Origin: Scenedesmus sp. PABB004 | Taxonomy: Eukaryota | Assembly: GCA_014905635.1 (NCBI GenBank) | Contig: JABVCE010000013.1 | Location: 620,001 to 684,000 of the forward strand | Length of the DNA stretch: 64,000 nucleotides | Direction: 5' to 3' | Shown here: positions 1-64,000 of the stretch, one piece after another | Layout of the letters: every line of letters begins with the position of its first letter | How positions within the stretch are numbered: the stretch's first letter is position 1 | The notes under the pieces: model-generated | Databases searched by the model: none | What the model was told of the DNA's origin: nothing | The model's input: the letters and a program-made list of their open reading frames with translations, nothing else | Program-made: the position numbers and the translations under genes

Positions 1-3000
1 GCGGCACGCGCAGCACGCGCGGCGCGTGGCGCGCGCGGCGCGCGCTCACGGCTCCGAGTGCTTGACGCGCGGCGCGGGCCGCTTGCAGCCCTTGAAGACC
101 TTTGGCTGCGGCATGGAGAGCCACGCGGGCGTGTGGTCCTCGAGGAACTGCAGCACCGGGCGGATGACCGGCATGAGCACCGGGTCGACCAGCTTCTTCT
201 CAACCTGTGTGTGTGTGTGGGGGGGGGGGGGGTGGGGGGGGGCAGAGGAGGGAGGGAGGCAGAGGAGGGAGGGAGGCGGAGGAGGGAGGGAGGCGGAGGA
301 GGGAGGGAGGCGCGGCGGGGCGGCGGTGGGCGGTGGGCGCGGGGCGGACGCGAGAGCGGGGGTCGGGCGGGCAGCCTCGGCAGGGGCCGGGCGGGGGTCG
401 GGCTGGCGGCGGCGCGCGGGGCCCGTGCGGGGGCCGCGCGGGGGCGCGCGGGTCGCGGGTCAGATCATCACCTCGACGATGACGTAGACGATGACCATCG
501 ACACGATGGCCCGCGCCCACTGCACGCCGCTCATGCCCTCGCCCATGTGCAGGAAGGAGGAGACGCCGGGCGTGTAGGTCAGGAAGAACTGCAGCGCGAC
601 TGCGGCAAGCAAGGCGGGGGCGGGGCGCGCGGCGGGGCGGGGCGGGGCGCGTTGTGAGTGGGGCGTGAGCGCTCGAGGCTCAGGGGGCGAGAGCCAACCG
701 GCTGGAGCCCCGCAAGGCCGTGCGGCGCCGCGCGGCGCGGCGCGGCGCGGCGCGCACTCGTGACGCCGATGGAGGCGTAGCACCAGGGGTTGCCGCGCAG
801 CGCGCGCGGGTGGAAGGTGGAGGCCTTGATGAACCTGGCGGCGGGGCGGCGGGGTTCAGGGCCCAGGGGCGGGGCGCGGGGTTTAGTAACGAGGCGCTGG
901 CCGTCACGCGGGCCGGCCCGTGGGCAGGGCCGGCGGCGGGCCCCGCTGGCGCCGCGGTCCGGGCGCCGCGCCGCCGCGCGCCGCACCGCGTCGTGACGGC
1001 GTAGCCGATCTCACCAAACACGAGGACGTTGAACGCCTCGGCGCGGCGGCGTGCGAGCGAGAGGCCCTCGGTCGCGCCCCAGTAGAAGCAGCCGAGCACG
1101 AGGATGACGAGCAGGTGCGTCACAAACACGCAGCGCCACAGCACGAGCTTGCCCTGCAGGGCGGAGGGAGGGAGGGCAGAGAGGCGGAGGGAGGGCGGAG
1201 GGAGGGCGGAGGGAGGGCGGAGGGGCAAAGCGGGGCGGCGGTGGTGAGCGGCGGGCGGCCCGCGGCGGGGGCGCGGCGGCCGAGGCAGGGCGCGGCCGGG
1301 GGAGGGAGGGGGCGCGGGCGCGGGCGCGGGCGCGGCGCGCACCAGGAGGCGCTTGCCGGGGCGGCGCGGCGGGCGGTCCATGACGCTCGGCTCGGCCGGC
1401 TCGGCGGCGAGCATGATGCCTGGCGACCGGCGGGCGCGGCGCGGCGCGGCGGAGCGGTGCGCCGGGCGGCGCGGTGGGCCGCGGGCGGCGCGGGCTTGCG
1501 CGGCGCGGGCTCGTGCGGTGCTGGGCGGCGCGGCGCGGCGCGGGCTCGTGCGGCGACGGCGGCGCGGGCGCGTGCGGGGTGCGGCGCGCCGCACCCATGG
1601 TGACCGCTGTGACGAGGTTGACGTAGAGCACCTGCATCGCTGTGAGGGGCATGTCGTGCAGGCCGAACACAAACGCCCAGAAAATGCTCCCGCCCTGGTG
1701 ATGATGGCGCGGACGACGCGACGGACGCGGCGCAGGGACGTCGGACGTGGCGGCGGCGGCGCGGCGGCGCGGCGAGGGTGGGGCCCGCGCGCGGGCGCGG
1801 AGCGGCGGCGCCCGCCCGGGTCCGCGCCTGCGCAAAGTTGACTGGCAGGTTGAACAGCAGGATCTTGCGCAGGTTGTCCCACACGCTGGGGGATGGAGAG
1901 CAAGGGCGGGCGGGCGGGAGGAGAGGAGAGTCAGCACGCGGGGGGCGCAGCGCTGCGGCGCGGGGCCGGCCGTCAGCGCCAGCGGCGCGGGCGCGCGGGC
2001 GCGGGCGCGCGGCGCCGCCGCCGCGTGGGGCGCGGCGGCGCGTGGGGTTTTAGGGGTTTAGCGCACCGGCGTCCCTCCTTGACCGCCATGACGATGGTGC
2101 TGAAGTTGTCGTCCGCCAGCACCATCTTGGCGGCCTCCTTGGACACGTCGGTGCCCGTGATGCCCATCGCGACGCCGATGTCGGCGGCCTGGGGGGGGGG
2201 GGGGGGGAGGGTGTAGCGCGAGGGAGGGCGGCGTGAGCGGGCATGGTGGGCGAAGCGCGCGTGCGCGGCGGGCCAGCGGCGCGCGTGAGAGAGAGAGAGA
2301 GAGGGAGAGGGAGAGGGAGAGGGAGCGCGCGGGCGCGGCCGCACCTTGAGCGCGGGCGCGTCGTTCACGCCGTCGCCGGTCATGGCCACCACGTTGACGC
2401 CGCGCGCCTTGCGCCGCACCGGCTCGCCCTTCTTGTGCGTCGCGTGCGCGCGGTCGGCCTCACCGATGTGGCTGCCGCCGTAGCTGCTGGTCGAGAGCTC
2501 GTCCTCGTCCTTGTCTGCGTGTGTGTTTGTGTGTGTGTGTGGGGGGGGGGGGGGCACACGTGGCGGCGTGAGCGGCCGCGGCGTGGCGCGGCGGCGTGGT
2601 GGGCAGGGGAGTGCGTGGCTGCGGGGGCGCCGCACTCGCTCACCCTCGGCCACCTCGATCGTCACGTCCGCCGAGCGCACGCCGAGGCTGCGGCTCGCGA
2701 GGCTGTCGCCGGGGCTGGCCGCGCGGTCGGCGGCGGGGCGCTCGGCGCGGCGCGCGCCGCTGCCCGGCGCGGGGGACGGCGACGACGCGGCGGCCGCGGT
2801 CGCCGCCTGCGGCACGGGCGGGACGCTCTGCAGCGCGCGCACGATGCGCAGCCTGCGGCGCGGGGCGCGGGGCGCGGGGCGCGGGGTCAGCCGCAGGCCG
2901 CCGCGCGCCGCGGCGGCGCCGGCTGCCAGCGGGCCCACGCGCGTGGGCGCGCGCCCCGCCAGCCCCACCCCGCCCCGTGCCCGCGCCCGGCGCGGCGGGC

Positions 3001-6000
3001 CGCACTTGTTCTCCGGGCTGGCGCGCGCAAAGACATTGACGTTGGGCACCACCTTGCGCAGCGCGTCGTCGTCCATGCCGTCCAGCTCGGGGCCGGTCAT
3101 CACGCTGCCGTTGCCGGCGATGCCCAGCATCTTGCCGATGGCCAGCCCAGTGAGCGCGTGGTCGCCTGCGGCCGGCGGCGCGCGCGCGCGCGGCGGCGCG
3201 ATGCGCGTGGGCGGGCGGGCGGTGCCGGCGGGCGGGCGGCCGCGGCGGGCGCGGGGGCGCGGCGGGCGGCGCGGGCGCGGGCGCGCACCGGTGATCATCT
3301 TGACCACGATGCCGGCGCGGTGCGCGACCTTGACCGCCGCGATCGCCTCCTCGCGCGGCGGGTCCAGGATGGCGAGCAGCGCGACGAGCGTGAGGAAGGG
3401 GTCGGCCTTGCGCGCGAGGATGGCGTCCGCGGTCAGGCCGCTCACGTCCTCGTCCGTGGGGACCTCGGCGCGGCAGAGCGCGAGCACGCGCAGGCCCTGG
3501 CTGCTCAGCTCCTCCTGCGCCGCCGTCCAGAAGGGCAGCGTCAGCGGGACGGACCCGCCCGCGCCGGCGACCGTGGCGAGGCCGTCGTCCGCGAGCTGGC
3601 TGCAGCACATCGGGAACAGGCGGTCCGGCGCGCCCTGCGGCGGTGCGGGCGCGGGCGCGGGCAGCGTGGGCGTTGTGAGGACCGCGGCGCGGCGGCGCGG
3701 CGGCGGGGGTTTGCGACGCGCGCGCCGAGCGGCTCAGGGCCTCGGTGCGGGGGTGTGGGGCGCGGGCGCGGCGGTCCTGCAAGTGGCGGCTGTCCTGCAA
3801 GTGGTCCTGCAAGTGGCGCGCACCTTGACGTAGATGACGCGGCGCCCCGGGTGGCCCGCGCCCTGGGGCGGCTCCACCTGGTGGACCGTCGCCATGAACT
3901 GAACCGCGGCGCGGCGCGGGGCGGCGCGGGGCGTAAGCGTCGGCGTCGGCGGCGGGGCGCGCGCGCCGCGGACGTGCTGGGGCGGCCGGCCGGGTTTGGG
4001 AGGAGGCACGGCGCGCGCGGCGCGGCACAGCGCGCGCGGCGCGGCAGCACACCTTGTGCTCGCTCTCGAACGGCACGCTCGCGACGCGCGGCTTGGCGGC
4101 CTTGAGGGCCGCGGGGTCGAGCCCAGCCTTGAGCGCGCCGGTGATGAGCGCGACCTGGCGCGGTCAGTGGTGTGGCGCGGCGCGGCGCGGTCAGCGGGCA
4201 GCGCTGCGGCAGGGGCCCAGCCGCAGCAGGGGCCCAGCGGCGGCGGGGGCCCGGCGGCTGCAACCCGCGCAGCCCGGAGGGCCAGCGGCGGCGGCCTGGC
4301 GGCCTGGCAGCGCACCTCGGTGGGCGCGCCGTTGGGCGTGAAGACGGGCGCGCCGCCGGGGCCGTCCTCCTTGGTCAGCGCCGAGTCGTTGCACAGGAGC
4401 GCCCCCTCCAGCAGCGCCTTGACCGCGGCGGCGCCCTCCTCGGGCAGCGGCGCGTCGCTGCGGCACGGCACGGCGCGACGCGGCGCGGCGGGGGCGGGCG
4501 GGGTCGGCAAGGCGCGCGGCCGCGCAACGCCCGCCCCGCCGCGGCGCGCGGGGCCGCGCCCGCTCCCGCGCCAGCGGCGGCGGCGGCGCTAGCGGCGGCG
4601 GCGGCGTGGGGTGGGCCCTCTCTCACCCGAGCGTGAAGGCCCCCGTCGGCGCGTAGCCGACGCCACTGACGCGGTAGAGGGCGCCCGCGCTGCGCATCGC
4701 CACGAGCGTCATCTCGTTCTTGGTCAGCGTGCCGGTCTTGTCGCTGCAGATGACGGTCAGGCTGCCCAGCGTCTGCGCGGCGGCACGGCACGCGCGGCGC
4801 GGCAGGTCCTCAGCGCGGGCGCGGAGCGGGCGCGCGCGGCGCGGGGGCGCCGGCAGTCGGCTGCGACCGACAGCAGCCGCGCCGCACCTCCATGCAGGGC
4901 AGCTGGCGCACGATGGCGTTGTTCTTGGCCATGATGGTCGTGCCCATCGCCAGCACGATCGTCACCAGCGCGGGCAGGCCCGCGGGGATCATGGCCACCG
5001 CGATCGCGACCGCCGTCTGCGCGCGCGGCGTGGCCGACGGCGTGTGTTGTGTGGGCGCGCGGGGCCGGCGGAGCGGCGGCAGCGGCGGCCGCGGCGCGGC
5101 GCAGCGCGCGGCGCGGCGCGGCGCGCGCCTGGAACGCGACGCCGGCGTGGTGGTGCGCGTGCAGGAGGGCGAGCAGGAAGGTGGAGAGGCTGATGACGCC
5201 GACGATGATGGCGAGCCAGCGGGCGAGGATCTCCATCTGGATGAGCAGGTTGGTCTTGCCGCTCTGCACCTCGCTGACCATCTTGGAGATCTTGCCAATC
5301 TCGGCGCGGTCGCCTGCGGGGGCAGGGAGGGGAGCAAGAGGGAGAGGAGAGGAGGAGGAAGGGGGCGTGAGCGGCGCGGCGCCCGCACTGGACGCGCGCG
5401 CGCGGCGCGAGCTGCGCCGCGGCGGGCCGGGCCGGGCAGCGCGCCGCCGCACCCGTCTCGACGACGACGCCGAGGCCCTGGCCCGCGGAGACGGCGGTCG
5501 CGCTGTACGCGAGGCACTTGCGGTCGCCGAGGCCCGACGCGGCCGGGACGGGGAGCGTGTTCTTGCTGATCGGCACGCTCTCGCCCGTGAGCATGGCCTC
5601 CTGGATCTGCGGCGCGGCCCGGCCCGGCGCGGCGCGGCGCCCGGCGGGTTTGAACACACGGGCCGCGCCGGGGCAGCGGCGGCGGCGCCCGCACGGGCGG
5701 GCCGGCGCCGCGCCCGCGCCGCCGCGCCGCCGCGCGTGCGCCAGCCAGGCCTGAAGCGTCCCCCTTCCACTCTCTCGCACGCACGACGACAGCACGCGCG
5801 CACCTGCAGGTTGTGTGCCTCGAGCAGGCGCAGGTCGGCGGGGACCTTGTCGCCCGACTTTATGACCACGATGTCGCCCGGCACCAGCCCGTCCGCGTCG
5901 ACCGTCACGCGCTCGCCGCCGCGCACGACCGTCGCGGTGGGCGAGAGCATCGCCTTGATCGCGTCAGCCGCCTGCGCGGCGCGGGGGGCGGTGCGGGGGG

Positions 6001-6698
6001 CGTGGGACGGTGCAGTGGGCGCGGGCAGGGCGGCGGCAGGGCGTCGGCAGGGCGGCGGCCGGGCGGCGGCCGGCGCCGCCGCGCGCTGCGCGCCTGGCGT
6101 GCCCGGCGTGCGCCGCGCGCGCCGCGCTGCGCTGCCAAGCTGCGCGGCTGCGCCTGCGGCCGCGAGCCCGCCCTGCGGGGCAGGGCCGGCGCGTGCGCTG
6201 CGCGCGCACCTTCTCTGCCTTGCCCTCCTGGAAAAGGCCGATGCTGACGTTGATGACGACGACGCCGAGGATGAGGCCCATGTCGGGCCACGCCTGCAGC
6301 GCCGCCGACACCAAGGCGGCGATGAAGAGGATCCAGATGAACAGCCTGCGCAGCGGGCGGGCGCGGGGCACGTTGGCGCGCGCGGCGCGCGCGCGCGCCG
6401 CTGGCCAAGCAGCGCCGCGGCCGGCGCAGCCGCTCGGCGCGCCGCCGCCGCGGCGGCCGACTGCCTCCGGCGCGGCGCCGCACGTGTTGATCTGGTTCCA
6501 CAGCCGGCGCCAGAAGGAGGGCTTCGGCGGCGGCGTGAGGGCGTTGCGACCATACTGTGCGAGGCGCGCGGTCGCCTCGTCCGCGCTGAGGCCGTCCCTG
6601 CTGCTGCGCAGCTCGGCGAGCACGGCGTCGCCGTCAGGGAGCGAGTGCCACGCCGTCTCAGCCTCCTCCACGCCGGGCTGCTCCCCAGTCGTCGCCAT
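1..6698 (-). CDS. P2-type cation-transporting P-type ATPase (PacL/CtpF/SERCA-like fold), about 22 introns, 3' end runs off the window
   Basis: ATG at 6698 (MATTGEQPG...[33 protein letters not shown]). Spliced exons give [99 protein letters not shown] and [10 protein letters not shown]. The last visible exon (about 50-204) ends at a GT donor without a stop. Confidence 0.95.
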
Positions 6699-7360
6699 CC
6701 TCCAGGGTTGTGCTGTGAGTGGCCCCCCGCGCGCTGCAGCTGCTCGGCGCGTTCCCTCGTGGACCAGGGTGCGGAGGGGAGCGGGGTGGCCCGGCCTATC
6801 GGTGGCGTGCGGCAATTGTCACTTCAAGGTGCTGCCCTAAAATGCTGCCGCCTTTTTCTGCTGCGCAAAGCTCGCTCGCGGCAAACGCCGCCGCTCCGCA
6901 CGCGCTCGCGCGGCCCGCCGGCGGCCGGCGCCGGCGCCAGCGCCGGGTGCCGCCGCGCGCGCGCCGCCGCGGGTGACGTGCGCGCGGCTGGTGCTGGTGC
7001 AAAGCGCGGCTGGGGCCCTGGCGCAAAGGCGCCCTGCTTATCGCCGACGGCAGACCCGGGCCAGCCCTCGTCGCGGCGGCGGTCAGCGCTTGCGGCCGCC
7101 GGCCCGCGCGCGCCGGTCGTCACCGGGCGCGGCTCGCAGCGCCGCCCGGTGGGCCCAGGGCGCAGCAGGCGCCAGCAGGGGCGCCGCCGCGTCGCCGCCG
7201 GGTTGAGCCCTGCGCCGCGTTTCGGGCGCGGCCGCTGCCGTGCTCCTGGTCAGCGCCGCCGGCCCGGCCATCCAGACGTGTGCGACGGGTCGCACGGGCG
7301 GCCGGTCTGCCTGCCGACGACGACGCCGCGCCGCGCACGCGCGGGCAGCCGCCCGGCGCG

Positions 7361-10300
7361 ATGTCCTCGAGCGACGCCGACAGCGAGCAGGGCGCGCCGG
7401 GCGGGCATGGCGGGCCCGGCGACGCCGTCACGGGCGCGAGCGCGGATCCCCAGGTGCTGCAGCTCTTCTGGGACCTCGCCAGCCTCGCAGAGGTGCGCGC
7501 GCCGGCGCGCTGTCGTGACGCGCGCACGGCGCGCCGCGCGACCGGGCCGGCGGCGCGTCGTGGAGGGGCGAGCCCGGAAGCGCGCCCGCGCTGCGCGCCG
7601 CGGCGCCGCGGGCCCGGGCGGCCGCGCCAGGCGCCGCTGATGGGCGCGCGCCGCCTGCTGCTGCCCCGCGCCGCGCAGGACGTGCGCCTGACGGCCGCCG
7701 GCGCCCTGGTGGCGGCTCTGGTGGACAGCCAGAAGCAGCACGACGCGCAGCACCGCCCCGCGGACGCGCAGCCGGGCGGGAGCCTGGAGGCGGCGGACGC
7801 CGGTGGCGGCGGCCGCGCGGCGCGCATGGAGGCCGCCCTCAGCTGCTGCTCGCCCCTCATGGTGCGGGCACAGGGGCTCGGGGCGGTGGCTCGCCGCGCG
7901 GAGGGGAGGCGGGGGAGCGCCGCCGGCCTGCCGCTGCGACTGCTGCCGCTGCTGCCGCGACGCCGCTGACCGCCGCCGCCCACCCGCCCCGCCGCCCCCG
8001 CCCCCGTGCCCACCAGGCGTACGGCCTGAAGCGCCTGGCGCGCGGCCTCGCGTCCAGCCGCCAGGGCGCGCGGCAGGGCTTCGCCGCAGCGCTCGCGGCC
8101 GTGCTGTCGCGCAGCGCCGCGGCCGCCGCGGCCGCGCCGCCGCGCGGCAAGGGCGGCGGCGGCGGCGGTGAGCTGGCGGCGCCGTTTGTGAGCGCGGCGG
8201 GCGTGCTGGCGCTGCTGGACGCCTGCCTGGAGGTCACCGGCTCGATGAAGGGCTCGGTGCGTGGGCGGGGCGGGGCGGCCGGACAGGCGACGGCAGCGCG
8301 CCGCCGCGCCGCGCCGCGCGCAGGCCCGCCGCCGCCCCCGCGACCGGCGCCGCGGCGGCGCGGCGCAGCGGCACCTATAAGCACCGCCGTGCGGCACCCA
8401 CCCGCACGGCGGCTTTGCAGGGGTTCCAGATTGACCGTGCGCGGGGGGCCGACTATAACCTGCCGCCCGCCAGGGCCCCGCGTCACCGGCAGCGCGCGCC
8501 GCGCCTGCCAGCCACGCGGGGCCCTCACACTCGCATCAACGCACGCGCCCGCGCGCGCGCGCCCGTCCGTCCCTGCCCCCTCCTCCCCGTCCGCGCAGCC
8601 GCCGCTGCTCCTCACGCGCCGCGCCGCGCGCCGCCCCGCCGACCACAGGACCAGCGCGACGCGCTGCTGGGCCGTGTGTTTGGGCTCGCCGCGCTCGCGC
8701 GCAGCGGCCTGGTGGCCGCGCTGCCCGCGGCGCCGCCGGGCGCCGCCAGCGCGGCGCGCGGCGTGGCGGCCGTCGCGGAGCAGCTGGTCGGCCTGCTGCA
8801 GCGCAAGGCGTTCCTGCGAGAGAGCGCGGCGGCGGCGCTCGCGGAGCTGCTGCAGGGGCTGCGCGGCGCCGACATGGCGCAGGTGCTGCGCGAGGCGCCG
8901 CGGCTGTCGGCGCTGCTGGCGGCGGCGCCCGCGTCTGCCAGCCCAGAGGCGCTCATGCTCGCGCTGCGCCTGTGGCACGCGCTGCCGCCGGACGCGCTGG
9001 AGCACTGCCAGCTGCTGCCGCCGCTGCCCGCGGGCGCGGCGCCGCCGCCGGCGCTGTTCTGGCAGCAGCCGGGCGCGGTGCAGCGTGGCGCGGTCGCCGG
9101 CGCGGCGTCCGCGCTCTTCACGGTGGACCAGGTGTCGGCGCTGTGCCCCGCGCTGCTGGCGAGCAGCGCGAGCCACCCGCGGCTGCACCCCGTGTGGGGC
9201 TGCCTGCTGGCGCTGCTCGTGCCCGGCTTTGTGCCCGTGCGGGTGAGCGCCGCCCGAGGCCCGCGCGCCGCCTCGTGGCGCCAACCGGAGGCACGGCGCG
9301 CGCCCGCGCCGCCGCCGCGGCCGCCCGCCGACGCCCACGCGCCCGCGCGCCCGCAGGTGCTGCAGCAGCAGGACGCCGAGCAGGACGCGCCGGCGCGCCG
9401 CGCGGCGCCCGAGGCGCAGCAGCTCGCCGCGCTGTGGCAGGGCTTTGTCGAGCCGTCCTGCCTCAGCAGCAGCCACGAGCGCAAGGCGCTCGCGCTGCAG
9501 CTGCTGCAGCTGCTGCTGCCCGTGCTCACGCCCGACGCCGTGCCGGTGCTGCTCAGCAAGCAGCTGCTCGGCTGCCTGGCCACGGCGCTGCGCAACAAGG
9601 ACTCGTACCTCCACGCAAGCGCCAAGAAGTGCATGGTGAGCCTCCCTTCCCCCTGTTTGTCGGCCGTGTGTGTGTGCGTCTGCTGCGCGCCGGCCGGCGG
9701 CGGGGTGACGAGTCACGTGATTCCCCTACAGACACGCCCTCGGGCGCTGCTGACACACATCCAAAAACAGTCTTCAAAGTTTTCCGACCGCCGCAGCCCG
9801 CGCGCCGCAAGTTGTGTGCGTGTGCGTGTGCGTGGTGGGTCGCCGCTGGCTGGCTCCCGCCGCGGCGCGCAGTTGAGCGGGGTGACGAGTCACGTGATTC
9901 CCCTACAGACACGCCCTCGGGCGCTGCTGACACACATCCAAAAACAGTCTTCAAAGTTTTCTGACCGCTCCGCTGCGTGGCGCGCGGATGGCGCGGCACG
10001 CCGCTCCCCCCTGCAGGCGCGCCGCGGCTGCGCGCCTGGCTGACCGCGCCGCCCCCGCACCGCAGGAGCGCATCAACAGCTGCGCGGAGCACAGCCTCGT
10101 CGTGCGCGACGACCCGGCGCTCGCAGCCAAGCTGCGCCTCGCGCTCGCGGCCGCGCTGCAGGCCGCCAACCTGCAGCCCGGCGGCGCTGGCGCGGGCGCG
10201 AAGGCGCGCAGCGCCGGCGCGGCGCTGCTGGCGGGCCTGGACGGCGCCGGCGCGGCGGCGTACGTCGACCAGCTGCTGGGCGAGTTTGTCGCGGCGGTCG

Positions 10301-13300
10301 GCGGCGGCGACGGCGACAGCGACGACGCCGACGAGGGTGCGCGCGGCGCGAACCGGGCTGGGAGCGCGAGCGTGCCCTGCTGCCTCGCGGGCTGCGTGTG
10401 TGCCGCGCCGCGCCGCGCCGCGCCGCGCCGCGCCGCACTGCGCCGCGCCCGCGGCCGACCTGTGCGCCCCGCCCCGCCGCCCCGTCGCACCGCGCGCAGG
10501 CGAGGAGGAGGCGGAGGAGGAGGAGGACGCGCGCGTGCGGCAGCTGCTGGACCAGCTGTCCGCGGCGCTGCGCTTCGCCGCGTCGGAGCCGGCCACGCTG
10601 CGCAAGGGCCTGACCTTCCTGGCGGCGGCGGCGTTCCTGCGGCCGCCCGCGGGCGTCGACGTCACCGCGCTCGCGGGCGGCAGCGCCGCCGGCAGGCCCG
10701 CGCCCGGCAAGGGCGGCAAGGCCGGCAAGGGCAAGAAGGCCGCGGCGGCGGCGGCGGCCGCCGGCGGCGCGGAGGAGCCGGAGCAGCAGGCGCTCGCGCT
10801 GGCGGCGGCGATGCAGCCGACGCGTGTCGTGCGGCGGCAGTGCGGCGCGCGGCTGATCGCGCTGCTGCACAGCCTGCAGCACCGCGCGGCGCCGCAGCAG
10901 GCCAAGCAGCAGCAGCCGCAGCAGGGCGCCGCGCCCGCCGACGGCGAGGCCGCGGCGGGCGAGAGCAAAAAGGCGCGCAAGGCGCGGCAGCTGGCCGAGG
11001 CCGAGGCCGCCGCTGCGGCCGCGCGCGCGGCCGCGGCGGTCGCGCACGAGGCGCTCGCGGCGCGGCTGCTGAAGCTGGTCGCGGACGCGCAGTCGCTGCA
11101 CGGCGCGGCGGCGACCGCCGACGAGGACGTGCTGGAGATGGTCGAGCAGCTGCAGCGCCTCGCGTCCGCCGTGCAGGCGCACGGCGGCGACGCGGCGCGC
11201 GGCCGCGACGGCCCGGCGGCGCGCGCGCGCGTGTCGGTCGCGCTCGTGCAGCAGCTGCAGCTGCAGCTGCTCGCGGGCGGGCTGTCGACCGAGGCGGCGG
11301 GGTCAGTCGTGGACGACCTGGAACTAGCGCTCGTGCGGGGGCTGGGCATGCCGGACGAGGGCCTGGGCGTCGACGCCGACGGCGTCGCGCGCGCGCTCGC
11401 GAGCGACAGCGACGACGGCGGCGCCAGTGACGGCGACGCCAGCGACGGCGGCGCCAGCGACGGCAGCGACGGCGGCAGCGACGGCAGCGACGGCGAGCCG
11501 GCGTGGGCGGACGTGCTCGTGGACCTGCTGCTCGCGCTGCTGAGCGCGAGCAGCAGCGCGGAGGGCGGCGGGCGCCGCGGCGTGCTCGTGCCGACGGCGC
11601 CGCTGCGCGAGGCGGTGGAGGCGGTGTTCCGGGCCTTTGCCGACGACGTCACCGCCCAGGGTGAGGGCGACGGGGGGGGGGGGGGGGGGGGGGGGGCGGC
11701 GGGGGGCGCCACAGCCGCGCCGCCGCGCCGCCGCGCGCCGCCCGCGGGCCCTCATCCAACTCCGCCGCGACCGCCGCCGCCGCCGCCGCCGCCAGGCCTG
11801 GCCGACCTGCTGCGCGTGCTGGGGCAGCGCGCGAGCGAGGTGGCCAAGGAGCAGGACGAGGAGGGTGACGATGGTGAGATGGAGTTTGACGGCGCGGGCA
11901 GCGCCAGCGATGCCGCGGACGACGACGGCGGCGAGGCCTCGGGTGACTCGTCCGGCGAGGGCGGCGGCAGCGAGGAGGAGGGCGACGAGGGCGAGGAGGA
12001 GGAGGAGGAGGGCGAGGAGGAGGAGGAGGAGGAGGCGGCGGCGCCGCAGCCGGCGGCGGGCAGGGCCGCGGCGGCAGGTGAGGAGGCGGAGGATGATGAT
12101 GACGCGGCGAGCGACCTCGACGACGAGGCGATGCTCCGCCTCGACGCGCAGCTCGGCGCCGCGGTGCGCGCGAGCCTCGCGCGCAGCGGCGGCGGCGCCA
12201 AGGAGCGCGCGGCGGCGCTGCTCGCGCTGCAGCTCCGTGTCGCGGCGCTGGTTGAGGAGTGGCTCAAGCGGGTGCGTGGCAGTGCCTGGGGGCGAGCGGG
12301 CGAGGGGGCGAGGGGGCGAGGGGGGCCGGCGCCCGGGCGCGCGGGGCGGGCGGCGGGGCCGCCGCCGCGGCGGCCACAGCCGCGCGCGCGCCGCCCTGCC
12401 GCCGTGAGCGGCGGCTCACCGCGCGCCCGCTGCCCCGCCGCGCAGTGCCCCAAGAGCCCGCTCGTGCTCGGGGCGGCGCTGCCGCTGCTGCGCGCGCTCG
12501 TGGCGGCGCGCGGCGCGGGCGGCAGCCCCGTGCTCGCCGACCGCCTCGCGGCGCTGCTCACCAAGCACTATGGCCGCTGCAAGCCGGCGCTGCCGCCCGG
12601 CGCGGCGCACGGCGACGCGGCGCCCGCCAACGGCGCCGGCGCCGGCGCTGTGCCGCCGGGGCCCTACTCACTGGCCAGCTTTGAGGCCGACACGCGGAAG
12701 CTGCTGTACCACGCCTCGCGCGACCGCGACGCGCGCGTCGCCGGCGCGGCGGGCACGGCGCTGCTCGTGCTGCTCGCGGCGGGCGCGGACGCGGGCGGCG
12801 GCGCCGCGGCCGCGGCGCAGGCGTGCGCGGGCGCGGCGTTTGAGGACTACTTTGAGAAGAAAAAGTCCCGCCTGCAGCCGGCGTGGTGCGAGGCGCTGCT
12901 CGCGCGCGCGCCCGGCGCCGCGCTCGGCGGCGACGCGCCCGCGCTCGGCGCGCTGCTGCGCGCGGCGGCGCGGCCGCGCAACGACTCGGTGCGGGCGCGC
13001 GCGGTCGCGCTGCTGCCGGCGCTGCTCCGCGGCGGCGCGGGCGGCGGCGCGGTCGCCGCGCTCGCGGCGCAGCCCGCCGCGCTCGCGGCGGCGCTCGGCG
13101 GCGCGGTGTCGGGGCCGTACAGGAGCAAGGAGGGCCACGCCGCGGCGGTCAAGGCCGTGGCGCAGCTGCTTGCGGGCGTGCAGCGGCAGGGCCCGGGCAA
13201 GCGCCTCGCGGAGCTGCTCGGCGGCGAGGCGGTGCGCGAGCTGGGCAAGGCGGTGGTGGTCGTCAAGGTGCGCGGCCGCGATTTGTCCGGTGTTTGTTTT

Positions 13301-14074
13301 ACTTTCGAGGGCGCGGCGCGGCGCGGCGCGGCGCGGCGGCAGCGCACACTCGCACGCACGTACACACGCGTGAGAACCGCACCACAACCTCCACTGCGCT
13401 GGCTCATCTAGCCCAGGCCGTGGCATGGCGGTGCGCAGAGCGACCCCCACGGCCGCCCCCGCCACTTTGTTGTCCCCTGCCGGCCGCGCCAGTGCCGGCT
13501 GGGGCGGACGGGGCCGACAGACGCACCCGCACCCTCCCTCCCTCGCCCTCCCTCTGCCTGCCGCGCCGCCGCGTCTGCTCTCACCTGCGCCGCCCGCGCG
13601 CACTCGTCGCCGCCACAGGCCGCGGGCGTCCCGCCGCGCGTGGAGGGGCAGCTTGAGCGCCTGGTCGAGGCGGCCGGCCTGGAGCAGCTCGTGGCGGCGG
13701 GCAAGCCCGACCCCGCGCGCCTGGCGCTGCTGAACAAGCAGCGCGCGGCGCTGCTGGAGGGCGGCAAGCAGCAGCAGCCGCCGCAGGGCGGCAAGCCGCA
13801 ACAGGCGCAGCCGGCCCAGCAGCCGCAGGGCGGCAAGGGCGGCAAGGGCGGCAAGGGCGGCGAGCCGCAGGGCAAGAGGCGCAAGGACGCCGCGGAGGGC
13901 CAGCAGCAGCACAAGAAGAAGCGCAAGCAGGACGCGGGCGAGGCGGCGGCACAGCCGAAGCAGCCGGGCGGCAAGGAGCAGCAGCAGAAGCAGCCGGGCG
14001 CCAAGCGCAAGCCGGAGGCGGCCGGCGGCGGCAAGGCCCAGGGGGGCAAGAAGAAGGCGAAGCAGCAGCACTGA
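7361..14074 (+). CDS. MYBBP1A: DNA polymerase phi / Myb-binding protein 1A (Pol5/MYBBP1A), nucleolar ARM-like ribosome-biogenesis factor; 9 introns
   Basis: ATG 7361. N-terminal VLQLFWDLASLAE..VRLTAAGALV and YGLKRLARGLASSRQGARQGF motifs, EPAWADVLVDLLLALLS, an acidic stretch followed by LDDEAMLRLDAQL, a K/Q-rich basic C-terminus, TGA at 14072-14074 and TGTAA at 14091. Confidence 0.88.
8370..8532 (+). ncRNA. Putative intronic box H/ACA-like snoRNA (Pol5 intron 3)
   Basis: Hairpin CCGCCGTGCGG..CCGCACGGCGG with internal loop (ATAAGCA / CTTTGC), AGATTG 15 nt after the upper stem (8428-8433), a final 12-bp hairpin AGGGCCCCGCGT/ACGCGGGGCCCT, then ACA at 8527-8529. It sits in an enlarged intron of about 390 nt. 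Confidence 0.45.
9697..9794 (+). ncRNA. Putative box C/D snoRNA, copy 1 (intronic)
   Basis: Terminal stem GCGGCGG/CCGCCGC, box C GTGACGA 9705-9711, D' CAGA 9729-9732, small hairpin, C' CTGCTGA 9747-9753, guide CAGTCTTCAAAGTTTT 9768-9783 and box D variant CCGA 9784-9787. Confidence 0.75.
9875..9970 (+). ncRNA. Putative box C/D snoRNA, copy 2 (intronic)
   Basis: Terminal stem GAGCGG/CCGCTC, box C GTGACGA 9882-9888 and canonical box D CTGA 9961-9964. The body is identical to copy 1 except for one base in box D. Confidence 0.8.
13378..13522 (+). ncRNA. Putative intronic box H/ACA snoRNA (last Pol5 intron)
   Basis: About 145 nt with hairpin-hinge-hairpin-ACA layout: CGCACC/GGTGCG stem with internal loop, AGAGCG at 13437-13442, second hairpin CGGCC../..GGCCG, and ACA at 13517-13519. 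Confidence 0.55.
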
Positions 14075-14090
14075 CGCGCCGGGCGCAGGA

Positions 14091-14095
14091 TGTAA
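14091..14095 (+). promoter_or_regulatory. Chlorophyte polyadenylation signal TGTAA for the Pol5/MYBBP1A gene
   Basis: TGTAA 17 nt after the stop codon; UGUAA is the established major poly(A) signal in Chlamydomonas and relatives. Confidence 0.7.
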
Positions 14096-14251
14096 CGCGC
14101 GCGTTCACTGGCTCGGACGTCGTGCCGGCGCGGGTCGAGTTACCCGGCGCGCCAGAGCGCTCAGCGCCTCAGCCCCGGCTCGTCCGCGCCGCGCAGCCGC
14201 CGCGCCGTCACAGCACAGCACATCCGCCGCCTCGCGCCGCGCGCGCTCGCG

Positions 14252-17824
<3,573 letters not shown>

Positions 17825-18028
17825 CGCGGGACGCGCCGCTGGCGAGCAGCTCGCGGCCCAGCAACAGCGCGCGCAGTCGGGGCGCGGGGCGGTCGCAGCC
17901 AGGCGTTCAGGATTGCACGATCACGCTGGACGGCACGCGCCGCCGGCGGCACGGCGAGCCGGCTCGCGGCGGCGCAAGCCGCCAGGCCCTGGCCACGCCG
18001 CCCTCCCACGCCGAGCCACGCAGCCACA

Positions 18029-19754
18029 CTACTTGCGCGCTCCAGCACCGCCGGCCGGCAGCACACCGGCGGCGCTCCAGCAGGCCAGCAGCGTGCCCGG
18101 CCGCCGGGCGGCGGCCCGGGCGCCTCCCCACTTGCGCTCCGCCCCGCGTGGCGCCGTGCGCCAGCCGCCGCCGTCCTCGCCCGCGGGCCCGCCCGCCGCC
18201 TGCTTCGCGCAGGCCGGCGTGCCCTGGGGCGGCTGCCGGCCAGCGCGGTGGTCGCGCCGCGGCGGTGGCGGCATGAGCGGGCGCTCCGGCGGCGCCGCTG
18301 GCTCCGCCGGGTCGGCGGCGGGCGGCAAGCGCAGCGCCGCGCCCCAGTCGGCGCACGGCTGCTGCTGCCACAGCAGCGCGAGCGGCTGCAGCTGCGTGGG
18401 CCCGGTGTCATCGTCGTCCAAGCTCGCCGGGGGCGCCTGCTGCACCTCTGCGCCGCCGCTGCCGTCGCCGCCGCCGCCACTGCCGTCGCCGCCGCCGCTG
18501 CCGTCGTGGCTGAAGTCGTCCGGCTCTGAGCCGCCCGCCGCCTCGTCCGGAAGCTCCAGCGCGGCCGCCGCCGCAGCTGGGGTCGCGAGCGCCCCGCGCG
18601 CGCGCGCGCCCCCGTCGGCGGCGCCTTCCGGCGCGTCCGCGTCGCGGCTGCGCGCGGGGCTGCGGCCGCCACACGCCAGCTGCGGCTCAGCGGGCAGCTG
18701 CGTGGCAGGGATGAAGTCAAGCCAGGCGACAGGCTGTGCCGCCGCTGCGCCGGCCTGCCAGTCCTCCGCCGCCTCCTCCGTGGCAGGCACAAAGTCCCTG
18801 AACAGCTCCAGGCCGCCGTGCCGGCCGCCCCGCGCCGGCAAGCAGCTGCCTCGCGCGCACGAGCGCGGCGGCGCCGGCGGCGACGCGGGCTGCCGCTGCC
18901 GCTCGCTCGTCGCGTCCGGCGGCGCCGCGGGCCCCGCCGCCGCCGGCGGCACGTTCTCCGCGGCGCCGCCGCCGCTGCAGCGCTTGGCGGAGCGCCAGCA
19001 GGCGCTGCCGTCGTCGCCGGCGTCCGAGCGCGATGGCCGCTTGCTGCCCGCCGGCACTGGCTGCTGCAGCCCCTGCCCCGCCTGCGGCGGCGGCGGCGGC
19101 GGGCCTGCCAGCCGCTCCCAGGCGAGGACGGGCTGCTGCAGCAGCTGGCCCAGCAGCTGCTGCTGCTGCTGCTGCTGCTCCTGCTCCTGCTGTTGCTGCT
19201 GCTGCTGCTGCTGCCGCCGCTGCTGCTCGCCGGGCAGCGCCAACTCCGGCGCCGCCAGCTGGCTCGGTCCTGCCAGCCGCGCGTCGGGGCTGGGCGGCTG
19301 CGTCGCGGCCGCCGGCAGCAGCGCCGTCGTCAGGGGCGGCAGCTCCGTGCGCTCCTCGGCCGGCTCCTCGACCGGCTGCGCTGCGCCGCCCGCCGCCCGG
19401 CCCGCGCGGCGCCCGCGCAGCGCGCGCTTGCCGCCCGCCGCCGCGGCGCCGCGGCGCAAGCCTGGCCCCGCAGGCGCCGGCCGCGGCTGCTGGGCCGGCG
19501 ACGAGGCCGCCGGGCTCGGGGGCGCCTGCACCTGCAGCGGCGGGCCGCCGCCGTCGACGAGGCCTGCGAGGCGGGGCAGCAGCGGCCCGGCGTTGTTGGC
19601 GCGCGGCGCGCGGCGGTCTGTGAGCGCTCTGCGCGATCTGATCGGGCGCCCTAGCCACCCCACCTTCAAACGGGTTGGGGCTGGGCGTCCAGGCCGCAAG
19701 CGCCTGCGTGTCCACGGCGGCGAGCTGCACGAACGACGCCGGCAGCGCGGCCAT
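18029..19754 (-). CDS. Hypothetical low-complexity (P/A/Q-rich) protein, 2 exons
   Basis: ATG 19754 (MAALPASFVQLAAVDTQALAAWTPSPNPFEG), GT-AG intron about 19663-19564, then a 1.5-kb open frame with host-like codon usage and a poly-Q tract. No recognisable domain. Confidence 0.55.
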
Positions 19755-20049
19755 CGTGTGTGCCTGCCGCAGGGCCCGGCACTCGCCGATCGGCGGAGTC
19801 ACAGGGCCTGCAGCGCGGCCTGTGCGGCGAGCGGCCTGTCCGCGAGCGCTCGAGCGGCGGCGAGCGAGCGGGCGTAACGACGCGGCGGCGGCGGCCGGGC
19901 GCCAGGAGGAGCACTCGATCGCAGGACTCCCCACCGCACCCCCGCACGAGCCCTTGGCCCTTTGCGCGTCCACGCACGCGGAGCTCTCGCGAAGCCCTCC
20001 CGCGCGGCCGCATCGCCAATTTAGCGGTCGCGGAGCGGCCACCGTCTCC

Positions 20050-22732
20050 ATGCTGCAACGAGCGCGCGCGCTGGGGCCGGCGCGCCGCGTGCCGGCGGCG
20101 CCGCGCGGCAGCGGCGGCAGCGGCGGCGGCCGGCCGGTGCCGCGCGTGCGGGGAGCCCCCCGCCTGGTGAGCAGGGGCTGCGGGGGGGCTCACTCCAGCT
20201 CCCCTCGCGCCGGCGGCGGCGCCGCGCGCGCCGCGGCCACCCATGCGCCCCCGCGCCGCACGCCTGGCCGCCACGCACGCAGGGCGCGCCCCGCGCGGCC
20301 GCCGCGGCGGGCGCGCAGCAGCGCGCGCCGCTGCGCGCGAGCGCCCCCGGCGACGGCGACGGCGACGGCGAGCCGCGGCCGCCGGAGCGGCGCCTCGGGG
20401 CCGGCGGCGGCGCCGGCACCGACCGCGGCGGCCCCGATGGCGGCGGCGGCGGCGGCGAGGGCGGCGGCCCGCAGCCGCCGCGCCTGCCGCCGCAGGTGCG
20501 GCGCGTGCTGGCGCTGCTGACGCAGTACGGCGGCGTCTACGGCACCGCCGCGGTCGCGCTCGGCTGGGCGACGCACGTCGATGCGTTTGGCGGCGCGCAC
20601 TGGGACGCGTCCGACGTCGCGTCGGGGCTGCGCACGTTCCTGCCGCTCCTGCTGCTTGACGCGGCGCTGATGCTGCCCGACTACAGCGTGGGGCCGGAGG
20701 ACAGCCAGGTGCGGCCGGGCGGCCAGCTTGGGGCGCGTAGAGAGAGAGGCGCAGCAGCAGAGCCTCCGCGGCGGTGCTCACCGCCCACCGCGTCGGCGCG
20801 GGCGCAGGAGGTCGCCGCCACGTTCTTCGGCGACCCCGACGCGCTGCGCAACTGGGGAGCGGCGCCGCAGAGCGCCGAAGAGGCGCCCGGCGGCGAGGCT
20901 GCGCCCGGCAGCGCGGGCGTGGCCGCCGGCGGCACGGGCCCGGCCGTCGACGGCGCGGCGCCGCCCGCGCCTGGCGGCGGCGGCGGCGGGTCCCTCCTGC
21001 TGCGCGGCCGCATGGCGCTGGAGCTGATGCAGCAGGTGTACACGCGGGCCAACCCGGGCATCGGGCTCTCCCCGCTCGCCGAGTTTGGGGTCGTCGTCAT
21101 CGCGGTCCTGGCCGATGAGATGTTGTACCGCGCTGTCGGCCTCACGCTGCTCGGCCTCTGGCTGCGGTGCGCGGCGCGGCGGGGCGTGGGCGCGGGCGCG
21201 GGGCGCGGGCGCGGGGGCGCGCGCGCGGCGCTGTCTGACGCCCGCGCCCGCGCCCGCGCGCCGTGCGCAGGGATCGGCTGTACGAGGCGGGCTGGGACGA
21301 GACCGTGGCGCTGGGGGACTGGGGCAGCGCGCTCGCGGGCGTGCCGGAGCTGCCGACGCCCGAGTTTGCGCGCTGGGCCGCCGTCGCGCTCGTGGCCGCG
21401 CTCGGCGTCGCGGGCTTTGCCGCGGGCGCGCTGCGCGAGGTCGAGAGCGTGAAGCGCCTGCAGGTCCTCGACAAGTGAGGCCCCCGCCGCGCAGGCCGCC
21501 GCCGCCGCGCGGCGGCGCGCGCGCGGGGCGCTCTCGCTCACGGCGGGCCCCGCGCGCGCCGCCCGCCGCGCCGCCGCCGCGCCGCGCAGGGACGGCAGCG
21601 CGAGCGAGGCGAGCGAGGCGCTGAAGGCGCAGCTCGTGGCCTCGCTGGGCAGCCAGAACGTGGTCATGTACGGCCTCGAGGGGCTACGCGAGGTCAGCGC
21701 GAGCGTCATGGCCGGCGCCGCGTTTGTGTCGACCGGCAACCTCGCGGCGCCGCTGGCGGGCTCGCTGCTGGTGCAGGTGCGTGGTTGTGGGCGGAGCCTT
21801 TGTGCGAGGGGCGCGCCTGCTCTGCATGCCGCAGGCCAGCCCGCGCGCGGGCCCGCCGCCGCCTCGGGCCGCCGCCGCCACCTCACGCCGCGCCGCCGCT
21901 CGGCGCCCCGCAGACGCTGTTCTCCATTTACCAGCGCCTCTCCCTGCAGCGCGGCCGCGCCAAGCGCCGGGCGATGCTCGAGCGCATGAAGGCGCGCAGC
22001 GAAAAGCTGCAGGCGGCCATGGCCGCGGCGGTCGCGGCAAAGCGCGCCGGCGCGCCGGCGGCGGAGCCGTCTCCGGCGGCCGTCGAGCCCGCCGCGGTCC
22101 CGGCGGCGGCGAGCAGCGGCGACGGCGAGGCCGCCGCCAGCAGCGCCAAGGACGACGACGGCAGCGGCAGCGGCAGCAGCAAGGAGGGCAAGGACTTTTT
22201 GACCCTCGTGCTGGAGGCGGCGGCCGAGCAGGAGGCGCTGGAGAAGCAGCAGCGCATGGAGCGGGAGCGGGCGCGCGTGGCAGCGGCGGCGGCGGCGGCC
22301 GCGGAGGCAGCCGCGCCGCCGCCGCCGGCGGCCAGCAGCAGCAGCGGCGCCGAGGCGAGCAGCAGCGCCGCCGAGCCCGGCGCCGGCGGCGCCGAGGCGA
22401 GCAGCAGCGGCGCCGAGGCGGAGGCGGCGCGGCAGCAGCTGTCGGTGCTGCTGGAGGACATGCTGCGCTCGCCAGAGGGGACGCGCGTGGTCGAGAAGTG
22501 GATGGCCGGCGCCGGGGGTGGCGCCGGCAGCGCCGCCGCGAGCAGCGCGGGCGGCGGCGACGGCGACGGCACGATGGCGAGCGCCGCGGGCGCCAAGGAC
22601 CCGCGCGCCGCCGTCGACCAGCTGCTGGCCGACCCCGCGACCAAGGCCAAGCTGCTCGCGGAGCTGGAGGAGCAGCTGTGCGGCATGGCGGCCGCCGCCG
22701 CGCGGCGGGAGGAGCAGGAGCGGTCGCGGTGA
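20050..22732 (+). CDS. Plastid-targeted membrane protein, degenerate CAAX protease/Abi (CPBP)-like, with a coiled-coil C-terminus
   Basis: R/A-rich transit-like start MLQRARALG, several TM helices, ADEMLYRAVG (compare the EELLFRG motif) and TGNLAAPL (compare TGNLLAPI); TGA at 22730-22732. Confidence 0.65.
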
Positions 22733-22963
22733 GCGGTCGCTGACCTCATGTTCAACCTAATCTAATCATGACCGCGGCGGGGTAACAACGTCGCCTGCAA
22801 GCCCGCGCACGCGCGCGCTGCTCCGGCGAAGCAAGGCGCAAGGGTCAAAGCACATTGCGGTGCTGCTGCGGCGCCGGCGCGGCGCGCAGTGAGGGCGCGC
22901 CGCCGCCGCGCCGCGCGAGGGTAGAAGTACAGCGAGTCAGTCGTTCGCGCACGGCCGCCGCGC

Positions 22964-24210
22964 TCAGCTGGCCCTGCTGTCCGCGGCGACGGCCTCCGCG
23001 GCCTTGCCGGCCGCCGCCTCGGGCGCCCCGGCGTCGCCGCCGCCGCCGCCCGCGCCCGCGCCGCTGCTGCCGGCGCCGCTGCTGGTCCCACCGCTGCTGC
23101 CCGCGCCGCTGCTGCCCGCCGCGCGCGCCAGCGCGGCCATGCCCGCGTTGGCGCGCGCGCTCGTGGCCGCCGCCTGCGCGCCCTGCGCATCCGGCGCGCT
23201 CGCCGCCGGCGCCGCTGCGCCCGCCGCCGCGCCCGCCGCCGCCGCGCGCCGCGCCGCGCCGCTGCGCCCGAGCCCCACCGGGCGCCGCGGCCTGCGCGCC
23301 GACGGCCTCGCCCGCGCGCGCGCTGCCCGTGACGCCCTCCATCGCCAGCACCTGAGCGCCGCGCGCGTGCGGCGGCGGCGGCGGCGGCGGCGGCGGGCAC
23401 GTCAGGCGGCAGGCAGGGCGGGCGGGTGGGCCGCGCGGGCCGGCGCGGCGCGGCGGCCACGCGCACCATGGGCGCCAGCGCCTGGCCCCACGGCGTGTTG
23501 AACAGCACGTCCGCCTGGCGCATGATGTAGTCCTGCGAGCGGCGCGCGGGGTCGGCGCGGCCACGCGGCCGGCGCATGCGCGGCCAGCGGGCGGCGCGCG
23601 CGCGCGGCGAGCGCGCGGCGAGCGCCGCGCCGCGCGCCGGCCGCACCGGCAGGCCCTCGCCGACGAGGAGCTGCGCGAGTTCGTGGGCAAAGTGGGTGCA
23701 GTTCATCGAGATGAGCTGGTAGGCCGTCGGCGTGAAGCGCGACGTCGCGAGCTCAGCGACGAGCTCGGCGACCATCTCGCGCGGCACCTCGGTCGTGCTG
23801 CGGCGGCGCGGCGAGCGGCGCGGCGCGTGAGGCGCGGCGCGTGGGCGGCGGCGGTCGGGGCGGCCGGCGCAGGCCAGGGCGGCAGGGCGGTTGCGGCGGC
23901 GGCGCTTGCCCGAGGTCCAGCTTGTGGTGCGGCGTGCCGAACATCGTCGTGCCCGCGCGGGCCTTGCTCACGCCGTAACCGAAGAAGTACTCGTCCGCGC
24001 CGTCGACCACGATGGAGGTGTGCCAGACGCCCTCGATCTGCGCGGCCGCGGCGGCGGCGGCGGCGGCGCGATGAGGCCGCGCGCTGGTCGCCGCGGATGA
24101 GGCCGCGCGCCGCGCCGCGCCGCGCCGCCCACCTGCTGGCCGAGCAGCATCGGGCTGAGGCTGGCCGCCATGCCACGTGTGAGGTCGTAGACCCAGCAGG
24201 AGACGTTCAT
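22964..24210 (-). CDS. DESI1: PPPDE-family desumoylating isopeptidase (DeSI-1-like); 4 introns; 3' end ambiguous (22964 or 22845)
   Basis: [60 protein letters not shown]: catalytic His (HTSI) and Cys (NCxHF). Confidence 0.9.
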
Positions 24211-24572
24211 CGTGTTTCGGCGCGCGCGAGCGGCGGCGGGCGAGCAGCAGCGGCGAGCGCCCCGCGAGCGGCGGCGAGCGGCGGCGGCCCTGGCGCGCGG
24301 TGGGAGTGCACATGGACGCGCTGGGATGTCAGTGGGGCCGCCGGCGGTGTGCATGCGGGCGCGGGGTGCGACAGGAAGCCTCTGGAGCCAGCCTGTCAGT
24401 TCTGCCTTGCGCCCTAGGGCCCACGCCACGGCTCGCCCGGTCGCGCCCGCCAGCCACAACCCCCACGCAGCAAACGCACGCACGCACGTCCACGCAGAGC
24501 AGAGCAGAGCAGCCCAGCCAGCGCGAGCGAGCCCAGCTTCCGCATCCCGAGGCTCCAGCGCTGGGCGCAGCC

Positions 24573-25968
24573 ATGGACCTGTACAATCGCCTGACCGGCC
24601 GCACGGGCTTCAACGCCTCCCCGGCGACGCTGCTCAAGATGACCGACCTGTGCGTTGCGGCGAGCGGGGATGGGACAGCAGTGCGCACGCCTGCCTCCCC
24701 CAGGCGCCCCGCCCAGGCGGCCCGCACGCCTCCAGGCGCAGCAGGGACCAGTACCGCTGCGCCGGCAGCGTCTGCGGCATCGCGCGAGCCGCGCGGCGGC
24801 GCCGCCGCTGCTGCCGCTGCCGCCGCTGCTCTCGCCGCTCACCCCGCCGCCGCCGCCGCCCCGCAGCGACCCCCGCGTCCAGAAGCACCTGAGCAAGGTT
24901 TACGCGACGCTCACGCTCGCGGCGGGCGTGGCGGCGCTCGGCGTCGCGGCAGACCTCGCGCTGCACGTCGGCGGCGTGCTCACCGGCCTCGCCTCGCTCG
25001 TCTCCCTCATATGGCTCGGCTTCACGCCCAGCACGCCCGATACGCTGGTGCGCGGCGGGGGCGGCCCCGCGCGACGGCGGCCCCGGCGCGCGCTCGCCGC
25101 CACCGGCGCCAAGCAGCGCAGTGCGCCGCCGCGCCGTCGACGCGCCGCTGCCGCCGCCATCCAACCCTCCCTCCACCCTCCTCTTGCTCCTCCTGCCTGC
25201 GCGCGCAGAACAAGCGCTACGCGCTGCTCGCGACGTTTGCGTTCTGCCAGGGCACGTCGCTCGGCGGGCTGGTGGGGCTCGCGCTCGCGCTCAACCCCGG
25301 CATCCTCCTCACCGCCTGCCTCGCGACCGTCGCGGTGTTCGGCTGCTTCACGCTCTCAGCGCTCTTCACGCGCCGCAGGCGCGCGCGCGCCGCCGCCGCC
25401 GCGCCGCGCCGCGTGTGCTGCCGCCGCTGCTCCCCAGCTCACCGCCTGCATCTGCCCCCCAAACACCGTACACGCGTGCGCGCGCAGGTCGTACCTCTTC
25501 CTCGGCGGCTGGCTGAGCAGCGCGGTGCTGGGCCTCTTTGTGCTGCGCCTGGGGTCGTGGGTCTTCCGCGGCCTCGGCGGCGTCGCGCTCGACGCGGAGC
25601 TCTACCTCGGACTCCTCGTCTTCAGGTGGCCCCTTTGTGCCGCGCTGCTCTACGCCGCGCTGCTTGCACTGCGCCCCGCCGCCGGCGCCGCCGCGCCCGA
25701 CTCTCTCGCGTGCCGGGCCCGACCTCTCACCCCGCCCCTGCCCCGCCCTCTGCCCCCCTCCCCCCCAAACACACGCAGCGGCTACGTGCTCTTTGACACG
25801 CAGCTCATCGTCGAACGCGCGTCGTCGGCGGGCGACGCCGACCACGTGCGCCACGCTCTCGACCTCTTTGTGGATGCGTACGCCATCCTGACGCGCGTGC
25901 TCGTCGTGCTGCTGCGCAGCCAGGAGAAGCGCGAGCGCGAGGAGGCGCGCCGCAAGCGCCGCGACTGA
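24573..25968 (+). CDS. BI-1: Bax inhibitor-1 (TMBIM6 family); 4 introns
   Basis: VQKHLSKVYATL, FCQGTSLG, FGCFTLSALFTRRRSYLFLGG, ELYLGLLVFSGYVLFDTQLIVERA, DHVRHALDLFVD and a basic C-terminus ending in TGA. Confidence 0.95.
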
Positions 25969-26094
25969 GCGCGCTCTGCGCGCGCGCGCGCGCGGGGGAG
26001 CCCGGCGCGCGGGCTGGCGGCGGTGATTGGTTGGCGCGGGGGGCGCGGGGGATGCAGTAACGGCTTCTCACAGCTCTGCCGCGAAGATCACGGA

Positions 26095-30836
<4,742 letters not shown>

Positions 30837-31205
30837 CGCGGGCGGCTGGCAGCGAGGCCGGGCGAGAGCGGCGGCGGGCGTGGGATGTCGGCGCGCGGCA
30901 GGCGCGAGGTGCGCCGCTCTGCTGTCGGTTCAGCGCCTCATTGGTGGAGCGGAAGGCGCCGGAGCGAACGAGCGCCGGACCAGGGCGGGATCTCAGCGGG
31001 CGCGTCGCAGCGGCGCCGCTCGTCACGCGCGCTGCACCCGCTCTCCACTCCCCATCCCCCCAGCTTCCCCTGCCAGTCTGCTGCCCGCCGTTGCTGCCCA
31101 CGCAAGCCGCGACAGCGACCGGAACCACCGCAGCTGCCTCCGCTGACGCCGCTGCCGTGCCGCTGCTGCCGCCGGCACCGCCGCCGCCGGCGCGGCCGCC
31201 GCCCG

Positions 31206-32009
31206 ATGCGCGCGGCGGCGGCGCAGCAGGTGGTCCACGCGCTGCCGTGCGGCGGGCACCTCGCGCTGCGCGTCGTGCCGGCGGCGCCGGGCGCGCCCGC
31301 CGCCACGCCGGGCGTCGTCTTCCTGCACGGCCTGCTCTCCACCGCGACCGGCGCCAAGGCGCTCGCGCTGGAGGCGCACGCGCTGGCGCGGGGGCACGCG
31401 TACCTGGGGTTTGACGCGCGCGGCCACGGCGCGTCGTCGGGCGCGTTCCGCGACATGCACCTGGGCCACTGGCTCGACGACGCGCGCGCGGCGCTCGACG
31501 CCGCGCCGGCGGCGCGGCACGTGCTCGTCGGAAGCTCCTTTGGCGGCTGGCAGGCGCTGCTGCTCGCTGCGGAGCGGCCGCGCGACGTCGCGGGCGTCGT
31601 GCTCGTCGCGCCGGCGGCCGACATCACGGCGTCGTTCTGGGAGGCGCTCGGCCCCGAGGGGCAGGCCGCCGCGCGGCGCGACGGCGAGACCGCGCTCGGC
31701 AGCAGCTACCTCGACGGCGGCGCGGTGACGGTGGGGCTGGAGTTTTTCGAGGCGGCGAAGCCCTTCCTCGTGATGCACCGCCTGCGCGAGCTCCGCGTGC
31801 GCTGCCCGCTGCGCATCCTGCACGGCGTGCGGGACGACGTGGTGCCCGTCGCGACGTCGCAGCGGCTGTTTGACGAGCTGCCGGTCGCGGACGCGACGCT
31901 TACGCTGGTCAAGGACGGGGACCACAGGCTGTCGCGGCCGCACGACCTCGCTCTGCTGCTGAGCACAGTCGAGGGCCTGCTCGCGCACGCGGCGGGGGGC
32001 AGCAGCTGA
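31206..32009 (+). CDS. Alpha/beta hydrolase, ABHD10-like; intronless (an upstream in-frame ATG exists at 30885)
   Basis: VVFLHGLLS..GAKALALE, FDARGHGASSG, nucleophile elbow VGSSFGG, ILHGVRDDVVP (Asp) and KDGDHRLSR (His). Confidence 0.9.
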   Translation: MRAAAAQQVVHALPCGGHLALRVVPAAPGAPAATPGVVFLHGLLSTATGAKALALEAHALARGHAYLGFDARGHGASSGAFRDMHLGHWLDDARAALDAAPAARHVLVGSSFGGWQALLLAAERPRDVAGVVLVAPAADITASFWEALGPEGQAAARRDGETALGSSYLDGGAVTVGLEFFEAAKPFLVMHRLRELRVRCPLRILHGVRDDVVPVATSQRLFDELPVADATLTLVKDGDHRLSRPHDLALLLSTVEGLLAHAAGGSS

Positions 32010-32207
32010 CTGGATCGTCGGCTGCTGGCGGCTTCGGCGCGCGGCCGAGGCGGCGGCGGCGTGGGCGGCGGCGGCGTTTGAGCCGGGGCGCATCCCCGAG
32101 GCCGCGCCGCCGCCCGAGGTGTGCTGAGGCGGTCGTGTAATGCCTCCCCAGCGCGTGTGGGGGGCAAAAGGGGCGAAACGGCCGGTTTGGGGCCCAAAAA
32201 TCGCGAG

Positions 32208-32279
32208 AGGCCCTACCCAGGTTTGAACTGGGGTCACAGGATTCAGAGTCCTGTGTGCTAACCACTACACCATAGGGCC
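32208..32279 (-). tRNA. tRNA-Gln (anticodon CUG), copy in the left inverted-repeat arm
   Basis: Exact reverse complement of 39493-39564; T5 terminator at 32196-32200 on the minus strand. Confidence 0.95.
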
Positions 32280-32763
32280 GGAGTAGTGTCGAGCGCCGGT
32301 GAAGGCGCCGAGGTAGGAGCATGTGCATCAAGCGCGCACGTAGCGTACATGTAAAGTGTGTCTCAAAAATGACAACTGCCTCGAGGAGCCATTCTTTTGC
32401 ACCGCCGACCCCGCCATATCTTGGCAAGACCCAGGCGCGACCGTCACAAACGCGTCCGGGCCGCGCGCACGCGCAAAAAACGACGATTTACATCAAATAA
32501 TGAAAGACGCGCCGCACGCCACGTCCGTGCGACCGGGCCGGAGCCCTCCCACGGCTGCCCGCGCCGCCGCAGGCCGCGCCTGCGGCGGCTCTGCACGGCG
32601 GCGCACAGCGGCTGCCCGCGCTGCCGTGCCATGATGGGGGCCGGTCGGCCGGTCCAGCGATTACAGAGCAGCCGCCGCAAACGCGCGGGAAGCGGTCTGG
32701 GGCGCCGGCCTGTTCGCCGGCTGGCCGGCGCCAGCCAGGGCCACCACCCATCCCCCTTTGCAC

Positions 32764-33440
32764 TCAGCCGGCGCCCGGCCGCTGCGCTGCCTGGGGCAGC
32801 TGCACCGCCGCCGCCGGCGCGCCAGTGCCGTCATCAGACGGCGCTGCTGCGCCGGGCGAGCTCCAGGACGGCCACGCGCCCGCCCAGGAGCCGAAGCTGC
32901 CCCCGCCGCGCAGCAGGGGCAGGCTCGGCTCAGCCGCCCACGCCGCGTCATCATCCCCGGCGGCGACGAGCGGGCCGCCGCGTGCGTCCGCCCCGCTGCC
33001 GCCGCCCGTCTGCCCGAGCAGGCGCTGCAGCCACGGCGGCCGTGGCGTCAGCCGCTGCGGCTCGCCCGACGGCACCAGCGGCGCCGCGCCTGGCTCTTCC
33101 CGCTGCGGCGTGTCGCTGACCAGCCCGCCAGCACACGCAGCCGCCCCGTCGCTCGACGCCGCGTCCGCCTCCGCGTGCACCTCCACCACCGCGTGCAGCC
33201 GCGGCGGGCACGACAGCAGCGCACGCTGCTCGTCGTCGCCCGCGCCGCCAGCTGCCGCGGCGGCGCCGGTCGTCGTGGGGCCGCCTGGCCCGCCGCTGCA
33301 CGCCTGCACCGGCGGCGGCGGCGGCGACGTGCCGGGCCCCACCACCAGGAGCACGCCCGCAAACAGCAGCGCGCCGCCCGCCAGCGTGCCGGGCGTGGCG
33401 TGCTCGCCAAAGACCAGCGCGCCCAGGGCGTGGCTCCACA
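32764..33440 (-). pseudogene. Duplicated 3' fragment of the EamA/DMT gene (last TM helix plus C-terminal tail, about 225 codons, no ATG)
   Basis: Encodes WSHALGALVFGEHATPGTLAGG...QRPGAG-stop, the same as 38332-39008 with a few amino-acid changes; the 5' part is absent. Confidence 0.8.
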
Positions 33441-34046
33441 CCCGCGCACGGCCCGCGCGCCGCCTCGCCTTCAACCGCGACGACGGCCGAACCCCGCGCC
33501 GCTCGCGCGCCCCCGCCGCCGCCCGGCTTGCCGGCCGCCCGATCGCGCCCTGCGCACCGCAGCCGCACCGCCCACGCCCCGAACGACCCACGCCTTGAAC
33601 CGAGCCCTCCTCTCGCGCGCGCCTGCGCAGCCCGCTCTCTGCCAGCCCGCAGCGCCGCGGCGCGCCCAGGGATCGGCGCGGCAGCCGGCCCTTCGCACCA
33701 GGCACACCCGCGAGGCGGCAGCAGGTGAGCAGGGCCGCGGCAGCCGTCGCGCGGGCGCCCGCTGGCCTGGCGCCCCGCCCTGGCGCTGGCGGGCCTGATT
33801 TGCGGCCTGGGCACCGTGGAGCGTGCGCTCAGGGCGATCTGGGGCCGCCTGGCCGCGTGCATGGACCGCGGCGGCGCCAACCGCCGCGCGCGCTCAAACG
33901 CCGCGCCGCCGGCAGCCCCCAAAAAGGCGCAGCGGGCAGCTCGGGCCGCGCGCAGCAGCGTGCCCCCGCAGGCGCAGGCCTGCGCTGCCGGCCGCGCGCG
34001 ACCGCCCGCCGCCGGCGCCGCCCGCGGTGTCGCCGCAGCGCGCAGC

Positions 34047-35606
34047 ATGTACGGCAGCGCCTTTTCGTCCGCCTCGCGCAACGGCCGCGGCGAGCCCATC
34101 CTGGGCGAGGGCAGCAACCCCATGCAGTCGCTGGACCTGGGCAACAAGCGCGCATCCGTGGCGGGTGCGGGCGCGGCCGTCACGGGCGGAGGCGCCGCCG
34201 CGAGCCGGCCCTGCCGGAGACAGCGCCCCGACGCCGCCCGCCGCGCCGCCGCCGCCGCCCAGACTCGCACGCGGACGGCTTCGACGGCTACGCCAACGGT
34301 GACGGCGGCGCGCGGCGCGCGGGTGCGGCGGCGGCGGTGCCGGCGGCGGCACGGCGCAGCACCACCACGGCGCCCGCTTGCCGACGCGCCCCGCCGCGCG
34401 CGCCCGTCCGCAGACCGGCTGAACAGCTTCAACAGCACGATGTCGGGCCGCCTGTACGACAGCCGCGTCAACCAGCAGGCGCTGCTGGGCCCGCGCCGCC
34501 CGCGGCCGCACAAGATTTGGACCAAGAAGTTCATCAAGGTCCGCCAGCGCCAGCTGCAGCAGCGCCGCGGCCGCGGCGGCCGCGGGCGCCGGCGCCGGCG
34601 GCGGCCGCGGCAACAGCGCAGCACGAAGAGCCCGCCGCCGCGCGCCGCCTCCGCCACAGGTGCTCGTGGTCGGCGACAGCGGCCTGGGCAAGACGACGCT
34701 CGTCAAGACGCTCCTGTCCACGCCCGGCGAGCGCCTGCAGGTACCCACGCGCGCGCGGGGGGGGGGGGGGGGGCGCGGGGGGGGGGCGCTCGCGCCGCCG
34801 CCGCCGCGGTCGCTCACCGCGCGGCCGCGCGCGGCCGGGCGCAGGTGCACGACGGCACCTACACGCCCGCCGACCAGTTTGTCAAGGACCCCGACTCGCT
34901 CTGCTCCACGGTGACGTGGAAGGACGAGGAGGACCGCGTGATCTGGGTGTACCGCATCCAGGCGCGCGCAGCAGCAGCGCGCACAGCACACGCAGCACAC
35001 GCAGCGCAGCACACGCAGCGCCCGCCCGTGCCGCCGCCGGCCGCGCCGCCGGCCGCGCCGCCGAGCGCGCCGCGCCGCGCGGCCGGCCGCGCAGGACACG
35101 CCGGGGTATGGCGACGACCTTGACATCATGAACCACATCACCATGATCACCGGCCACCTCAACGACTGCAACGACAAGTGGCTCGCCATGGAGAGCGCGC
35201 GCGACCGGTGCGCCGCCGACGCGCCGCCCCCGCCCCCGCCCCGCCCCCGCCCCGGCCCCGCCCCGGCCCCGCCCCGCCCCCGCCCCCGCCCCCGCCCCCG
35301 CCCGCCGAGCCGCCGAGCCGCCGCCCCGTCGCGCGGCCGCCCGCCCACGTCGCTCACCTCGCCGCCCGCCCGGCCGCGCGCGCGCGCGCGCGCAGGGCGC
35401 AGGACCTGTCGGAGGTGGAGGACCCGCGCGTGGACGTGTGCCTCTTCTGCGTGCCGCCGCACCGCCTGCGCCCGATCGACATCCGCTACATGCACGAGCT
35501 CGGCAAGGCGGTGCCCATCATCCCCGTCATTACCAAGGCCGACACCATGACCATCCGCGAGGCCCAGAACTACAAGCAGGAGGTCTTCAGCCGCCTGCAG
35601 GTGACG

Positions 35607-35641
<35 letters not shown>

Positions 35642-36794
35642 GGACGCGGCAGCAGCGCCGCGCCGACGCGGCGCCGCTGACGCCGCCCGCCGCGCCGCGC
35701 AGAACCCGTGCGTCGCGGGCGTGCGCGGCAAGATCAACACCTTCCGCTTCGACAAGGAGACCCTGGAGCGCGCGGGCATGGGCGACGCCGCCGGCAGCGC
35801 CACGCCGCCGTTCCTGGTGCGCGCGCGGCGCGCCGGCGCGAGGCGGCGCGGGCCGCCGCCCTGCCGGGGCGCGGCCCCACGCTGGTGCGCGCGCGCCCGC
35901 GCGTGTGCCGTGCGGGGCGCTGCAGGTGATCGCGTCCAACGACATCAACGAGGAGATGAACCAGATGGACGTCCCCGTGTTCTGGCCCGAGCGCCGGTAC
36001 CCCTGGGGCACCGCGCAGGCGTTCAACCCCGACCACAGCGACCTGCTGCACCTGCGGTGCGCGCCCCGCACCGCACCGCACCGCACCGCACCGCACCGCA
36101 CCGCACCGCACCGCACCGCACCGCACCGCACCGCACCGCACCGCACGCCGCGCCGCCGCCCGGGCGCGGCCGGCAGCGCCCGCGCCCACGCAGCCGCCGC
36201 GGCCCGCCCGCTCCGCGGCCGCCGCCGCAGGGCGCTGCTGCTCAAGGAGGCGCTGGAGGACATCTGCAAGGACAAGCGCAACAGGCGCGGCCGACGGGAT
36301 GGGGGGCGCGCCGGCGGCCTGGCAGGCGGCGGCCGGCGCGCGCGCGCGCGGCGGCCGGTGCGCCGCCGCGGCGACGCCCGCGCGCCGCCCGCGTGCGCGC
36401 GCGCAGGTACGAGACGTGGCGGCGCCACCGCCTGGCGGGGCCGCGCTTCGGCACGCGGCTGAAGCGCTTTGCGATCAGCACCGTGCTGCCGGTCGCGGCG
36501 GCGGTCTACGTCGCGCAGCGCGGCGTCGACGTGCAGCAGGTGTGCGCGCCGGCCGCAGCGGCCGCGCCGGTCGCGCCGGGCGCGCCGGCAGCGCGTCACG
36601 CGCGCCGCCGTGCGCCGCCGCAGGTGCGCGACCGGCTGTCCACGCTCAAGGCGAAGCTGCGCCGCGGCGGCAGGCCCGCCGCCGCGGCGCCCGCCGCCGT
36701 GACGGCGGCCCCTGAGCCCGCGCCGCTGCCGGAGCCGGAGCCCGAGCCGGAGCCCGCGCCCGCGGCGCCGCCCGCCAAGAAGGGCTGGTGGTGA
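34047..36794 (+). CDS. Septin (green-algal type, C-terminal hydrophobic helix); about 11 introns; alternative upstream ATG at 33861
   Basis: G1 VLVVGDSGLGKTTLV, G3 DTPGYGD, VDVCLFCVPPHRLRPID, G4 IIPVITKADTMT, septin unique element RRYPWGTAQAFNPDHSDLLHLRALL, and TGA at 36792-36794. Confidence 0.95.
36066..36145. repeat. (CCGCA)16 microsatellite in a septin intron
   Basis: Directly visible perfect pentamer run. Confidence 0.95.
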
Positions 36795-37227
36795 GGCGTC
36801 GCGGCATGCGCGTGTGCAGAGGTGTGGAGGCGCCGCGGGCGCGTGCCTGTGCAGGCGGGCGGGGAGTAGAAGGCGGGCGCCGCGGCGGCTGTGCATGTCC
36901 AGGAGAGCAGCAGCGGCAGCGGCAGCAATAAGAGCCGACGGCGGCACGGGGGCGACGCGTGCGGGCAGGCAGACAGGCAGCGCGTGGGGCCCAAACGTGT
37001 GTGAAACCTCGCGACGCAACGACCGCCTCCTGCTGCCCAGCGCGCGAGGCCACGACCCCGGCGGCCAGCGCGGCACGCCAAACCGCCCTCGCCGCGCATT
37101 GCCGCGCGCCGCATGCAACGTGCCGCCAAGAGTGAGCGCCGCGACCGCCCTTCTCGCCGCCTTCGCGCCGCCGCCGCCGCCGCCCGCAGCGCGGCCTCGC
37201 TCGTCGTGCATGGTTGAGGCCACGCGC

Positions 37228-39008
37228 ATGGCGGTGCTGCTGCAGCCCGCGGCGTCGTTGAGCGTGGCGCTGGAGCAGCAGCGAGGCGGCGCCGCCGCTG
37301 CTCCGTCGCTGTGGGCGCGTGCGGAGCGGGCTTCCAGGCGCGGCGTGCTCGTGACCCAGCGAGCAGCCGCTTGGTCACGCGGCGCGCCCCGGCCCGCGTG
37401 CGCTCACGCCCGTCACCGGGGTTGACCGGCGCCCGCCCGCCGCCACGCGCAGGCTGTTTTGGGGCTCCGGCATCGCGTGTGCGAGCGTCGCGTGCCTCAT
37501 CTTCAGCCTGTCGGGACTGCAGGTGCGCACGCACCTGCAGAAGACGCCGGCACCGCCGGCGGTGCCGGCGTTGCGGCGCCGGGCTGACGCGCCGCGCCCC
37601 GCCCCGCGCGCCCCGCGCGCAGGTCAAGCTGACGGGCGACCGCGTGCCAGTGCTGCAACTGTGCGTGGTGCGGTCGGGTGTGTCTTTCGCGACCTCCATC
37701 GCCGTCGGCAGCGCCGCGCGCGTCGCGCCGCTCTTCGGGCGGCGCCAGCAAATGCCGCTGCTGCTCGCGCGCGGGCTGCTGGGCTCGGTCGCGATGGCGG
37801 CGAGCTACGTCGCGCTGCTCGCGCTGCCGCTGGGCGACGCCGTGACCATCGCGCAGCTGCGCCCGCCCGCGACGGCGCTGGTGGCGTGGGCGCTGCTCGG
37901 CGAGCCGCTCGGCGCGCGCGGGCTGCTGGGCTGCGCGGTGTCCCTGGCCGGCGTGGTGGTGCTGGCGCACCCGCCGTTCCTGTTTGGCGGCCACGGCCAG
38001 TGGCGCGTGGCCGGCAACCAGCGGCTGGCCGGCACGCTCAGCGGCGTGGCGAGCACGCTGGCGGGGTCGGGCGCCGCGCTCTGCGTGCGGCGCATCGGCA
38101 AGCGCGAGGCCGCGCTCACCGTGGCGCTGTGGTTCCACACCGCCACGGTCGTGCTTATGGCGCCCCTGCTGGCGGCGGGCTGGCCGCAGCCGGCGACGGC
38201 GATGGCGCCGCGCGACTGCGTGCTGCTGGCGGGCATCGCGTGCAGCTCGTTCTGTGCGCAGCTGCTCATGACGCGGGCGGTGCAGCTGGTCGCGGCGGCA
38301 CGGGCAGCCGCTGTGGGCTTCACGGGCGTGCTGTGGAGTCACGCCCTGGGCGCGCTGGTCTTTGGCGAGCACGCCACGCCCGGCACGCTGGCGGGCGGCG
38401 CGCTGCTGTTTGCGGGCGTGCTCCTGGTGGTGGGGCCCGGCACGTCGCCGCCGCCGCCGCCGGTGCAGGCGTGCAGCGGCGGGCCAGGCGGCCCCACGAC
38501 GGCCGGCGCCGCCTCGGCCGCTGGCCGCGCGGGCGACGACGAGCAGCGTGCGCTGCTGTCGTGCCCGCCGCGTCTGCACGCGGTGGTGGAGGTGCACGCG
38601 GAGGCGGACGCGGCGTCGAGCGACGGGGCGGCTGCGTGTGCTGGCGGGCTGGTCAGCGACGCGCCGCAGCGGGAAGAGCCAGGCGCGGCGCCGCTGGTGC
38701 CGTCGGGCGAGCCGCAGCGGCTGACGCCACGGCCGCCGTGGCTGCAGCGCCTGCTCGGGCAGACGGGCGGCGGCAGCGGGGCGGACGCACGCGGCGGCCC
38801 GCTCGTCGCCGCCGGGGATGATGACGCGGCGTGGGCGGCTGAGCCGAGCCTGCCCCTGCTGCGCGGCGGGGGCAGCTTCGGCTCCTGGGCGGGCGCGTGG
38901 CCGTCCTGGAGCTCGCCCGGCGCAGCAGCGCCGTCTGATGACGGCACTGGCGCGCCGGCGGCGGCGGTGCAGCTGCCCCAGGCAGCGCAGCGGCCGGGCG
39001 CCGGCTGA
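37228..39008 (+). CDS. EamA/DMT-superfamily transporter (SLC35G-like); 2 introns; alternative ATG at 37210
   Basis: LIFSLSGLQVKL..LCVVRS, LLLARGLLG..YVALLALPLGDAVTI, WALLGEPL, GVVVLAHPPFLFG, AQLLMTRAVQL and LVFGE; TGA at 39006-39008, TGTAA at 39107. Confidence 0.88.
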
Positions 39009-39492
39009 GTGCAAAGGGGGATGGGTGGTGGCCCTGGCTGGCGCCGGCCAGCCGGCGAACAGGCCGGCGCCCCAGACCGCTTCCCGCGCGTTTGCGGCGG
39101 CTGCTCTGTAATCGCTGGACCGGCCGACCGGCCCCCATCATGGCACGGCAGCGCGGGCAGCCGCTGTGCGCCGCCGTGCAGAGCCGCCGCAGGCGCGGCC
39201 TGCGGCGGCGCGGGCAGCCGTGGGAGGGCTCCGGCCCGGTCGCACGGACGTGGCGTGCGGCGCGTCTTTCATTATTTGATGTAAATCGTCGTTTTTTGGG
39301 CGTGCGCGCGGCCCGGACGCGTTTGTGACGGTCGCGCCTGGGTCTTGCCAAGATATGGCGGGGTCGGCGGTGCAAAAGAATGGCTCCTCGAGGCAGTTGT
39401 CATTTTTGAGACACACTTTACATGTACGCTACGTGCGCGCTTGATGCACATGCTCCTACCTCGGCGCCTTCACCGGCGCTCGACACTACTCC

Positions 39493-39564
39493 GGCCCTAT
39501 GGTGTAGTGGTTAGCACACAGGACTCTGAATCCTGTGACCCCAGTTCAAACCTGGGTAGGGCCT
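39493..39564 (+). tRNA. tRNA-Gln (anticodon CUG)
   Basis: GGCCCTA/TAGGGCC acceptor stem, D arm GTGTAGTGGTTAGCAC, anticodon arm CAGGA-CTCTGAA-TCCTG, T arm CCCAG-TTCAAAC-CTGGG and U discriminator; 72 nt, no intron. Confidence 0.97.
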
Positions 39565-39571
39565 CTCGCGA

Positions 39572-39576
39572 TTTTT
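39572..39576 (+). terminator. RNA polymerase III terminator (T5) of tRNA-Gln
   Basis: TTTTT 7 nt downstream of the tRNA 3' end. Confidence 0.75.
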
Positions 39577-39644
39577 GGGCCCCAAACCGGCCGTTTCGCC
39601 CCTTTTGCCCCCCACACGCGCTGGGGAGGCGTTACACGACCGCC

Positions 39645-41671
39645 TCAGCACACCTCGGGCGGCGGCGCGGCCTCGGGGATGCGCCCCGGCTCAAACGCCG
39701 CCGCCGCCCACGCCGCCGCCGCCTCGGCCGCGCTCATGCCGCCCTCGCCGCTCGCGGCTGCGGGCGACGCGCCGCCGCCGCTCGCTGCAGGCGCCGCCGC
39801 GGCGGGCGGCGGCGTGGCGGGCGGCGGCGCGGGCGACCCAAACGCGGGTGCCGCCGGCGCTGTGCCGAGGCCGCCCGTGATCCAGTCGTCGCCGGCAGCG
39901 TCCGAGACCTGGCCAAACATGGCCTTGGGCCGCCCGCCCGCGGCTGCCTGGCCAAACGCAGCGCCGCCAGACCCAAACCCGCCCGGCGGCTGCGGCGCGG
40001 CTGCCCTGCCAAACAGCACCTTGCCGGGCGCCGCGCCAAAGCCGCCGGCGCCGGCAGCGCCAAACGCTGGCGCCGGCGCAGCCGCGCCGAACGCCGCTGC
40101 CGCGCCAAAGGCCGCCGGCGCGCCAAACCCGGTCGGCTGCTGCGGCGGCTGCGGCTGGCCGAACTGCGCGGGCTGCTGTGGCTGGCCAAACGGTGCGGGC
40201 TGCTGCTGCCCGCCGTCGGTGGCCATCGCTGCGTCCATGCCGGCCGCCTGGCCAAAGCCGCCAAACGCGCCGGGCACCGCTGCGGCCGAGCCGAAGCCGC
40301 GAGGCGCTGCCTGCGCCGCCGCGCCAAAGCCGCCGCCAAAACCCTGCGCTGGCTGCTGCTGCTGCTGCTGCTGCTGGGCGGCCTTGCCGAACAGGGTCTT
40401 GCCGGGCTGCGCAGCCTGCTGCTGCGCCGCCGGCTGCTGCGCGAGCGCCTGCTCCACGCCGCCGCTGGTGAACAGGGCGACGTAGGGGTTGGGCCGGGGC
40501 CGGAAGGCCCCCGCGGCGGGCGGCCGCCCGCTGGAGCGCACCAGCTGGGCGGCGGCCGCGGACGGGCGCGCGCGGGCGGTTTTGGGGGGGGGGGGGGGGG
40601 CGTGGGCGCCAGCGCTGCACGGCGCGCGGCGCGCGGCGCGCCACCGCCAGCTGCGCGCGTGCGCTCTCTCACCCTCAGCAGGTCATCAAACTCCTGCTGC
40701 TTCACCCGCACCGCCGCCTGCAGCTCCTGCTGCAGCGCCGCGGGCTGCCGCGCGCCGCTGCGCGCCTCGGCGACGTCGCGCCAGCGCGCCTCCTCCGGCG
40801 AGACGTCGCCTGGCGGCGGCGGCGGCGGCGGCGGCGGTCGATCGGGCGACCCTCGCTCGCCGCGCGCCGCAGCGCGGCGCGGCTCGCGGGCGCAAGCGGC
40901 ACTGCGCGGCGGCTCGTCGCGGCGGCGGCAGGCGCACCCCGAATGGTGCTCGGCTGCTCCCGGTCAATGCCGTAGCAACTCAGCAGCCAGCGCGGCCGGT
41001 CGGTCTGCAGGTCCTGCTGCGCCGCAGCGCGGTAGTCCTGCTGCTCTCCCCGCGGGCCGCCGCTGCCGCCGCCGCCGCCGCCGCCGCGGCTGCCGCCGCC
41101 CCGGCTGCCGCCGCTGCCGAAGCTGCTGCCGCCGCCCCTGCTGCTTCCAAAGCCGCCGCCGCCGCCGCCGCCGCCTCCCCGGGGCGGGGGCGGCGGGGGC
41201 GGGGGCTCCTGATAGCTGCTCAGCGCGCCAAAGCGGTTGCCGCCGCCGCCGCCCCGGTCGTCGCGGTACTGCTGCTGCCCCCCGCTGCGGCCGCCCCTGC
41301 TGCCGCCGCCGCCGCGGTAGCCGCCGCCGCTCCTGCCGCCCCCGCCGCCGCGGCTGTCGTAGCCGTCATGGTGCTGCTGCGGGGGCCCGCCGCCGCCCTG
41401 CGACCGCGCAGGCGGCGGTTGGGTCGGGCGCGCGGCGCCGCCGCCGCGCGGCAGCCGACGCCCGCGCCGCGCCGCCGCCGCACCTGGTAGCCACCACGGC
41501 CCTGGCTGTTGCTGCTGTAGCCGCCTGCGGGGCGGCGCGCGGGCATGGGCGCGGCGCCCGGGCGCGGAGGCAGCGGCGCCGGACGACGGGCTTCTGCCGC
41601 CGCCGCTGCTGCTGCTGGTGCGCACCGCGGTTGCTGCCGCTTCCCCAGCGCGGTCCGCCGCCGCCGCCCAT
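39645..41671 (-). CDS. NUP42: FG-repeat nucleoporin NUP42/hCG1/Amo1-like
   Basis: WLLSCYG..GDVSPEEAR motif, many FG repeats (GFGG, PFGQ, AFGA), and C-terminal FEPGRIPEAAPPPEVC resembling the Gle1-binding tail; ATG at 41671. Confidence 0.8.
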
Positions 41672-41953
41672 GCCGCGTGGCTGACCGCGGCCGGCGGCGG
41701 CGCAGCAGCAGCGGCGAGTGTCGGCCGCACGTCTGCTGCTGCGCGGCGAGCGTCGGCCGTGGCTGCCTGGTGCGGCTGATCGAGTGATGCGCGGCGCGTC
41801 GGCCGGGCACGCGGCGCGCCGCACGCCACGCCGCGGCAGGCGGTGGGCCGCGAGACAGCGCTCGCACAACCGCCACCCGTCGACAGCGGCCGCAGCCGAC
41901 CTCCAGGCACGCAGAGATCAACGTTCGATCCCACGGCGGCAGTCACAGCGACG

Positions 41954-42921
41954 ATGATGCTGCTACAGCGGCGCGGCACGAGCGCGGCAGCGGCGCCGCG
42001 CGCTGCGCAGCCGCGGCGCGGCGCGCCCCGCTGCGCAGCGCAGAGGTCCGCCAGGCGGCGAGCAGCAGGCGTCTGCAGCTGCAGCGGCAGCAGCGGCAGC
42101 AGCGGCACCGCGCCCGGCGACGGCGCAGCGGCGGGTGTGCGCCGCGCTGCTGCCGCGCGTGCGCCGCTGCCGCCGCGCGCCCCCGCCGCCGCCGCCGCCG
42201 CCCACGCGCCCGCGCCCGCCGCGCCGCCGCCGGCGGCAGTGACGGAGGCGGACCGCGCGTTCATGCGGCAGGCGCTCGCGCTCGCGGCGCGCGCGCTCGG
42301 GCAGACGCACCCCAACCCCGCGGTCGGCTGTGTGATCGTCCGCGACGGCCGGGTCGTGGGCGAGGGCTTCCACCCTAAGGCCGGCATGCCGCACGCCGAG
42401 GTCTACGCCCTGCGCGCGGCGGGTGCGGCCGCGGCGGCGCGCCCGCGCGCACGCCGTGCGCGCGCAGCGCGGCGTCGCGCCGCCGCAGCCCGGCGCGGGC
42501 CGCCGGCTGACGGCAGACCCCGCCGCCGCGCCGCGCAGGCACGCTGGCGCGCGGCGCGACTGCGTACGTGACGCTCGAGCCGTGCAACCACCACGGCCGC
42601 ACGCCGCCGTGCAGCCAGGCGCTGGTGGACGCGGGCGTCGCGCGGGTGCGTCGGCGCTCGCAGCGGCGCCGCCGCCCGCGGCGCGCGCTCCGGCCCACGC
42701 CCCCCGCGCCGCCGCGCCCGCGGCGCCAGGTCGTGGTGGGCGTCGGCGACCCCAACCCGCTCGTCGCGGCGGCGGGGCTGGCCACACTGCGCGGCGCGGG
42801 CATCGAGGTCGCGCTCGTCGGCGGCGCAGAGGAGGACGCGTGCCGCGAGCTCAACGCCGACTTTATGGCCCGCATGGCCGCGGCAGCGGCGGGCGGCGGC
42901 GGCGGCGGGAGCGGGAGCTAG
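41954..42921 (+). CDS. ribD: Riboflavin-biosynthesis pyrimidine deaminase (RibD N-terminal domain / PyrD), plastid-targeted
   Basis: [26 protein letters not shown], zinc motifs HAEVYAL and [24 protein letters not shown] at 42919-42921. Confidence 0.93.
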
Positions 42922-43041
42922 CGCGGCAGCCCGGGCAACCGCGCACACGCGCCCAGTTGCACGTGCGCCGCGCGGCGCTGTGGCTCGGGCGGCAGCCGAC
43001 CGGACCGGACCGGACCGGACACACACACACACCAGTCGCCG

Positions 43042-43265
43042 TCAGTCCTCGTCCATCATCGGCACCGGCGGCATGCTGCGCACGTCCTCGCTCACGTGCT
43101 GCCCCACTCTGCTCTCGGCCACGACGCGCCCGCGCGCGCCCGCCCCCGCCGCGGCCGCGGGCGCGCCTGCGCCGTTGGCCGCCGCGTCGCGCGGCACCGC
43201 CTGCTCCAGCTCCCGCAGCACCTCGGGGCTCACCTGCGGCGCGGCGACGGCGGCACGAACGTGGC

Positions 43266-43313
<48 letters not shown>

Positions 43314-45507
43314 CCAGCAGCAGCAGCAGCGCCCACGCGCGCGTCGCGCCGCGGCGCGCCCGCCCTCACCAGGTGGTGGTGCTGCTTGTCCGTGAGCGCC
43401 CGCAGCGCGTCGCGGTCGGCGCTGGTGAGCTGGTGCTTGTAGCGCTGCACGAAGCACAGCAGCCCCTGGTGCCACACCACCGGCATCGCGCGCGCGTCGC
43501 CCGCAAACGCGACGAAGTGCGCCGCGAGCGCGTCGACCACCTGCGCCGCGCCGGCGGCAGTGTCGGCGGCGCGCGTGCGCGTCGGCCGCCTGCGTCCGCG
43601 CCAGCGCAGCACAGCCGCGACCGCAGCCCCAGCCCCGGCCCAGCCCTCTGCAGCGGCGCTGGCGGGCGCACCCGGTAGGGCAGGGCGTACTTTTTGTCCA
43701 GCAGCACGCGGATGAAGAAGCTGGTCGTGCCCGCGTACTCGAGCTGCGCGAGCCGCAGCAGCGCCGCCGCGCTGTGCAGCACGGGCAGGCTCGAGCGGCG
43801 CAGCACGCTGCTGAAGATGACCGCCTCGCGCAGCGTGCACGTGCGGCTCTGGCACAGCGGCAGCAGCAGGCCCTGCGCGCGGCGGCGGCGGCGGCGGCGG
43901 CGGGCGGCGTCCGCGCCCGCGCCCGCGCGGGCAGGCGCGCAGCGTGCACGGCGCGGCGGCGGCCCGCACGGCGCGACGGCGGCGCGGCGCGGCGCTGCCT
44001 GGCGCGCCTTGTAGAAGGCGCCGGCCTTGTACGTCGCCTTGCGCAGCGCCTGGAAGAGCGCGAGGTGGAGGCGGCGGTGCTCGCCGATGTCGCGGCGCAC
44101 GCGCGGCAGCAGGACGAGCGCGAGGAAGCGCTGCGCGAGGCGGGCGTTGAGGTTTGACACAAACATCTTGGTCGCGACGTACCTGGGGGGAGCAGGCGGG
44201 CGGGAGAGGCCCGGGGGGGGGGGGGGGGGGAAGGAGGAGGAGAGAGTGTGGGCGAGAGTGTGGGCGAGGGTGTGGGCAAGAGCGTGGGCGGGCGTGGGCG
44301 GGCGCGGCCGGCTGCGGCGGCGGCGCCCGGCGCGCACATCGCGTGCGGGGACCAGTGCTCCGGGTCCGTGAGCTGCAGGACCTCCTCCCAGTTGACGAGG
44401 TTGGGTATGATCTTGAAGGCCTTGGGCACCTTGCCGTTGGTGTAGCGCGCCAGCAGCGCGCCCACGCCGCGGTACACCTCCACCACCGCCGCGTCCAGGC
44501 CCTCCGCGCCGCCGGCGCTGCGGCGCACGGGCGCGGCGCCGGGGGCGCGTCGGCCGGGCGCGCGCGCACGCGCGCGATGGCGCGCAGCGGCGAGCCGGCC
44601 GGCGTGCGGCCGCGCCCCGCGCGCACCCGAACTCGTCGCCGCCGGCGGCGCCGGCGGCGCCCGCGCCGGCGCCGGCGCACTCGCCTCCGCCCGGCTGCGG
44701 GTGTGCGAGGCGCGCGAGGATCGCGTCAGCGAGCGTGCGCTGCGCCGCCGCGCCGCTGCCATCGAGCGCGGCGGGCGACATGAACGCCGCCAGCGCGGCC
44801 TCGTCCTCCGGCGCGACGTCGTCGTCGTCGTCGTCGCCGCCCCACACGCTGCCCGCCTCGGTCAGGCCGTCGCCGCCGTCGTCGCCGGCCTCGCTGTCGC
44901 TGTCGGCGTCGAGCCGCTGCAGCGCCGCCGCGATCGCGCCGGCGGGGATCTGGCGGCACCGGCCGGGCGGGCGGGCGGGCGGGCGGCTCGGAGGGCGGCG
45001 GCGCGCTCGCCGCCGCCGTCAGCGCACGGGCGCGTCGCCCCGCGCACCTGCGCCACCGCGCCGGGCCCGCCGTGCTGCGCGTCCAGCTCCTCCGCGTCCA
45101 GCTCCTCCTGCTGCGCGCGCGCCTCGCGCAGGATGCGGGCCGACACATCCTGCGGCACCGCCTGCCGGCGCCGGCGGCAGCGGCGGCGCGCGTGCGCGGT
45201 GGGTCGGCGCCTGGCTGCGGCCGCGCGGCGGGCGGCTTGGTGCGCCGCGGGCCCCACCTCGGCGTCCTCCTCGTCCTCCGTCCGCCGGCGCCGCTTCTCG
45301 GCGCGCGGCTTGGTCTGCGGCGGGCGGCGCGGGCCGCAGTCGCTCGCGCGCCGCGGTTGCTGGCGGCTGTCGCCGCGCGCGGCGCGCCCGCAGCCCGCTG
45401 CCCCACGCGCGGCCGCGCACCCGGACGCCGTAGGAGTTGGGGTCCTCTATCTGCTCCCCCAGGTCCTGTTTGTGCCGCTCCGGGCGCTGCTGGCGTCGTT
45501 TGCCCAT
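43042..45507 (-). CDS. BYSL: Bystin / Enp1 (40S ribosome biogenesis); about 9 introns
   Basis: [87 protein letters not shown] and [15 protein letters not shown]. Confidence 0.96.
43267..43329. repeat. (CAG)n trinucleotide tract in the last bystin intron
   Basis: Directly visible, with one interruption. Confidence 0.9.
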
Positions 45508-45934
45508 CGCGCCCTGCTGCTGGCGGCTGCGCGGCGAGCTGGGCCGGCGGCGGCGGCGCGGTGGCGTTCCTGGGCACTGTGCCGCTGCGGGATGAGCTCT
45601 GTGGCGCGTCTCAGCCCCGGCGCGCGTCGCGCCGGCGGCAAAGTAACACGCCCGGTGACGCGCGGGCTCAGCGCGGCCCCCTGCTGGTCGCGCTCTCGCT
45701 TACGTCCGCAGTGAGACCGAGCGCGCGCTTCGCTGGCCGCGCCCGCCCCCCGGCAGCAGTCGCATCGCGCGCGCGCCCCGCCCCGCGCACCCGCGCCCCG
45801 GCGCCCCCGCCGGCCGCGCCCCGTCGCTCCAGGGCCGTTTGTGGGCCGCAGGCAGCCCGCGCCGGCGGCGGCAGGAGCGGCGCGCGCGGCGCGGCGGCAG
45901 CAGCGGCGGCCGCCGGCGGCCCGGCGCCGGCGCG

Positions 45935-48631
45935 ATGGCCAAGGGCAAGGACAAGGCGGAGCGGCGCGAGAAGGGCAAGGACAAGGCCGCCGCCAAGCAG
46001 GAGCGGCAGGAGAAGCGCAAGCACGTCGAGGTCGCGGTCAGCATGGCGGGCGCCGACAAGCGCGCCCGCGGCGGCGGCGCCGACGCCGGCGCGCCCCCCG
46101 CGGTCGGGCCCTTCGTGCTCGCCCTCGCGAGCGCGACGCCGGAGGCGGGCGCGGAGGCGGGCTGGCGCTTCGCGGCGTATGGCGCGCCGGAGCAGGCGGC
46201 GCAGCTGGCGAGCGGGGAGCTCGACCCCGAGGCGCCGCCGGTGTACGTCGTCAGCCGCCAGGTGCGCCCGGCCGCGCGCCGCATTGCGGCCGAGCCGCGC
46301 CCCACGGCCCCGCCGCGTGCGCAGCTGACGCGCCTGCCGCGCCGCGCCGCGCCGCGCCGCAGCCGGGCGCCACGCTCGTCGGCACCACGCAGGCGCCGCC
46401 GCAGGCGGCCGCCGACAAGGCCACGTGAGCGGCGCCGCCGCGCGGCGCCGCTGCCCCAGCCGGCCGCCGCGCCTCACGCTCGCCCGCCCCGCCGCCGCCC
46501 GGCGCTGCAGCTATGCGGTCGGGCTCTACAACCGGCAGACCCACACGCTGCGCCTCGCGGGCGCGGCGGGCGGCTGCGTCGTGCGCGTCGAGGCGGCCGC
46601 GGCGCACGCGCGGGACGCCGAGGTCGCCGGCGTGCGCCCCGCGGCGGCGGAGCAGCGCCGCGCGCCGCGCGAGCGCGACCTCGCCACGCGCCGCGCGGAG
46701 GCCCGCAAGTGAGCGCCCGGGGGCGGCACGCCGCGCCACGGGCCCGGCGCCTCGGCTGCTGCTGCTGCCGTCGCTGCGCGCCGCGCGCCCGCCCGCCCAC
46801 GCCCGCCGCCCGCCGCCCGCCGCCCGCCGCCCGCCGCCCGCCGCCCGCCGCCCGCCGCCAGGCTGGTGGAGGCGTTTGGCTCCACGCGGCGCAAGCGCCA
46901 GCTGAAGCAGCGCGAGGAGGCGGCCGTGCAGGTCGACCGCAATGCCGACGAGGAGCGGCTGGCGCTGCTGCTGGAGGAGGTCACCGCGCGCGCCACGGCG
47001 ACGGGCGAGACGCGCCAGGAGGTGCGCGCGCGCGTGTGCCGCCGCCGCCGCCGCCGCCGCCGGCGCTGGCGGCGAGCGCGCGCCGTGGGCCCGCGCGCCG
47101 CGCGCCGCGCCGCGCACGCGCAGCCCACGCGCCGCGCCGCCGCAGATCATGGCGCGCGTCGGCGGCGCGCGCGTCATCCCGACGCACGACCCCGCGGCGC
47201 GGTCGCCGGGCGAGGCGTACCGCCTGGGCGCCATGTTCCCCGACTCGCTGCTCGCCGCGCTCAACATCGGGCAGCTGCTGCACGCGGCCGAGAAGGCCGA
47301 CGACCGGCTCAAGCTCGCGACCAAGGGCGCGGTGCGACGCGCGGCGCGGCGCGGGGGCTTCGCGCCACACCGCGCCCTGCCGCCGTGCCGCGTGCCGCGC
47401 CGCGCGCAACCGTGCCCTGGGCGCGCCGCGCCGCGGCAGGTCCCCGGCTACGTCATGTCCCGCCTCACGCGCATCGCCGACGCGGCGGACCAGGCCGAGC
47501 GCAAGCGCCGCGCGCGCGCGCTCGCGCTGCTCGCCGCGCTGCTGCAGCTCGCCACGGGGCGGCCGCGGCTCGCGCTCAAGCCGCCGCGCCCCGCCGAGGT
47601 GCGGGCCGCGCCGCCGCCGCCGCCGCCCGCGCGCGCGCCGGCCGCCGCTGCGCTCGCGCGCCCGCCGCCGAGCCCCGCGCCGCCGCCTCTGCGGCCGCGC
47701 GCTGCGCGCTTGCAGGAGGAGGGCGGCAAGCCGCGCCCCGGCGGGCTGGAGGAGCTGGCGTGGAGCCTCAAGCTGGGCCGCCGCGACGTGCTGGAGCCGC
47801 TGCTCGGCATGTTTTACAACAAGACGTGAGCGTGGGGCCGCGGGTTTAGGGCCTGCGGTTTAGGGGCTGCAGGTGTGGGTTTGTGTGCCTTGCCCAGCGC
47901 CGCGCGGCCTGTGCGGCAGCGCGCGGCCGCCCCGGCCGCCGGCACAGCGCGCGCGCGACCGCCTCGTCGCCGCGGCGCCGCCGCCGCCTCTGCAGCATGG
48001 ACGGCGGCGGCGTGAGCTTTGTGCGGGAGGAGGTGAAGCAGCAGCTGCTGCTCATGCACGTGCTCGTCGTCGCGCTCGCGGCGGAGGGCTGGGTGCTGCC
48101 GCCGGCGCAGTTTGAGGGGCTGCGCAAGGAGCTCAAGATGACCGCCGGCGACGTGGTCAGCAGGTGCGCGCGCGCGGCCGCGGCCGCGCCGCGCTCCCCG
48201 ACGCCCGCCTGCAGCAGTCGGGCTGCCCCCGCTCGCCGCGCTCGAGCGCCGCCCCTCCGCTGCCGCCGCCGCCGCCGCCGCCGCCGGCCTGCGCCAGGTT
48301 CCGCGAGCTCGGCTGCGTGTGCACCGCTGCAAAGCTCGCCGGCGCGGGCGCGGACGGCACGCCCGGCGCCGCCGTGACGGCATACACCGTGGCGCTGCTG
48401 CAGGTGCGCCGCGCCGCGCGGGCGGCATGGCTGGGCTCCGGGCTGCGCCCGCCGCGCGAGCTGCGCGGCACCCGCGCGCGCGCCCACGGCACCCGTGGGT
48501 CGACCGCGCGCGCCGCGCCCGCCGGCCGCGCCGCCGCTTGCTGGTCGGCGCCGCAGGACGGCAGCAAGACGCTGGAGGAGAGCTTTCCCAAGAGCAAGGC
48601 GCCGCCCAAGCAGCGCGGCGGCGGGCGCTGA
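45935..48631 (+). CDS. RPA49: RNA polymerase I subunit A49 (RPA49/PAF53/POLR1E)-like; about 9 introns
   Basis: YAVGLYNRQTHTLRL, RKLVEAFGSTRRKRQL, IPTHDPAARSPGEAY, LLLMHVLVVAL, LRKELKM..VVSRFRELGC and C-terminal ..FPK match the A49 family pattern as I recall it. Confidence 0.8.
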
Positions 48632-49310
48632 GCAGCTTGCTCAGCCGCGCGCGGGAGGGGGGAGTTGCGGTGACGCCGCGCGGCGGCCCTGGCGCACGTG
48701 CAAAACTTGCTCCCCCGCGTTCCCCGATGGCGCCGCGTGCCGCGCGGCGCCCCCCGCGCAGCGCTCCGTTCGGCGCGCGCTGCGTGCCGCGCCCGCTCCG
48801 CGGCGCTGGGGCGGTCCGCTGCGCGGCGCCAGCAGCGCGCGCCGGCAGCGCCTCCTACGAGCGCCTGCAGCGTAGGAGCCACCGCCGGCGCGCCCTGGGG
48901 CCTGTGCCCGCCGCCGGCGGGCGGCGCGGCGGCGGGCGCGCACCGCCCCGCCCAGCGCCTGCGCGGCCGGCGCAGCTGCCGCGACCGAACCGCGCCGGTT
49001 GCTGGCACGCCCTGCCGGCCGGGCGGCGCAAAGGGGCGCCGCGCGAGCAGATAAATGGCCGAGGTCGCAGGGTTTTTGGACGCTCTCGCACGCTGCAGAG
49101 CACCGCAAGCGCCCCGCGCGCGCGTGGAACGCGCTTACGGCAGCTGCCGCGCACGACCGGCGCAGCGCGAGCAGCCCCGCCGCGCTCGGCCGCGCACCGC
49201 AGCGCTCGCCTCCGGCCCATCGGCCCCGCGTCGCTCCGTGGCGCCCGCGCCAATGCTCTGAGCCTTCGCCCGACTGCCGGACAACCTACGCGCCGCGTGC
49301 GCCGCCCCGC

Positions 49311-52300
49311 ATGGCCTCCCTCGCGCCCGCCGCGGGGCAGCGGGCCTCCACTCCCTCGCGCGGGCGCCGTGAATCCCTGAGCCCACCGCCGAGATCGTTT
49401 GGCGCCTCCCCGCGACCGGGTGCGTGGCGGGGGGCCCGAAATTGCGCCCCGCGGCGACAGCAGCAGAGGGCGGCCACCCCGGAAGGCGCCGCGCGACGCG
49501 GCCGCGCGCGGCCCCGGCGCGCGGCGCGGACGGCGGCCGCTGCGCCCGCGCAGCGCTAGGGCAGGAGCGGCGGGCGGGCGCGCGCGCCGCGGCGCGCCCG
49601 CCCCGCCGCTGCCCGCGCAGCCGCCGCGCCCACGCCCGCGCCCACCCGTCGCGCCCCGCAGGCGTCCGCCATGGCGCCCCGCGCCAGCTCAGCAGCGCGT
49701 CCGGCTACGGCGGCGCCAGCCCGCGCCGCGGCCGCGCCGGGCGCAGCGCGACGCCGCCGCCGGCGCGCACGGCGGCGGTCGCGACGCTCGAGGCGCCGGC
49801 GCTCGACGACGCCGAGCTCGGCCTGGACGTTATCAAGGTCCAGTTCGTGGTGGAGCAGTACGTGACGAGCTTCGGGCAGGAGCTCAAGATCGTGGGCGGC
49901 GCGCCGGAGCTCGGCGAGTGGGACCTCGCGCTGGTGCGGCGGCGGCGCGCGCGCGCGCGCGGCGCGGCGCAGCGTCACGGCGCTGCCTGCGCGCCCGCGG
50001 GGCCGCTCACGCTCACGCTCACCCGCGCGCCCCGCCGCGCCGCGCGCCGCGCAGGCGCCCGCGATGACGTGGGGCGAGGGCCACCGCTGGACCGCGACCG
50101 CGTACCTGCCGCCGGGGACGTATCCCTTCAAGATCGTCGTCGCCGGCCCCGGCGCCGCGGCGCGCTGGGAGGAGGGGGACAACCGCAACATCACGATCGT
50201 CGCGGAGAGCCCCGAGCTCGGCACCGCGGCGCTCGTGACCGTGGACTGCGTGTTCGGGCAGACGGTCAACACCGCGGTCAGCACCAAGCGCGTGACCGGC
50301 ATCGGCTTCCGCCCCGCCGCGCCGGCCAACCCGCACGCGAGCGCGCCGCCGACCGGCGGCACCGCCGTGACCGCGCCGCCGGCGCCCGGCGGCGCGAGCG
50401 CGTTTGTGACGAGCAAGGTCACCGCCAACGCCGGCCCCGCGGCGCGCGGCGCCGTCGCGGCGCGGCCCGCGCCCGTGCACGCGCCGGAGCCGGTGTATGC
50501 ACCGGAGCCGGTGCACGCGCCGGAGCCGGAGCCGGTGCACGCCGCGGCGCCGGAGCCGGCGTACGCGCCGGAGCCGGAGCCGGTGCACGCCGCGGCGCCG
50601 GAGCCGGCGTACGCGCCGGAGCCGGAGCCGGTGCACGCCGCGGCGCCCGAGCCGGTGCTCGCCGCGCCGGCGCCGGCCGCGCCGGCGGCGCCGGCGGCGC
50701 CCGGCAGCGCCGCGTTTGCCGACCGCATGGCCGGCCTGGACGCGCAGCTCGCCAAGGTGCTGGCCAAGTCGGGCAAGGCCAGCCCTGCGGCCGCCAGCCC
50801 GACGAGCACCATCGCCGAGGAGCGCAGCGCGCCGCCGGCGCCGCCCGCCGACCCCGCCGCGGCGCGCAAGGTGGTGTCTAGCTTCATCAAGGGTGAGCCC
50901 CCCGCGGCGCGCGGCGCCGCGCCGCCCCGCGCGCACGCCTGCACGCCCGCGCGTGCGCGCGCGCCACCGCCGCCGGCCGGGTGCGGCCCGCCCCGACTGG
51001 CCGCCCACGCCCGCGCACGCCGCCCCGCGCCGCGCCGCAGACCACCTCAAGGTGGTTGAGAGCCAGGCGGTGGAGATGATGCGCCAGAATGAGCGCCTCG
51101 AGGCGCGCATGGCCGCGCTGGAGCAGCACGTGCAGGTGCGCGGCGCGCCCCGCGCGCCCCGCGCGCCCCGGTTGTGCGGCGCCCCCCGGCGGCGGCGGCG
51201 CGCGCTCACGCCGCGCCCGCGCCCCGCGCCCCGCGCCCCGCGCCCGCGCGCCCGCGCCCGCGCCCGCGCCCCGCGCCCGCGCGCCCGCGCGCCTGCAGAG
51301 CTACGACGAGTCTGTGATGGACACGCTCGCCGGCGGCATCGCCGCGGCCGAGGAGGCGGCGCCGGCCGAGGAGGAGCCGGCCGCGCCGCTCACGCCCGAG
51401 GAGGCGGAGGCGGCGGCCGAGGCGGCCGCGGCGGCCGCCGCCGAGGCGGCGGCGCGCGCCGAGGCCGAGGCCGCCGCGGCGCGCGCGCGCGCCGAGGCGG
51501 AGGCGGCCTACGCGGCGCGCGCGAAGCTGCGCGAGACGCCCGAGCCCGACGTCGACGCGACTGACCTGGTGCGCCAGTTCATGTCGGCATACGGCGCCAC
51601 GGCCGCCGCCGGCGGCGCCGCGGCCAGCCTGGGCGGCGGCGCGGCTGCCGCGCACGCGCGCGCGGCGGTCACCGCCGGCGCCGCGGCGGCGGCCACGGCC
51701 ACGGCCACGGCCGAGCGCCCCGCCGCCGCGGCGGGCGGCGGTGGCGGCGGCGGCGACGGCTTTGCGCTCCCGGTCAGCGTGACGGGGCCGAGCGGCACGT
51801 ACAGCCTCAGCGCCGGCGGCGGCGCGTGGCGCGCGAGCGAGGAGCCCGTGTCGGCGGAGGACCTGGCCGGCGACTACGCGACGCCCGCGTGGGGCTCGTA
51901 CGGCGAGGACGAGGAGCTCGCCGCCGCCGAGGCGGCGGCGGCCGAGGCGGAGGCGTCCGAGGCCGCGGCGGCGCGCGCCGAGGCGGCCGCGGCCGAGGCC
52001 GAGGCTGCGGCCGCGGCCGAGGCCGAGGCCGCGGCCGCGGAGGCCGCGGCGGCGCAGGCCGCGATGGAGGCGGCGGAGGCCGACGCGGCCGCGGCCCTCC
52101 AGCGCGTGGCGGCGGCGGAGGAGGAGCGGCGCCTGCACGACGAGGCGCAGGCGCGCCTCGCGGAGCAGCAAGCCGCCGAGGCCGCCGCGGCGGCCGAGGC
52201 GGCGGCGGCCGAGGCGGCGGCCGCTGAGCCGACGCTGGAGGAGCAGCTCGCCGCGGCCGAGGCGGAGCGGCAGGCGCTGCTCGCGCAGCACGCCGCCGAG

Positions 52301-54308
52301 CTGCAGCGCCACCAGGCGCAGCAGGCGCGCGCGGCGGCGCCGGCGGCGCCCGCCGCTTTCCCGCCCGCCGGCGAGCCGGGCAAGAAGCTCAGCGCGGCCG
52401 ACCTGCACCGCCAGGCGCGCGAGGCGGCCATGGCGCGGCTGCAGCTCGCCATGGACCCCGAGGCGGCCGCCGCGGCGGCCGCGGCCGCGGCCGAGGCCGC
52501 GGCCGAGCAGCAGGCGCGCGCGCGCGCGGCTGCCGAGGCCGCCGCGGCGGCCGCGGCGGGCCTGCCGCCGCCGCCGCCGCCCAAGTCGGCGCGCGCGCGG
52601 CGGAAGCTGCTGCAGGACCGCCAGGCGGCCGACCCCGCGTGGGCGGCGGCGCACGCGCGCGCGCTCGCGTGGGCCAACAACCTCGAGGACGAGTCGAGCA
52701 GCGACGAGAGCGAGCCCGAGCCCGAGGAGGTGCCCTGGTGGCTCACCGAGGCGCTGCCCGACCGCCGCCCCAACCCGCGCGGCGCGGCGGCGAGTCCCGC
52801 CGCGGTCGCGCGCGCGGAGGGCGCGTACGCGCACCTCAAGTGGAGCCGCAGCCGCGTGATGGGCCCCAACTTTGCGGCGAGCGCGGCGGAGCTCGCCGAG
52901 CGCAAGCGCGCGCAGCACGAGGCCGCGATGGCGCGCGGCGAGTACACCGACTTCAGTGACGACGACGACGACGAGCGCCCGCCGCCGCCGCCGCCGCGGC
53001 CGGGCTTCACCGGCGCGGGCGTGACGCTTGCGATCGCGACGCCCGCGGTCGCGGCGGCCGCGGCGGCCGCGGCCGACGCGTCGCCGGGGCTCGCCGACGC
53101 GCAGCAGCGCGCGTACCGCGCCGCCAAGGCGCTGCGCCAGTCCGACCAGGCGGCCGCGATCGCGGCCATCGCGGCGGCCGCGCGCGTCGCCTACGCGCCG
53201 GCGCCGCGCGCCGCGGCCGAGGAGGAGCCGCCGCGCCGCGGCGGCGCGGCGGACGCCGCCGCCGAGGCCGCCGCGACGCGGCGCTCGGTGCTTGCCGTGG
53301 CCGACGTCGCGGTGCACCTCGGCGCCGCGGCGGAGCGCCTCGGCGAGAGCGGCGCGCCCGACCTCGCGCGCGGCGGCGCGCTCGACGCGCGGCCCGACGG
53401 CCTCGCGCCGCACGGCGCGCCCGACGCGGCGCTGCCGTCGGCGGGCGAGCTCGCGGCGCGCGCCGCCGGCGGCGCCGGCAGCGCGGCGAGCAGCGCGGCG
53501 AGCGGCGGCTGGGCGCCGTCGTCGTCGTCCGACGCCGACGACAGCGACGACGACGCGCACCACGGCGGCGGCGGCGCGAGCGGCATGGACGAGGCGAGCG
53601 AGGACGAGCTGGAGCAGCTCGCGGCGCTGCAGCGCGAGCACGAGCTGCTGTCGGAGCTCGCCGGCATGCACGGCCGCGCGGCCGAGCTCGCGGCGCGTGC
53701 TGACGCGCTCGAGGGCGAGGCGCGCGCGCTCGGCGCGACGCCCGAGGCCGCGGCCGCGGTCACGGCGGCCGCCGTCGTGCGGTCGGCGCAGGTCGGCGGC
53801 GTGCTGGGGCTCGCGCTCAGCGCGCAGGTCGCCGCCGCCGGCGCGGGCAGCGCCGCCGACGCCGAGGCGGTGCGCCTGCTCGCCGAGGCGATGGCGCTGC
53901 GCGCCGAGGCCGCCAAGGTGCAGGAGGCGGCGGCCGCCACGCAGCAGGCGCTCGCGCGCGGCGCACACAGCAGCGCCGGCGGCGGCGGCGGCGCCGAGCC
54001 CGACGCCGGCGCCCACGCCGAGCCGCCCGCGCGCGGCGGCGCGACCCTGCTGGAGGCCGCCGGCGCGCCGGCGACGGTGGCGTCCACGCGCGGCGCCGGC
54101 CGGCCCGCGCCCGCGGCGGCCGCGCCCGCGCCGGCGGCCGCGCCTGCAGCCGCGCCCGCGGCCGCCGCGGCGCCCAGCCGCGGCCAGCGCGTGTCGGTGC
54201 GCGTGCCGGCGTGGGGCAAGGACGCCATGTCGGCGGTCGTGGCCGTCGCCGGCGCGCTGGGCCGCGGCGACAAGAACGACAAGCGCGGCCTCCCGCCCGG
54301 CCCCGGCC

Positions 54309-54358
<50 letters not shown>

Positions 54359-54465
54359 TCACCGCCCGCGCCCGCGCCGCCCAGCCGCAGCGCCGCGCCC
54401 GCCGCGCCCACCGCGACGCCCGCGGCGGCCGCGGCCGCGGCGCCCGCGCCCGCGCCCGCGCCCCG

Positions 54466-54500
<35 letters not shown>

Positions 54501-55647
54501 GGCACGCGGCGCTGGCGGCCATGGATGGAATGAGCCAGGAGGTGCGCCTGATGCGGCAGCAGATCAGCAGCCTGCAGGCGCGCGTGTCGCAGCGCAAGGT
54601 CAAGGTCGCGGCGCTCGCGGGCAGCTCCGCTGCCGCGGCCGCCGCGGCGGGCGGCGCGCCCGCGCCACCGGCGGCGCCCGCGCCCGCGTTTGGCGCCGGC
54701 GCGGCGGCGGCCGCCGCGGCCGTCGCGGCGGTCGCGGCGCCCGCGGCCGCAGCCGCGCCTGCCGACGTCGGCGGCGCGGCCGCGGCGGCGGCGGCGAGCC
54801 TGGCCAGCCGCCCCGCGATCATGCGGAGCTATGACAGCCTCGACGACCCCGCCGGCCCCGGCGGCGCCGCGGCGGCACAGGCGCCCGCACCCGGGGCGGC
54901 GCTGGCCGCCAGCGCGCGCGGCGCGCGCTGGGCGGGCCGCGTCGCGATGCAGCCCAGCCCCGCGCTCGTGGGCGCCGCGCCCGCGCCGGCGCCCGCGCCC
55001 GCGCCGGCGCCGGCCGCGGCGGTGCTGGGCGTCGCCGCGGCGGCCGCGGTGGCCGCCGCGCCGGCGCCGGCGCCCGGCTCGCCGCGCAAGGACGGCGGGC
55101 GCCTGGCCGCGCTCGAGGCGCGCACCGCGGCGGCCGTGGCGGCGCGCGAGCAGCTGAGCGCCCAGGCGCACGAGGCGCGCGCGGCGCTGGCGGCGCTGTC
55201 CGCCGGCAGCCCGCGCGCCGCGGCCCCCCGGCGAGCGGCGGCACGGCGAGCGCGCCGTCCGGCGGCTTTGCCGGCATGGTCGGCGCGGGCCGCTCGGCGC
55301 TGCTGAGCCAGCGCGCCGACTGCGCCAAGCGCGCCGTCGCGGCGCTCAGCTCCTGGGAGCAGCGCGCCGCGACGGCCAAGCAGAGCCTGGAGGCGCTGGA
55401 GCAGCAGGCCGCGGCGGCGCTCGCGGAGCTGGAGGCGCACGAGGCGGCGACGCGCGCGCGCCTGCTGCCGCAGGCGCTGCGCCGCCCCGCGCTCGCGGCC
55501 GCGGGCGGGCCGGCCGGGCCGGCCGCGGCGCTGCCGGCGGTGCTCGGTGGCGTGCCTGACCCCGCGGCCGCCACGTTTGTGGCCGGCGCGGTCGCCGTCC
55601 ACGCGATGCAGCACGCCGGCGCGCTGCTGCAGCACCTGCACATGTGA
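49311..55647 (+). CDS. Large CBM20 (starch-binding) domain protein with long Ala/Glu-rich coiled-coil and disordered tail; apparent 1-nt frameshift near 55225
   Basis: VKVQFVV..TSFGQELKIVGGAPELGEWD..APAMTWGEGHRWT..YPFKIVV..RWEEGDNR is a CBM20. It is followed by APEP repeats, short exons and a terminal exon of about 4.3 kb ending TGA 55645-55647. The start codon is inferred. Confidence 0.75.
50470..50660 (+). repeat. Coding tandem repeats (APEPVH / AAAPEPAY; 48-bp higher-order unit)
   Basis: CCGGTGCACGCCGCGGCGCCGGAGCCGGCGTACGCGCCGGAGCCGGAG is repeated within the CBM20 gene. Confidence 0.85.
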
Positions 55648-57333
55648 CGAGCTTGCCTGGGAGGGCCTGGGGGGCCTGGGCGGCCGGGGGCCTGGCGCCG
55701 CTCGCGACCGCTCGCGGCCGCGGTGGCTGGGCGGAGGGCGGCGGGCGGGGAGGGGCGGGGCAGCCCCGTGCGCATCCGCACGCCACATAACCACATAACC
55801 AGCCACGCGGTCTCCCTTCTTGTCGTCTGGGTGGGTGGGTGAGCGGCCCGCGCCTGGGGCCCGCGCGAGCAGGACTGGCGTTTGGCGCGCCGCGCCGCGC
55901 CGTTGCACAGCTGTACAGCCCCCCCGCGTGCGTGTGCGCTGACTGACCGGCCCGCGAGGCCCGCGTCACCGAGTGGAGAGAGTGTGGCGGTGTGTGAGCG
56001 AGCTTGAGGCGGCGTTGCGCCGCGGCGACGGCGATGGTGACGGCGAGGAGGGGGCGGGGCGGGGGGCCGCTGCGCCTGCGCCGCTGGCCGGCAGGGGCGC
56101 GCGTCCACAGCGGCAGCACTTCTATTACAAACCCCACGGCGGGCGCGGCCCCCAATTGTGCGCGCGCAGCACCGCCGCTGCGCGTGACGGCTGCGTTCCG
56201 ATTTGATGACGTGTACATGCGGCGGCGCCGCGGATTCGAGGCGCGCGCGCGCGAGAACGAGGGACCGCACTGGCAGAGTAACTCGAGGAACGACGACGAC
56301 TCGCATGCCTGCCCCGCCGCGGGTGCGAGCACCCGCTCGCAGCACCGCCGCTGACGGCCCGCGCCCGCCCCGAACAGTTGTCGCGCGCCGACGGCCCGCG
56401 CCGCGCCCGCCCCGTTGAAGTTGTCGTGCGCCGGCGGCCCGCGCCCGCCCCCCATCTGTTGCCATGCCGCTTTCCATGCCGTTTCCATGCCAGTGCTGCG
56501 CCCTGGTTGCAAAGGGTGGGGTGTGTGGCGCGCGGCGCGCGGCCGCCGAGGGAGGGCCCGCCGCCCTGGGGGGCGATCTTGGTCTTGATCTAGGCAGTGT
56601 GAACCACATGCAGGCTGCATGGTGCAGCTGGACAAGCACACCCACACCCACGACGCACGCCTCCGGCCTCGCGGCCGGCCCCAGCCCACGCGCCGCGAGC
56701 GGCGTGCGCCGCCGTCGCGCGCAGACCGACGGCACAGCAATCCCCTGCCCGCGTGTGTCCTATGTGCGTCCTATGTGTGTAGCGCATACATACACACAGA
56801 CGTTGGGGGTGATGCCCCAGCAATCGCATACCCCGCGCAAGCTCAGCAGTGCAGGCGCGGCTGTGCCACGGCAGAAAGCCGCAGAGCCCCAAAAAGCGGT
56901 GCCCTGTGCGGGGCGTCAGCAAGGCTGGGCCAGCCATCGCCAGGGCGCGCGCGTGCGCGCGCGCGCGCCCCGGCCCGCGCCAGGCCCGAGTCGTGAGTCG
57001 CGGATTCGGCGAGCGGCCCGAGGCGTCTGTTGAGAAATCGGCGAGACACAAGTCCAGGGCCGACGCGCACGCGCGCGCGCGCCGGCCCGGGCGTGGCCAG
57101 GCCGCGGCCCCGGCGCGGGGGCGGCGGCGCGGGTCCGCCGCATCAATCGAGCGCAGCTGCCCAGCCAAGAGATGCCCCGCTGCCATCGGCGCCCGCGCAC
57201 GCGGGCCCGCGCAGTCCAACAACCGACAGGGCCCGCCGCGCGCCCGCCGCCCGCCCGCCCCCCCCCTGCCCCGCCCGCGCCGCGCGCCACATGCGCAGCA
57301 GCCGGGGGCGTCCCGCCCGCCGCGCCTAAACGC

Positions 57334-60300
57334 TTACTCCATCGTCGCGGTCGAGCGCACCGGCAGCTCCAGCTCCAGGTGGCTGCACGTGCGCGTGCTC
57401 TGCAGGAAGCTCTCCAGACGCGCCAGCATGTCCTTGAACGCGGGCCTGGCGGCCAGCAGCGCGCGGCACGCGGCCGAGTGAGCGACGCGACGCCGCGCGG
57501 GCCGTGCGGGCGCGGCGCGGCCGACCCTCCAGACGGCGGCACGCGGACACGCCCTGCCCGCCCCGCCCGCCAGCCCGCCGCACCGCGCGGCGGCGTCCTT
57601 GGAGAGGCAGGCGACCAGCAGGTCCTCCAGCACGACCGGCAGCCCGGCGGCGGCTCCAGCGCGGCGTCGCCGCCGACGGCCGCCAGGACCTCGTCGTGCG
57701 TGAGCCCAGCCCACGCGCGGCTGCCTGCGCGCGCGCGGGCGCGGGCGGCGGCGGCGGCGGCGGCGCCGTCAGCGGCAGCCTCCGGCGCTGGCGTGCGCCG
57801 CCGGGGGCCCACCGCGCGTGCGCGCCGCCGGGGCGCGGGGCGCGCCGCCTCACCCGTGAGCATCTCCCACAGGAGCACGCCGAACGCGTACACGTCGCAC
57901 GACGGCGCGAGCACGCCCGTGCGCACGGTCTCGGGCGCCATGTGCGTGCACGTGCCGTAGCGCCCCGGCGCGGTGCGGACGCGGATGTCGGCCGCGCGCG
58001 CGAGACCAAAGTCGGTCACCAGCGCGGTGAAGCCGTGCGGGTTGCCCGCAAACGACGTCAGCAGCACGTTGCCGCCGCTCAGGTCCTGCGGCGGCGGCGG
58101 CGATGTGGCAGGGGCGCCGGCTCCGCGCCCCGGCGCATCGCGCGCGGGCCGCGCGAGCCACGCGGTGCTCGCGGCGCGCGCGGCGCGCGGCGCGGGCGGT
58201 CACCAGGTGCGCCACCCCCTGGCCGTGGATGTAGGCGAGGGCCGAGGCGATCTCGTACGCGGTCAGCGCGACGGTGCGCAGGTGCGTGCCGCCCTGCGTG
58301 GGCTGGCGGCTCGTGCGGAACCAGCCCTTGACCACCGCGTCCTGCGGGGCGGGGCGGGGTGGGGGTGGGGGCACGGCCGCGCGCGTGTGAGTGCGGGCGG
58401 CCGGGCGGCGGGCATCGCGTGGCGTGCGGCGCGTGCGCGTGCGCGTGCGCGTGCGCGTGCGCGTGCGCGTGCGCGTGCGCGTGCGCGTGCGCGTGCGCGT
58501 GCGTGTCGGCCGGGCGGGCGTCGCGCGGTGCGCGGATCGCGGGTGCGCGCGTGGCGGCGTGCCTGCAGCGTGCCCATGCCGCAGTACTCTGACACGATCC
58601 AGCACGTGGGCTTGGCCTTGGCGGGCGCGAGCGCCGCGAGCTGCGGGTCGGGCTTGCCCACGCCCCTGCGCGGCGCCGCGACGCCCGCGGCGCGGCCGGC
58701 GCGGTCAGCGGCGGGCGCGGCGGCGCGCGCGCGGCGCGCGTGCGTGCGGCGCACGGCCCGCCCGCGCGCGGCGCGGCGCGCGGCGCGGCGCATCACGCAC
58801 CACGCGACCGAGCGCAGCACGCCGAGGTGGTGCATGCCCTGCGTCAGCGCGACCTCGATCGGCACGCCCGCCTTGTTCACGCGCACGCTGTCGATGCGCT
58901 CGATGATCTTTGGGCGGCGTGGGCAGGGGGCGGGGCGGGCGCGTTGACGGCAGCGCATCGACAGCGGCAGCAGCGGCGGCGGCGCGGCGCCGCGCGCGCC
59001 CGGCCGCAGCGCGCGCGCCGCACCTTGACCGCCACCTCCTGGCCGTCGAGCACGCCCCGGAACACCTGGGGCGACACGCGGCGCGTCGGCCAGCCGAGGC
59101 GTCGGCCAGCCGCGGCGGACCGCGCGCGGCGCGCCGGCGCGCCGGCGCGTGCGTGCGTGCGGCGGGCCGCGCGCCCGCGCCGCACCTTGCCAAAGCCGCC
59201 GCGGCCGAGCAGCGGGCCGAGGACGAGCTTGGGGATGGGGCAGGGCCCGACGAGGCGCGGGCCGTACGCGAGGCCGCTGTCCTTGGTGAGCGGGCCGGCG
59301 CCGGCGCGCGAGGAGCCGGCGTCGGCGGGCGTGAGGTGCATGAAGAAAAAGTTGCGCCCTGCGTTTGAACCGACAGGGGGGGGGGGGTGAATGAGCGTTT
59401 GAATAGGGAGGGTTGAGGCCGGAGGTTCAAACGCGGGCGCGCGCGCGCGGGCGAGGGCGGCGGGCGCCGCGCGGCGCGCACCCGGCGTGGGGTCGGTCGC
59501 CTCGCGCAGCCAGCTGGGCACGCCAACGCTGAAGGGCTGATACTCGTCCAGCGCGTCGCTCGCGGCGAGGCGGAAGGTCACGTTGAAGCACCGGCCCGCC
59601 GCCGGCGTCCCCGCCGCGCCCTTCACGCCCGTCAGCACCAGCGCCGCCTGCGCCGCCTGCCACGCCTGCGCGGCGCGGCGCGGCGCGGCGCGCGCGGCGG
59701 GCGGTCGGCACCGGCGCAGGCGGCGCGCGGGGCCGCGGGCCGCAGGCAGCGCGCCGCATGCGGCCGCACCGCTGCGGTCATGTCCACGTCCAGCACGTCC
59801 CGCAGAGGCACGCCCGTAAACTCCTGCATGTGGCGGCCCTCGTCCAGCTTGGCGAGCTCGTCGTACGATGCGCGCCACTCGGTGCCTGCACGGCGGGGCG
59901 GGCGCGCGCTGAGCGCGGGCGGCGCGCGCGCGCGGGCGGGCGGGCGGGCGCCGCCCCGGGACCGGGGCCGGCGCCGCCCCCGCCGCCGCGGCCACGCCCG
60001 CCGCGACCGCACCCTGGCCGCCGCCTCTGCCGTCTGCGCCGGGCGCGTCGCTGCCGCCTGCTGCTGCCTCGGCTGCCTCGCTGCCCGGCGGCGCGGCGCG
60101 CGCGGACGCACCCAGCAGCTCCACCGCGGGGGCGTTGAGGTGCAGGAGGCGCCAGTCGCTGACGTTGCTCGCATCGATGAAGCCGACAGCGCTGGTGTAG
60201 CACTCGGTGCTGCGCAGCAGCTTGCTGCCCTGCGGCGGCGACGGCGGGCGGGCAGGCGCGGCTGAGGGCCCGTCCACGGCGGCGGCGCAGCGCGGGCCGG

Positions 60301-61736
60301 CGCGGCGCGCGCGGTGCGGCGCAGCGCGGTGCGCGCCTGCAGCTTGGCGGCGTCCTGCGTCGCCCAGCGGCGCTCGATCTGGCGCACGAGCAGCTCGCTG
60401 AGGTTGGCGAGGATCGCGCCGCGCGTCGCGTCAAACTTGCGGGGCTGCTGCCCCATGATGCAGCTGCGGCGCGGCGCAGCGGCGGCGGCGGCGGGACGGC
60501 GCACCAGTGGGTGTGCCGGCGAGAGAGAAGGGCAAGAGACAAGGGCCCCGCCGCGCGCCGCACTGCCCGGCGCTCACAGCGTGCCGATGCGGTGCCCGTT
60601 GCTGCTGATGAGGGGCGCCATCACGTAGAACACGAGGCGGAAGCTCTCGCTCACGACAAAGAAGTTCTCACTGAACCTGCGGGTGTGTGTGCGTGTGGGG
60701 GTGGTGTGGGGGCGGCGGCGTGGGCGGGCGACGACGACGGCGCGCGCCGCCAGACCACGCTCGGCCGCACGCGCCGCCCCGCGGCCGCGCCCTCCCCGGT
60801 GCCGCACCGCGCGTCCTCCTCCATGTTCTCCACCACGTTGAGCTCGTGGTTGGGGTTGAGGAACGACCAGCTGCACGGCGGCGGCGGCGGCGGCGGCGGG
60901 GCAGCGGCGGCGGCGGCGGCGCGGGTCGGCTGTGCACCGGCAGGCCCCCGGCGCGCGCGGCCGCGCGGCCGCCGCGCGGCTGCGCGGGAATGCCCCCAGC
61001 CGCAGGCCCGCGCACCCGCAGAAGCCCCAGCGGTCGGGGCAGACGCAGACGGGCAGCGCGCCGCACGCGCCGACCAGGTAGATGCGCTCGCCGGTGAGCA
61101 GCGACACGGTCGCGGTCTCGACGTCAAACACCTTGCACAGCAGCCGCAGCGTCGACTCTGCGCGGCGCCGTCCGCGGCGCGCGCGGGCGCGGGTCGGGGG
61201 GGGGGGGGGGGGGGCGCCGCAGACGGGCGCGGCCGCCGCCGCCCGCCGCCCCGGCGCAGCCACGCCGCGCCGCGCGGCGCACCGAGCTCGCCGTCGCGCA
61301 GCTCGAGCGCGCGGTGCACGCCCTGCGCGGTCGCGAAGCGCTCCTTGAAGCAGGGCGGGTTGGGGCAGCCGAGCGCGTAGCCGTCGTGGGGCTTGAAGTA
61401 GGTGAGGGAGCTCGTGCCGCTCGCGCGCGTCGCTGCGCTGCCCGTCTCGCTCGAGCGCGGCGAGCCGGCGCTGCCGTGCGCATCGCTGCGCGGCGTGCCC
61501 GGGGCGGCGACGCCGTCGTGCACGGGCGCGGTCTGGCTGGCGCTGGGGCCGGCGCTGGTGGCGTGGGAGGCGTGGGACGGCGCCGGAGGCGCGTCGCCGC
61601 CAACGGCGCCGAGCGCTGCGTCCAGCGCCTCCAGGCCGGCCGCGAGCGACGCGGCGCGGCGCTCCTGCTCCGCTGGGGAGTCCTTGGAGCCCCCGGACGA
61701 GGAGACGACGATGCACGTCGCGGTGGGTGCCTCCAT
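57334..61736 (-). CDS. GAF-domain sensor fused to a TKL-like Ser/Thr protein kinase; about 15 introns; apparent 1-nt frameshift near 57643
   Basis: GAF: LLCKVFDVETATVSL..RWGFC..VVENMEEDARFSEN..FYVMAPLISSNGHRIGTLCIM..PRKF. Kinase: LGRGGFGKVFRG, VAVK, EYC..GTL, HLDLSGGNVLL, DFGLAR, GTCTHMAPE, DVYAFGVLLWEM. TAA at 57334-57336. Confidence 0.9.
58433..58504. repeat. (GTGCGC)n hexamer tract in a kinase intron
   Basis: About 12 perfect units visible. Confidence 0.9.
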
Positions 61737-62229
61737 GCCGCCCGCTGCCGCCTGAGTGTCGCTCCCTGGCGGCGGCTGAACGGCCGAGGCGCTTGTCCGA
61801 CTCTAGAGCCGCTCACCGGCACGGCGCGGGCGGTCGCGCCGCGATCCTGCGCGGCGGCCGGGGCGCCCCGCCTTGTCGGCCGGCCCGTCGCTGCTCGGGC
61901 GGGCGCGCGATCGCCACGGCATCCCCCGCCAGTGGAGAGAATGCCGACGACAGCGGGCGGGCGGCCGGCAGCTCCGTGTGCAGCGAGCGCCGCGCTTTTG
62001 TTGCTGGCGGAGCCGCCGGCACACTCCCTGGACCTGAGCGGAGCGCCCAGTTCGCCGCCCTGGCCCGTGAATGTCCCGTCCGCGGCCCAGGGGCCGGCGG
62101 GCGAGGCCGGCGCCCGCCGCCGCGCGGCGGGCGATCGCGGCGGCGATGCGGGCAATCGTCGCGCCGCGAAAAAGCAAAGTTGAATGCAGCGCCCCGCAAC
62201 CGCCTGCCTCACGCACGGCCCACGGCCAA

Positions 62230-64000
62230 CTACGACCGGCGCCCGCCGCGCGCGAGCGCGGCCACGCGCAGCCGGCCGCCCACGCCCGCCCGCCGCCCGC
62301 CGCGCCCGCCGCCCGCCTTGTGCGCGCTGCCGCCGCCGCCGCGCTCGTCGCACTCCGCGGCGGCGGCGGCGGGCTCCTTGGCGCCGCCGGGGCCGTGCGG
62401 CGCGAAGAAGCCGCTGCCGCCAGCGGCGACGACCGGCGCCGCCGGCGCGCCGAGCGGGCTGCGGCCCTTGCCGGGGCTCGCGCAGCCGGCGCCGTGCGCG
62501 GCCAGGCGCGGCGACTCGCAGCCGCCAAAGCCGGCGCCCGGCCGGCGCGGGCTGAACAGCCCGGGGGCGCGCCGCCGCCGCGGGGCGTGCTCGCCGCGCC
62601 GCCGCCACCGGCGCCCGCGAGCGCGCCGCGCGCGCACCCAGCTCGGCCCGCGCCGCGCTGTCCTCGAGCTGCCGTATCGTGCGCGCCTGCGACATGCAGC
62701 GCGCCTGCAGCTCCCGCAGCTGGCTGGTCAGCAGCAGCGCGGTGTGCGCGCCCCCGCCGGCGGCGCTCGGCGAGGGCAGCCCCGCCGCGCCGCTGAACGC
62801 GCCGCCGCCGCCGCCGCCGCGGGGCGAGAAGAGCCCCGGCGGCAGCAGCGGCGGCGCGCGCGCCGCGCCCCGCGGGCGCGGCGGCCGGCGGCGTCGGCGC
62901 CCGCCAGGGGCGGCTCCGCGCGGCCGCCGCAGCTGCTGTCGCTGCGCGGCAGCCCCGCGAGCGCGCGGGGCGCAGGTCCTCCGCCACCTGGGCCCGCACG
63001 CGCGCCTGCTGCAGCGCGAGCTGCAGCTTCACGAGCTCACCCCGCAGCTGCACCACCTCGCCCAGTTCCTCGGGCGCGCCGCCAGGCGCGCCGCCAGCGC
63101 CGGGCGCGCCGTCCGCGCCGCACGCCGTGCCGGGCGCTGGCGGCGCCTCGTGGTGCTCCTCCGGCCCTGCCGGCACGCTGATGCGGAGCCGCGGCGCGCC
63201 GCCCGCCCTGCCGGCGGTGGCGCGCGCCTTGGCCGCGGCGCTGCCGGCGTCGCAGCTCGCCGACAGCGGCCGGCCCTCCGCGGCGTCCAGCGGGCTGCCG
63301 CCGGGGCTGCCCGCCGCGCTGCTGCGCAGCAGCTGCTGCAGGCGGCCGTCCTTGAGGCTGTCCCGCAGCTGGTGCTGGTCGCCGCCGCCGGCCGGGGCGC
63401 CCAGCCTGGCGCGCCCGCCTGCTGCGGCGCGGCGGCCCCGCCTCGTGGCTCGCGCGCAGCAGCTCGCGCTGCTTGCCGCGGGACAGGCGGCGGCCCGCGG
63501 GGCTGCGCGCGCCGCCGCCCACGCGCGGGCTGCCGCCGACGGCGGCCGCGTCGTCCAGCTTGGCTGCGCTGCCCTGGTCGCCGCACCGCGCCTGCGGCCA
63601 GCCCGACGCGTCGGCGCCCCGCGCGACGCCGCCCGGCGCCGCCAGCGCCGCTCGCGCCTCCGCGAGCTCCGCCGCGAGCTGCCGCTGCGCCTCCGCCAGC
63701 TGCGACAGCGCGCAGGCGTCGTGGGGCTGGCGCTCCGCGCCCTGCGCCGCGCCGCGCAGCAGCTCCTCGACGCGCTGCTGCTGCGCGGCCAGCTGCGCCA
63801 GCAGCGCCGCCCACCGCTCCGGCTGCTGCGCGGGCTGCTGTGCGGGCCCGCGCTCGCTGCGCGCGCTGCCCGGCTGCTGCCAGCTGCTGCCCACCTCGTC
63901 GCCACCGCACTCGTCCTGCTCGCGGGCGGCGTGCTGGCCTCGGCGGGCCGGCGCTATCAAACCGGCTGAGCAGCGACCGCGCGAGCGGCGACGCCGCCTC
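62230..64000 (-). CDS. 3' part of a hypothetical coiled-coil / low-complexity protein (5' end off-window)
   Basis: Exon-like segments with host codon usage (LLAQLAAQQQRVEELL, EELGEVVQLRGEL, MSQARTIRQLEDSAARAEL) separated by GT-AG-like boundaries; TAG at 62230-62232. Exon structure is uncertain. Confidence 0.45.

What the first reader, a model, noticed from the sequence alone, without database searches (positions are those of the whole stretch)
1827..60336. Exceptionally frequent GC-AG introns (at least 15, about 12% of roughly 120 modelled introns)
Protein continuity calls for GC donors at 1827 and 5128 (ATPase), 17174 and 17405 (LysRS), 23909 (DeSI), 25379 (BI-1), 28514, 29396 and 29927 (CYP97B), 34962 and 36285 (septin), 37338 (EamA), 44007 (bystin), and 58562 and 60336 (kinase). 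Most fall inside conserved motifs (YRIQ|DTPG, HILK|ENAF, AFYK|GLL, GTLQ|DAV); 37338 and 60336 are less constrained. Fourteen of 15 follow an exonic AG, and most read AG|GCGCG, a +2 T-to-C version of the locally dominant GTGCG donor rather than the strong GCAAG usual for GC-AG introns. GC-AG introns are normally about 1% in eukaryotes. Inference: relaxed or altered 5' splice-site recognition under extreme GC pressure, which default gene finders would mis-model.
Basis: partly seen in the sequence, partly recalled or inferred. Interest (0 to 1): 0.72.

Follow-up and report, generated by a model that had tools for sequence, protein, structure and literature searches.

The report
Frequent GC-AG introns in GC-rich alga
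About one intron in eight in this stretch of an extremely GC-rich green alga starts with GC instead of the usual GT, which is real but is the expected, already described consequence of extreme GC content rather than a new kind of splicing.

Summary
The window (about 80% GC) is nuclear DNA of a scenedesmacean green alga. It encodes, letter for letter, the deposited CYP97B2 protein of Scenedesmus sp. PABB004.

Of the 15 proposed GC donors:
- 12 are supported by protein homology (spliced alignment to homologs, Pfam or PDB continuity across the junction).
- 2 (BI-1 25379, septin 36285) have partial homology plus an ab initio model.
- 1 (EamA 37338) is unresolved, with a same-phase GT at 37311.

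No RNA evidence could be obtained.

In four genes modelled by homology, 9 of 54 resolved introns are GC-AG.

The GC donors are ordinary U2-type sites with compensation. The exon ends in AG at 14 of 15. None is in phase 1, where AG would need a rare A-ending codon. Their flanking context scores above that of GT donors.

T at +2 is still about 30-fold over-represented against intron composition, so recognition need not be relaxed; composition alone accounts for the share.

The same effect is published for Emiliania huxleyi (56%) and pelagophytes (14-17%). The public annotation already uses three of these sites.

Verdict: real, a new instance of a known kind, of modest interest.

The parts
1695..1827 (-). 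P-type ATPase intron, GC-AG, 133 nt, phase 0 (cag|GCGCGG)
   Evidence: Chosen with 10 of 10 homologs. The same-phase GT at 1842 would delete 5 conserved residues and has a poor context score of -6.7.
5017..5128 (-). P-type ATPase intron, GC-AG, 112 nt, phase 0 (cag|GCGCGC)
   Evidence: Chosen with 8 of 10 homologs; the other two picked GC sites at 5137 and 5080. Pfam E1-E2_ATPase profile runs 93-144 in the upstream exon and 151-181 in the next. The GT at 5140 has a context score of -12.5.
17014..17174 (-). Lysyl-tRNA synthetase intron, GC-AG, 161 nt, phase 2 (cag|GCACGC)
   Evidence: Chosen with 6 of 6 homologs. A GT-only alignment inserts about 30 residues of Ala/Arg-rich sequence.
17231..17405 (-). 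Lysyl-tRNA synthetase intron, GC-AG, 175 nt, phase 0 (aag|GCGCGT)
   Evidence: Chosen with 6 of 6 homologs. A GT-only alignment inserts about 17 residues. There is no same-phase GT within 60 nt.
23798..23909 (-). DeSI/PPPDE peptidase intron, GC-AG, 112 nt, phase 2 (cgg|GCAAGC)
   Evidence: Pfam Peptidase_C97 profile 30-76 ends the upstream exon and 79-127 starts the next. In the ab initio parse, with a margin of 8.1.
25379..25487 (+). Bax inhibitor-1 intron, GC-AG, 109 nt, phase 2 (cag|GCGCGC); partial support
   Evidence: The upstream exon matches Bax1-I profile 70-119 up to its last residue. The downstream exon has no Pfam or PDB match. In the ab initio parse, with a margin of 5.1.
28318..28514 (-). 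CYP97B intron, GC-AG, 197 nt, phase 0 (aag|GCGCGG)
   Evidence: The spliced product equals the deposited CYP97B2 protein P0121.
29216..29396 (-). CYP97B intron, GC-AG, 181 nt, phase 2 (cag|GCAAGG)
   Evidence: The spliced product equals the deposited CYP97B2 protein P0121.
29758..29927 (-). CYP97B intron, GC-AG, 170 nt, phase 0 (aag|GCGCGC)
   Evidence: The spliced product equals the deposited CYP97B2 protein P0121.
34962..35094 (+). Septin intron, GC-AG, 133 nt, phase 0 (cag|GCGCGC), just before the DTPG motif
   Evidence: The upstream exon aligns to 5irr_A residues 56-94 and the next exon to 95-127.
36285..36406 (+). Septin intron, GC-AG, 122 nt, phase 2 (cag|GCGCGG); partial support
   Evidence: The upstream exon aligns to 5irr_A residues 281-297 (E 0.21). 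The downstream exon has no match. There is no same-phase GT within 60 nt. Ab initio margin 6.1.
37338..37452 (+). Proposed first intron of the EamA transporter gene, GC-AG, 115 nt, phase 2; unresolved
   Evidence: The N-terminal exon has no homology. The same acceptor can be reached in phase from GT 37311 or GC 37281, with similar combined scores. My parser prefers 37281.
43873..44007 (-). Bystin intron, GC-AG, 135 nt, phase 0 (aag|GCGCGC)
   Evidence: Pfam Bystin profile 92-149 fills the upstream exon and 150-216 fills the next, end to end.
58342..58562 (-). Protein kinase gene intron (Pfam Pkinase and PK_Tyr_Ser-Thr matches), GC-AG, 221 nt, phase 0 (cag|GCACGC)
   Evidence: Chosen with 4 of 5 homologs; the fifth alignment breaks off upstream of the site. 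A GT-only alignment uses 58595 and deletes 11 residues.
60230..60336 (-). Protein kinase gene intron (same gene as 58562), GC-AG, 107 nt, phase 0 (cag|GCGCGC)
   Evidence: Chosen with 5 of 5 homologs, with an ungapped alignment across the junction.

Best explanation
These are ordinary U2-type GC-AG introns. They have become common because the genome's very strong bias towards G and C keeps turning the T at donor position +2 into C.

The change survives only in donors whose other positions still pair well with U1 snRNA. Those donors have an exon ending in (C/A)AG, G at +5, and often A or G at +3.

Because third codon positions are about 95% G or C, an exon can end in AG only in phase 0 (NAG codons) or phase 2 (AG|N codons). 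GC donors are therefore confined to those phases.

Shown here: the sites, the junctions by homology, the context bias and the phase bias. Inferred: removal by the normal spliceosome, U1 pairing as the reason for the context bias, and mutation pressure as the driver.
For: - Junctions: 12 of 15 are supported by homology.
- Control: among the 15 alternative donor dinucleotides, GC gave the largest score gain in 4 of 4 runs.
- Ab initio model: my homology-free model, tested leaving one gene out, recovered 9 of 9 verified GC introns exactly and 49-51 of all 56 introns.
- Exon-end AG: 14 of 15 GC donors against 14 of 45 GT donors (Fisher p 3.5e-5). For the 9 GC donors of the four fully aligned genes it is 9 of 9 (p 1.5e-4).
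- Exon-end AG within phase 2: 5 of 6 GC donors against 0 of 12 GT donors.
- Phase 1: 0 of 15 GC donors against 17 of 45 GT donors (p 0.006). A at third codon positions is 1.3%.
- +3 A: 4 of 15 GC donors against 0 of 45 GT donors (p 0.003).
- Context score without +1 and +2: 2.7-7.0 for the 15 GC sites; 3.3 +/- 1.5 for GT donors. Only 0.5% of all GC dinucleotides reach 4.
- Composition: intron C:T is 5.9, against 9:45 at +2.
- Precedents that blame high GC content: PMC4028052 and bioRxiv 10.1101/2024.10.30.620910 (passages read).
Against: - No RNA evidence: no RNA run was listed and no genome was held, so splicing at these exact bases is inferred from proteins only.
- The context matrix was trained with the 9 verified GC donors included, which flatters those nine. 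The other six were not in the training set.
- The overall AG contrast is partly a phase effect. Phase-0 GT donors also end in AG in 13 of 16 cases.
- The four genes used for the 9 of 54 share were chosen because they carry GC sites, so that share is biased upwards.
- The window-wide denominator comes from a rough model of my own, which gave 9-16 false introns per 56 true ones in the leave-one-gene-out test.
- The comparison with ordinary genomes uses intron compositions recalled from memory.
Confidence: 0.8

Rival explanations
1. The splicing machinery itself has changed. On this reading the U1 5' end, the U6 ACAGAG box or U5 loop 1 has been altered, so that GC donors, and the local GUGCG consensus, are read as well as GU donors.
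For: - The share is about ten times that usual for eukaryotes (PMC7072748 gives GT-AG at 97.9-98.7%).
- The dominant GT donor is GTGCG (+3 G at 45 of 45, +4 C at 33 of 45). That is far from GTAAG.
Against: - T at +2 is still about 30-fold enriched over intron composition.
- GC donors need extra conventional U1-type context: (C/A)AG before the junction and +3 A. Native reading of GC would not require that.
- No snRNA gene could be inspected: Rfam finds only two tRNAs in the window and no genome was held.
Confidence: 0.08
2. It is an artefact. Either the assembly has T-to-C errors at some GT donors, or the true donors are nearby GT sites and the homology-based junctions are slightly misplaced.
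For: - There are no reads or transcripts to check against.
- Same-phase GT sites lie within 60 nt of 13 of the 15 donors.
- EamA 37338 has a credible GT alternative at 37311.
Against: - If these were GT donors with a wrong base, their flanks should look like those of GT donors. Instead they differ in exon-end AG, in phase and in +3 A.
- The same-phase GT alternatives score -13.1 to 0.5. The lowest true GT donor scores 0.4 and the mean is 3.3. They would also delete 4-19 or insert 10-20 residues in conserved blocks.
- Restricting to GT costs 41-112 score units per gene.
- An independent public gene model uses three of the sites.
Confidence: 0.07
3. The GC donors are kept by selection as weak, regulated splice sites, for intron retention or alternative 5' site choice in particular genes. 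On this reading they are not a passive result of composition.
For: - Papers held in the library propose regulatory roles for GC-AG introns (PMC7242645, seen in a search listing only).
- PMC4028052 links non-canonical splicing to intron retention in E. huxleyi (passage read).
- Five sites have a same-phase GT 4-9 codons upstream.
Against: - The sites are spread over nine unrelated housekeeping-type genes.
- Their share is what composition predicts.
- Nothing here measures usage.
Confidence: 0.05

Closest known systems
GC-AG prevalence in the haptophyte Emiliania huxleyi (PMC4028052, BMC Genomics 2014; passages read)
   Same: - A GC-rich algal nuclear genome with many GC donors and fully canonical AG acceptors.
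- The authors attribute the shift to high genomic GC content.
- They note that ab initio gene models mis-predict such junctions.
   Different: - A different lineage (haptophyte against chlorophycean green alga).
- A far higher share there (135 of 241 junctions, 56%) at a lower genomic GC content (65%).
- Nine GC junctions there were verified by RT-PCR; here there is no RNA evidence.
GC-AG introns of pelagophytes Aureococcus anophagefferens and Pelagomonas calceolata (bioRxiv 10.1101/2024.10.30.620910; one passage read)
   Same: - A predicted GC-AG share of about 14-17%, close to the roughly 12% here.
- The share is explicitly attributed to high genomic GC content.
- A low-GC relative there has 0.32%.
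   Different: - Stramenopiles with few introns per gene.
- Their shares come from whole-genome annotations; mine comes from one 64 kb window.
Ordinary U2-type GC-AG introns of plants, animals and fungi (Frey and Pucker 2020, PMC7072748; passages read)
   Same: - The same dinucleotides and the same AG acceptor.
- The donor context is stronger than average. That compensation is a textbook feature I recall, not one read in this paper.
- The paper reports a positive correlation between genomic GC content and the GC content of splice sites.
   Different: - The frequency there is about 1% or less, against about 12% here.
- The usual strong form is GCAAG; here 11 of 15 are GCGCG, which mirrors the local GTGCG donor.

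Membership tests
U2-type GC-AG spliceosomal introns | GC at intron positions +1 and +2, and AG at the 3' end | tested here: met
   All 15 sites have GC at the donor and AG at the acceptor.
U2-type GC-AG spliceosomal introns | Removing the intron restores a continuous, conserved reading frame | tested here: met
   Met for 12 of 15 by homolog, Pfam or PDB continuity. Partial for 25379 and 36285. Unresolved for 37338.
U2-type GC-AG spliceosomal introns | The remaining donor positions are closer to the consensus than in GT donors (compensation) | tested here: met
   Exon-end AG at 14 of 15 against 14 of 45. +3 A at 4 of 15 against 0 of 45. Context score 2.7-7.0 against a mean of 3.3.
U2-type GC-AG spliceosomal introns | No U12-type donor box (ATCCTT-like sequence after the first two bases) | tested here: met
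   The donors read GCGCG, GCACG or GCAAG. None has a U12-like box. The motif itself is recalled.
U2-type GC-AG spliceosomal introns | The spliced junction is observed in transcripts | not testable with these tools
   No RNA run was listed and no genome was held.
Composition-driven GC-AG enrichment of GC-rich algal genomes (E. huxleyi and pelagophyte type) | Very high nuclear GC content | tested here: met
   The window is 77-84% GC in 4 kb bins. The matching assembly is listed at 78.5% GC (PMC12571836, table passage read).
Composition-driven GC-AG enrichment of GC-rich algal genomes (E. huxleyi and pelagophyte type) | GC-AG share an order of magnitude above about 1%, with the acceptor still AG | tested here: met
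   9 of 54 introns in four genes, and about 15 of about 121 in the window; p against 1% is 2e-12. This covers one window, not the genome.
Composition-driven GC-AG enrichment of GC-rich algal genomes (E. huxleyi and pelagophyte type) | Lower-GC relatives have GT at the same introns or a much lower share | not testable with these tools
   No genomic DNA of relatives could be reached. Two metagenome scans gave no orthologous loci.

The most novel reading that the evidence does not exclude
The spliceosome of this alga has co-evolved with its roughly 79% GC genome. Changed donor-binding sequences in U1, U6 or U5 would then read both the local GUGCG consensus and GC donors natively. The exon-end AG rule and the phase restriction would be secondary effects.
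Probability: 0.08. Interest if true: 0.65.

Novelty: new member of a known kind. Interest (0 to 1): 0.33.

Why it matters
At about 79% GC this is among the most GC-rich nuclear genomes on record. That makes it a useful extreme case for asking how far mutation pressure can push a near-invariant splice signal.

The data here suggest it cannot push far. T at +2 is still strongly protected, and GC is tolerated only where the rest of the donor is strong. Codon usage then confines GC donors to intron phases 0 and 2.

In practice, gene models for this alga and similar ones need GC donors enabled, or roughly one intron in eight will be misplaced. Conceptually nothing new is required: the effect was described for haptophytes in 2014 and for pelagophytes in 2024.

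Tried and rejected
- Whole genome of the window: none is held. So there was no genome-wide census and no search for U1, U5 or U6.
- RNA runs: none was listed.
- Rfam on the window: only two tRNAs, no snRNA.
- Pfam on whole stop-to-stop ORFs: this named the genes, but the exons are too short for junction work.
- Homolog search with a CYP97B ORF: it was swamped by low-complexity words and returned only the deposited protein.
- First whole-window run of my ab initio parser: it chained almost everything into giant genes, with dozens of spurious GC donors. I rejected it and used the parser only within gene spans, with leave-one-gene-out testing and a strand filter.
- Ab initio errors: even so, it miscalled some sites, such as 60729 and 30806.
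- Metagenome scans for relatives' genomic DNA, to compare orthologous donors: the first confirmed nothing; the second returned 80 generic kinase loci at 50% identity or less and no orthologs.
- PDB searches with the downstream exons of septin 36285 and BI-1 25379: no match.
- Earlier notes of this scan: none on this genome. The word search gave only Ostreococcus and shifted-donor notes, which did not bear on this finding.
- Extra GC picks by single homologs (for example 15448, 4632, 5797): rejected, because a canonical GTG donor lies 4-6 nt away and the choice varied between homologs.
Full report
**What the window is.** The window is 77-84% GC in every 4 kb bin. The best LysRS relatives are from Tetradesmus, Scenedesmus and the volvocine algae. 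A search with a P450 ORF returned one protein, labelled CYP97B2 of Scenedesmus sp. PABB004. The window encodes 648 of its 650 residues at 100% identity. A comparative paper lists that assembly at 39.8 Mb, 78.5% GC and 7,092 genes (PMC12571836, table passage read). No whole genome was held for the window.

**Method.** Stop codons are so rare here that ORFs say little. I therefore wrote a protein-to-genome spliced aligner: BLOSUM62, affine gaps, three intron phases, AG acceptors and a chosen set of donor dinucleotides. I also wrote a small generalised hidden Markov gene parser that uses no homology. It combines a three-periodic second-order coding model with donor and acceptor matrices.

**The 15 sites, by homology.**
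- All 15 have GC at +1 and +2.
- LysRS 17405 and 17174 are chosen with 6 of 6 homologs.
  - Allowing only GT lowers the score by 63-112 units.
  - It also forces about 17 and about 30 residues of Ala/Arg-rich insertion into a block that is otherwise ungapped.
- Kinase 60336 is chosen with 5 of 5 homologs.
- Kinase 58562 is chosen with 4 of 5; the fifth alignment breaks off upstream of the site. Both kinase junctions are ungapped, and GT-only costs 41-110 units.
- ATPase 1827 is chosen with 10 of 10 homologs.
- ATPase 5128 is chosen with 8 of 10. The other two took GC sites at 5137 and 5080.
- For the ATPase, GT-only costs 42-59 units. It uses GT 1842 and 5140, which delete 5 and 4 conserved residues.
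- CYP97B 29927, 29396 and 28514 are exactly the junctions that give the deposited protein.
- Bystin 44007: the upstream exon fills Pfam profile positions 92-149 and the next exon fills 150-216.
- DeSI 23909: profile 30-76, then 79-127, across a split codon.
- Septin 34962: the upstream exon matches chain 5irr_A residues 56-94 and the next exon 95-127.

That makes 12 sites with homology across the junction.

**The three weaker sites.**
- BI-1 25379: the upstream exon matches the Bax1-I profile to its last residue, but the downstream exon matches nothing on its own.
- Septin 36285: the upstream exon matches 5irr_A residues 281-297, and the downstream exon lies beyond the solved construct. There is no same-phase GT within 60 nt.
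- EamA 37338: this closes an N-terminal exon without homology. GT 37311 and GC 37281 reach the same acceptor in phase with similar combined scores, so it stays open.

**Controls.**
- I replaced GC by each of the other 14 dinucleotides as the second permitted donor. GC gave the largest gain in 4 of 4 runs. The others only rescued part of the gain from positions one to three codons away.
- Trained on three genes and tested on the fourth, the homology-free parser recovered 49-51 of 56 introns exactly, and 9 of 9 verified GC introns. It made 9-16 false calls, 2-5 of them GC.
- Within gene spans, 14 of the 15 sites are in its best parse. Banning a site costs 5-15 nats and usually brings in another GC, not a GT.

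**How frequent.**
- Four genes have 56 introns. I dropped two ambiguous ones (LysRS near 15450 and ATPase 2824). Of the remaining 54, 45 are GT and 9 are GC: 17%, with a 95% interval of 8-29%. These genes were flagged because they carry GC sites, so this share is biased upwards.
- Over the whole window, the parser with a strand and coding filter keeps 136 of 329 predicted introns: 106 GT and 30 GC.
The other 16 have donor scores from -4.5 to 3.4, and only one follows AG. Several split a long open exon.
The denominator is rough.

**What kind of donors these are.**
- GT donors (n = 45): +3 is G in 45, +4 is C in 33, +5 is G in 42, and -1 is G in 41.
- GC donors (n = 15): +5 is G in all, +4 is C in 13, and +3 is G in 11 and A in 4 (against A in 0 of 45; p 0.003).
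- GC donors at the exon end: -3 is C or A in all, and the exon ends in AG at 14 of 15.
- AG before GT donors depends on phase: 13 of 16 in phase 0, 1 of 17 in phase 1 and 0 of 12 in phase 2. Yet 5 of the 6 phase-2 GC donors follow AG.
- There is no phase-1 GC donor (0 of 15 against 17 of 45; p 0.006).
- The verified exons have GC3 of 95.5% and A at the third position in 1.3% of codons. In phase 1 an exon-end AG would therefore need a nearly forbidden codon. I read this as the reason for the gap.
- The donor context score without +1 and +2 is 2.7-7.0 for the GC sites. It is 3.3 +/- 1.5 for GT donors. Only 0.5% of all GC dinucleotides reach 4. The matrix had seen nine of the GC sites.
- Same-phase GT sites within 60 nt score -13.1 to 0.5.

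These biases also argue against base-calling error. Miscalled GT donors would look like GT donors.

**Why so many.** The interior of verified introns has a C:T ratio of 5.9. At +2 the ratio is 9:45, so T is still favoured about 30-fold (scaled selection about 3.4). With the intron C:T ratio of 0.4-0.7 that I recall for ordinary plants and animals, the same selection would give about 1-2% GC-AG, which is the usual figure (PMC7072748: GT-AG at 97.9-98.7%, passages read). Composition alone therefore accounts for the excess. Relaxed recognition is not needed, though the snRNAs could not be inspected.

**What is known.**
- E. huxleyi (65% GC) has 135 GC-AG among 241 mapped junctions, nine of them confirmed by RT-PCR. 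The authors blame the GC content and note mis-predicted ab initio models (PMC4028052, passages read).
- Aureococcus and Pelagomonas are predicted at 14-17% GC-AG, against 0.32% in a lower-GC relative (bioRxiv 10.1101/2024.10.30.620910, one passage read).
- My searches for GC-AG together with Scenedesmus found only two unrelated papers.
- My search for GC-AG with Chlorophyta and GC-rich found only one unrelated paper.
- So I saw no description for this lineage in the held library. The genome paper of the strain itself was not among the 15 papers that mention the strain name, and I did not read it.

**Verdict.** The phenomenon is a further instance of a published one. The phase restriction through codon usage is a small addition worth testing genome-wide.

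Noticed in passing
window 32039-33440 and 38332-39733: A 1402-nt inverted repeat, 99% complementary, brackets the septin and EamA genes. Each arm carries a tRNA-Gln(CTG) gene (32207-32279 on the minus strand, 39493-39565 on the plus strand). The right arm overlaps the 3' part of the EamA coding region. It could be a real inverted duplication or an assembly artefact.
   Followed up: partly
window about 28790-29050 (minus strand, inside the 469-nt CYP97B intron): A long dinucleotide microsatellite. It reads as a Cys-Val repeat in all three frames of the translation.
   Followed up: no
window 51080-55303 (+): A 1408-codon open frame with GC by codon position of 0.87, 0.72 and 0.97. It looks like a very long exon with few or no introns, unlike the neighbouring genes with about 150-nt exons.
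   Followed up: no
LysRS gene 14260-17800 (-) and kinase gene 57300-61900 (-): The protein searches returned no protein labelled with this strain for either gene, although its CYP97B2 was found. Only 7,092 genes are listed for the assembly, against 13,000-17,000 in relatives (PMC12571836). The public gene set may therefore be incomplete or have merged models.
   Followed up: no
window 24056-24129 (-): ARAGORN calls a tRNA-Met inside the first DeSI intron. Rfam does not report it at the gathering score. It is probably a false call in GC-rich sequence.
   Followed up: no
LysRS and kinase genes, about 40 kb apart in the window: Their Tetradesmus obliquus homologs carry nearby locus tags (OEZ86_001682 and OEZ86_001662) on one 5.9 Mb contig. 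This suggests conserved linkage.
   Followed up: no
window about 36060-36150 (+), septin intron: A short tandem repeat that reads as a repeated five-residue unit in translation.
   Followed up: no

Follow-up and report, generated by a model that had tools for sequence, protein, structure and literature searches.

In Chlamydomonas reinhardtii the box C/D snoRNA CrCD18 occurs as three tandem copies, CrCD18-1, CrCD18-2 and CrCD18-3 (DS496113:1674044-1674690, minus strand; PMC5122169, supplement file 2), and CrCD18 is equated with Z270, and rice snoR160a with Z270a, in supplement file 8 of the same article. In Arabidopsis, PMC8583080 lists At1gCDbox23.1 (AtsnoTAIRsnoRNA6) as the guide for 25S Cm1479 and as present in the immunoprecipitate of fibrillarin (FIB2); methylation at Cm1479 is partial, and the site entered the map via its NUC1 dependence. 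The 'snoR160' named in two Arabidopsis papers is a different, H/ACA RNA rather than a C/D RNA of the RF00203 type and was set aside as a relative. In yeast, the H/ACA RNA snR34 is the guide for 25S Psi2826, the equivalent of E. coli Psi2457. Among the literature matches listed for MYBBP1A as an intronic host, none deals with Pol5 as a snoRNA host, as judged from the title or the opening of the abstract. Here we describe a Pol5/MYBBP1A gene of Scenedesmus sp. PABB004 whose intron 3 (9636-10065) probably carries, with a probability of about 0.85 as judged from its sequence, a tandem pair of box C/D snoRNA genes that belong to the snoR160a/Z270a/CrCD18 family.

The Pol5/MYBBP1A host gene and its introns

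The host gene lies in a window of 64,000 nucleotides, the whole stretch of DNA analysed here, and its features are as follows.

8016..14075, + strand: host gene Pol5/MYBBP1A (DNA_pol_phi), acceptor (8016) through stop codon, eight exons in the span
8649-9242, 9360-9638, 10502-11659 and 11798-12271, + strand: exon translations matching PF04931
8257-8648, + strand: intron 1, 392 nt, 82.4% GC
9243-9356, + strand: intron 2, 114 nt
9636-10065, + strand: intron 3, 430 nt, GTGAGC...CAG, 69.1% GC
10337-10499, + strand: intron 4, 163 nt
11661-11795, + strand: intron 5, 135 nt
12272-12445, + strand: intron 6, 174 nt
13268-13618, + strand: intron 7, 351 nt, 74.4% GC

Removal of the seven introns, all with GT..AG ends, from 8016-14075 resulted in a single open frame of 1432 codons running to the stop. 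A Pfam search identified PF04931 (DNA_pol_phi) in four of seven exon translations (E 4e-9 to 4e-14; 35.6-52.1 bits against a gathering cut-off of 27.6), with matches between profile positions 58 and 762 of 765, confirming the identity as Pol5/MYBBP1A that a first-pass annotation had given the gene. That annotation had also put the three longest introns at about 390, 430 and 350 nt and called them less GC-rich. The measured lengths were 392, 430 and 351 nt versus 114-174 nt for the other four introns, and the GC contents were 82.4, 69.1 and 74.4% versus 86.5-90.4% in the short introns, in agreement with both statements.

A probable tandem pair of box C/D snoRNAs in intron 3

Intron 3 contains a 92-nt direct repeat (9700-9791 and 9877-9968) with a single mismatch, which falls at the D box position. 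Identity is lost sharply at the ends of the repeated cores, and the flanks are divergent. Each repeat forms the core of a predicted snoRNA.

9697..9794, + strand: predicted box C/D snoRNA copy 1 with terminal stem, core 9700-9791
9705-9711, 9729-9732, 9747-9753 and 9784-9787, + strand: copy 1 boxes C (GTGACGA), D' (CAGA), C' (CTGCTGA) and variant D (CCGA)
9768-9783, + strand: copy 1 D guide
9875..9970, + strand: predicted box C/D snoRNA copy 2 with terminal stem, core 9877-9968
9882-9888, 9906-9909, 9924-9930 and 9961-9964, + strand: copy 2 boxes C (GTGACGA), D' (CAGA), C' (CTGCTGA) and D (CTGA)
9945..9960, + strand: copy 2 D guide CAGTCTTCAAAGTTTT, 16-nt pairing with LSU rRNA including one G-U

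In both copies the order is C box, guide, D' box, internal hairpin, C' box, guide and D box, and the terminal stems have six pairs common to the two. An internal CTGA was considered as the D' box and rejected in favour of its assignment to C', which suits it better. The C box GTGACGA, found in both copies, is one mismatch away from RUGAUGA. Copy 2 has the canonical D box CTGA, copy 1 the variant CCGA. The non-canonical C box and, in copy 1, the mutated D box would suit recent duplicates that are inactive, that is pseudogenes, with the functional guide for the site located elsewhere in the genome. This is quite improbable given that the 92-nt cores have been kept while their flanks diverged, that two of the six terminal-stem pairs are compensatory between the copies (C-G/G-C and G-C/A-U) and so maintain the stems, and that the D guide is intact in both copies. 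The cores have also stayed low in GC against a strong GC drift, at 57% in a window of 80% GC whose short Pol5 introns reach 87-90%, which fits constraint against that drift. Copy 1, with its CCGA, may be weaker or decaying. The interpretation of the tandem pair as two genuine box C/D snoRNA genes is strongly supported by sequence features, and the C/D pair suggested for a long intron in the first-pass annotation is borne out by the 92-nt repeat with one mismatch, the boxes, the stems and the match to LSU rRNA.

Predicted target of the C/D guide in LSU rRNA

Four rRNA sets from metagenome contigs, L130 and three other complete rDNA units, were used as stand-ins for the alga's own rRNA. The D guide forms a duplex with LSU rRNA of 16-17 nt in L130 and of 15 nt in the three other units. 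Across both strands of the window, a box-adjacent rRNA duplex of at least 12 nt was found at five of 212 CTGA sites, and the D box of copy 2 is the only one with such a duplex in all four rRNA sets. The pairing site in LSU rRNA is GAGAAC*UUUGAAGACUG, in which the fifth nucleotide upstream of the D box lies opposite the target C. In all four rRNAs a distance of 32 nt separates this C from the C in AGATCTTGG, which lies on its 5' side; the Arabidopsis RiboMethSeq sites Cm1447 and Cm1479 are likewise spaced by +32 (PMC8583080). The supplement of that article gives the context of Cm1479 as AAATGAGAA-Cm-TTTGAAGGC and shows that the guide At1gCDbox23.1 ends CCUUCAAAGUUCUCUGA. By sequence, the predicted target C is the residue that was mapped in Arabidopsis 25S rRNA as Cm1479, and the role of 25S modification guide that had been proposed for the Pol5 introns is upheld for the C/D pair by this predicted LSU target. 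The identity of the RNA as U24 was rejected, the U24 sites being 32 nt upstream. The D' guide pairs with LSU rRNA over just 9-10 nt, and a second target remains unproven. Viral contigs scanned for the target motif of the guide gave chance matches only and no rDNA, and a scan of these for the guide together with a D box gave four chance matches, none with a C box.

The case for the C/D pair is built on its sequence and boxes, its stems, the complementarity to rRNA and the resemblance to a known family, from which we infer expression, processing and methylation in this alga. The C/D units would come from the pre-mRNA or from the intron after splicing, and trimming of their ends would stop at the C/D kink-turn and terminal stem, protected by the core snoRNP proteins fibrillarin, Nop56, Nop58 and Snu13. 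Pairing of the 16 nt that precede the D box with LSU rRNA at GAGAAC*UUUGAAGACUG would place the fifth guide nucleotide opposite a C, which fibrillarin would 2'-O-methylate.

H/ACA-like islands in introns 1 and 7

The two other long introns each contain an island that had been read as H/ACA-like.

8370..8532, + strand: intron 1 island, candidate H/ACA-like, unproven, 74.9% GC
8370-8427, + strand: hairpin A
8428-8434, + strand: AGATTGA
8435-8475, + strand: hairpin B
8472-8525, + strand: hairpin C
8527-8529, + strand: ACA
13380..13522, + strand: intron 7 island, H/ACA-like reading, unsupported
13437-13443, + strand: AGAGCGA
13517-13519, + strand: ACA

The candidate layout in intron 1 is hairpin A, an H-like AGAUUG, hairpins B and C, and ACA.

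The first-pass annotation presented Pol5 as a multi-intron host in which all three long introns encode snoRNAs (H/ACA, C/D pair and H/ACA). Its intron 3 part holds with the C/D pair; in introns 1 and 7 a canonical H box and an Rfam match are absent, and the hairpin-box geometry does not stand out from the many chance sites of this GC-rich DNA. In both islands AGANNGA is found 73-99 nt upstream of ACA, and at about 74-75% GC both are AT-richer than the short introns (87-90% GC). Both also pass a relaxed filter for H-like/ACA box geometry, as do 41 such pairs when both strands of the 64-kb window are counted; neither passes the strict hairpin/box filter. An ANANNA motif is missing from both introns, where only AGATTG(A) and AGAGCG(A) occur. 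At gathering thresholds, Rfam identified two tRNAs and nothing else in the whole window, and a permissive Rfam search of the two introns returned noise only (bacterial sRNA and miRNA models, E 0.3-9). A strict snoGPS-like scan (at least 11 bp) gave no match in either island, contiguous antisense elements of at least 13 nt were absent from both introns, and the islands, compared with the window by BLAST, matched low-complexity GC sequence only. Six 12-mers from the two islands were not found in the plant and Chlamydomonas snoRNA supplement, nor were three rRNA-site strings in the plant snoRNA supplement. The intron 7 island in addition has a folding z of +0.19 (13380-13525), with +0.58 to +0.85 in sliding windows, lacks a pocket target conserved across the four rRNA sets, and, without partial opening of the upper stem, has a 3' pocket starting 12 nt from ACA. 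That all three long introns encode snoRNAs is very improbable. In a genome of 80% GC, H/ACA-like hairpin-box patterns arise by chance so frequently that such calls need expression or conservation data. Neither island is established as a snoRNA.

Some independent support from sequence remains for the intron 1 island but not for that of intron 7. The intron 1 island may tentatively be read as a non-canonical H/ACA snoRNA alongside the C/D pair, with a hairpin C pocket guiding pseudouridylation of the universally conserved LSU U equivalent to yeast Psi2826, a possibility that we place on the unlikely side. A folding z below -2.5 was obtained in only two of 73 windows of 150 nt across the gene, both in intron 1 (8275-8424, -2.84; 8425-8574, -2.9). 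The 5' strand of pocket C ends at 8486 and its 3' strand starts at 8511, 16 nt before ACA; the pocket pairs by 4+5 bp, one of them G-U, with TGGC-TT-GTGGC, a site present in all four rRNA sets. A comparable conserved pocket match occurs at only 15 of the 795 ACA boxes in the window. The target U is position 2811 of the L130 LSU rRNA, the first U of GGCUUGUGG, and its equivalence to Psi2826 is indicated by the spacing to other yeast 25S modification sites, which gives the right base for 12 of 12 sites, as against 4 of 12 in the other register. Four of these 12 yeast positions are cited in PMC11121408. The hairpin A pocket has its top 14-15 nt from AGATTG and pairs by 7+3 bp with SSU CTGCGAA-TG-GCT in three of the four sets; H boxes ending in G, as here, are found in three of 21 listed Chlamydomonas CrACA entries.

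Weighing against a snoRNA in intron 1 are the absence of an ANANNA H box from the whole intron and of any Rfam snoRNA match, and the additional hairpin B, which separates hairpin C from the H-like box. Just 5+5 nt make up the pocket, one guide pair requires opening of the lower stem, and one nucleotide is unpaired on each side. The element fails the strict geometry filter and shares its pass of the relaxed one with the window pairs counted above. Its GC-rich target is also matched by a second chance hit, antisense in an exon (ACA 9144), and many pocket registers were tried.

Comparison with known snoRNAs and their hosts

The intron 1 candidate resembles yeast snR34 in that its pocket faces the equivalent U. 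It differs in having no sequence or Rfam likeness to snR34, three hairpins, a non-canonical H-like box and a minimal pairing of 4+5 bp. The snR34 entry in the O. tauri supplement has a predicted target different from that of the candidate. In a wider reading, Pol5 would be a dual-class host, combining the C/D pair with a three-hairpin H/ACA RNA (AGAUUG H box) in intron 1 that guides the universally conserved peptidyl-transferase-centre Psi (yeast Psi2826, E. coli Psi2457), and the Z270/CrCD18 cluster would already have lain in the Pol5 intron of the ancestor shared with Chlamydomonas and stayed there. We regard this as doubtful; if it were true, one 60S-assembly gene would co-deliver two 25S modification guides.

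The C/D pair itself adds members to a known snoRNA family and is ordinary rather than a new class. It represents two predicted snoRNA genes invisible to an ORF track, with a precise rRNA target that was mapped experimentally in Arabidopsis, and a further green-algal case in which guides for rRNA modification are hosted by a gene for ribosome biogenesis. In a genome of 80% GC, low-GC islands combined with rRNA complementarity appear to be a good finder of C/D snoRNAs. Low-GC islands are common in the window (71 regions with 80-nt GC below 0.66), and the intron 1 island, at 74.9% GC, is not among them.

The best Rfam match of copy 2 is RF00203 (snoR160), with a full-length alignment at 23.9 bits and E 2.5; this score, obtained for copy 2 only, is below the gathering score of 42 of a model built from land-plant members. 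The D guide core GUCUUCAAAGUU is identical in the window, rice, maize and Chlamydomonas members. No guide of the snoR160/CrCD18 type was found in the O. tauri snoRNA supplement. On sequence grounds we assign the intron 3 RNAs to the known family of rice snoR160a/Z270a and Chlamydomonas CrCD18. With rice and other grass snoR160a (Z270a) they have the D guide core in common, and the C box of the grass RNAs is non-canonical at the same position (ATGAGGA/ATGAAGA), whereas the interior of the window RNA is GC-rich and unrelated. With Arabidopsis At1gCDbox23.1 they share the rRNA site, and the D guide of that RNA similarly ends ...CUUCAAAGUUCU followed by CUGA (PMC8583080, available part).

Compared with the available CrCD18 sequences, the window pair differs in copy number (two rather than three), in the C box (GTGACGA versus GTGATGA or TTGATGA), in an unrelated D' guide and in an additional 11 nt between C' and the D guide. 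A comparison by eye of the window copy with CrCD18-1 shows agreement at 12 of 13 nt over the terminal stem and C box of the 5' end and at 23 of 24 nt over the D guide, D box and terminal stem of the 3' end, and the two clusters have in common the box order, the internal hairpin and tandem copies a few hundred nucleotides apart.

The Pol5 host gene and its introns

Four of seven exon translations on the + strand matched the Pfam profile of the Pol5/MYBBP1A family, DNA_pol_phi (PF04931), with E-values of 4e-9 to 4e-14 and with profile positions 58–762 in order along the exons. With its seven introns spliced out, 8016–14075 read as a single frame, open over 1432 codons up to the stop, and the limits proposed in the first-pass annotation, 8257 and 13618, coincide exactly with the donor of the first intron and the acceptor of the last.

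Introns of the Pol5 gene (all + strand, GT..AG)
8257–8648, intron 1, 392 nt, 82.4% GC
9243–9356, intron 2, 114 nt
9636–10065, intron 3, 430 nt, 69.1% GC
10337–10499, intron 4, 163 nt
11661–11795, intron 5, 135 nt
12272–12445, intron 6, 174 nt
13268–13618, intron 7, 351 nt, 74.4% GC

The GC content of the window is 79.6%. The four short introns contained 86.5–90.4% GC versus 82.4, 69.1 and 74.4% in the three long ones, so what had been stated earlier on intron length and composition was correct. An uninterrupted poly-G run of >20 nt lies at ~11670–11700, just within the 5' end of intron 5. Elsewhere the window contains a long (AC)n microsatellite of ~220 nt (about 28790–29012), which makes up one of its largest low-GC regions, and tRNA genes:

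24056–24129, − strand, tRNA-Met(CAT), called by ARAGORN and not listed by Rfam at the gathering threshold
32207–32279, − strand, tRNA-Gln(CTG), Rfam, 67.8 bits
39493–39565, + strand, tRNA-Gln(CTG), Rfam, 67.8 bits

The tRNA-Gln genes, inverted relative to each other, equal in Rfam score and ~7 kb apart, each lie inside a low-GC island of ~440 nt (32120–32562 and 39210–39650) and may represent an inverted duplication.

A tandem C/D snoRNA pair in intron 3

The C/D tandem pair claimed for intron 3 is real, as judged by a 92-nt direct repeat, boxes, stems and a match to LSU rRNA. The two units differ by one mismatch, identity being lost sharply at either end of the core, with flanks that are only loosely alignable.

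9700–9791, copy 1 (upstream), D box CCGA
9877–9968, copy 2 (downstream), D box CTGA
Both copies: C box GTGACGA, D' box CAGA, internal hairpin, C' box CTGCTGA, long guide

Each copy is closed by a terminal stem of six consensus pairs, two of which are changed on both sides between the copies with pairing kept. The best Rfam match was full-length, to the plant C/D family snoR160 (RF00203), and was seen only at a permissive threshold (23.9 bits, E 2.5; gathering score 42).

Rfam found no rRNA in the window. The rRNA sets used were four complete, Rfam-annotated rDNA units pulled from metagenome contigs by a degenerate motif. The 16 nt just upstream of the D box form a duplex with LSU rRNA of one unit, L130, at GAGAACTTTGAAGACTG (one G-U), and the duplex is 15 nt in the other three. 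A survey of every CTGA in the window, on either strand (212 sites), gave five with a box-adjacent duplex of at least 12 nt, and this D box alone showed such a duplex with each of the four rRNA sets. The D' guide paired with LSU rRNA over 9–10 nt only. The fifth-nucleotide rule predicts methylation on the C of GAGAAC, which in all four rRNAs sits 32 nt downstream of the C in AGATCTTGG. RiboMethSeq in Arabidopsis reported Cm1447 (U24) and Cm1479; the supplement gives the latter the context AAATGAGAA-Cm-TTTGAAGGC, describes it as partially methylated and added to the map via NUC1 dependence, and lists its guide At1gCDbox23.1 with the 3' end ...CCUUCAAAGUUCUCUGA (PMC8583080). The predicted target of the window guide is the same site as Arabidopsis 25S Cm1479.

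H/ACA-like islands in introns 1 and 7

8370–8532, intron 1 island, hairpins A, B and C, H-like box AGATTG(A) at 8428
13380–13522, intron 7 island, H-like box AGAGCG(A) at 13437

The snoRNA architecture ascribed to these islands gained no support from most tests: ANANNA was absent throughout both introns, and Rfam gave no snoRNA match in either, even at a permissive threshold. Scans of the snoGPS type (box, 14–16 nt spacing, upper and lower stems, bipartite pairing flanking a U) gave no match in either island at ≥11 bp and, at 9 bp, only weak matches in intron 7 with two G-U pairs. Neither island passed a strict geometry filter, and both passed a relaxed one among 41 H-like/ACA pairs in total, several of them in exons, on antisense strands or adjoining tRNAs; taken alone, the H/ACA-like architecture therefore does not exceed what is expected by chance in such DNA. 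The single strict-filter pair in the window (ACAGCG 61950, ACA 62021, within 61880–62030, + strand) had no rRNA target conserved in the four sets.

That the intron 1 island is an H/ACA snoRNA with a non-canonical H box is possible, though doubtful. Only two of 73 sliding 150-nt windows of the gene had a folding z below −2.5, both within intron 1, and a pocket in hairpin C, 16 nt before ACA 8527, forms 4+5 bp with TGGC-TT-GTGGC, conserved in all four rRNA sets. The target U, LSU 2811 of L130, corresponds by spacing to yeast Psi2826, in a register that placed 12 of 12 other yeast sites on the right base versus 4 of 12 in the neighbouring register. Among the yeast positions used in this check, Psi2826, m5C2870, Psi2880, Um2921 and Gm2922 are named in PMC11121408, which calls Psi2826 universally conserved. 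Of the window's 795 ACA boxes, only 15 had a conserved pocket match of this kind, and an H box with a final G occurs in three of the 21 CrACA entries listed for Chlamydomonas. However, one of the 15 is a chance match antisense to a Pol5 exon (9135–9232, − strand; ACA 9144, 5+5 bp pocket) facing the same LSU U, which shows how readily this genome yields matches to such a GC-rich target. Moreover, the intron 1 match came from many registers tried, its pocket is only 5+5 nt, the island has one hairpin too many and its H-like box is non-canonical. An H/ACA snoRNA in intron 7 is improbable: folding z was +0.19 (+0.58 to +0.85 in sliding windows), no conserved rRNA target was found for the island, and it has no support beyond motifs.

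Pol5 had been proposed as a multi-intron snoRNA host; one of the three loci is real, the ordinary tandem C/D pair of intron 3, the geometry of the H/ACA-like islands is at chance level, and a multi-intron host is not established.

Relationship to the Z270/snoR160/CrCD18 family

Supplement files 2 and 8 of PMC5122169 list snoR160a (Z270a) of rice and maize and CrCD18 (Z270) of Chlamydomonas, the latter as three tandem copies (CrCD18-1, -2 and -3) on a single scaffold. In these entries the guide core is identical to that of the window RNA. In a comparison by eye, the window copy and CrCD18-1 agree in 12 of 13 nt of the 5' end and in 23 of 24 nt of the 3' end; they are unlike in the interior and in the D' guide. 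The C box of the grass members is ATGAGGA or ATGAAGA, compared with GTGACGA here, so the base that reads C in this box varies among family members. Based on guide complementarity, the intron 3 pair is predicted to guide methylation of the LSU residue that corresponds to Cm1479 of Arabidopsis 25S rRNA. Given the shared guide core and the likeness to CrCD18, the C/D RNA is a new member of the known Z270/snoR160/CrCD18 family, in a tandem arrangement already known from Chlamydomonas.

Follow-up and report, generated by a model that had tools for sequence, protein, structure and literature searches.

The locus described here raises the question of whether two almost identical units, arranged in tandem in the genome of Scenedesmus sp. 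PABB004, are box C/D snoRNA genes and, if they are, which nucleotides of the LSU rRNA they would guide for methylation. The units lie in a stretch of 64,000 nt (contig JABVCE010000013.1, forward strand), which was analysed as a whole and is called the window below; all coordinates refer to it. Based on repeat structure, box architecture and rRNA complementarity, the units at 9697-9794 and 9875-9970 are predicted to be real box C/D snoRNA genes. The explanation that we consider highly probable is that of two tandem, intron-encoded genes in a POL5-type host, whose products are predicted guides for LSU methylation. We further infer that these snoRNAs are expressed, processed, bound by protein and used in methylation.

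Tandem units within a predicted intron of a POL5-type host

An earlier note on this DNA had described two 92-bp copies with one mismatch, and the repeat search returned exactly this arrangement: a 92-nt unit present at 9700-9791 and 9877-9968, 99% identical and 177 nt apart. The sole mismatch (9785 C versus 9962 T) falls in box D and gives copy 1 a CCGA box and copy 2 a CTGA box. With up to three mismatches allowed, either half of the unit had exactly two matches in the 64 kb, where none was expected from 100 shuffles. With the terminal stems included, copy 1 extends over 9697-9794 (98 nt) and copy 2 over 9875-9970 (96 nt), both on the forward strand. Sequence, repeat, fold and an architecture scan identify both copies, and copy 2 additionally has an Rfam match to snoR160. 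Between them lies an 80-nt spacer (9795-9874, forward strand) that is GT/GC-rich and of low complexity. Stable C/D snoRNAs are 70 to 120 nt long and are bound by fibrillarin, Nop56, Nop58 and Snu13; the predicted lengths of the two RNAs fit this range.

Both units lie in sense orientation inside a 430-nt intron (9636-10065, forward strand, phase 0) that begins with GTGAGC and ends with CCGCAG. Since the intron has GT-AG ends and the reading frame continues across it, we infer that splicing takes place at 9636-10065. The upstream coding region of the host (8172-9635, forward strand, with 8172 being the start of the open frame rather than a mapped exon start) is of the DNA polymerase phi/POL5/MYBBP1A type and ends at the 5' splice site. 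Its 488-aa translation (8172-9636) matched Pfam PF04931 (DNA_pol_phi) over residues 159-487 with an E value of 3.2e-30, and the match reaches the last codon (ATG, 9633-9635) ahead of GTGAGC. After the 3' splice site, an open frame assigned to the host by frame extends over 10066-11430 on the forward strand; Pfam gave no match on this frame, and PF04931 recurs further downstream at 11300-13411 (E value 1.6e-16). The snoRNAs would be transcribed within the pre-mRNA of this POL5/DNA-polymerase-phi-type gene, a ribosome-biogenesis gene, and the intron would release RNAs that are trimmed back to the terminal stem. For the green alga Ostreococcus, one study (PMC7671301) gives 72 of 131 snoRNAs as intronic and one third of the hosts as ribosome-biogenesis genes.

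Box architecture and variation in related populations

All elements of a box C/D RNA were located in both copies, in the order that had been proposed (C, D', hairpin, C', D) and in K-turn register. In copy 1, the terminal stem has 7 bp (GCGGCGG/CCGCCGC, 5' arm 9697-9703, 3' arm 9788-9794) and encloses the GGT bulge (9704-9706), box C (GTGACGA, 9705-9711), the D' spacer (9712-9728), box D' (CAGA, 9729-9732), a CGCC/GGCG hairpin seen in the fold at approximately 9735-9746, box C' (CTGACAC, 9750-9756), the D spacer (9757-9783) and box D (CCGA, 9784-9787). The stem of copy 2 has 6 bp (GAGCGG/CCGCTC, 5' arm 9875-9880, 3' arm 9965-9970), with box C (GTGACGA) at 9882-9888, box D' (CAGA) at 9906-9909, box C' at 9927-9933 and box D (CTGA) at 9961-9964; all of these features are on the forward strand. 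The K-turn register is exact in both copies, the stem being followed by the 3-nt GGT bulge and then by GA. Through this C/D K-turn, with its stem, GGU bulge and tandem G-A pairs, each RNA would recruit Snu13, Nop58, Nop56 and fibrillarin.

The C' box had previously been read as CTGCTGA (9747-9753). A C' box is indeed present, but in that register the GA falls at the end of the heptamer. CTGACAC (9750-9756) fits better, because it places GA at box positions 3 and 4 after a 3-nt bulge and mirrors, by eye, the CTGAGGG of Chlamydomonas CrCD18.

An architecture scan was run on both strands of the 64 kb with the pattern RTGAYGA...CYGA, the two boxes 55 to 110 nt apart and, in exact K-turn register, a stem of five or more Watson-Crick pairs. 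The only sites that it returned were the two snoRNA copies. The null set of 100 first-order Markov windows gave 0.03 sites on average; three windows had at least one site and none had two. Copy 2 is a duplicate and does not count as an independent event. Minimum-free-energy folds of both copies retain the terminal stem. Folding energy z-scores for the two copies were -1.20 and -0.64, neither of them significant, and because C/D snoRNAs are weakly folded in general these values were used neither for nor against the prediction. Low-GC islands elsewhere in the window were also considered as snoRNAs and turned out to be coding exons, microsatellites or tRNA regions, none with C/D architecture.

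Outside the shared core the flanks of the two copies had been described as covarying. The diverged flanks do pair, but only 5 bp lie outside the core (the outer 3 bp in copy 1 and 2 bp in copy 2), and the covariation rests on these pairs. By a hand estimate, the chance of these five base pairs is about 1% in 80% GC DNA, and stem covariation is suggestive, not strong, as a sign of selection.

The non-canonical box C, with C at position 5, was found as GTGACGA in both copies, as the earlier note had it. It agrees with RUGAUGA at six of seven positions, and the G-A at positions 3 and 4 is intact. Box D matches CUGA fully in copy 2 and at three of four positions in copy 1, again with the G-A intact. 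The U-U pair beside the tandem G-A pairs is replaced by C-U in copy 2 and by C-C in copy 1.

Box D of box C/D RNPs is a nearly invariant CUGA, and the sole difference between the copies is a U-to-C change in this very box. It is therefore conceivable, though in our judgment unlikely, that only copy 2 works and that copy 1, a recent paralogue, is decaying, with the C-C beside the G-A weakening snoRNP assembly. Published terminal D boxes are in line with this reading: nearly all are CTGA, the exceptions being TTGA in three rows from pine and CAGA in a single row from cotton, and CCGA does not occur among them. Copy 1 is otherwise undecayed, however, with 91 of the 92 core positions identical and the longer stem of the two (7 bp); its CCGA is retained in a contig from a related population; and K-turn geometry constrains position 2 of box D, the one changed here, less than the other three. 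A functional copy 2 beside a decaying copy 1 would refine the explanation of two tandem intronic snoRNA genes and would not replace it. If both copies are active, the pair is a natural in vivo test of freedom at the U-U position of the K-turn.

Among the sequencing runs listed as matching parts of the window there is no RNA run; the three that match are DNA metagenomes and come from two studies. Contigs from two freshwater metagenome runs, 95 to 99% alike, span 9455-10018. All six differences listed in the metagenome contigs are intronic and outside both snoRNA units, two of them lying in the spacer (9831 and 9844); two of the four differing letters in one contig record have no listed position and were assumed to be at the contig ends. 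By hand calculation, the chance of all six listed differences missing the units is (189/383)^6 = 0.014. In the related population contig, which covers 9700-9906, all of 9700-9791 is unchanged, and CCGA is thus retained. A metagenome scan for both guide cores with a gap of 25 to 55 nt gave no further dual-guide homologue, and the window itself was not recovered by it. Five metagenome loci (two distinct sequences) that matched both cores were rejected as chance matches, having neither boxes nor stems.

Predicted guides and their LSU targets

The D guide CAGTCTTCAAAGTTTT occupies 9768-9783 in copy 1 and 9945-9960 in copy 2, on the forward strand, and would pair with AGAACTTTGAAGACTG in the LSU rRNA. 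The scan covered eukaryotic LSU fragments up to approximately 600 nt from the 3' end of the LSU; in five of eight fragments the duplex has 16 bp (one G-U) and in three it has 14 bp. The proposal that this guide is complementary to a conserved LSU segment is borne out by all eight fragments. The LSU identity of one locus (L081) was given by Rfam LSU_rRNA_eukarya at 2011 bits. None of 2000 shuffled D guides reached 16 bp, the highest shuffle being 15. A secondary match of 11 bp is located approximately 1075 to 1124 nt upstream in the LSU in four of the eight fragments. Matches of the 16-mer target to viral contigs (56 loci) were all set aside as chance, their flanks being unrelated and free of rRNA. 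Targeting by the D guide would presuppose AGAACUUUGAAG in the LSU rRNA of the organism.

Pairing of this 16-nt guide with the LSU would place fibrillarin on the C opposite the fifth guide nucleotide. The D+5 nucleotide is the C of GAGAAC and corresponds to Arabidopsis 25S C1479, its position being taken from alignment rows 1474-1490. The earlier note had named the same C and counted it as about yeast C1469. That numbering fits the equivalences in PMC8053127, where yeast C1437, A1449 and G1450 are Arabidopsis C1447, A1459 and G1460, and the LSU stretch up to the D target is of constant length across 37 LSU fragments. The same paper gives C1479 as a RiboMeth-seq site with the guide SnoR147 (Table 1) and a MethScore of approximately 0.8. 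Values for this site were 0.80 to 0.86 in three wild-type replicates and lower in fib1-1. In yeast and human the equivalent site is listed as 'Not modified' (PMC2875012, Table 1).

The D' guide core GATTCCCCT is found at 9719-9727 in copy 1 and at 9896-9904 in copy 2, on the forward strand, and would pair with LSU AGGGGAATC. The duplex has 9 contiguous bp, with guide position 1 and positions 11 to 17 unpaired, and is marginal against the roughly 10 nt or more expected of a guide to rRNA or snRNA that ends beside box D or D'. Nine bp is also the length that the earlier note had given while calling the pairing weaker; the target is better supported than was held there because D'+5 falls on Arabidopsis 25S G2125, which is fully methylated (MethScore 0.98, guide U60.1F/2F). 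The G in question is the third of LSU AGGGGAAUC, and the shorter guide before D' probably acts on it in the same way as the D guide acts on its own target.

A short duplex of this kind also admits the reading that the D' guide is orphan, vestigial or engaged in accessory pairing only, and that the RNA effectively works with one guide. We take this reading seriously but find it doubtful. Nine Watson-Crick pairs were reached by 108 of 2000 shuffled D' guides (5.4%), and by 1252 of 2000 when G-U was allowed, and box D' (CAGA) is degenerate, as is box C' (CTGACAC). On the other side, D'+5 lies exactly on the Arabidopsis site methylated at 0.98, Arabidopsis snoR60 has an identical core and CAGA box, the same core is carried by CrCD22, and the target AGGGGAATC was found in 12 of 12 LSU fragments that extend so far. 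Nine pairs are also within the working range in Arabidopsis, where nine or more consecutive pairs form at 100 of the 104 assigned sites and two sites work with eight (PMC8053127). Our analyses also suggest that the two LSU methylations mapped in Arabidopsis, Cm1479 and Gm2125, are maintained throughout the green lineage.

Relatives among algal and plant snoRNAs

At gathering thresholds, Rfam reported only two tRNAs in the whole window. The best match of either copy was snoR160 (RF00203), at 23.9 bits for copy 2 (E value 0.32, 9876-9969, whole model aligned) and at 21.4 bits for copy 1 (3' part only), scores that lie below the RF00203 gathering score of 42. The Rfam search that had been proposed as a check for a known family thus gave only this sub-threshold match, and the family is known through Z270/snoR160a and CrCD18. 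The D guide stretch GTCTTCAAAGTT, directly before box D, follows the RF00203 consensus column for column and is present in the rice and maize sequences. The Arabidopsis 'snoR160' of two papers does not belong here; it is an unrelated H/ACA RNA, and the shared name is a collision.

The supplement of PMC5122169 lists Chlamydomonas reinhardtii CrCD18-1, -2 and -3 as 'Z270 / CrCD18', credited to Chen et al. 2008, and places their cluster on the minus strand of scaffold DS496113 at approximately 1,674,044-1,674,690. In the synonyms tabulated by that paper, CrCD18 is the same as Z270, and rice snoR160a the same as Z270a. Comparison with CrCD18 was made by eye on the sequences in that supplement, with no aligner. 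The 5' end GCGGGGTGA(T/C)GAG (stem, bulge, box C) shares 12 of 13 nt with CrCD18-1, and the 3' end CAGTCTTCAAAGTT(C/T)TCTGACCGC (guide, box D, stem) shares 23 of 24 nt. The GGT bulge is the same, CrCD18-1 and -3 repeat the D guide, D' and C' are separated by a GC hairpin, and C' has the form CTGAnnn. The CrCD18 genes, too, are 90 to 99 nt long and stand in tandem on one strand, as three copies separated by a few hundred nt. In contrast, CrCD18 has an unrelated D' spacer and D' box, with CCGA after another guide, and by eye the CrCD18 D' spacers have no common stretch with GTCACGTGATTCCCCTA. CrCD18 also differs in that its box C, GTGATGA or TTGATGA, is canonical and its box D reads CTGA in all three copies.

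The sub-threshold Rfam scores speak for the reading that there is no snoRNA at this locus and that a duplicated intron piece or part of a mobile repeat carries the boxes and the rRNA complementarity by coincidence. We hold this to be extremely improbable. The K-turn architecture (three of 100 null windows) occurs jointly with an anchored 16-bp rRNA match that no shuffle reached, and both predicted sites are mapped plant methylation sites. The ends are near-identical to those of a described Chlamydomonas snoRNA, no listed population differences fall within the units, and the unit has only two copies in the 64 kb. Taken as snoRNA genes, the pair most likely belongs to the lineage of Chlamydomonas CrCD18 and rice Z270 (snoR160a, RF00203). 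Judged by its sequence, it adds a member to a known family, one whose D' guide is re-assorted and whose boxes depart from consensus.

For annotation, the value of the locus is a POL5-type intron with two predicted snoRNA genes that are missed at Rfam gathering thresholds. The CrCD18/Z270 family would then include a second alga-like organism, one that is extremely GC-rich. Of possible interest to specialists are a guide pairing unlike that of Chlamydomonas and land plants, an example of guide re-assortment, and the U-to-C changes that affect both U-U positions of the C/D K-turn where the genome has approximately 80% GC; neither is surprising enough to alter current views. The pair is well formed, but it is an ordinary representative of a snoRNA family that has been described before.

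Rice snoR160a/Z270a and its grass homologues have the D guide core GTCTTCAAAGTT right before CTGA and the same predicted LSU target, and the box C of rice and maize snoR160 (ATGAGGA) likewise departs from consensus at position 5. They differ in a D' half that is not alignable and in an unlike stem sequence, and the grass genes are AT-rich whereas the Scenedesmus genes are GC-rich. The D guide was not found in one supplementary text file each of PMC7671301 (Ostreococcus) and PMC7464842 (Arabidopsis). With Arabidopsis snoR147 the likeness concerns the target, the same nucleotide being addressed by the D+5 rule. AtsnoR147 is an 83-nt C/D RNA, detected on northern blots, whose D guide serves 25S Cm1479 (Cm1471 in the old numbering); unlike the present pair, it lies in the polycistronic cluster snoR163/snoR147/snoR95 and not in an intron (PMC2875012). 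The rice 'snoR147a' of PMC5122169 is a different RNA from Arabidopsis snoR147.

The Scenedesmus pair would do the job of Arabidopsis snoR147, with a D' element that would be that of land-plant snoR60/U60 and of CrCD22. Plant snoR60 and CrCD22 share the D' guide core GATTCCCCT and the target G equivalent to Arabidopsis 25S G2125, and Arabidopsis snoR60 (U60.1F/U60.2F, in fibrillarin introns) has the same unusual CAGA D' box. They have other D guides, other ends and a canonical box C, and their D' duplex (GGATTCCCCTT) is longer, with 13 bp by eye for Arabidopsis snoR60 compared to 9 bp here. One could envisage a consolidated double guide, formed by recombination of a CrCD18-type and a CrCD22-type gene, so that one RNA serves the equivalents of both Cm1479 and Gm2125, with GC pressure having replaced both uridines of the U-U pair; we regard this history as quite unlikely. 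In Chlamydomonas (CrCD18 and CrCD22) and in land plants (Z270/snoR147 and snoR60/U60), these two guides are carried on separate genes.

The two predicted snoRNA units and their probable host intron

The earlier note had proposed, from the nucleotide sequence, a tandem pair of box C/D snoRNA genes, and our analysis bears out that prediction as correct overall and well described. The two predicted units lie on the plus strand at 9697-9794 (copy 1) and 9875-9970 (copy 2). A repeat search found within the intron a direct repeat of 2 x 92 nt (9700-9791 and 9877-9968) that is 99% identical, the sole difference being C at 9785 versus T at 9962, and, when up to three mismatches are allowed, the window contains exactly two instances of each half of the unit, where none is expected. 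Copy 1 opens with a 5' stem, GCGGCGG (9697-9703), directly followed by three unpaired bases, GGT. Box C is GTGACGA (9705-9711), and a 17-nt spacer separates it from box D', CAGA (9729-9732). Next, beyond a short GC hairpin, is box C', which we place at 9750-9756 (CTGACAC); then come a 27-nt D spacer, whose final 16 nt are CAGTCTTCAAAGTTTT, box D at 9784-9787 (CCGA; CTGA in copy 2) and the 3' stem CCGCCGC (9788-9794). Coordinates in copy 2 are those of copy 1 plus 177, and its terminal stem is GAGCGG/CCGCTC (9875-9880 and 9965-9970).

Both strands of the 64 kb were scanned for K-turns, defined by a C-like box, a D-like box 55 to 110 nt 3' of it and a stem with five or more Watson-Crick pairs in exact register. 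Copies 1 and 2 were the only sites; 100 first-order Markov windows gave a mean of 0.03 sites, with any site at all in three of them. In both copies the minimum-free-energy fold contains the terminal stem as well as the internal hairpin; the z-scores of these folds (-1.20 and -0.64) are unremarkable. Four inner stem pairs are common to both copies, and aligned flanks beyond the duplicated core have merely scattered matches in GT/GC-rich low-complexity sequence. The covarying flanks claimed earlier are real, but since only three outer pairs in copy 1 and two in copy 2 lie outside the core, the covariation amounts to just five base pairs.

We read the surrounding 430 nt (9636-10065, plus strand; first bases GTGAGC, last CCGCAG), from the GT-AG ends and the reading frames, as a phase-0 intron of a plus-strand gene. 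The open frame upstream matches the Pfam family DNA polymerase phi (PF04931, E 3.2e-30), which we take to be the yeast Pol5/MYBBP1A family, and the match extends to the final codon ahead of the intron GT. A second PF04931 match lies at 11300-13411 (E 1.6e-16); the piece immediately 3' of the interval, 10066-11430, has no Pfam match. G+C is 76-85% throughout the window. Intronic snoRNAs in ribosome-biogenesis hosts and tandem isoforms are both usual in green algae, according to PMC7671301. A Bystin-family exon (44331-44486, minus strand; PF05291, E 5.1e-21) belongs to another ribosome-biogenesis gene, some 35 kb away from the one that hosts the snoRNAs, and the K-turn scan found nothing snoRNA-like near that exon.

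Among sequencing runs, the stretch was found in no RNA run, and parts of it are present in three metagenome runs of DNA that belong to two studies. Freshwater contigs, compared at 80% likeness and breaking at the repeat, cover 9455-9729, 9700-9906 and 9814-10018 at 95-99% identity; they come from two runs of one study, which may be near the source of the window. The listed differences are three substitutions (C>T at 9650 and 9983, C>A at 9831), insertions of GT after 9665 and of GCTG after 9844, and one base missing at 9643. All six are intronic and outside the units, with two of one contig's four 'other letters' having no listed position, and no listed difference in these contigs falls in 9697-9794, 9875-9970 or the covered exon part. 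Of the 383 intron bases covered, 189 lie outside the units, and a hand calculation puts the chance of six out of six falling there at 0.014.

Elsewhere in the window, a 1402-nt inverted repeat (32039-33440 and 38332-39733; 99% complementary, 4891 nt between the arms) has two identical tRNA-Gln(CTG) genes, one per arm (minus strand at 32207-32279, plus strand at 39493-39565), and in each arm a 370-nt island of lower GC. A tRNA-Met (CAT; 24056-24129, minus strand) was called by ARAGORN and is absent from the Rfam gathering-threshold scan. The window also has long runs of (CA)n and (GT)n, including a (CA)n microsatellite exceeding 200 nt at about 28790-29010, in an intron or flank beside a minus-strand coding exon. 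The exon at 5183-5344 (minus strand) matches PF00122 (E1-E2 ATPase) weakly, at 20.8 bits against a cut-off of 28.1, and probably belongs to a P-type ATPase gene.

Predicted pairing of the two guides with LSU rRNA

The guides are the antisense stretches upstream of box D and box D'. PMC8053127 tabulates RiboMeth-seq values nucleotide by nucleotide, and Arabidopsis 25S positions 1459-1503 were taken from it; there, 1474-1490 is GAGAACUUUGAAGGCCG and C1479 is marked Nm. A 23-nt pattern from these rows was used to find eukaryotic LSU fragments from other genomes as targets, and it located at least 37 contaminant fragments in prokaryote assemblies. These short eukaryotic LSU rDNA contigs (L057-L093), found in at least 37 genome or MAG assemblies of a GTDB-based collection, represent contamination and include plant-type and fungus/alga-type variants; one of them, L081, matches LSU_rRNA_eukarya at 2011 bits and has an adjoining 5.8S gene. 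After GAAG, the 37 matches listed continue with ACTG (12), GCCG (21) or ACCG (3), and one ends after two letters.

Pairing of the D guide was anchored by requiring its fifth base from box D to pair. The site equivalent to GAGAACUUUGAAGGCCG was the best in all eight longer fragments, with a duplex of 16 bp including one G-U in five and of 14 bp in three, and the D+5 nucleotide was the C of GAGAAC each time. None of 2000 shuffled guides reached 16 bp on L081. A radiolarian LSU primer contains GTCTTCAAAGTTTTC (PMC3154480), so some lineages have AAAAC, which would pair with the D guide without G-U. A second, weaker site of 11 bp, AGAACTTTGAA, lies about 1075-1124 nt upstream in four of the eight fragments (in one of them as AGGACTTTGAA, with two G-U pairs); Table 1, in the available text of PMC8053127, gives no Arabidopsis methylation near it.

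Arabidopsis C1479 is C1471 in the old numbering. PMC8053127 gives it a wild-type MethScore of 0.80-0.86, against about 0.6 in fib1-1, with SnoR147 as guide, and PMC2875012 describes AtsnoR147 as an 83-nt C/D RNA with a 13-bp D guide, detected by northern blot. Yeast and human are 'Not modified' at the equivalent position in Table 1 of PMC2875012. The target had been placed earlier at about yeast C1469. That estimate is consistent with the equivalence of yeast C1437, A1449 and G1450 to Arabidopsis C1447, A1459 and G1460 (PMC8053127), since the stretch from these positions to the target is of equal length among the 37 matches listed.

The D' guide core, GATTCCCCT, pairs with LSU AGGGGAATC. In each of the 12 fragments long enough to include it, this motif follows the D-target pattern at a distance of 617-666 nt. 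The duplex is 9 bp, with guide position 1 and positions 11-17 unpaired. Nine Watson-Crick pairs were obtained with 108 of 2000 shuffles (1252 with G-U allowed), one fungus-like fragment offers an alternative target of 10 bp, and taken on its own the D' pairing is weak. Of the 104 assigned Arabidopsis sites in PMC8053127, 100 show nine or more consecutive pairs and two show eight, which puts a 9-bp duplex at the lower edge of the working range. The D'+5 nucleotide is the third G of AGGGG and corresponds to Arabidopsis 25S G2125 (rows A2122, G2123, G2124, G2125, G2126, A2127), with a MethScore of 0.98 and the guides U60.1F/U60.2F (AtsnoR60) (PMC8053127). On balance, we lean towards a functional D' guide.

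The units would be freed from the spliced or cleaved intron, trimmed back to the terminal stem and bound by the core box C/D proteins via the K-turn. Fibrillarin would then be guided to the C of LSU rRNA that corresponds to Arabidopsis C1479, and probably also to the G corresponding to G2125. The roles of the core proteins are well established for the box C/D family. The D+5 rule is likewise established, and is applied in PMC8053127.

Relation to known snoRNA families

Judged from its sequence features, the predicted pair is a member of a known family and no new kind of element. The earlier note had suggested Rfam as a check on this, and the outcome was divided: at gathering thresholds no snoRNA match was found at copies 1 and 2, but with E-value thresholds snoR160 (RF00203) was the only snoRNA match, based on the boxes and the D guide, and that family is already described. 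Copy 2 scored 23.9 bits over the full model length against a gathering score of 42, and copy 1 scored 21.4 bits over the 3' part. Rice snoR160a is named 'Z270a / snoR160a' and the Chlamydomonas member 'Z270 / CrCD18' (PMC5122169 supplement). According to PMC5122169, homology searches, with few exceptions, cannot connect land-plant with green-algal snoRNAs, which the sub-threshold score fits.

The three CrCD18 genes lie on one scaffold and the same strand within 650 nt (PMC5122169 supplement). Compared by eye, with matches counted manually, the 5' ends of CrCD18-1 and our copies (GCGG of the stem, the GGT bulge, box and next G) agree in 12 of 13 nt and the 3' ends (CAGTCTTCAAAGTT and, after one change, TCTGACCGC) in 23 of 24, and both RNAs have a GC hairpin between D' and C' and the C' form CTGAnnn. 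Together with the GT-AG introns, the long (CA)n and (GT)n tracts, the extreme G+C content and the partial presence in freshwater metagenomes, this near-identity of the ends to a Chlamydomonas snoRNA suggests a chlorophyte green alga as the source. Box C is canonical in CrCD18, ATGAGGA in grasses and GTGACGA here, so position 5 is variable within the family. CrCD18-2 has an altered D guide, with a T run before CAAAGTTCT (PMC5122169 supplement). By eye it looks as if this guide fits the second LSU site AGAACTTTGAA(AA...), for example in L081 at about 379, where the D guide of our copies makes only 11 bp; if so, paralogues of the CrCD18 family would drift between two similar LSU sites.

The D' spacer of CrCD18 is unrelated to that of our copies. 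The likeness on this side is to Arabidopsis snoR60, in which GGATTCCCCTT precedes a D' box of the same unusual form, CAGA, and to Chlamydomonas CrCD22, which likewise has GGATTCCCCTT and is present in four tandem copies (PMC5122169 supplement).
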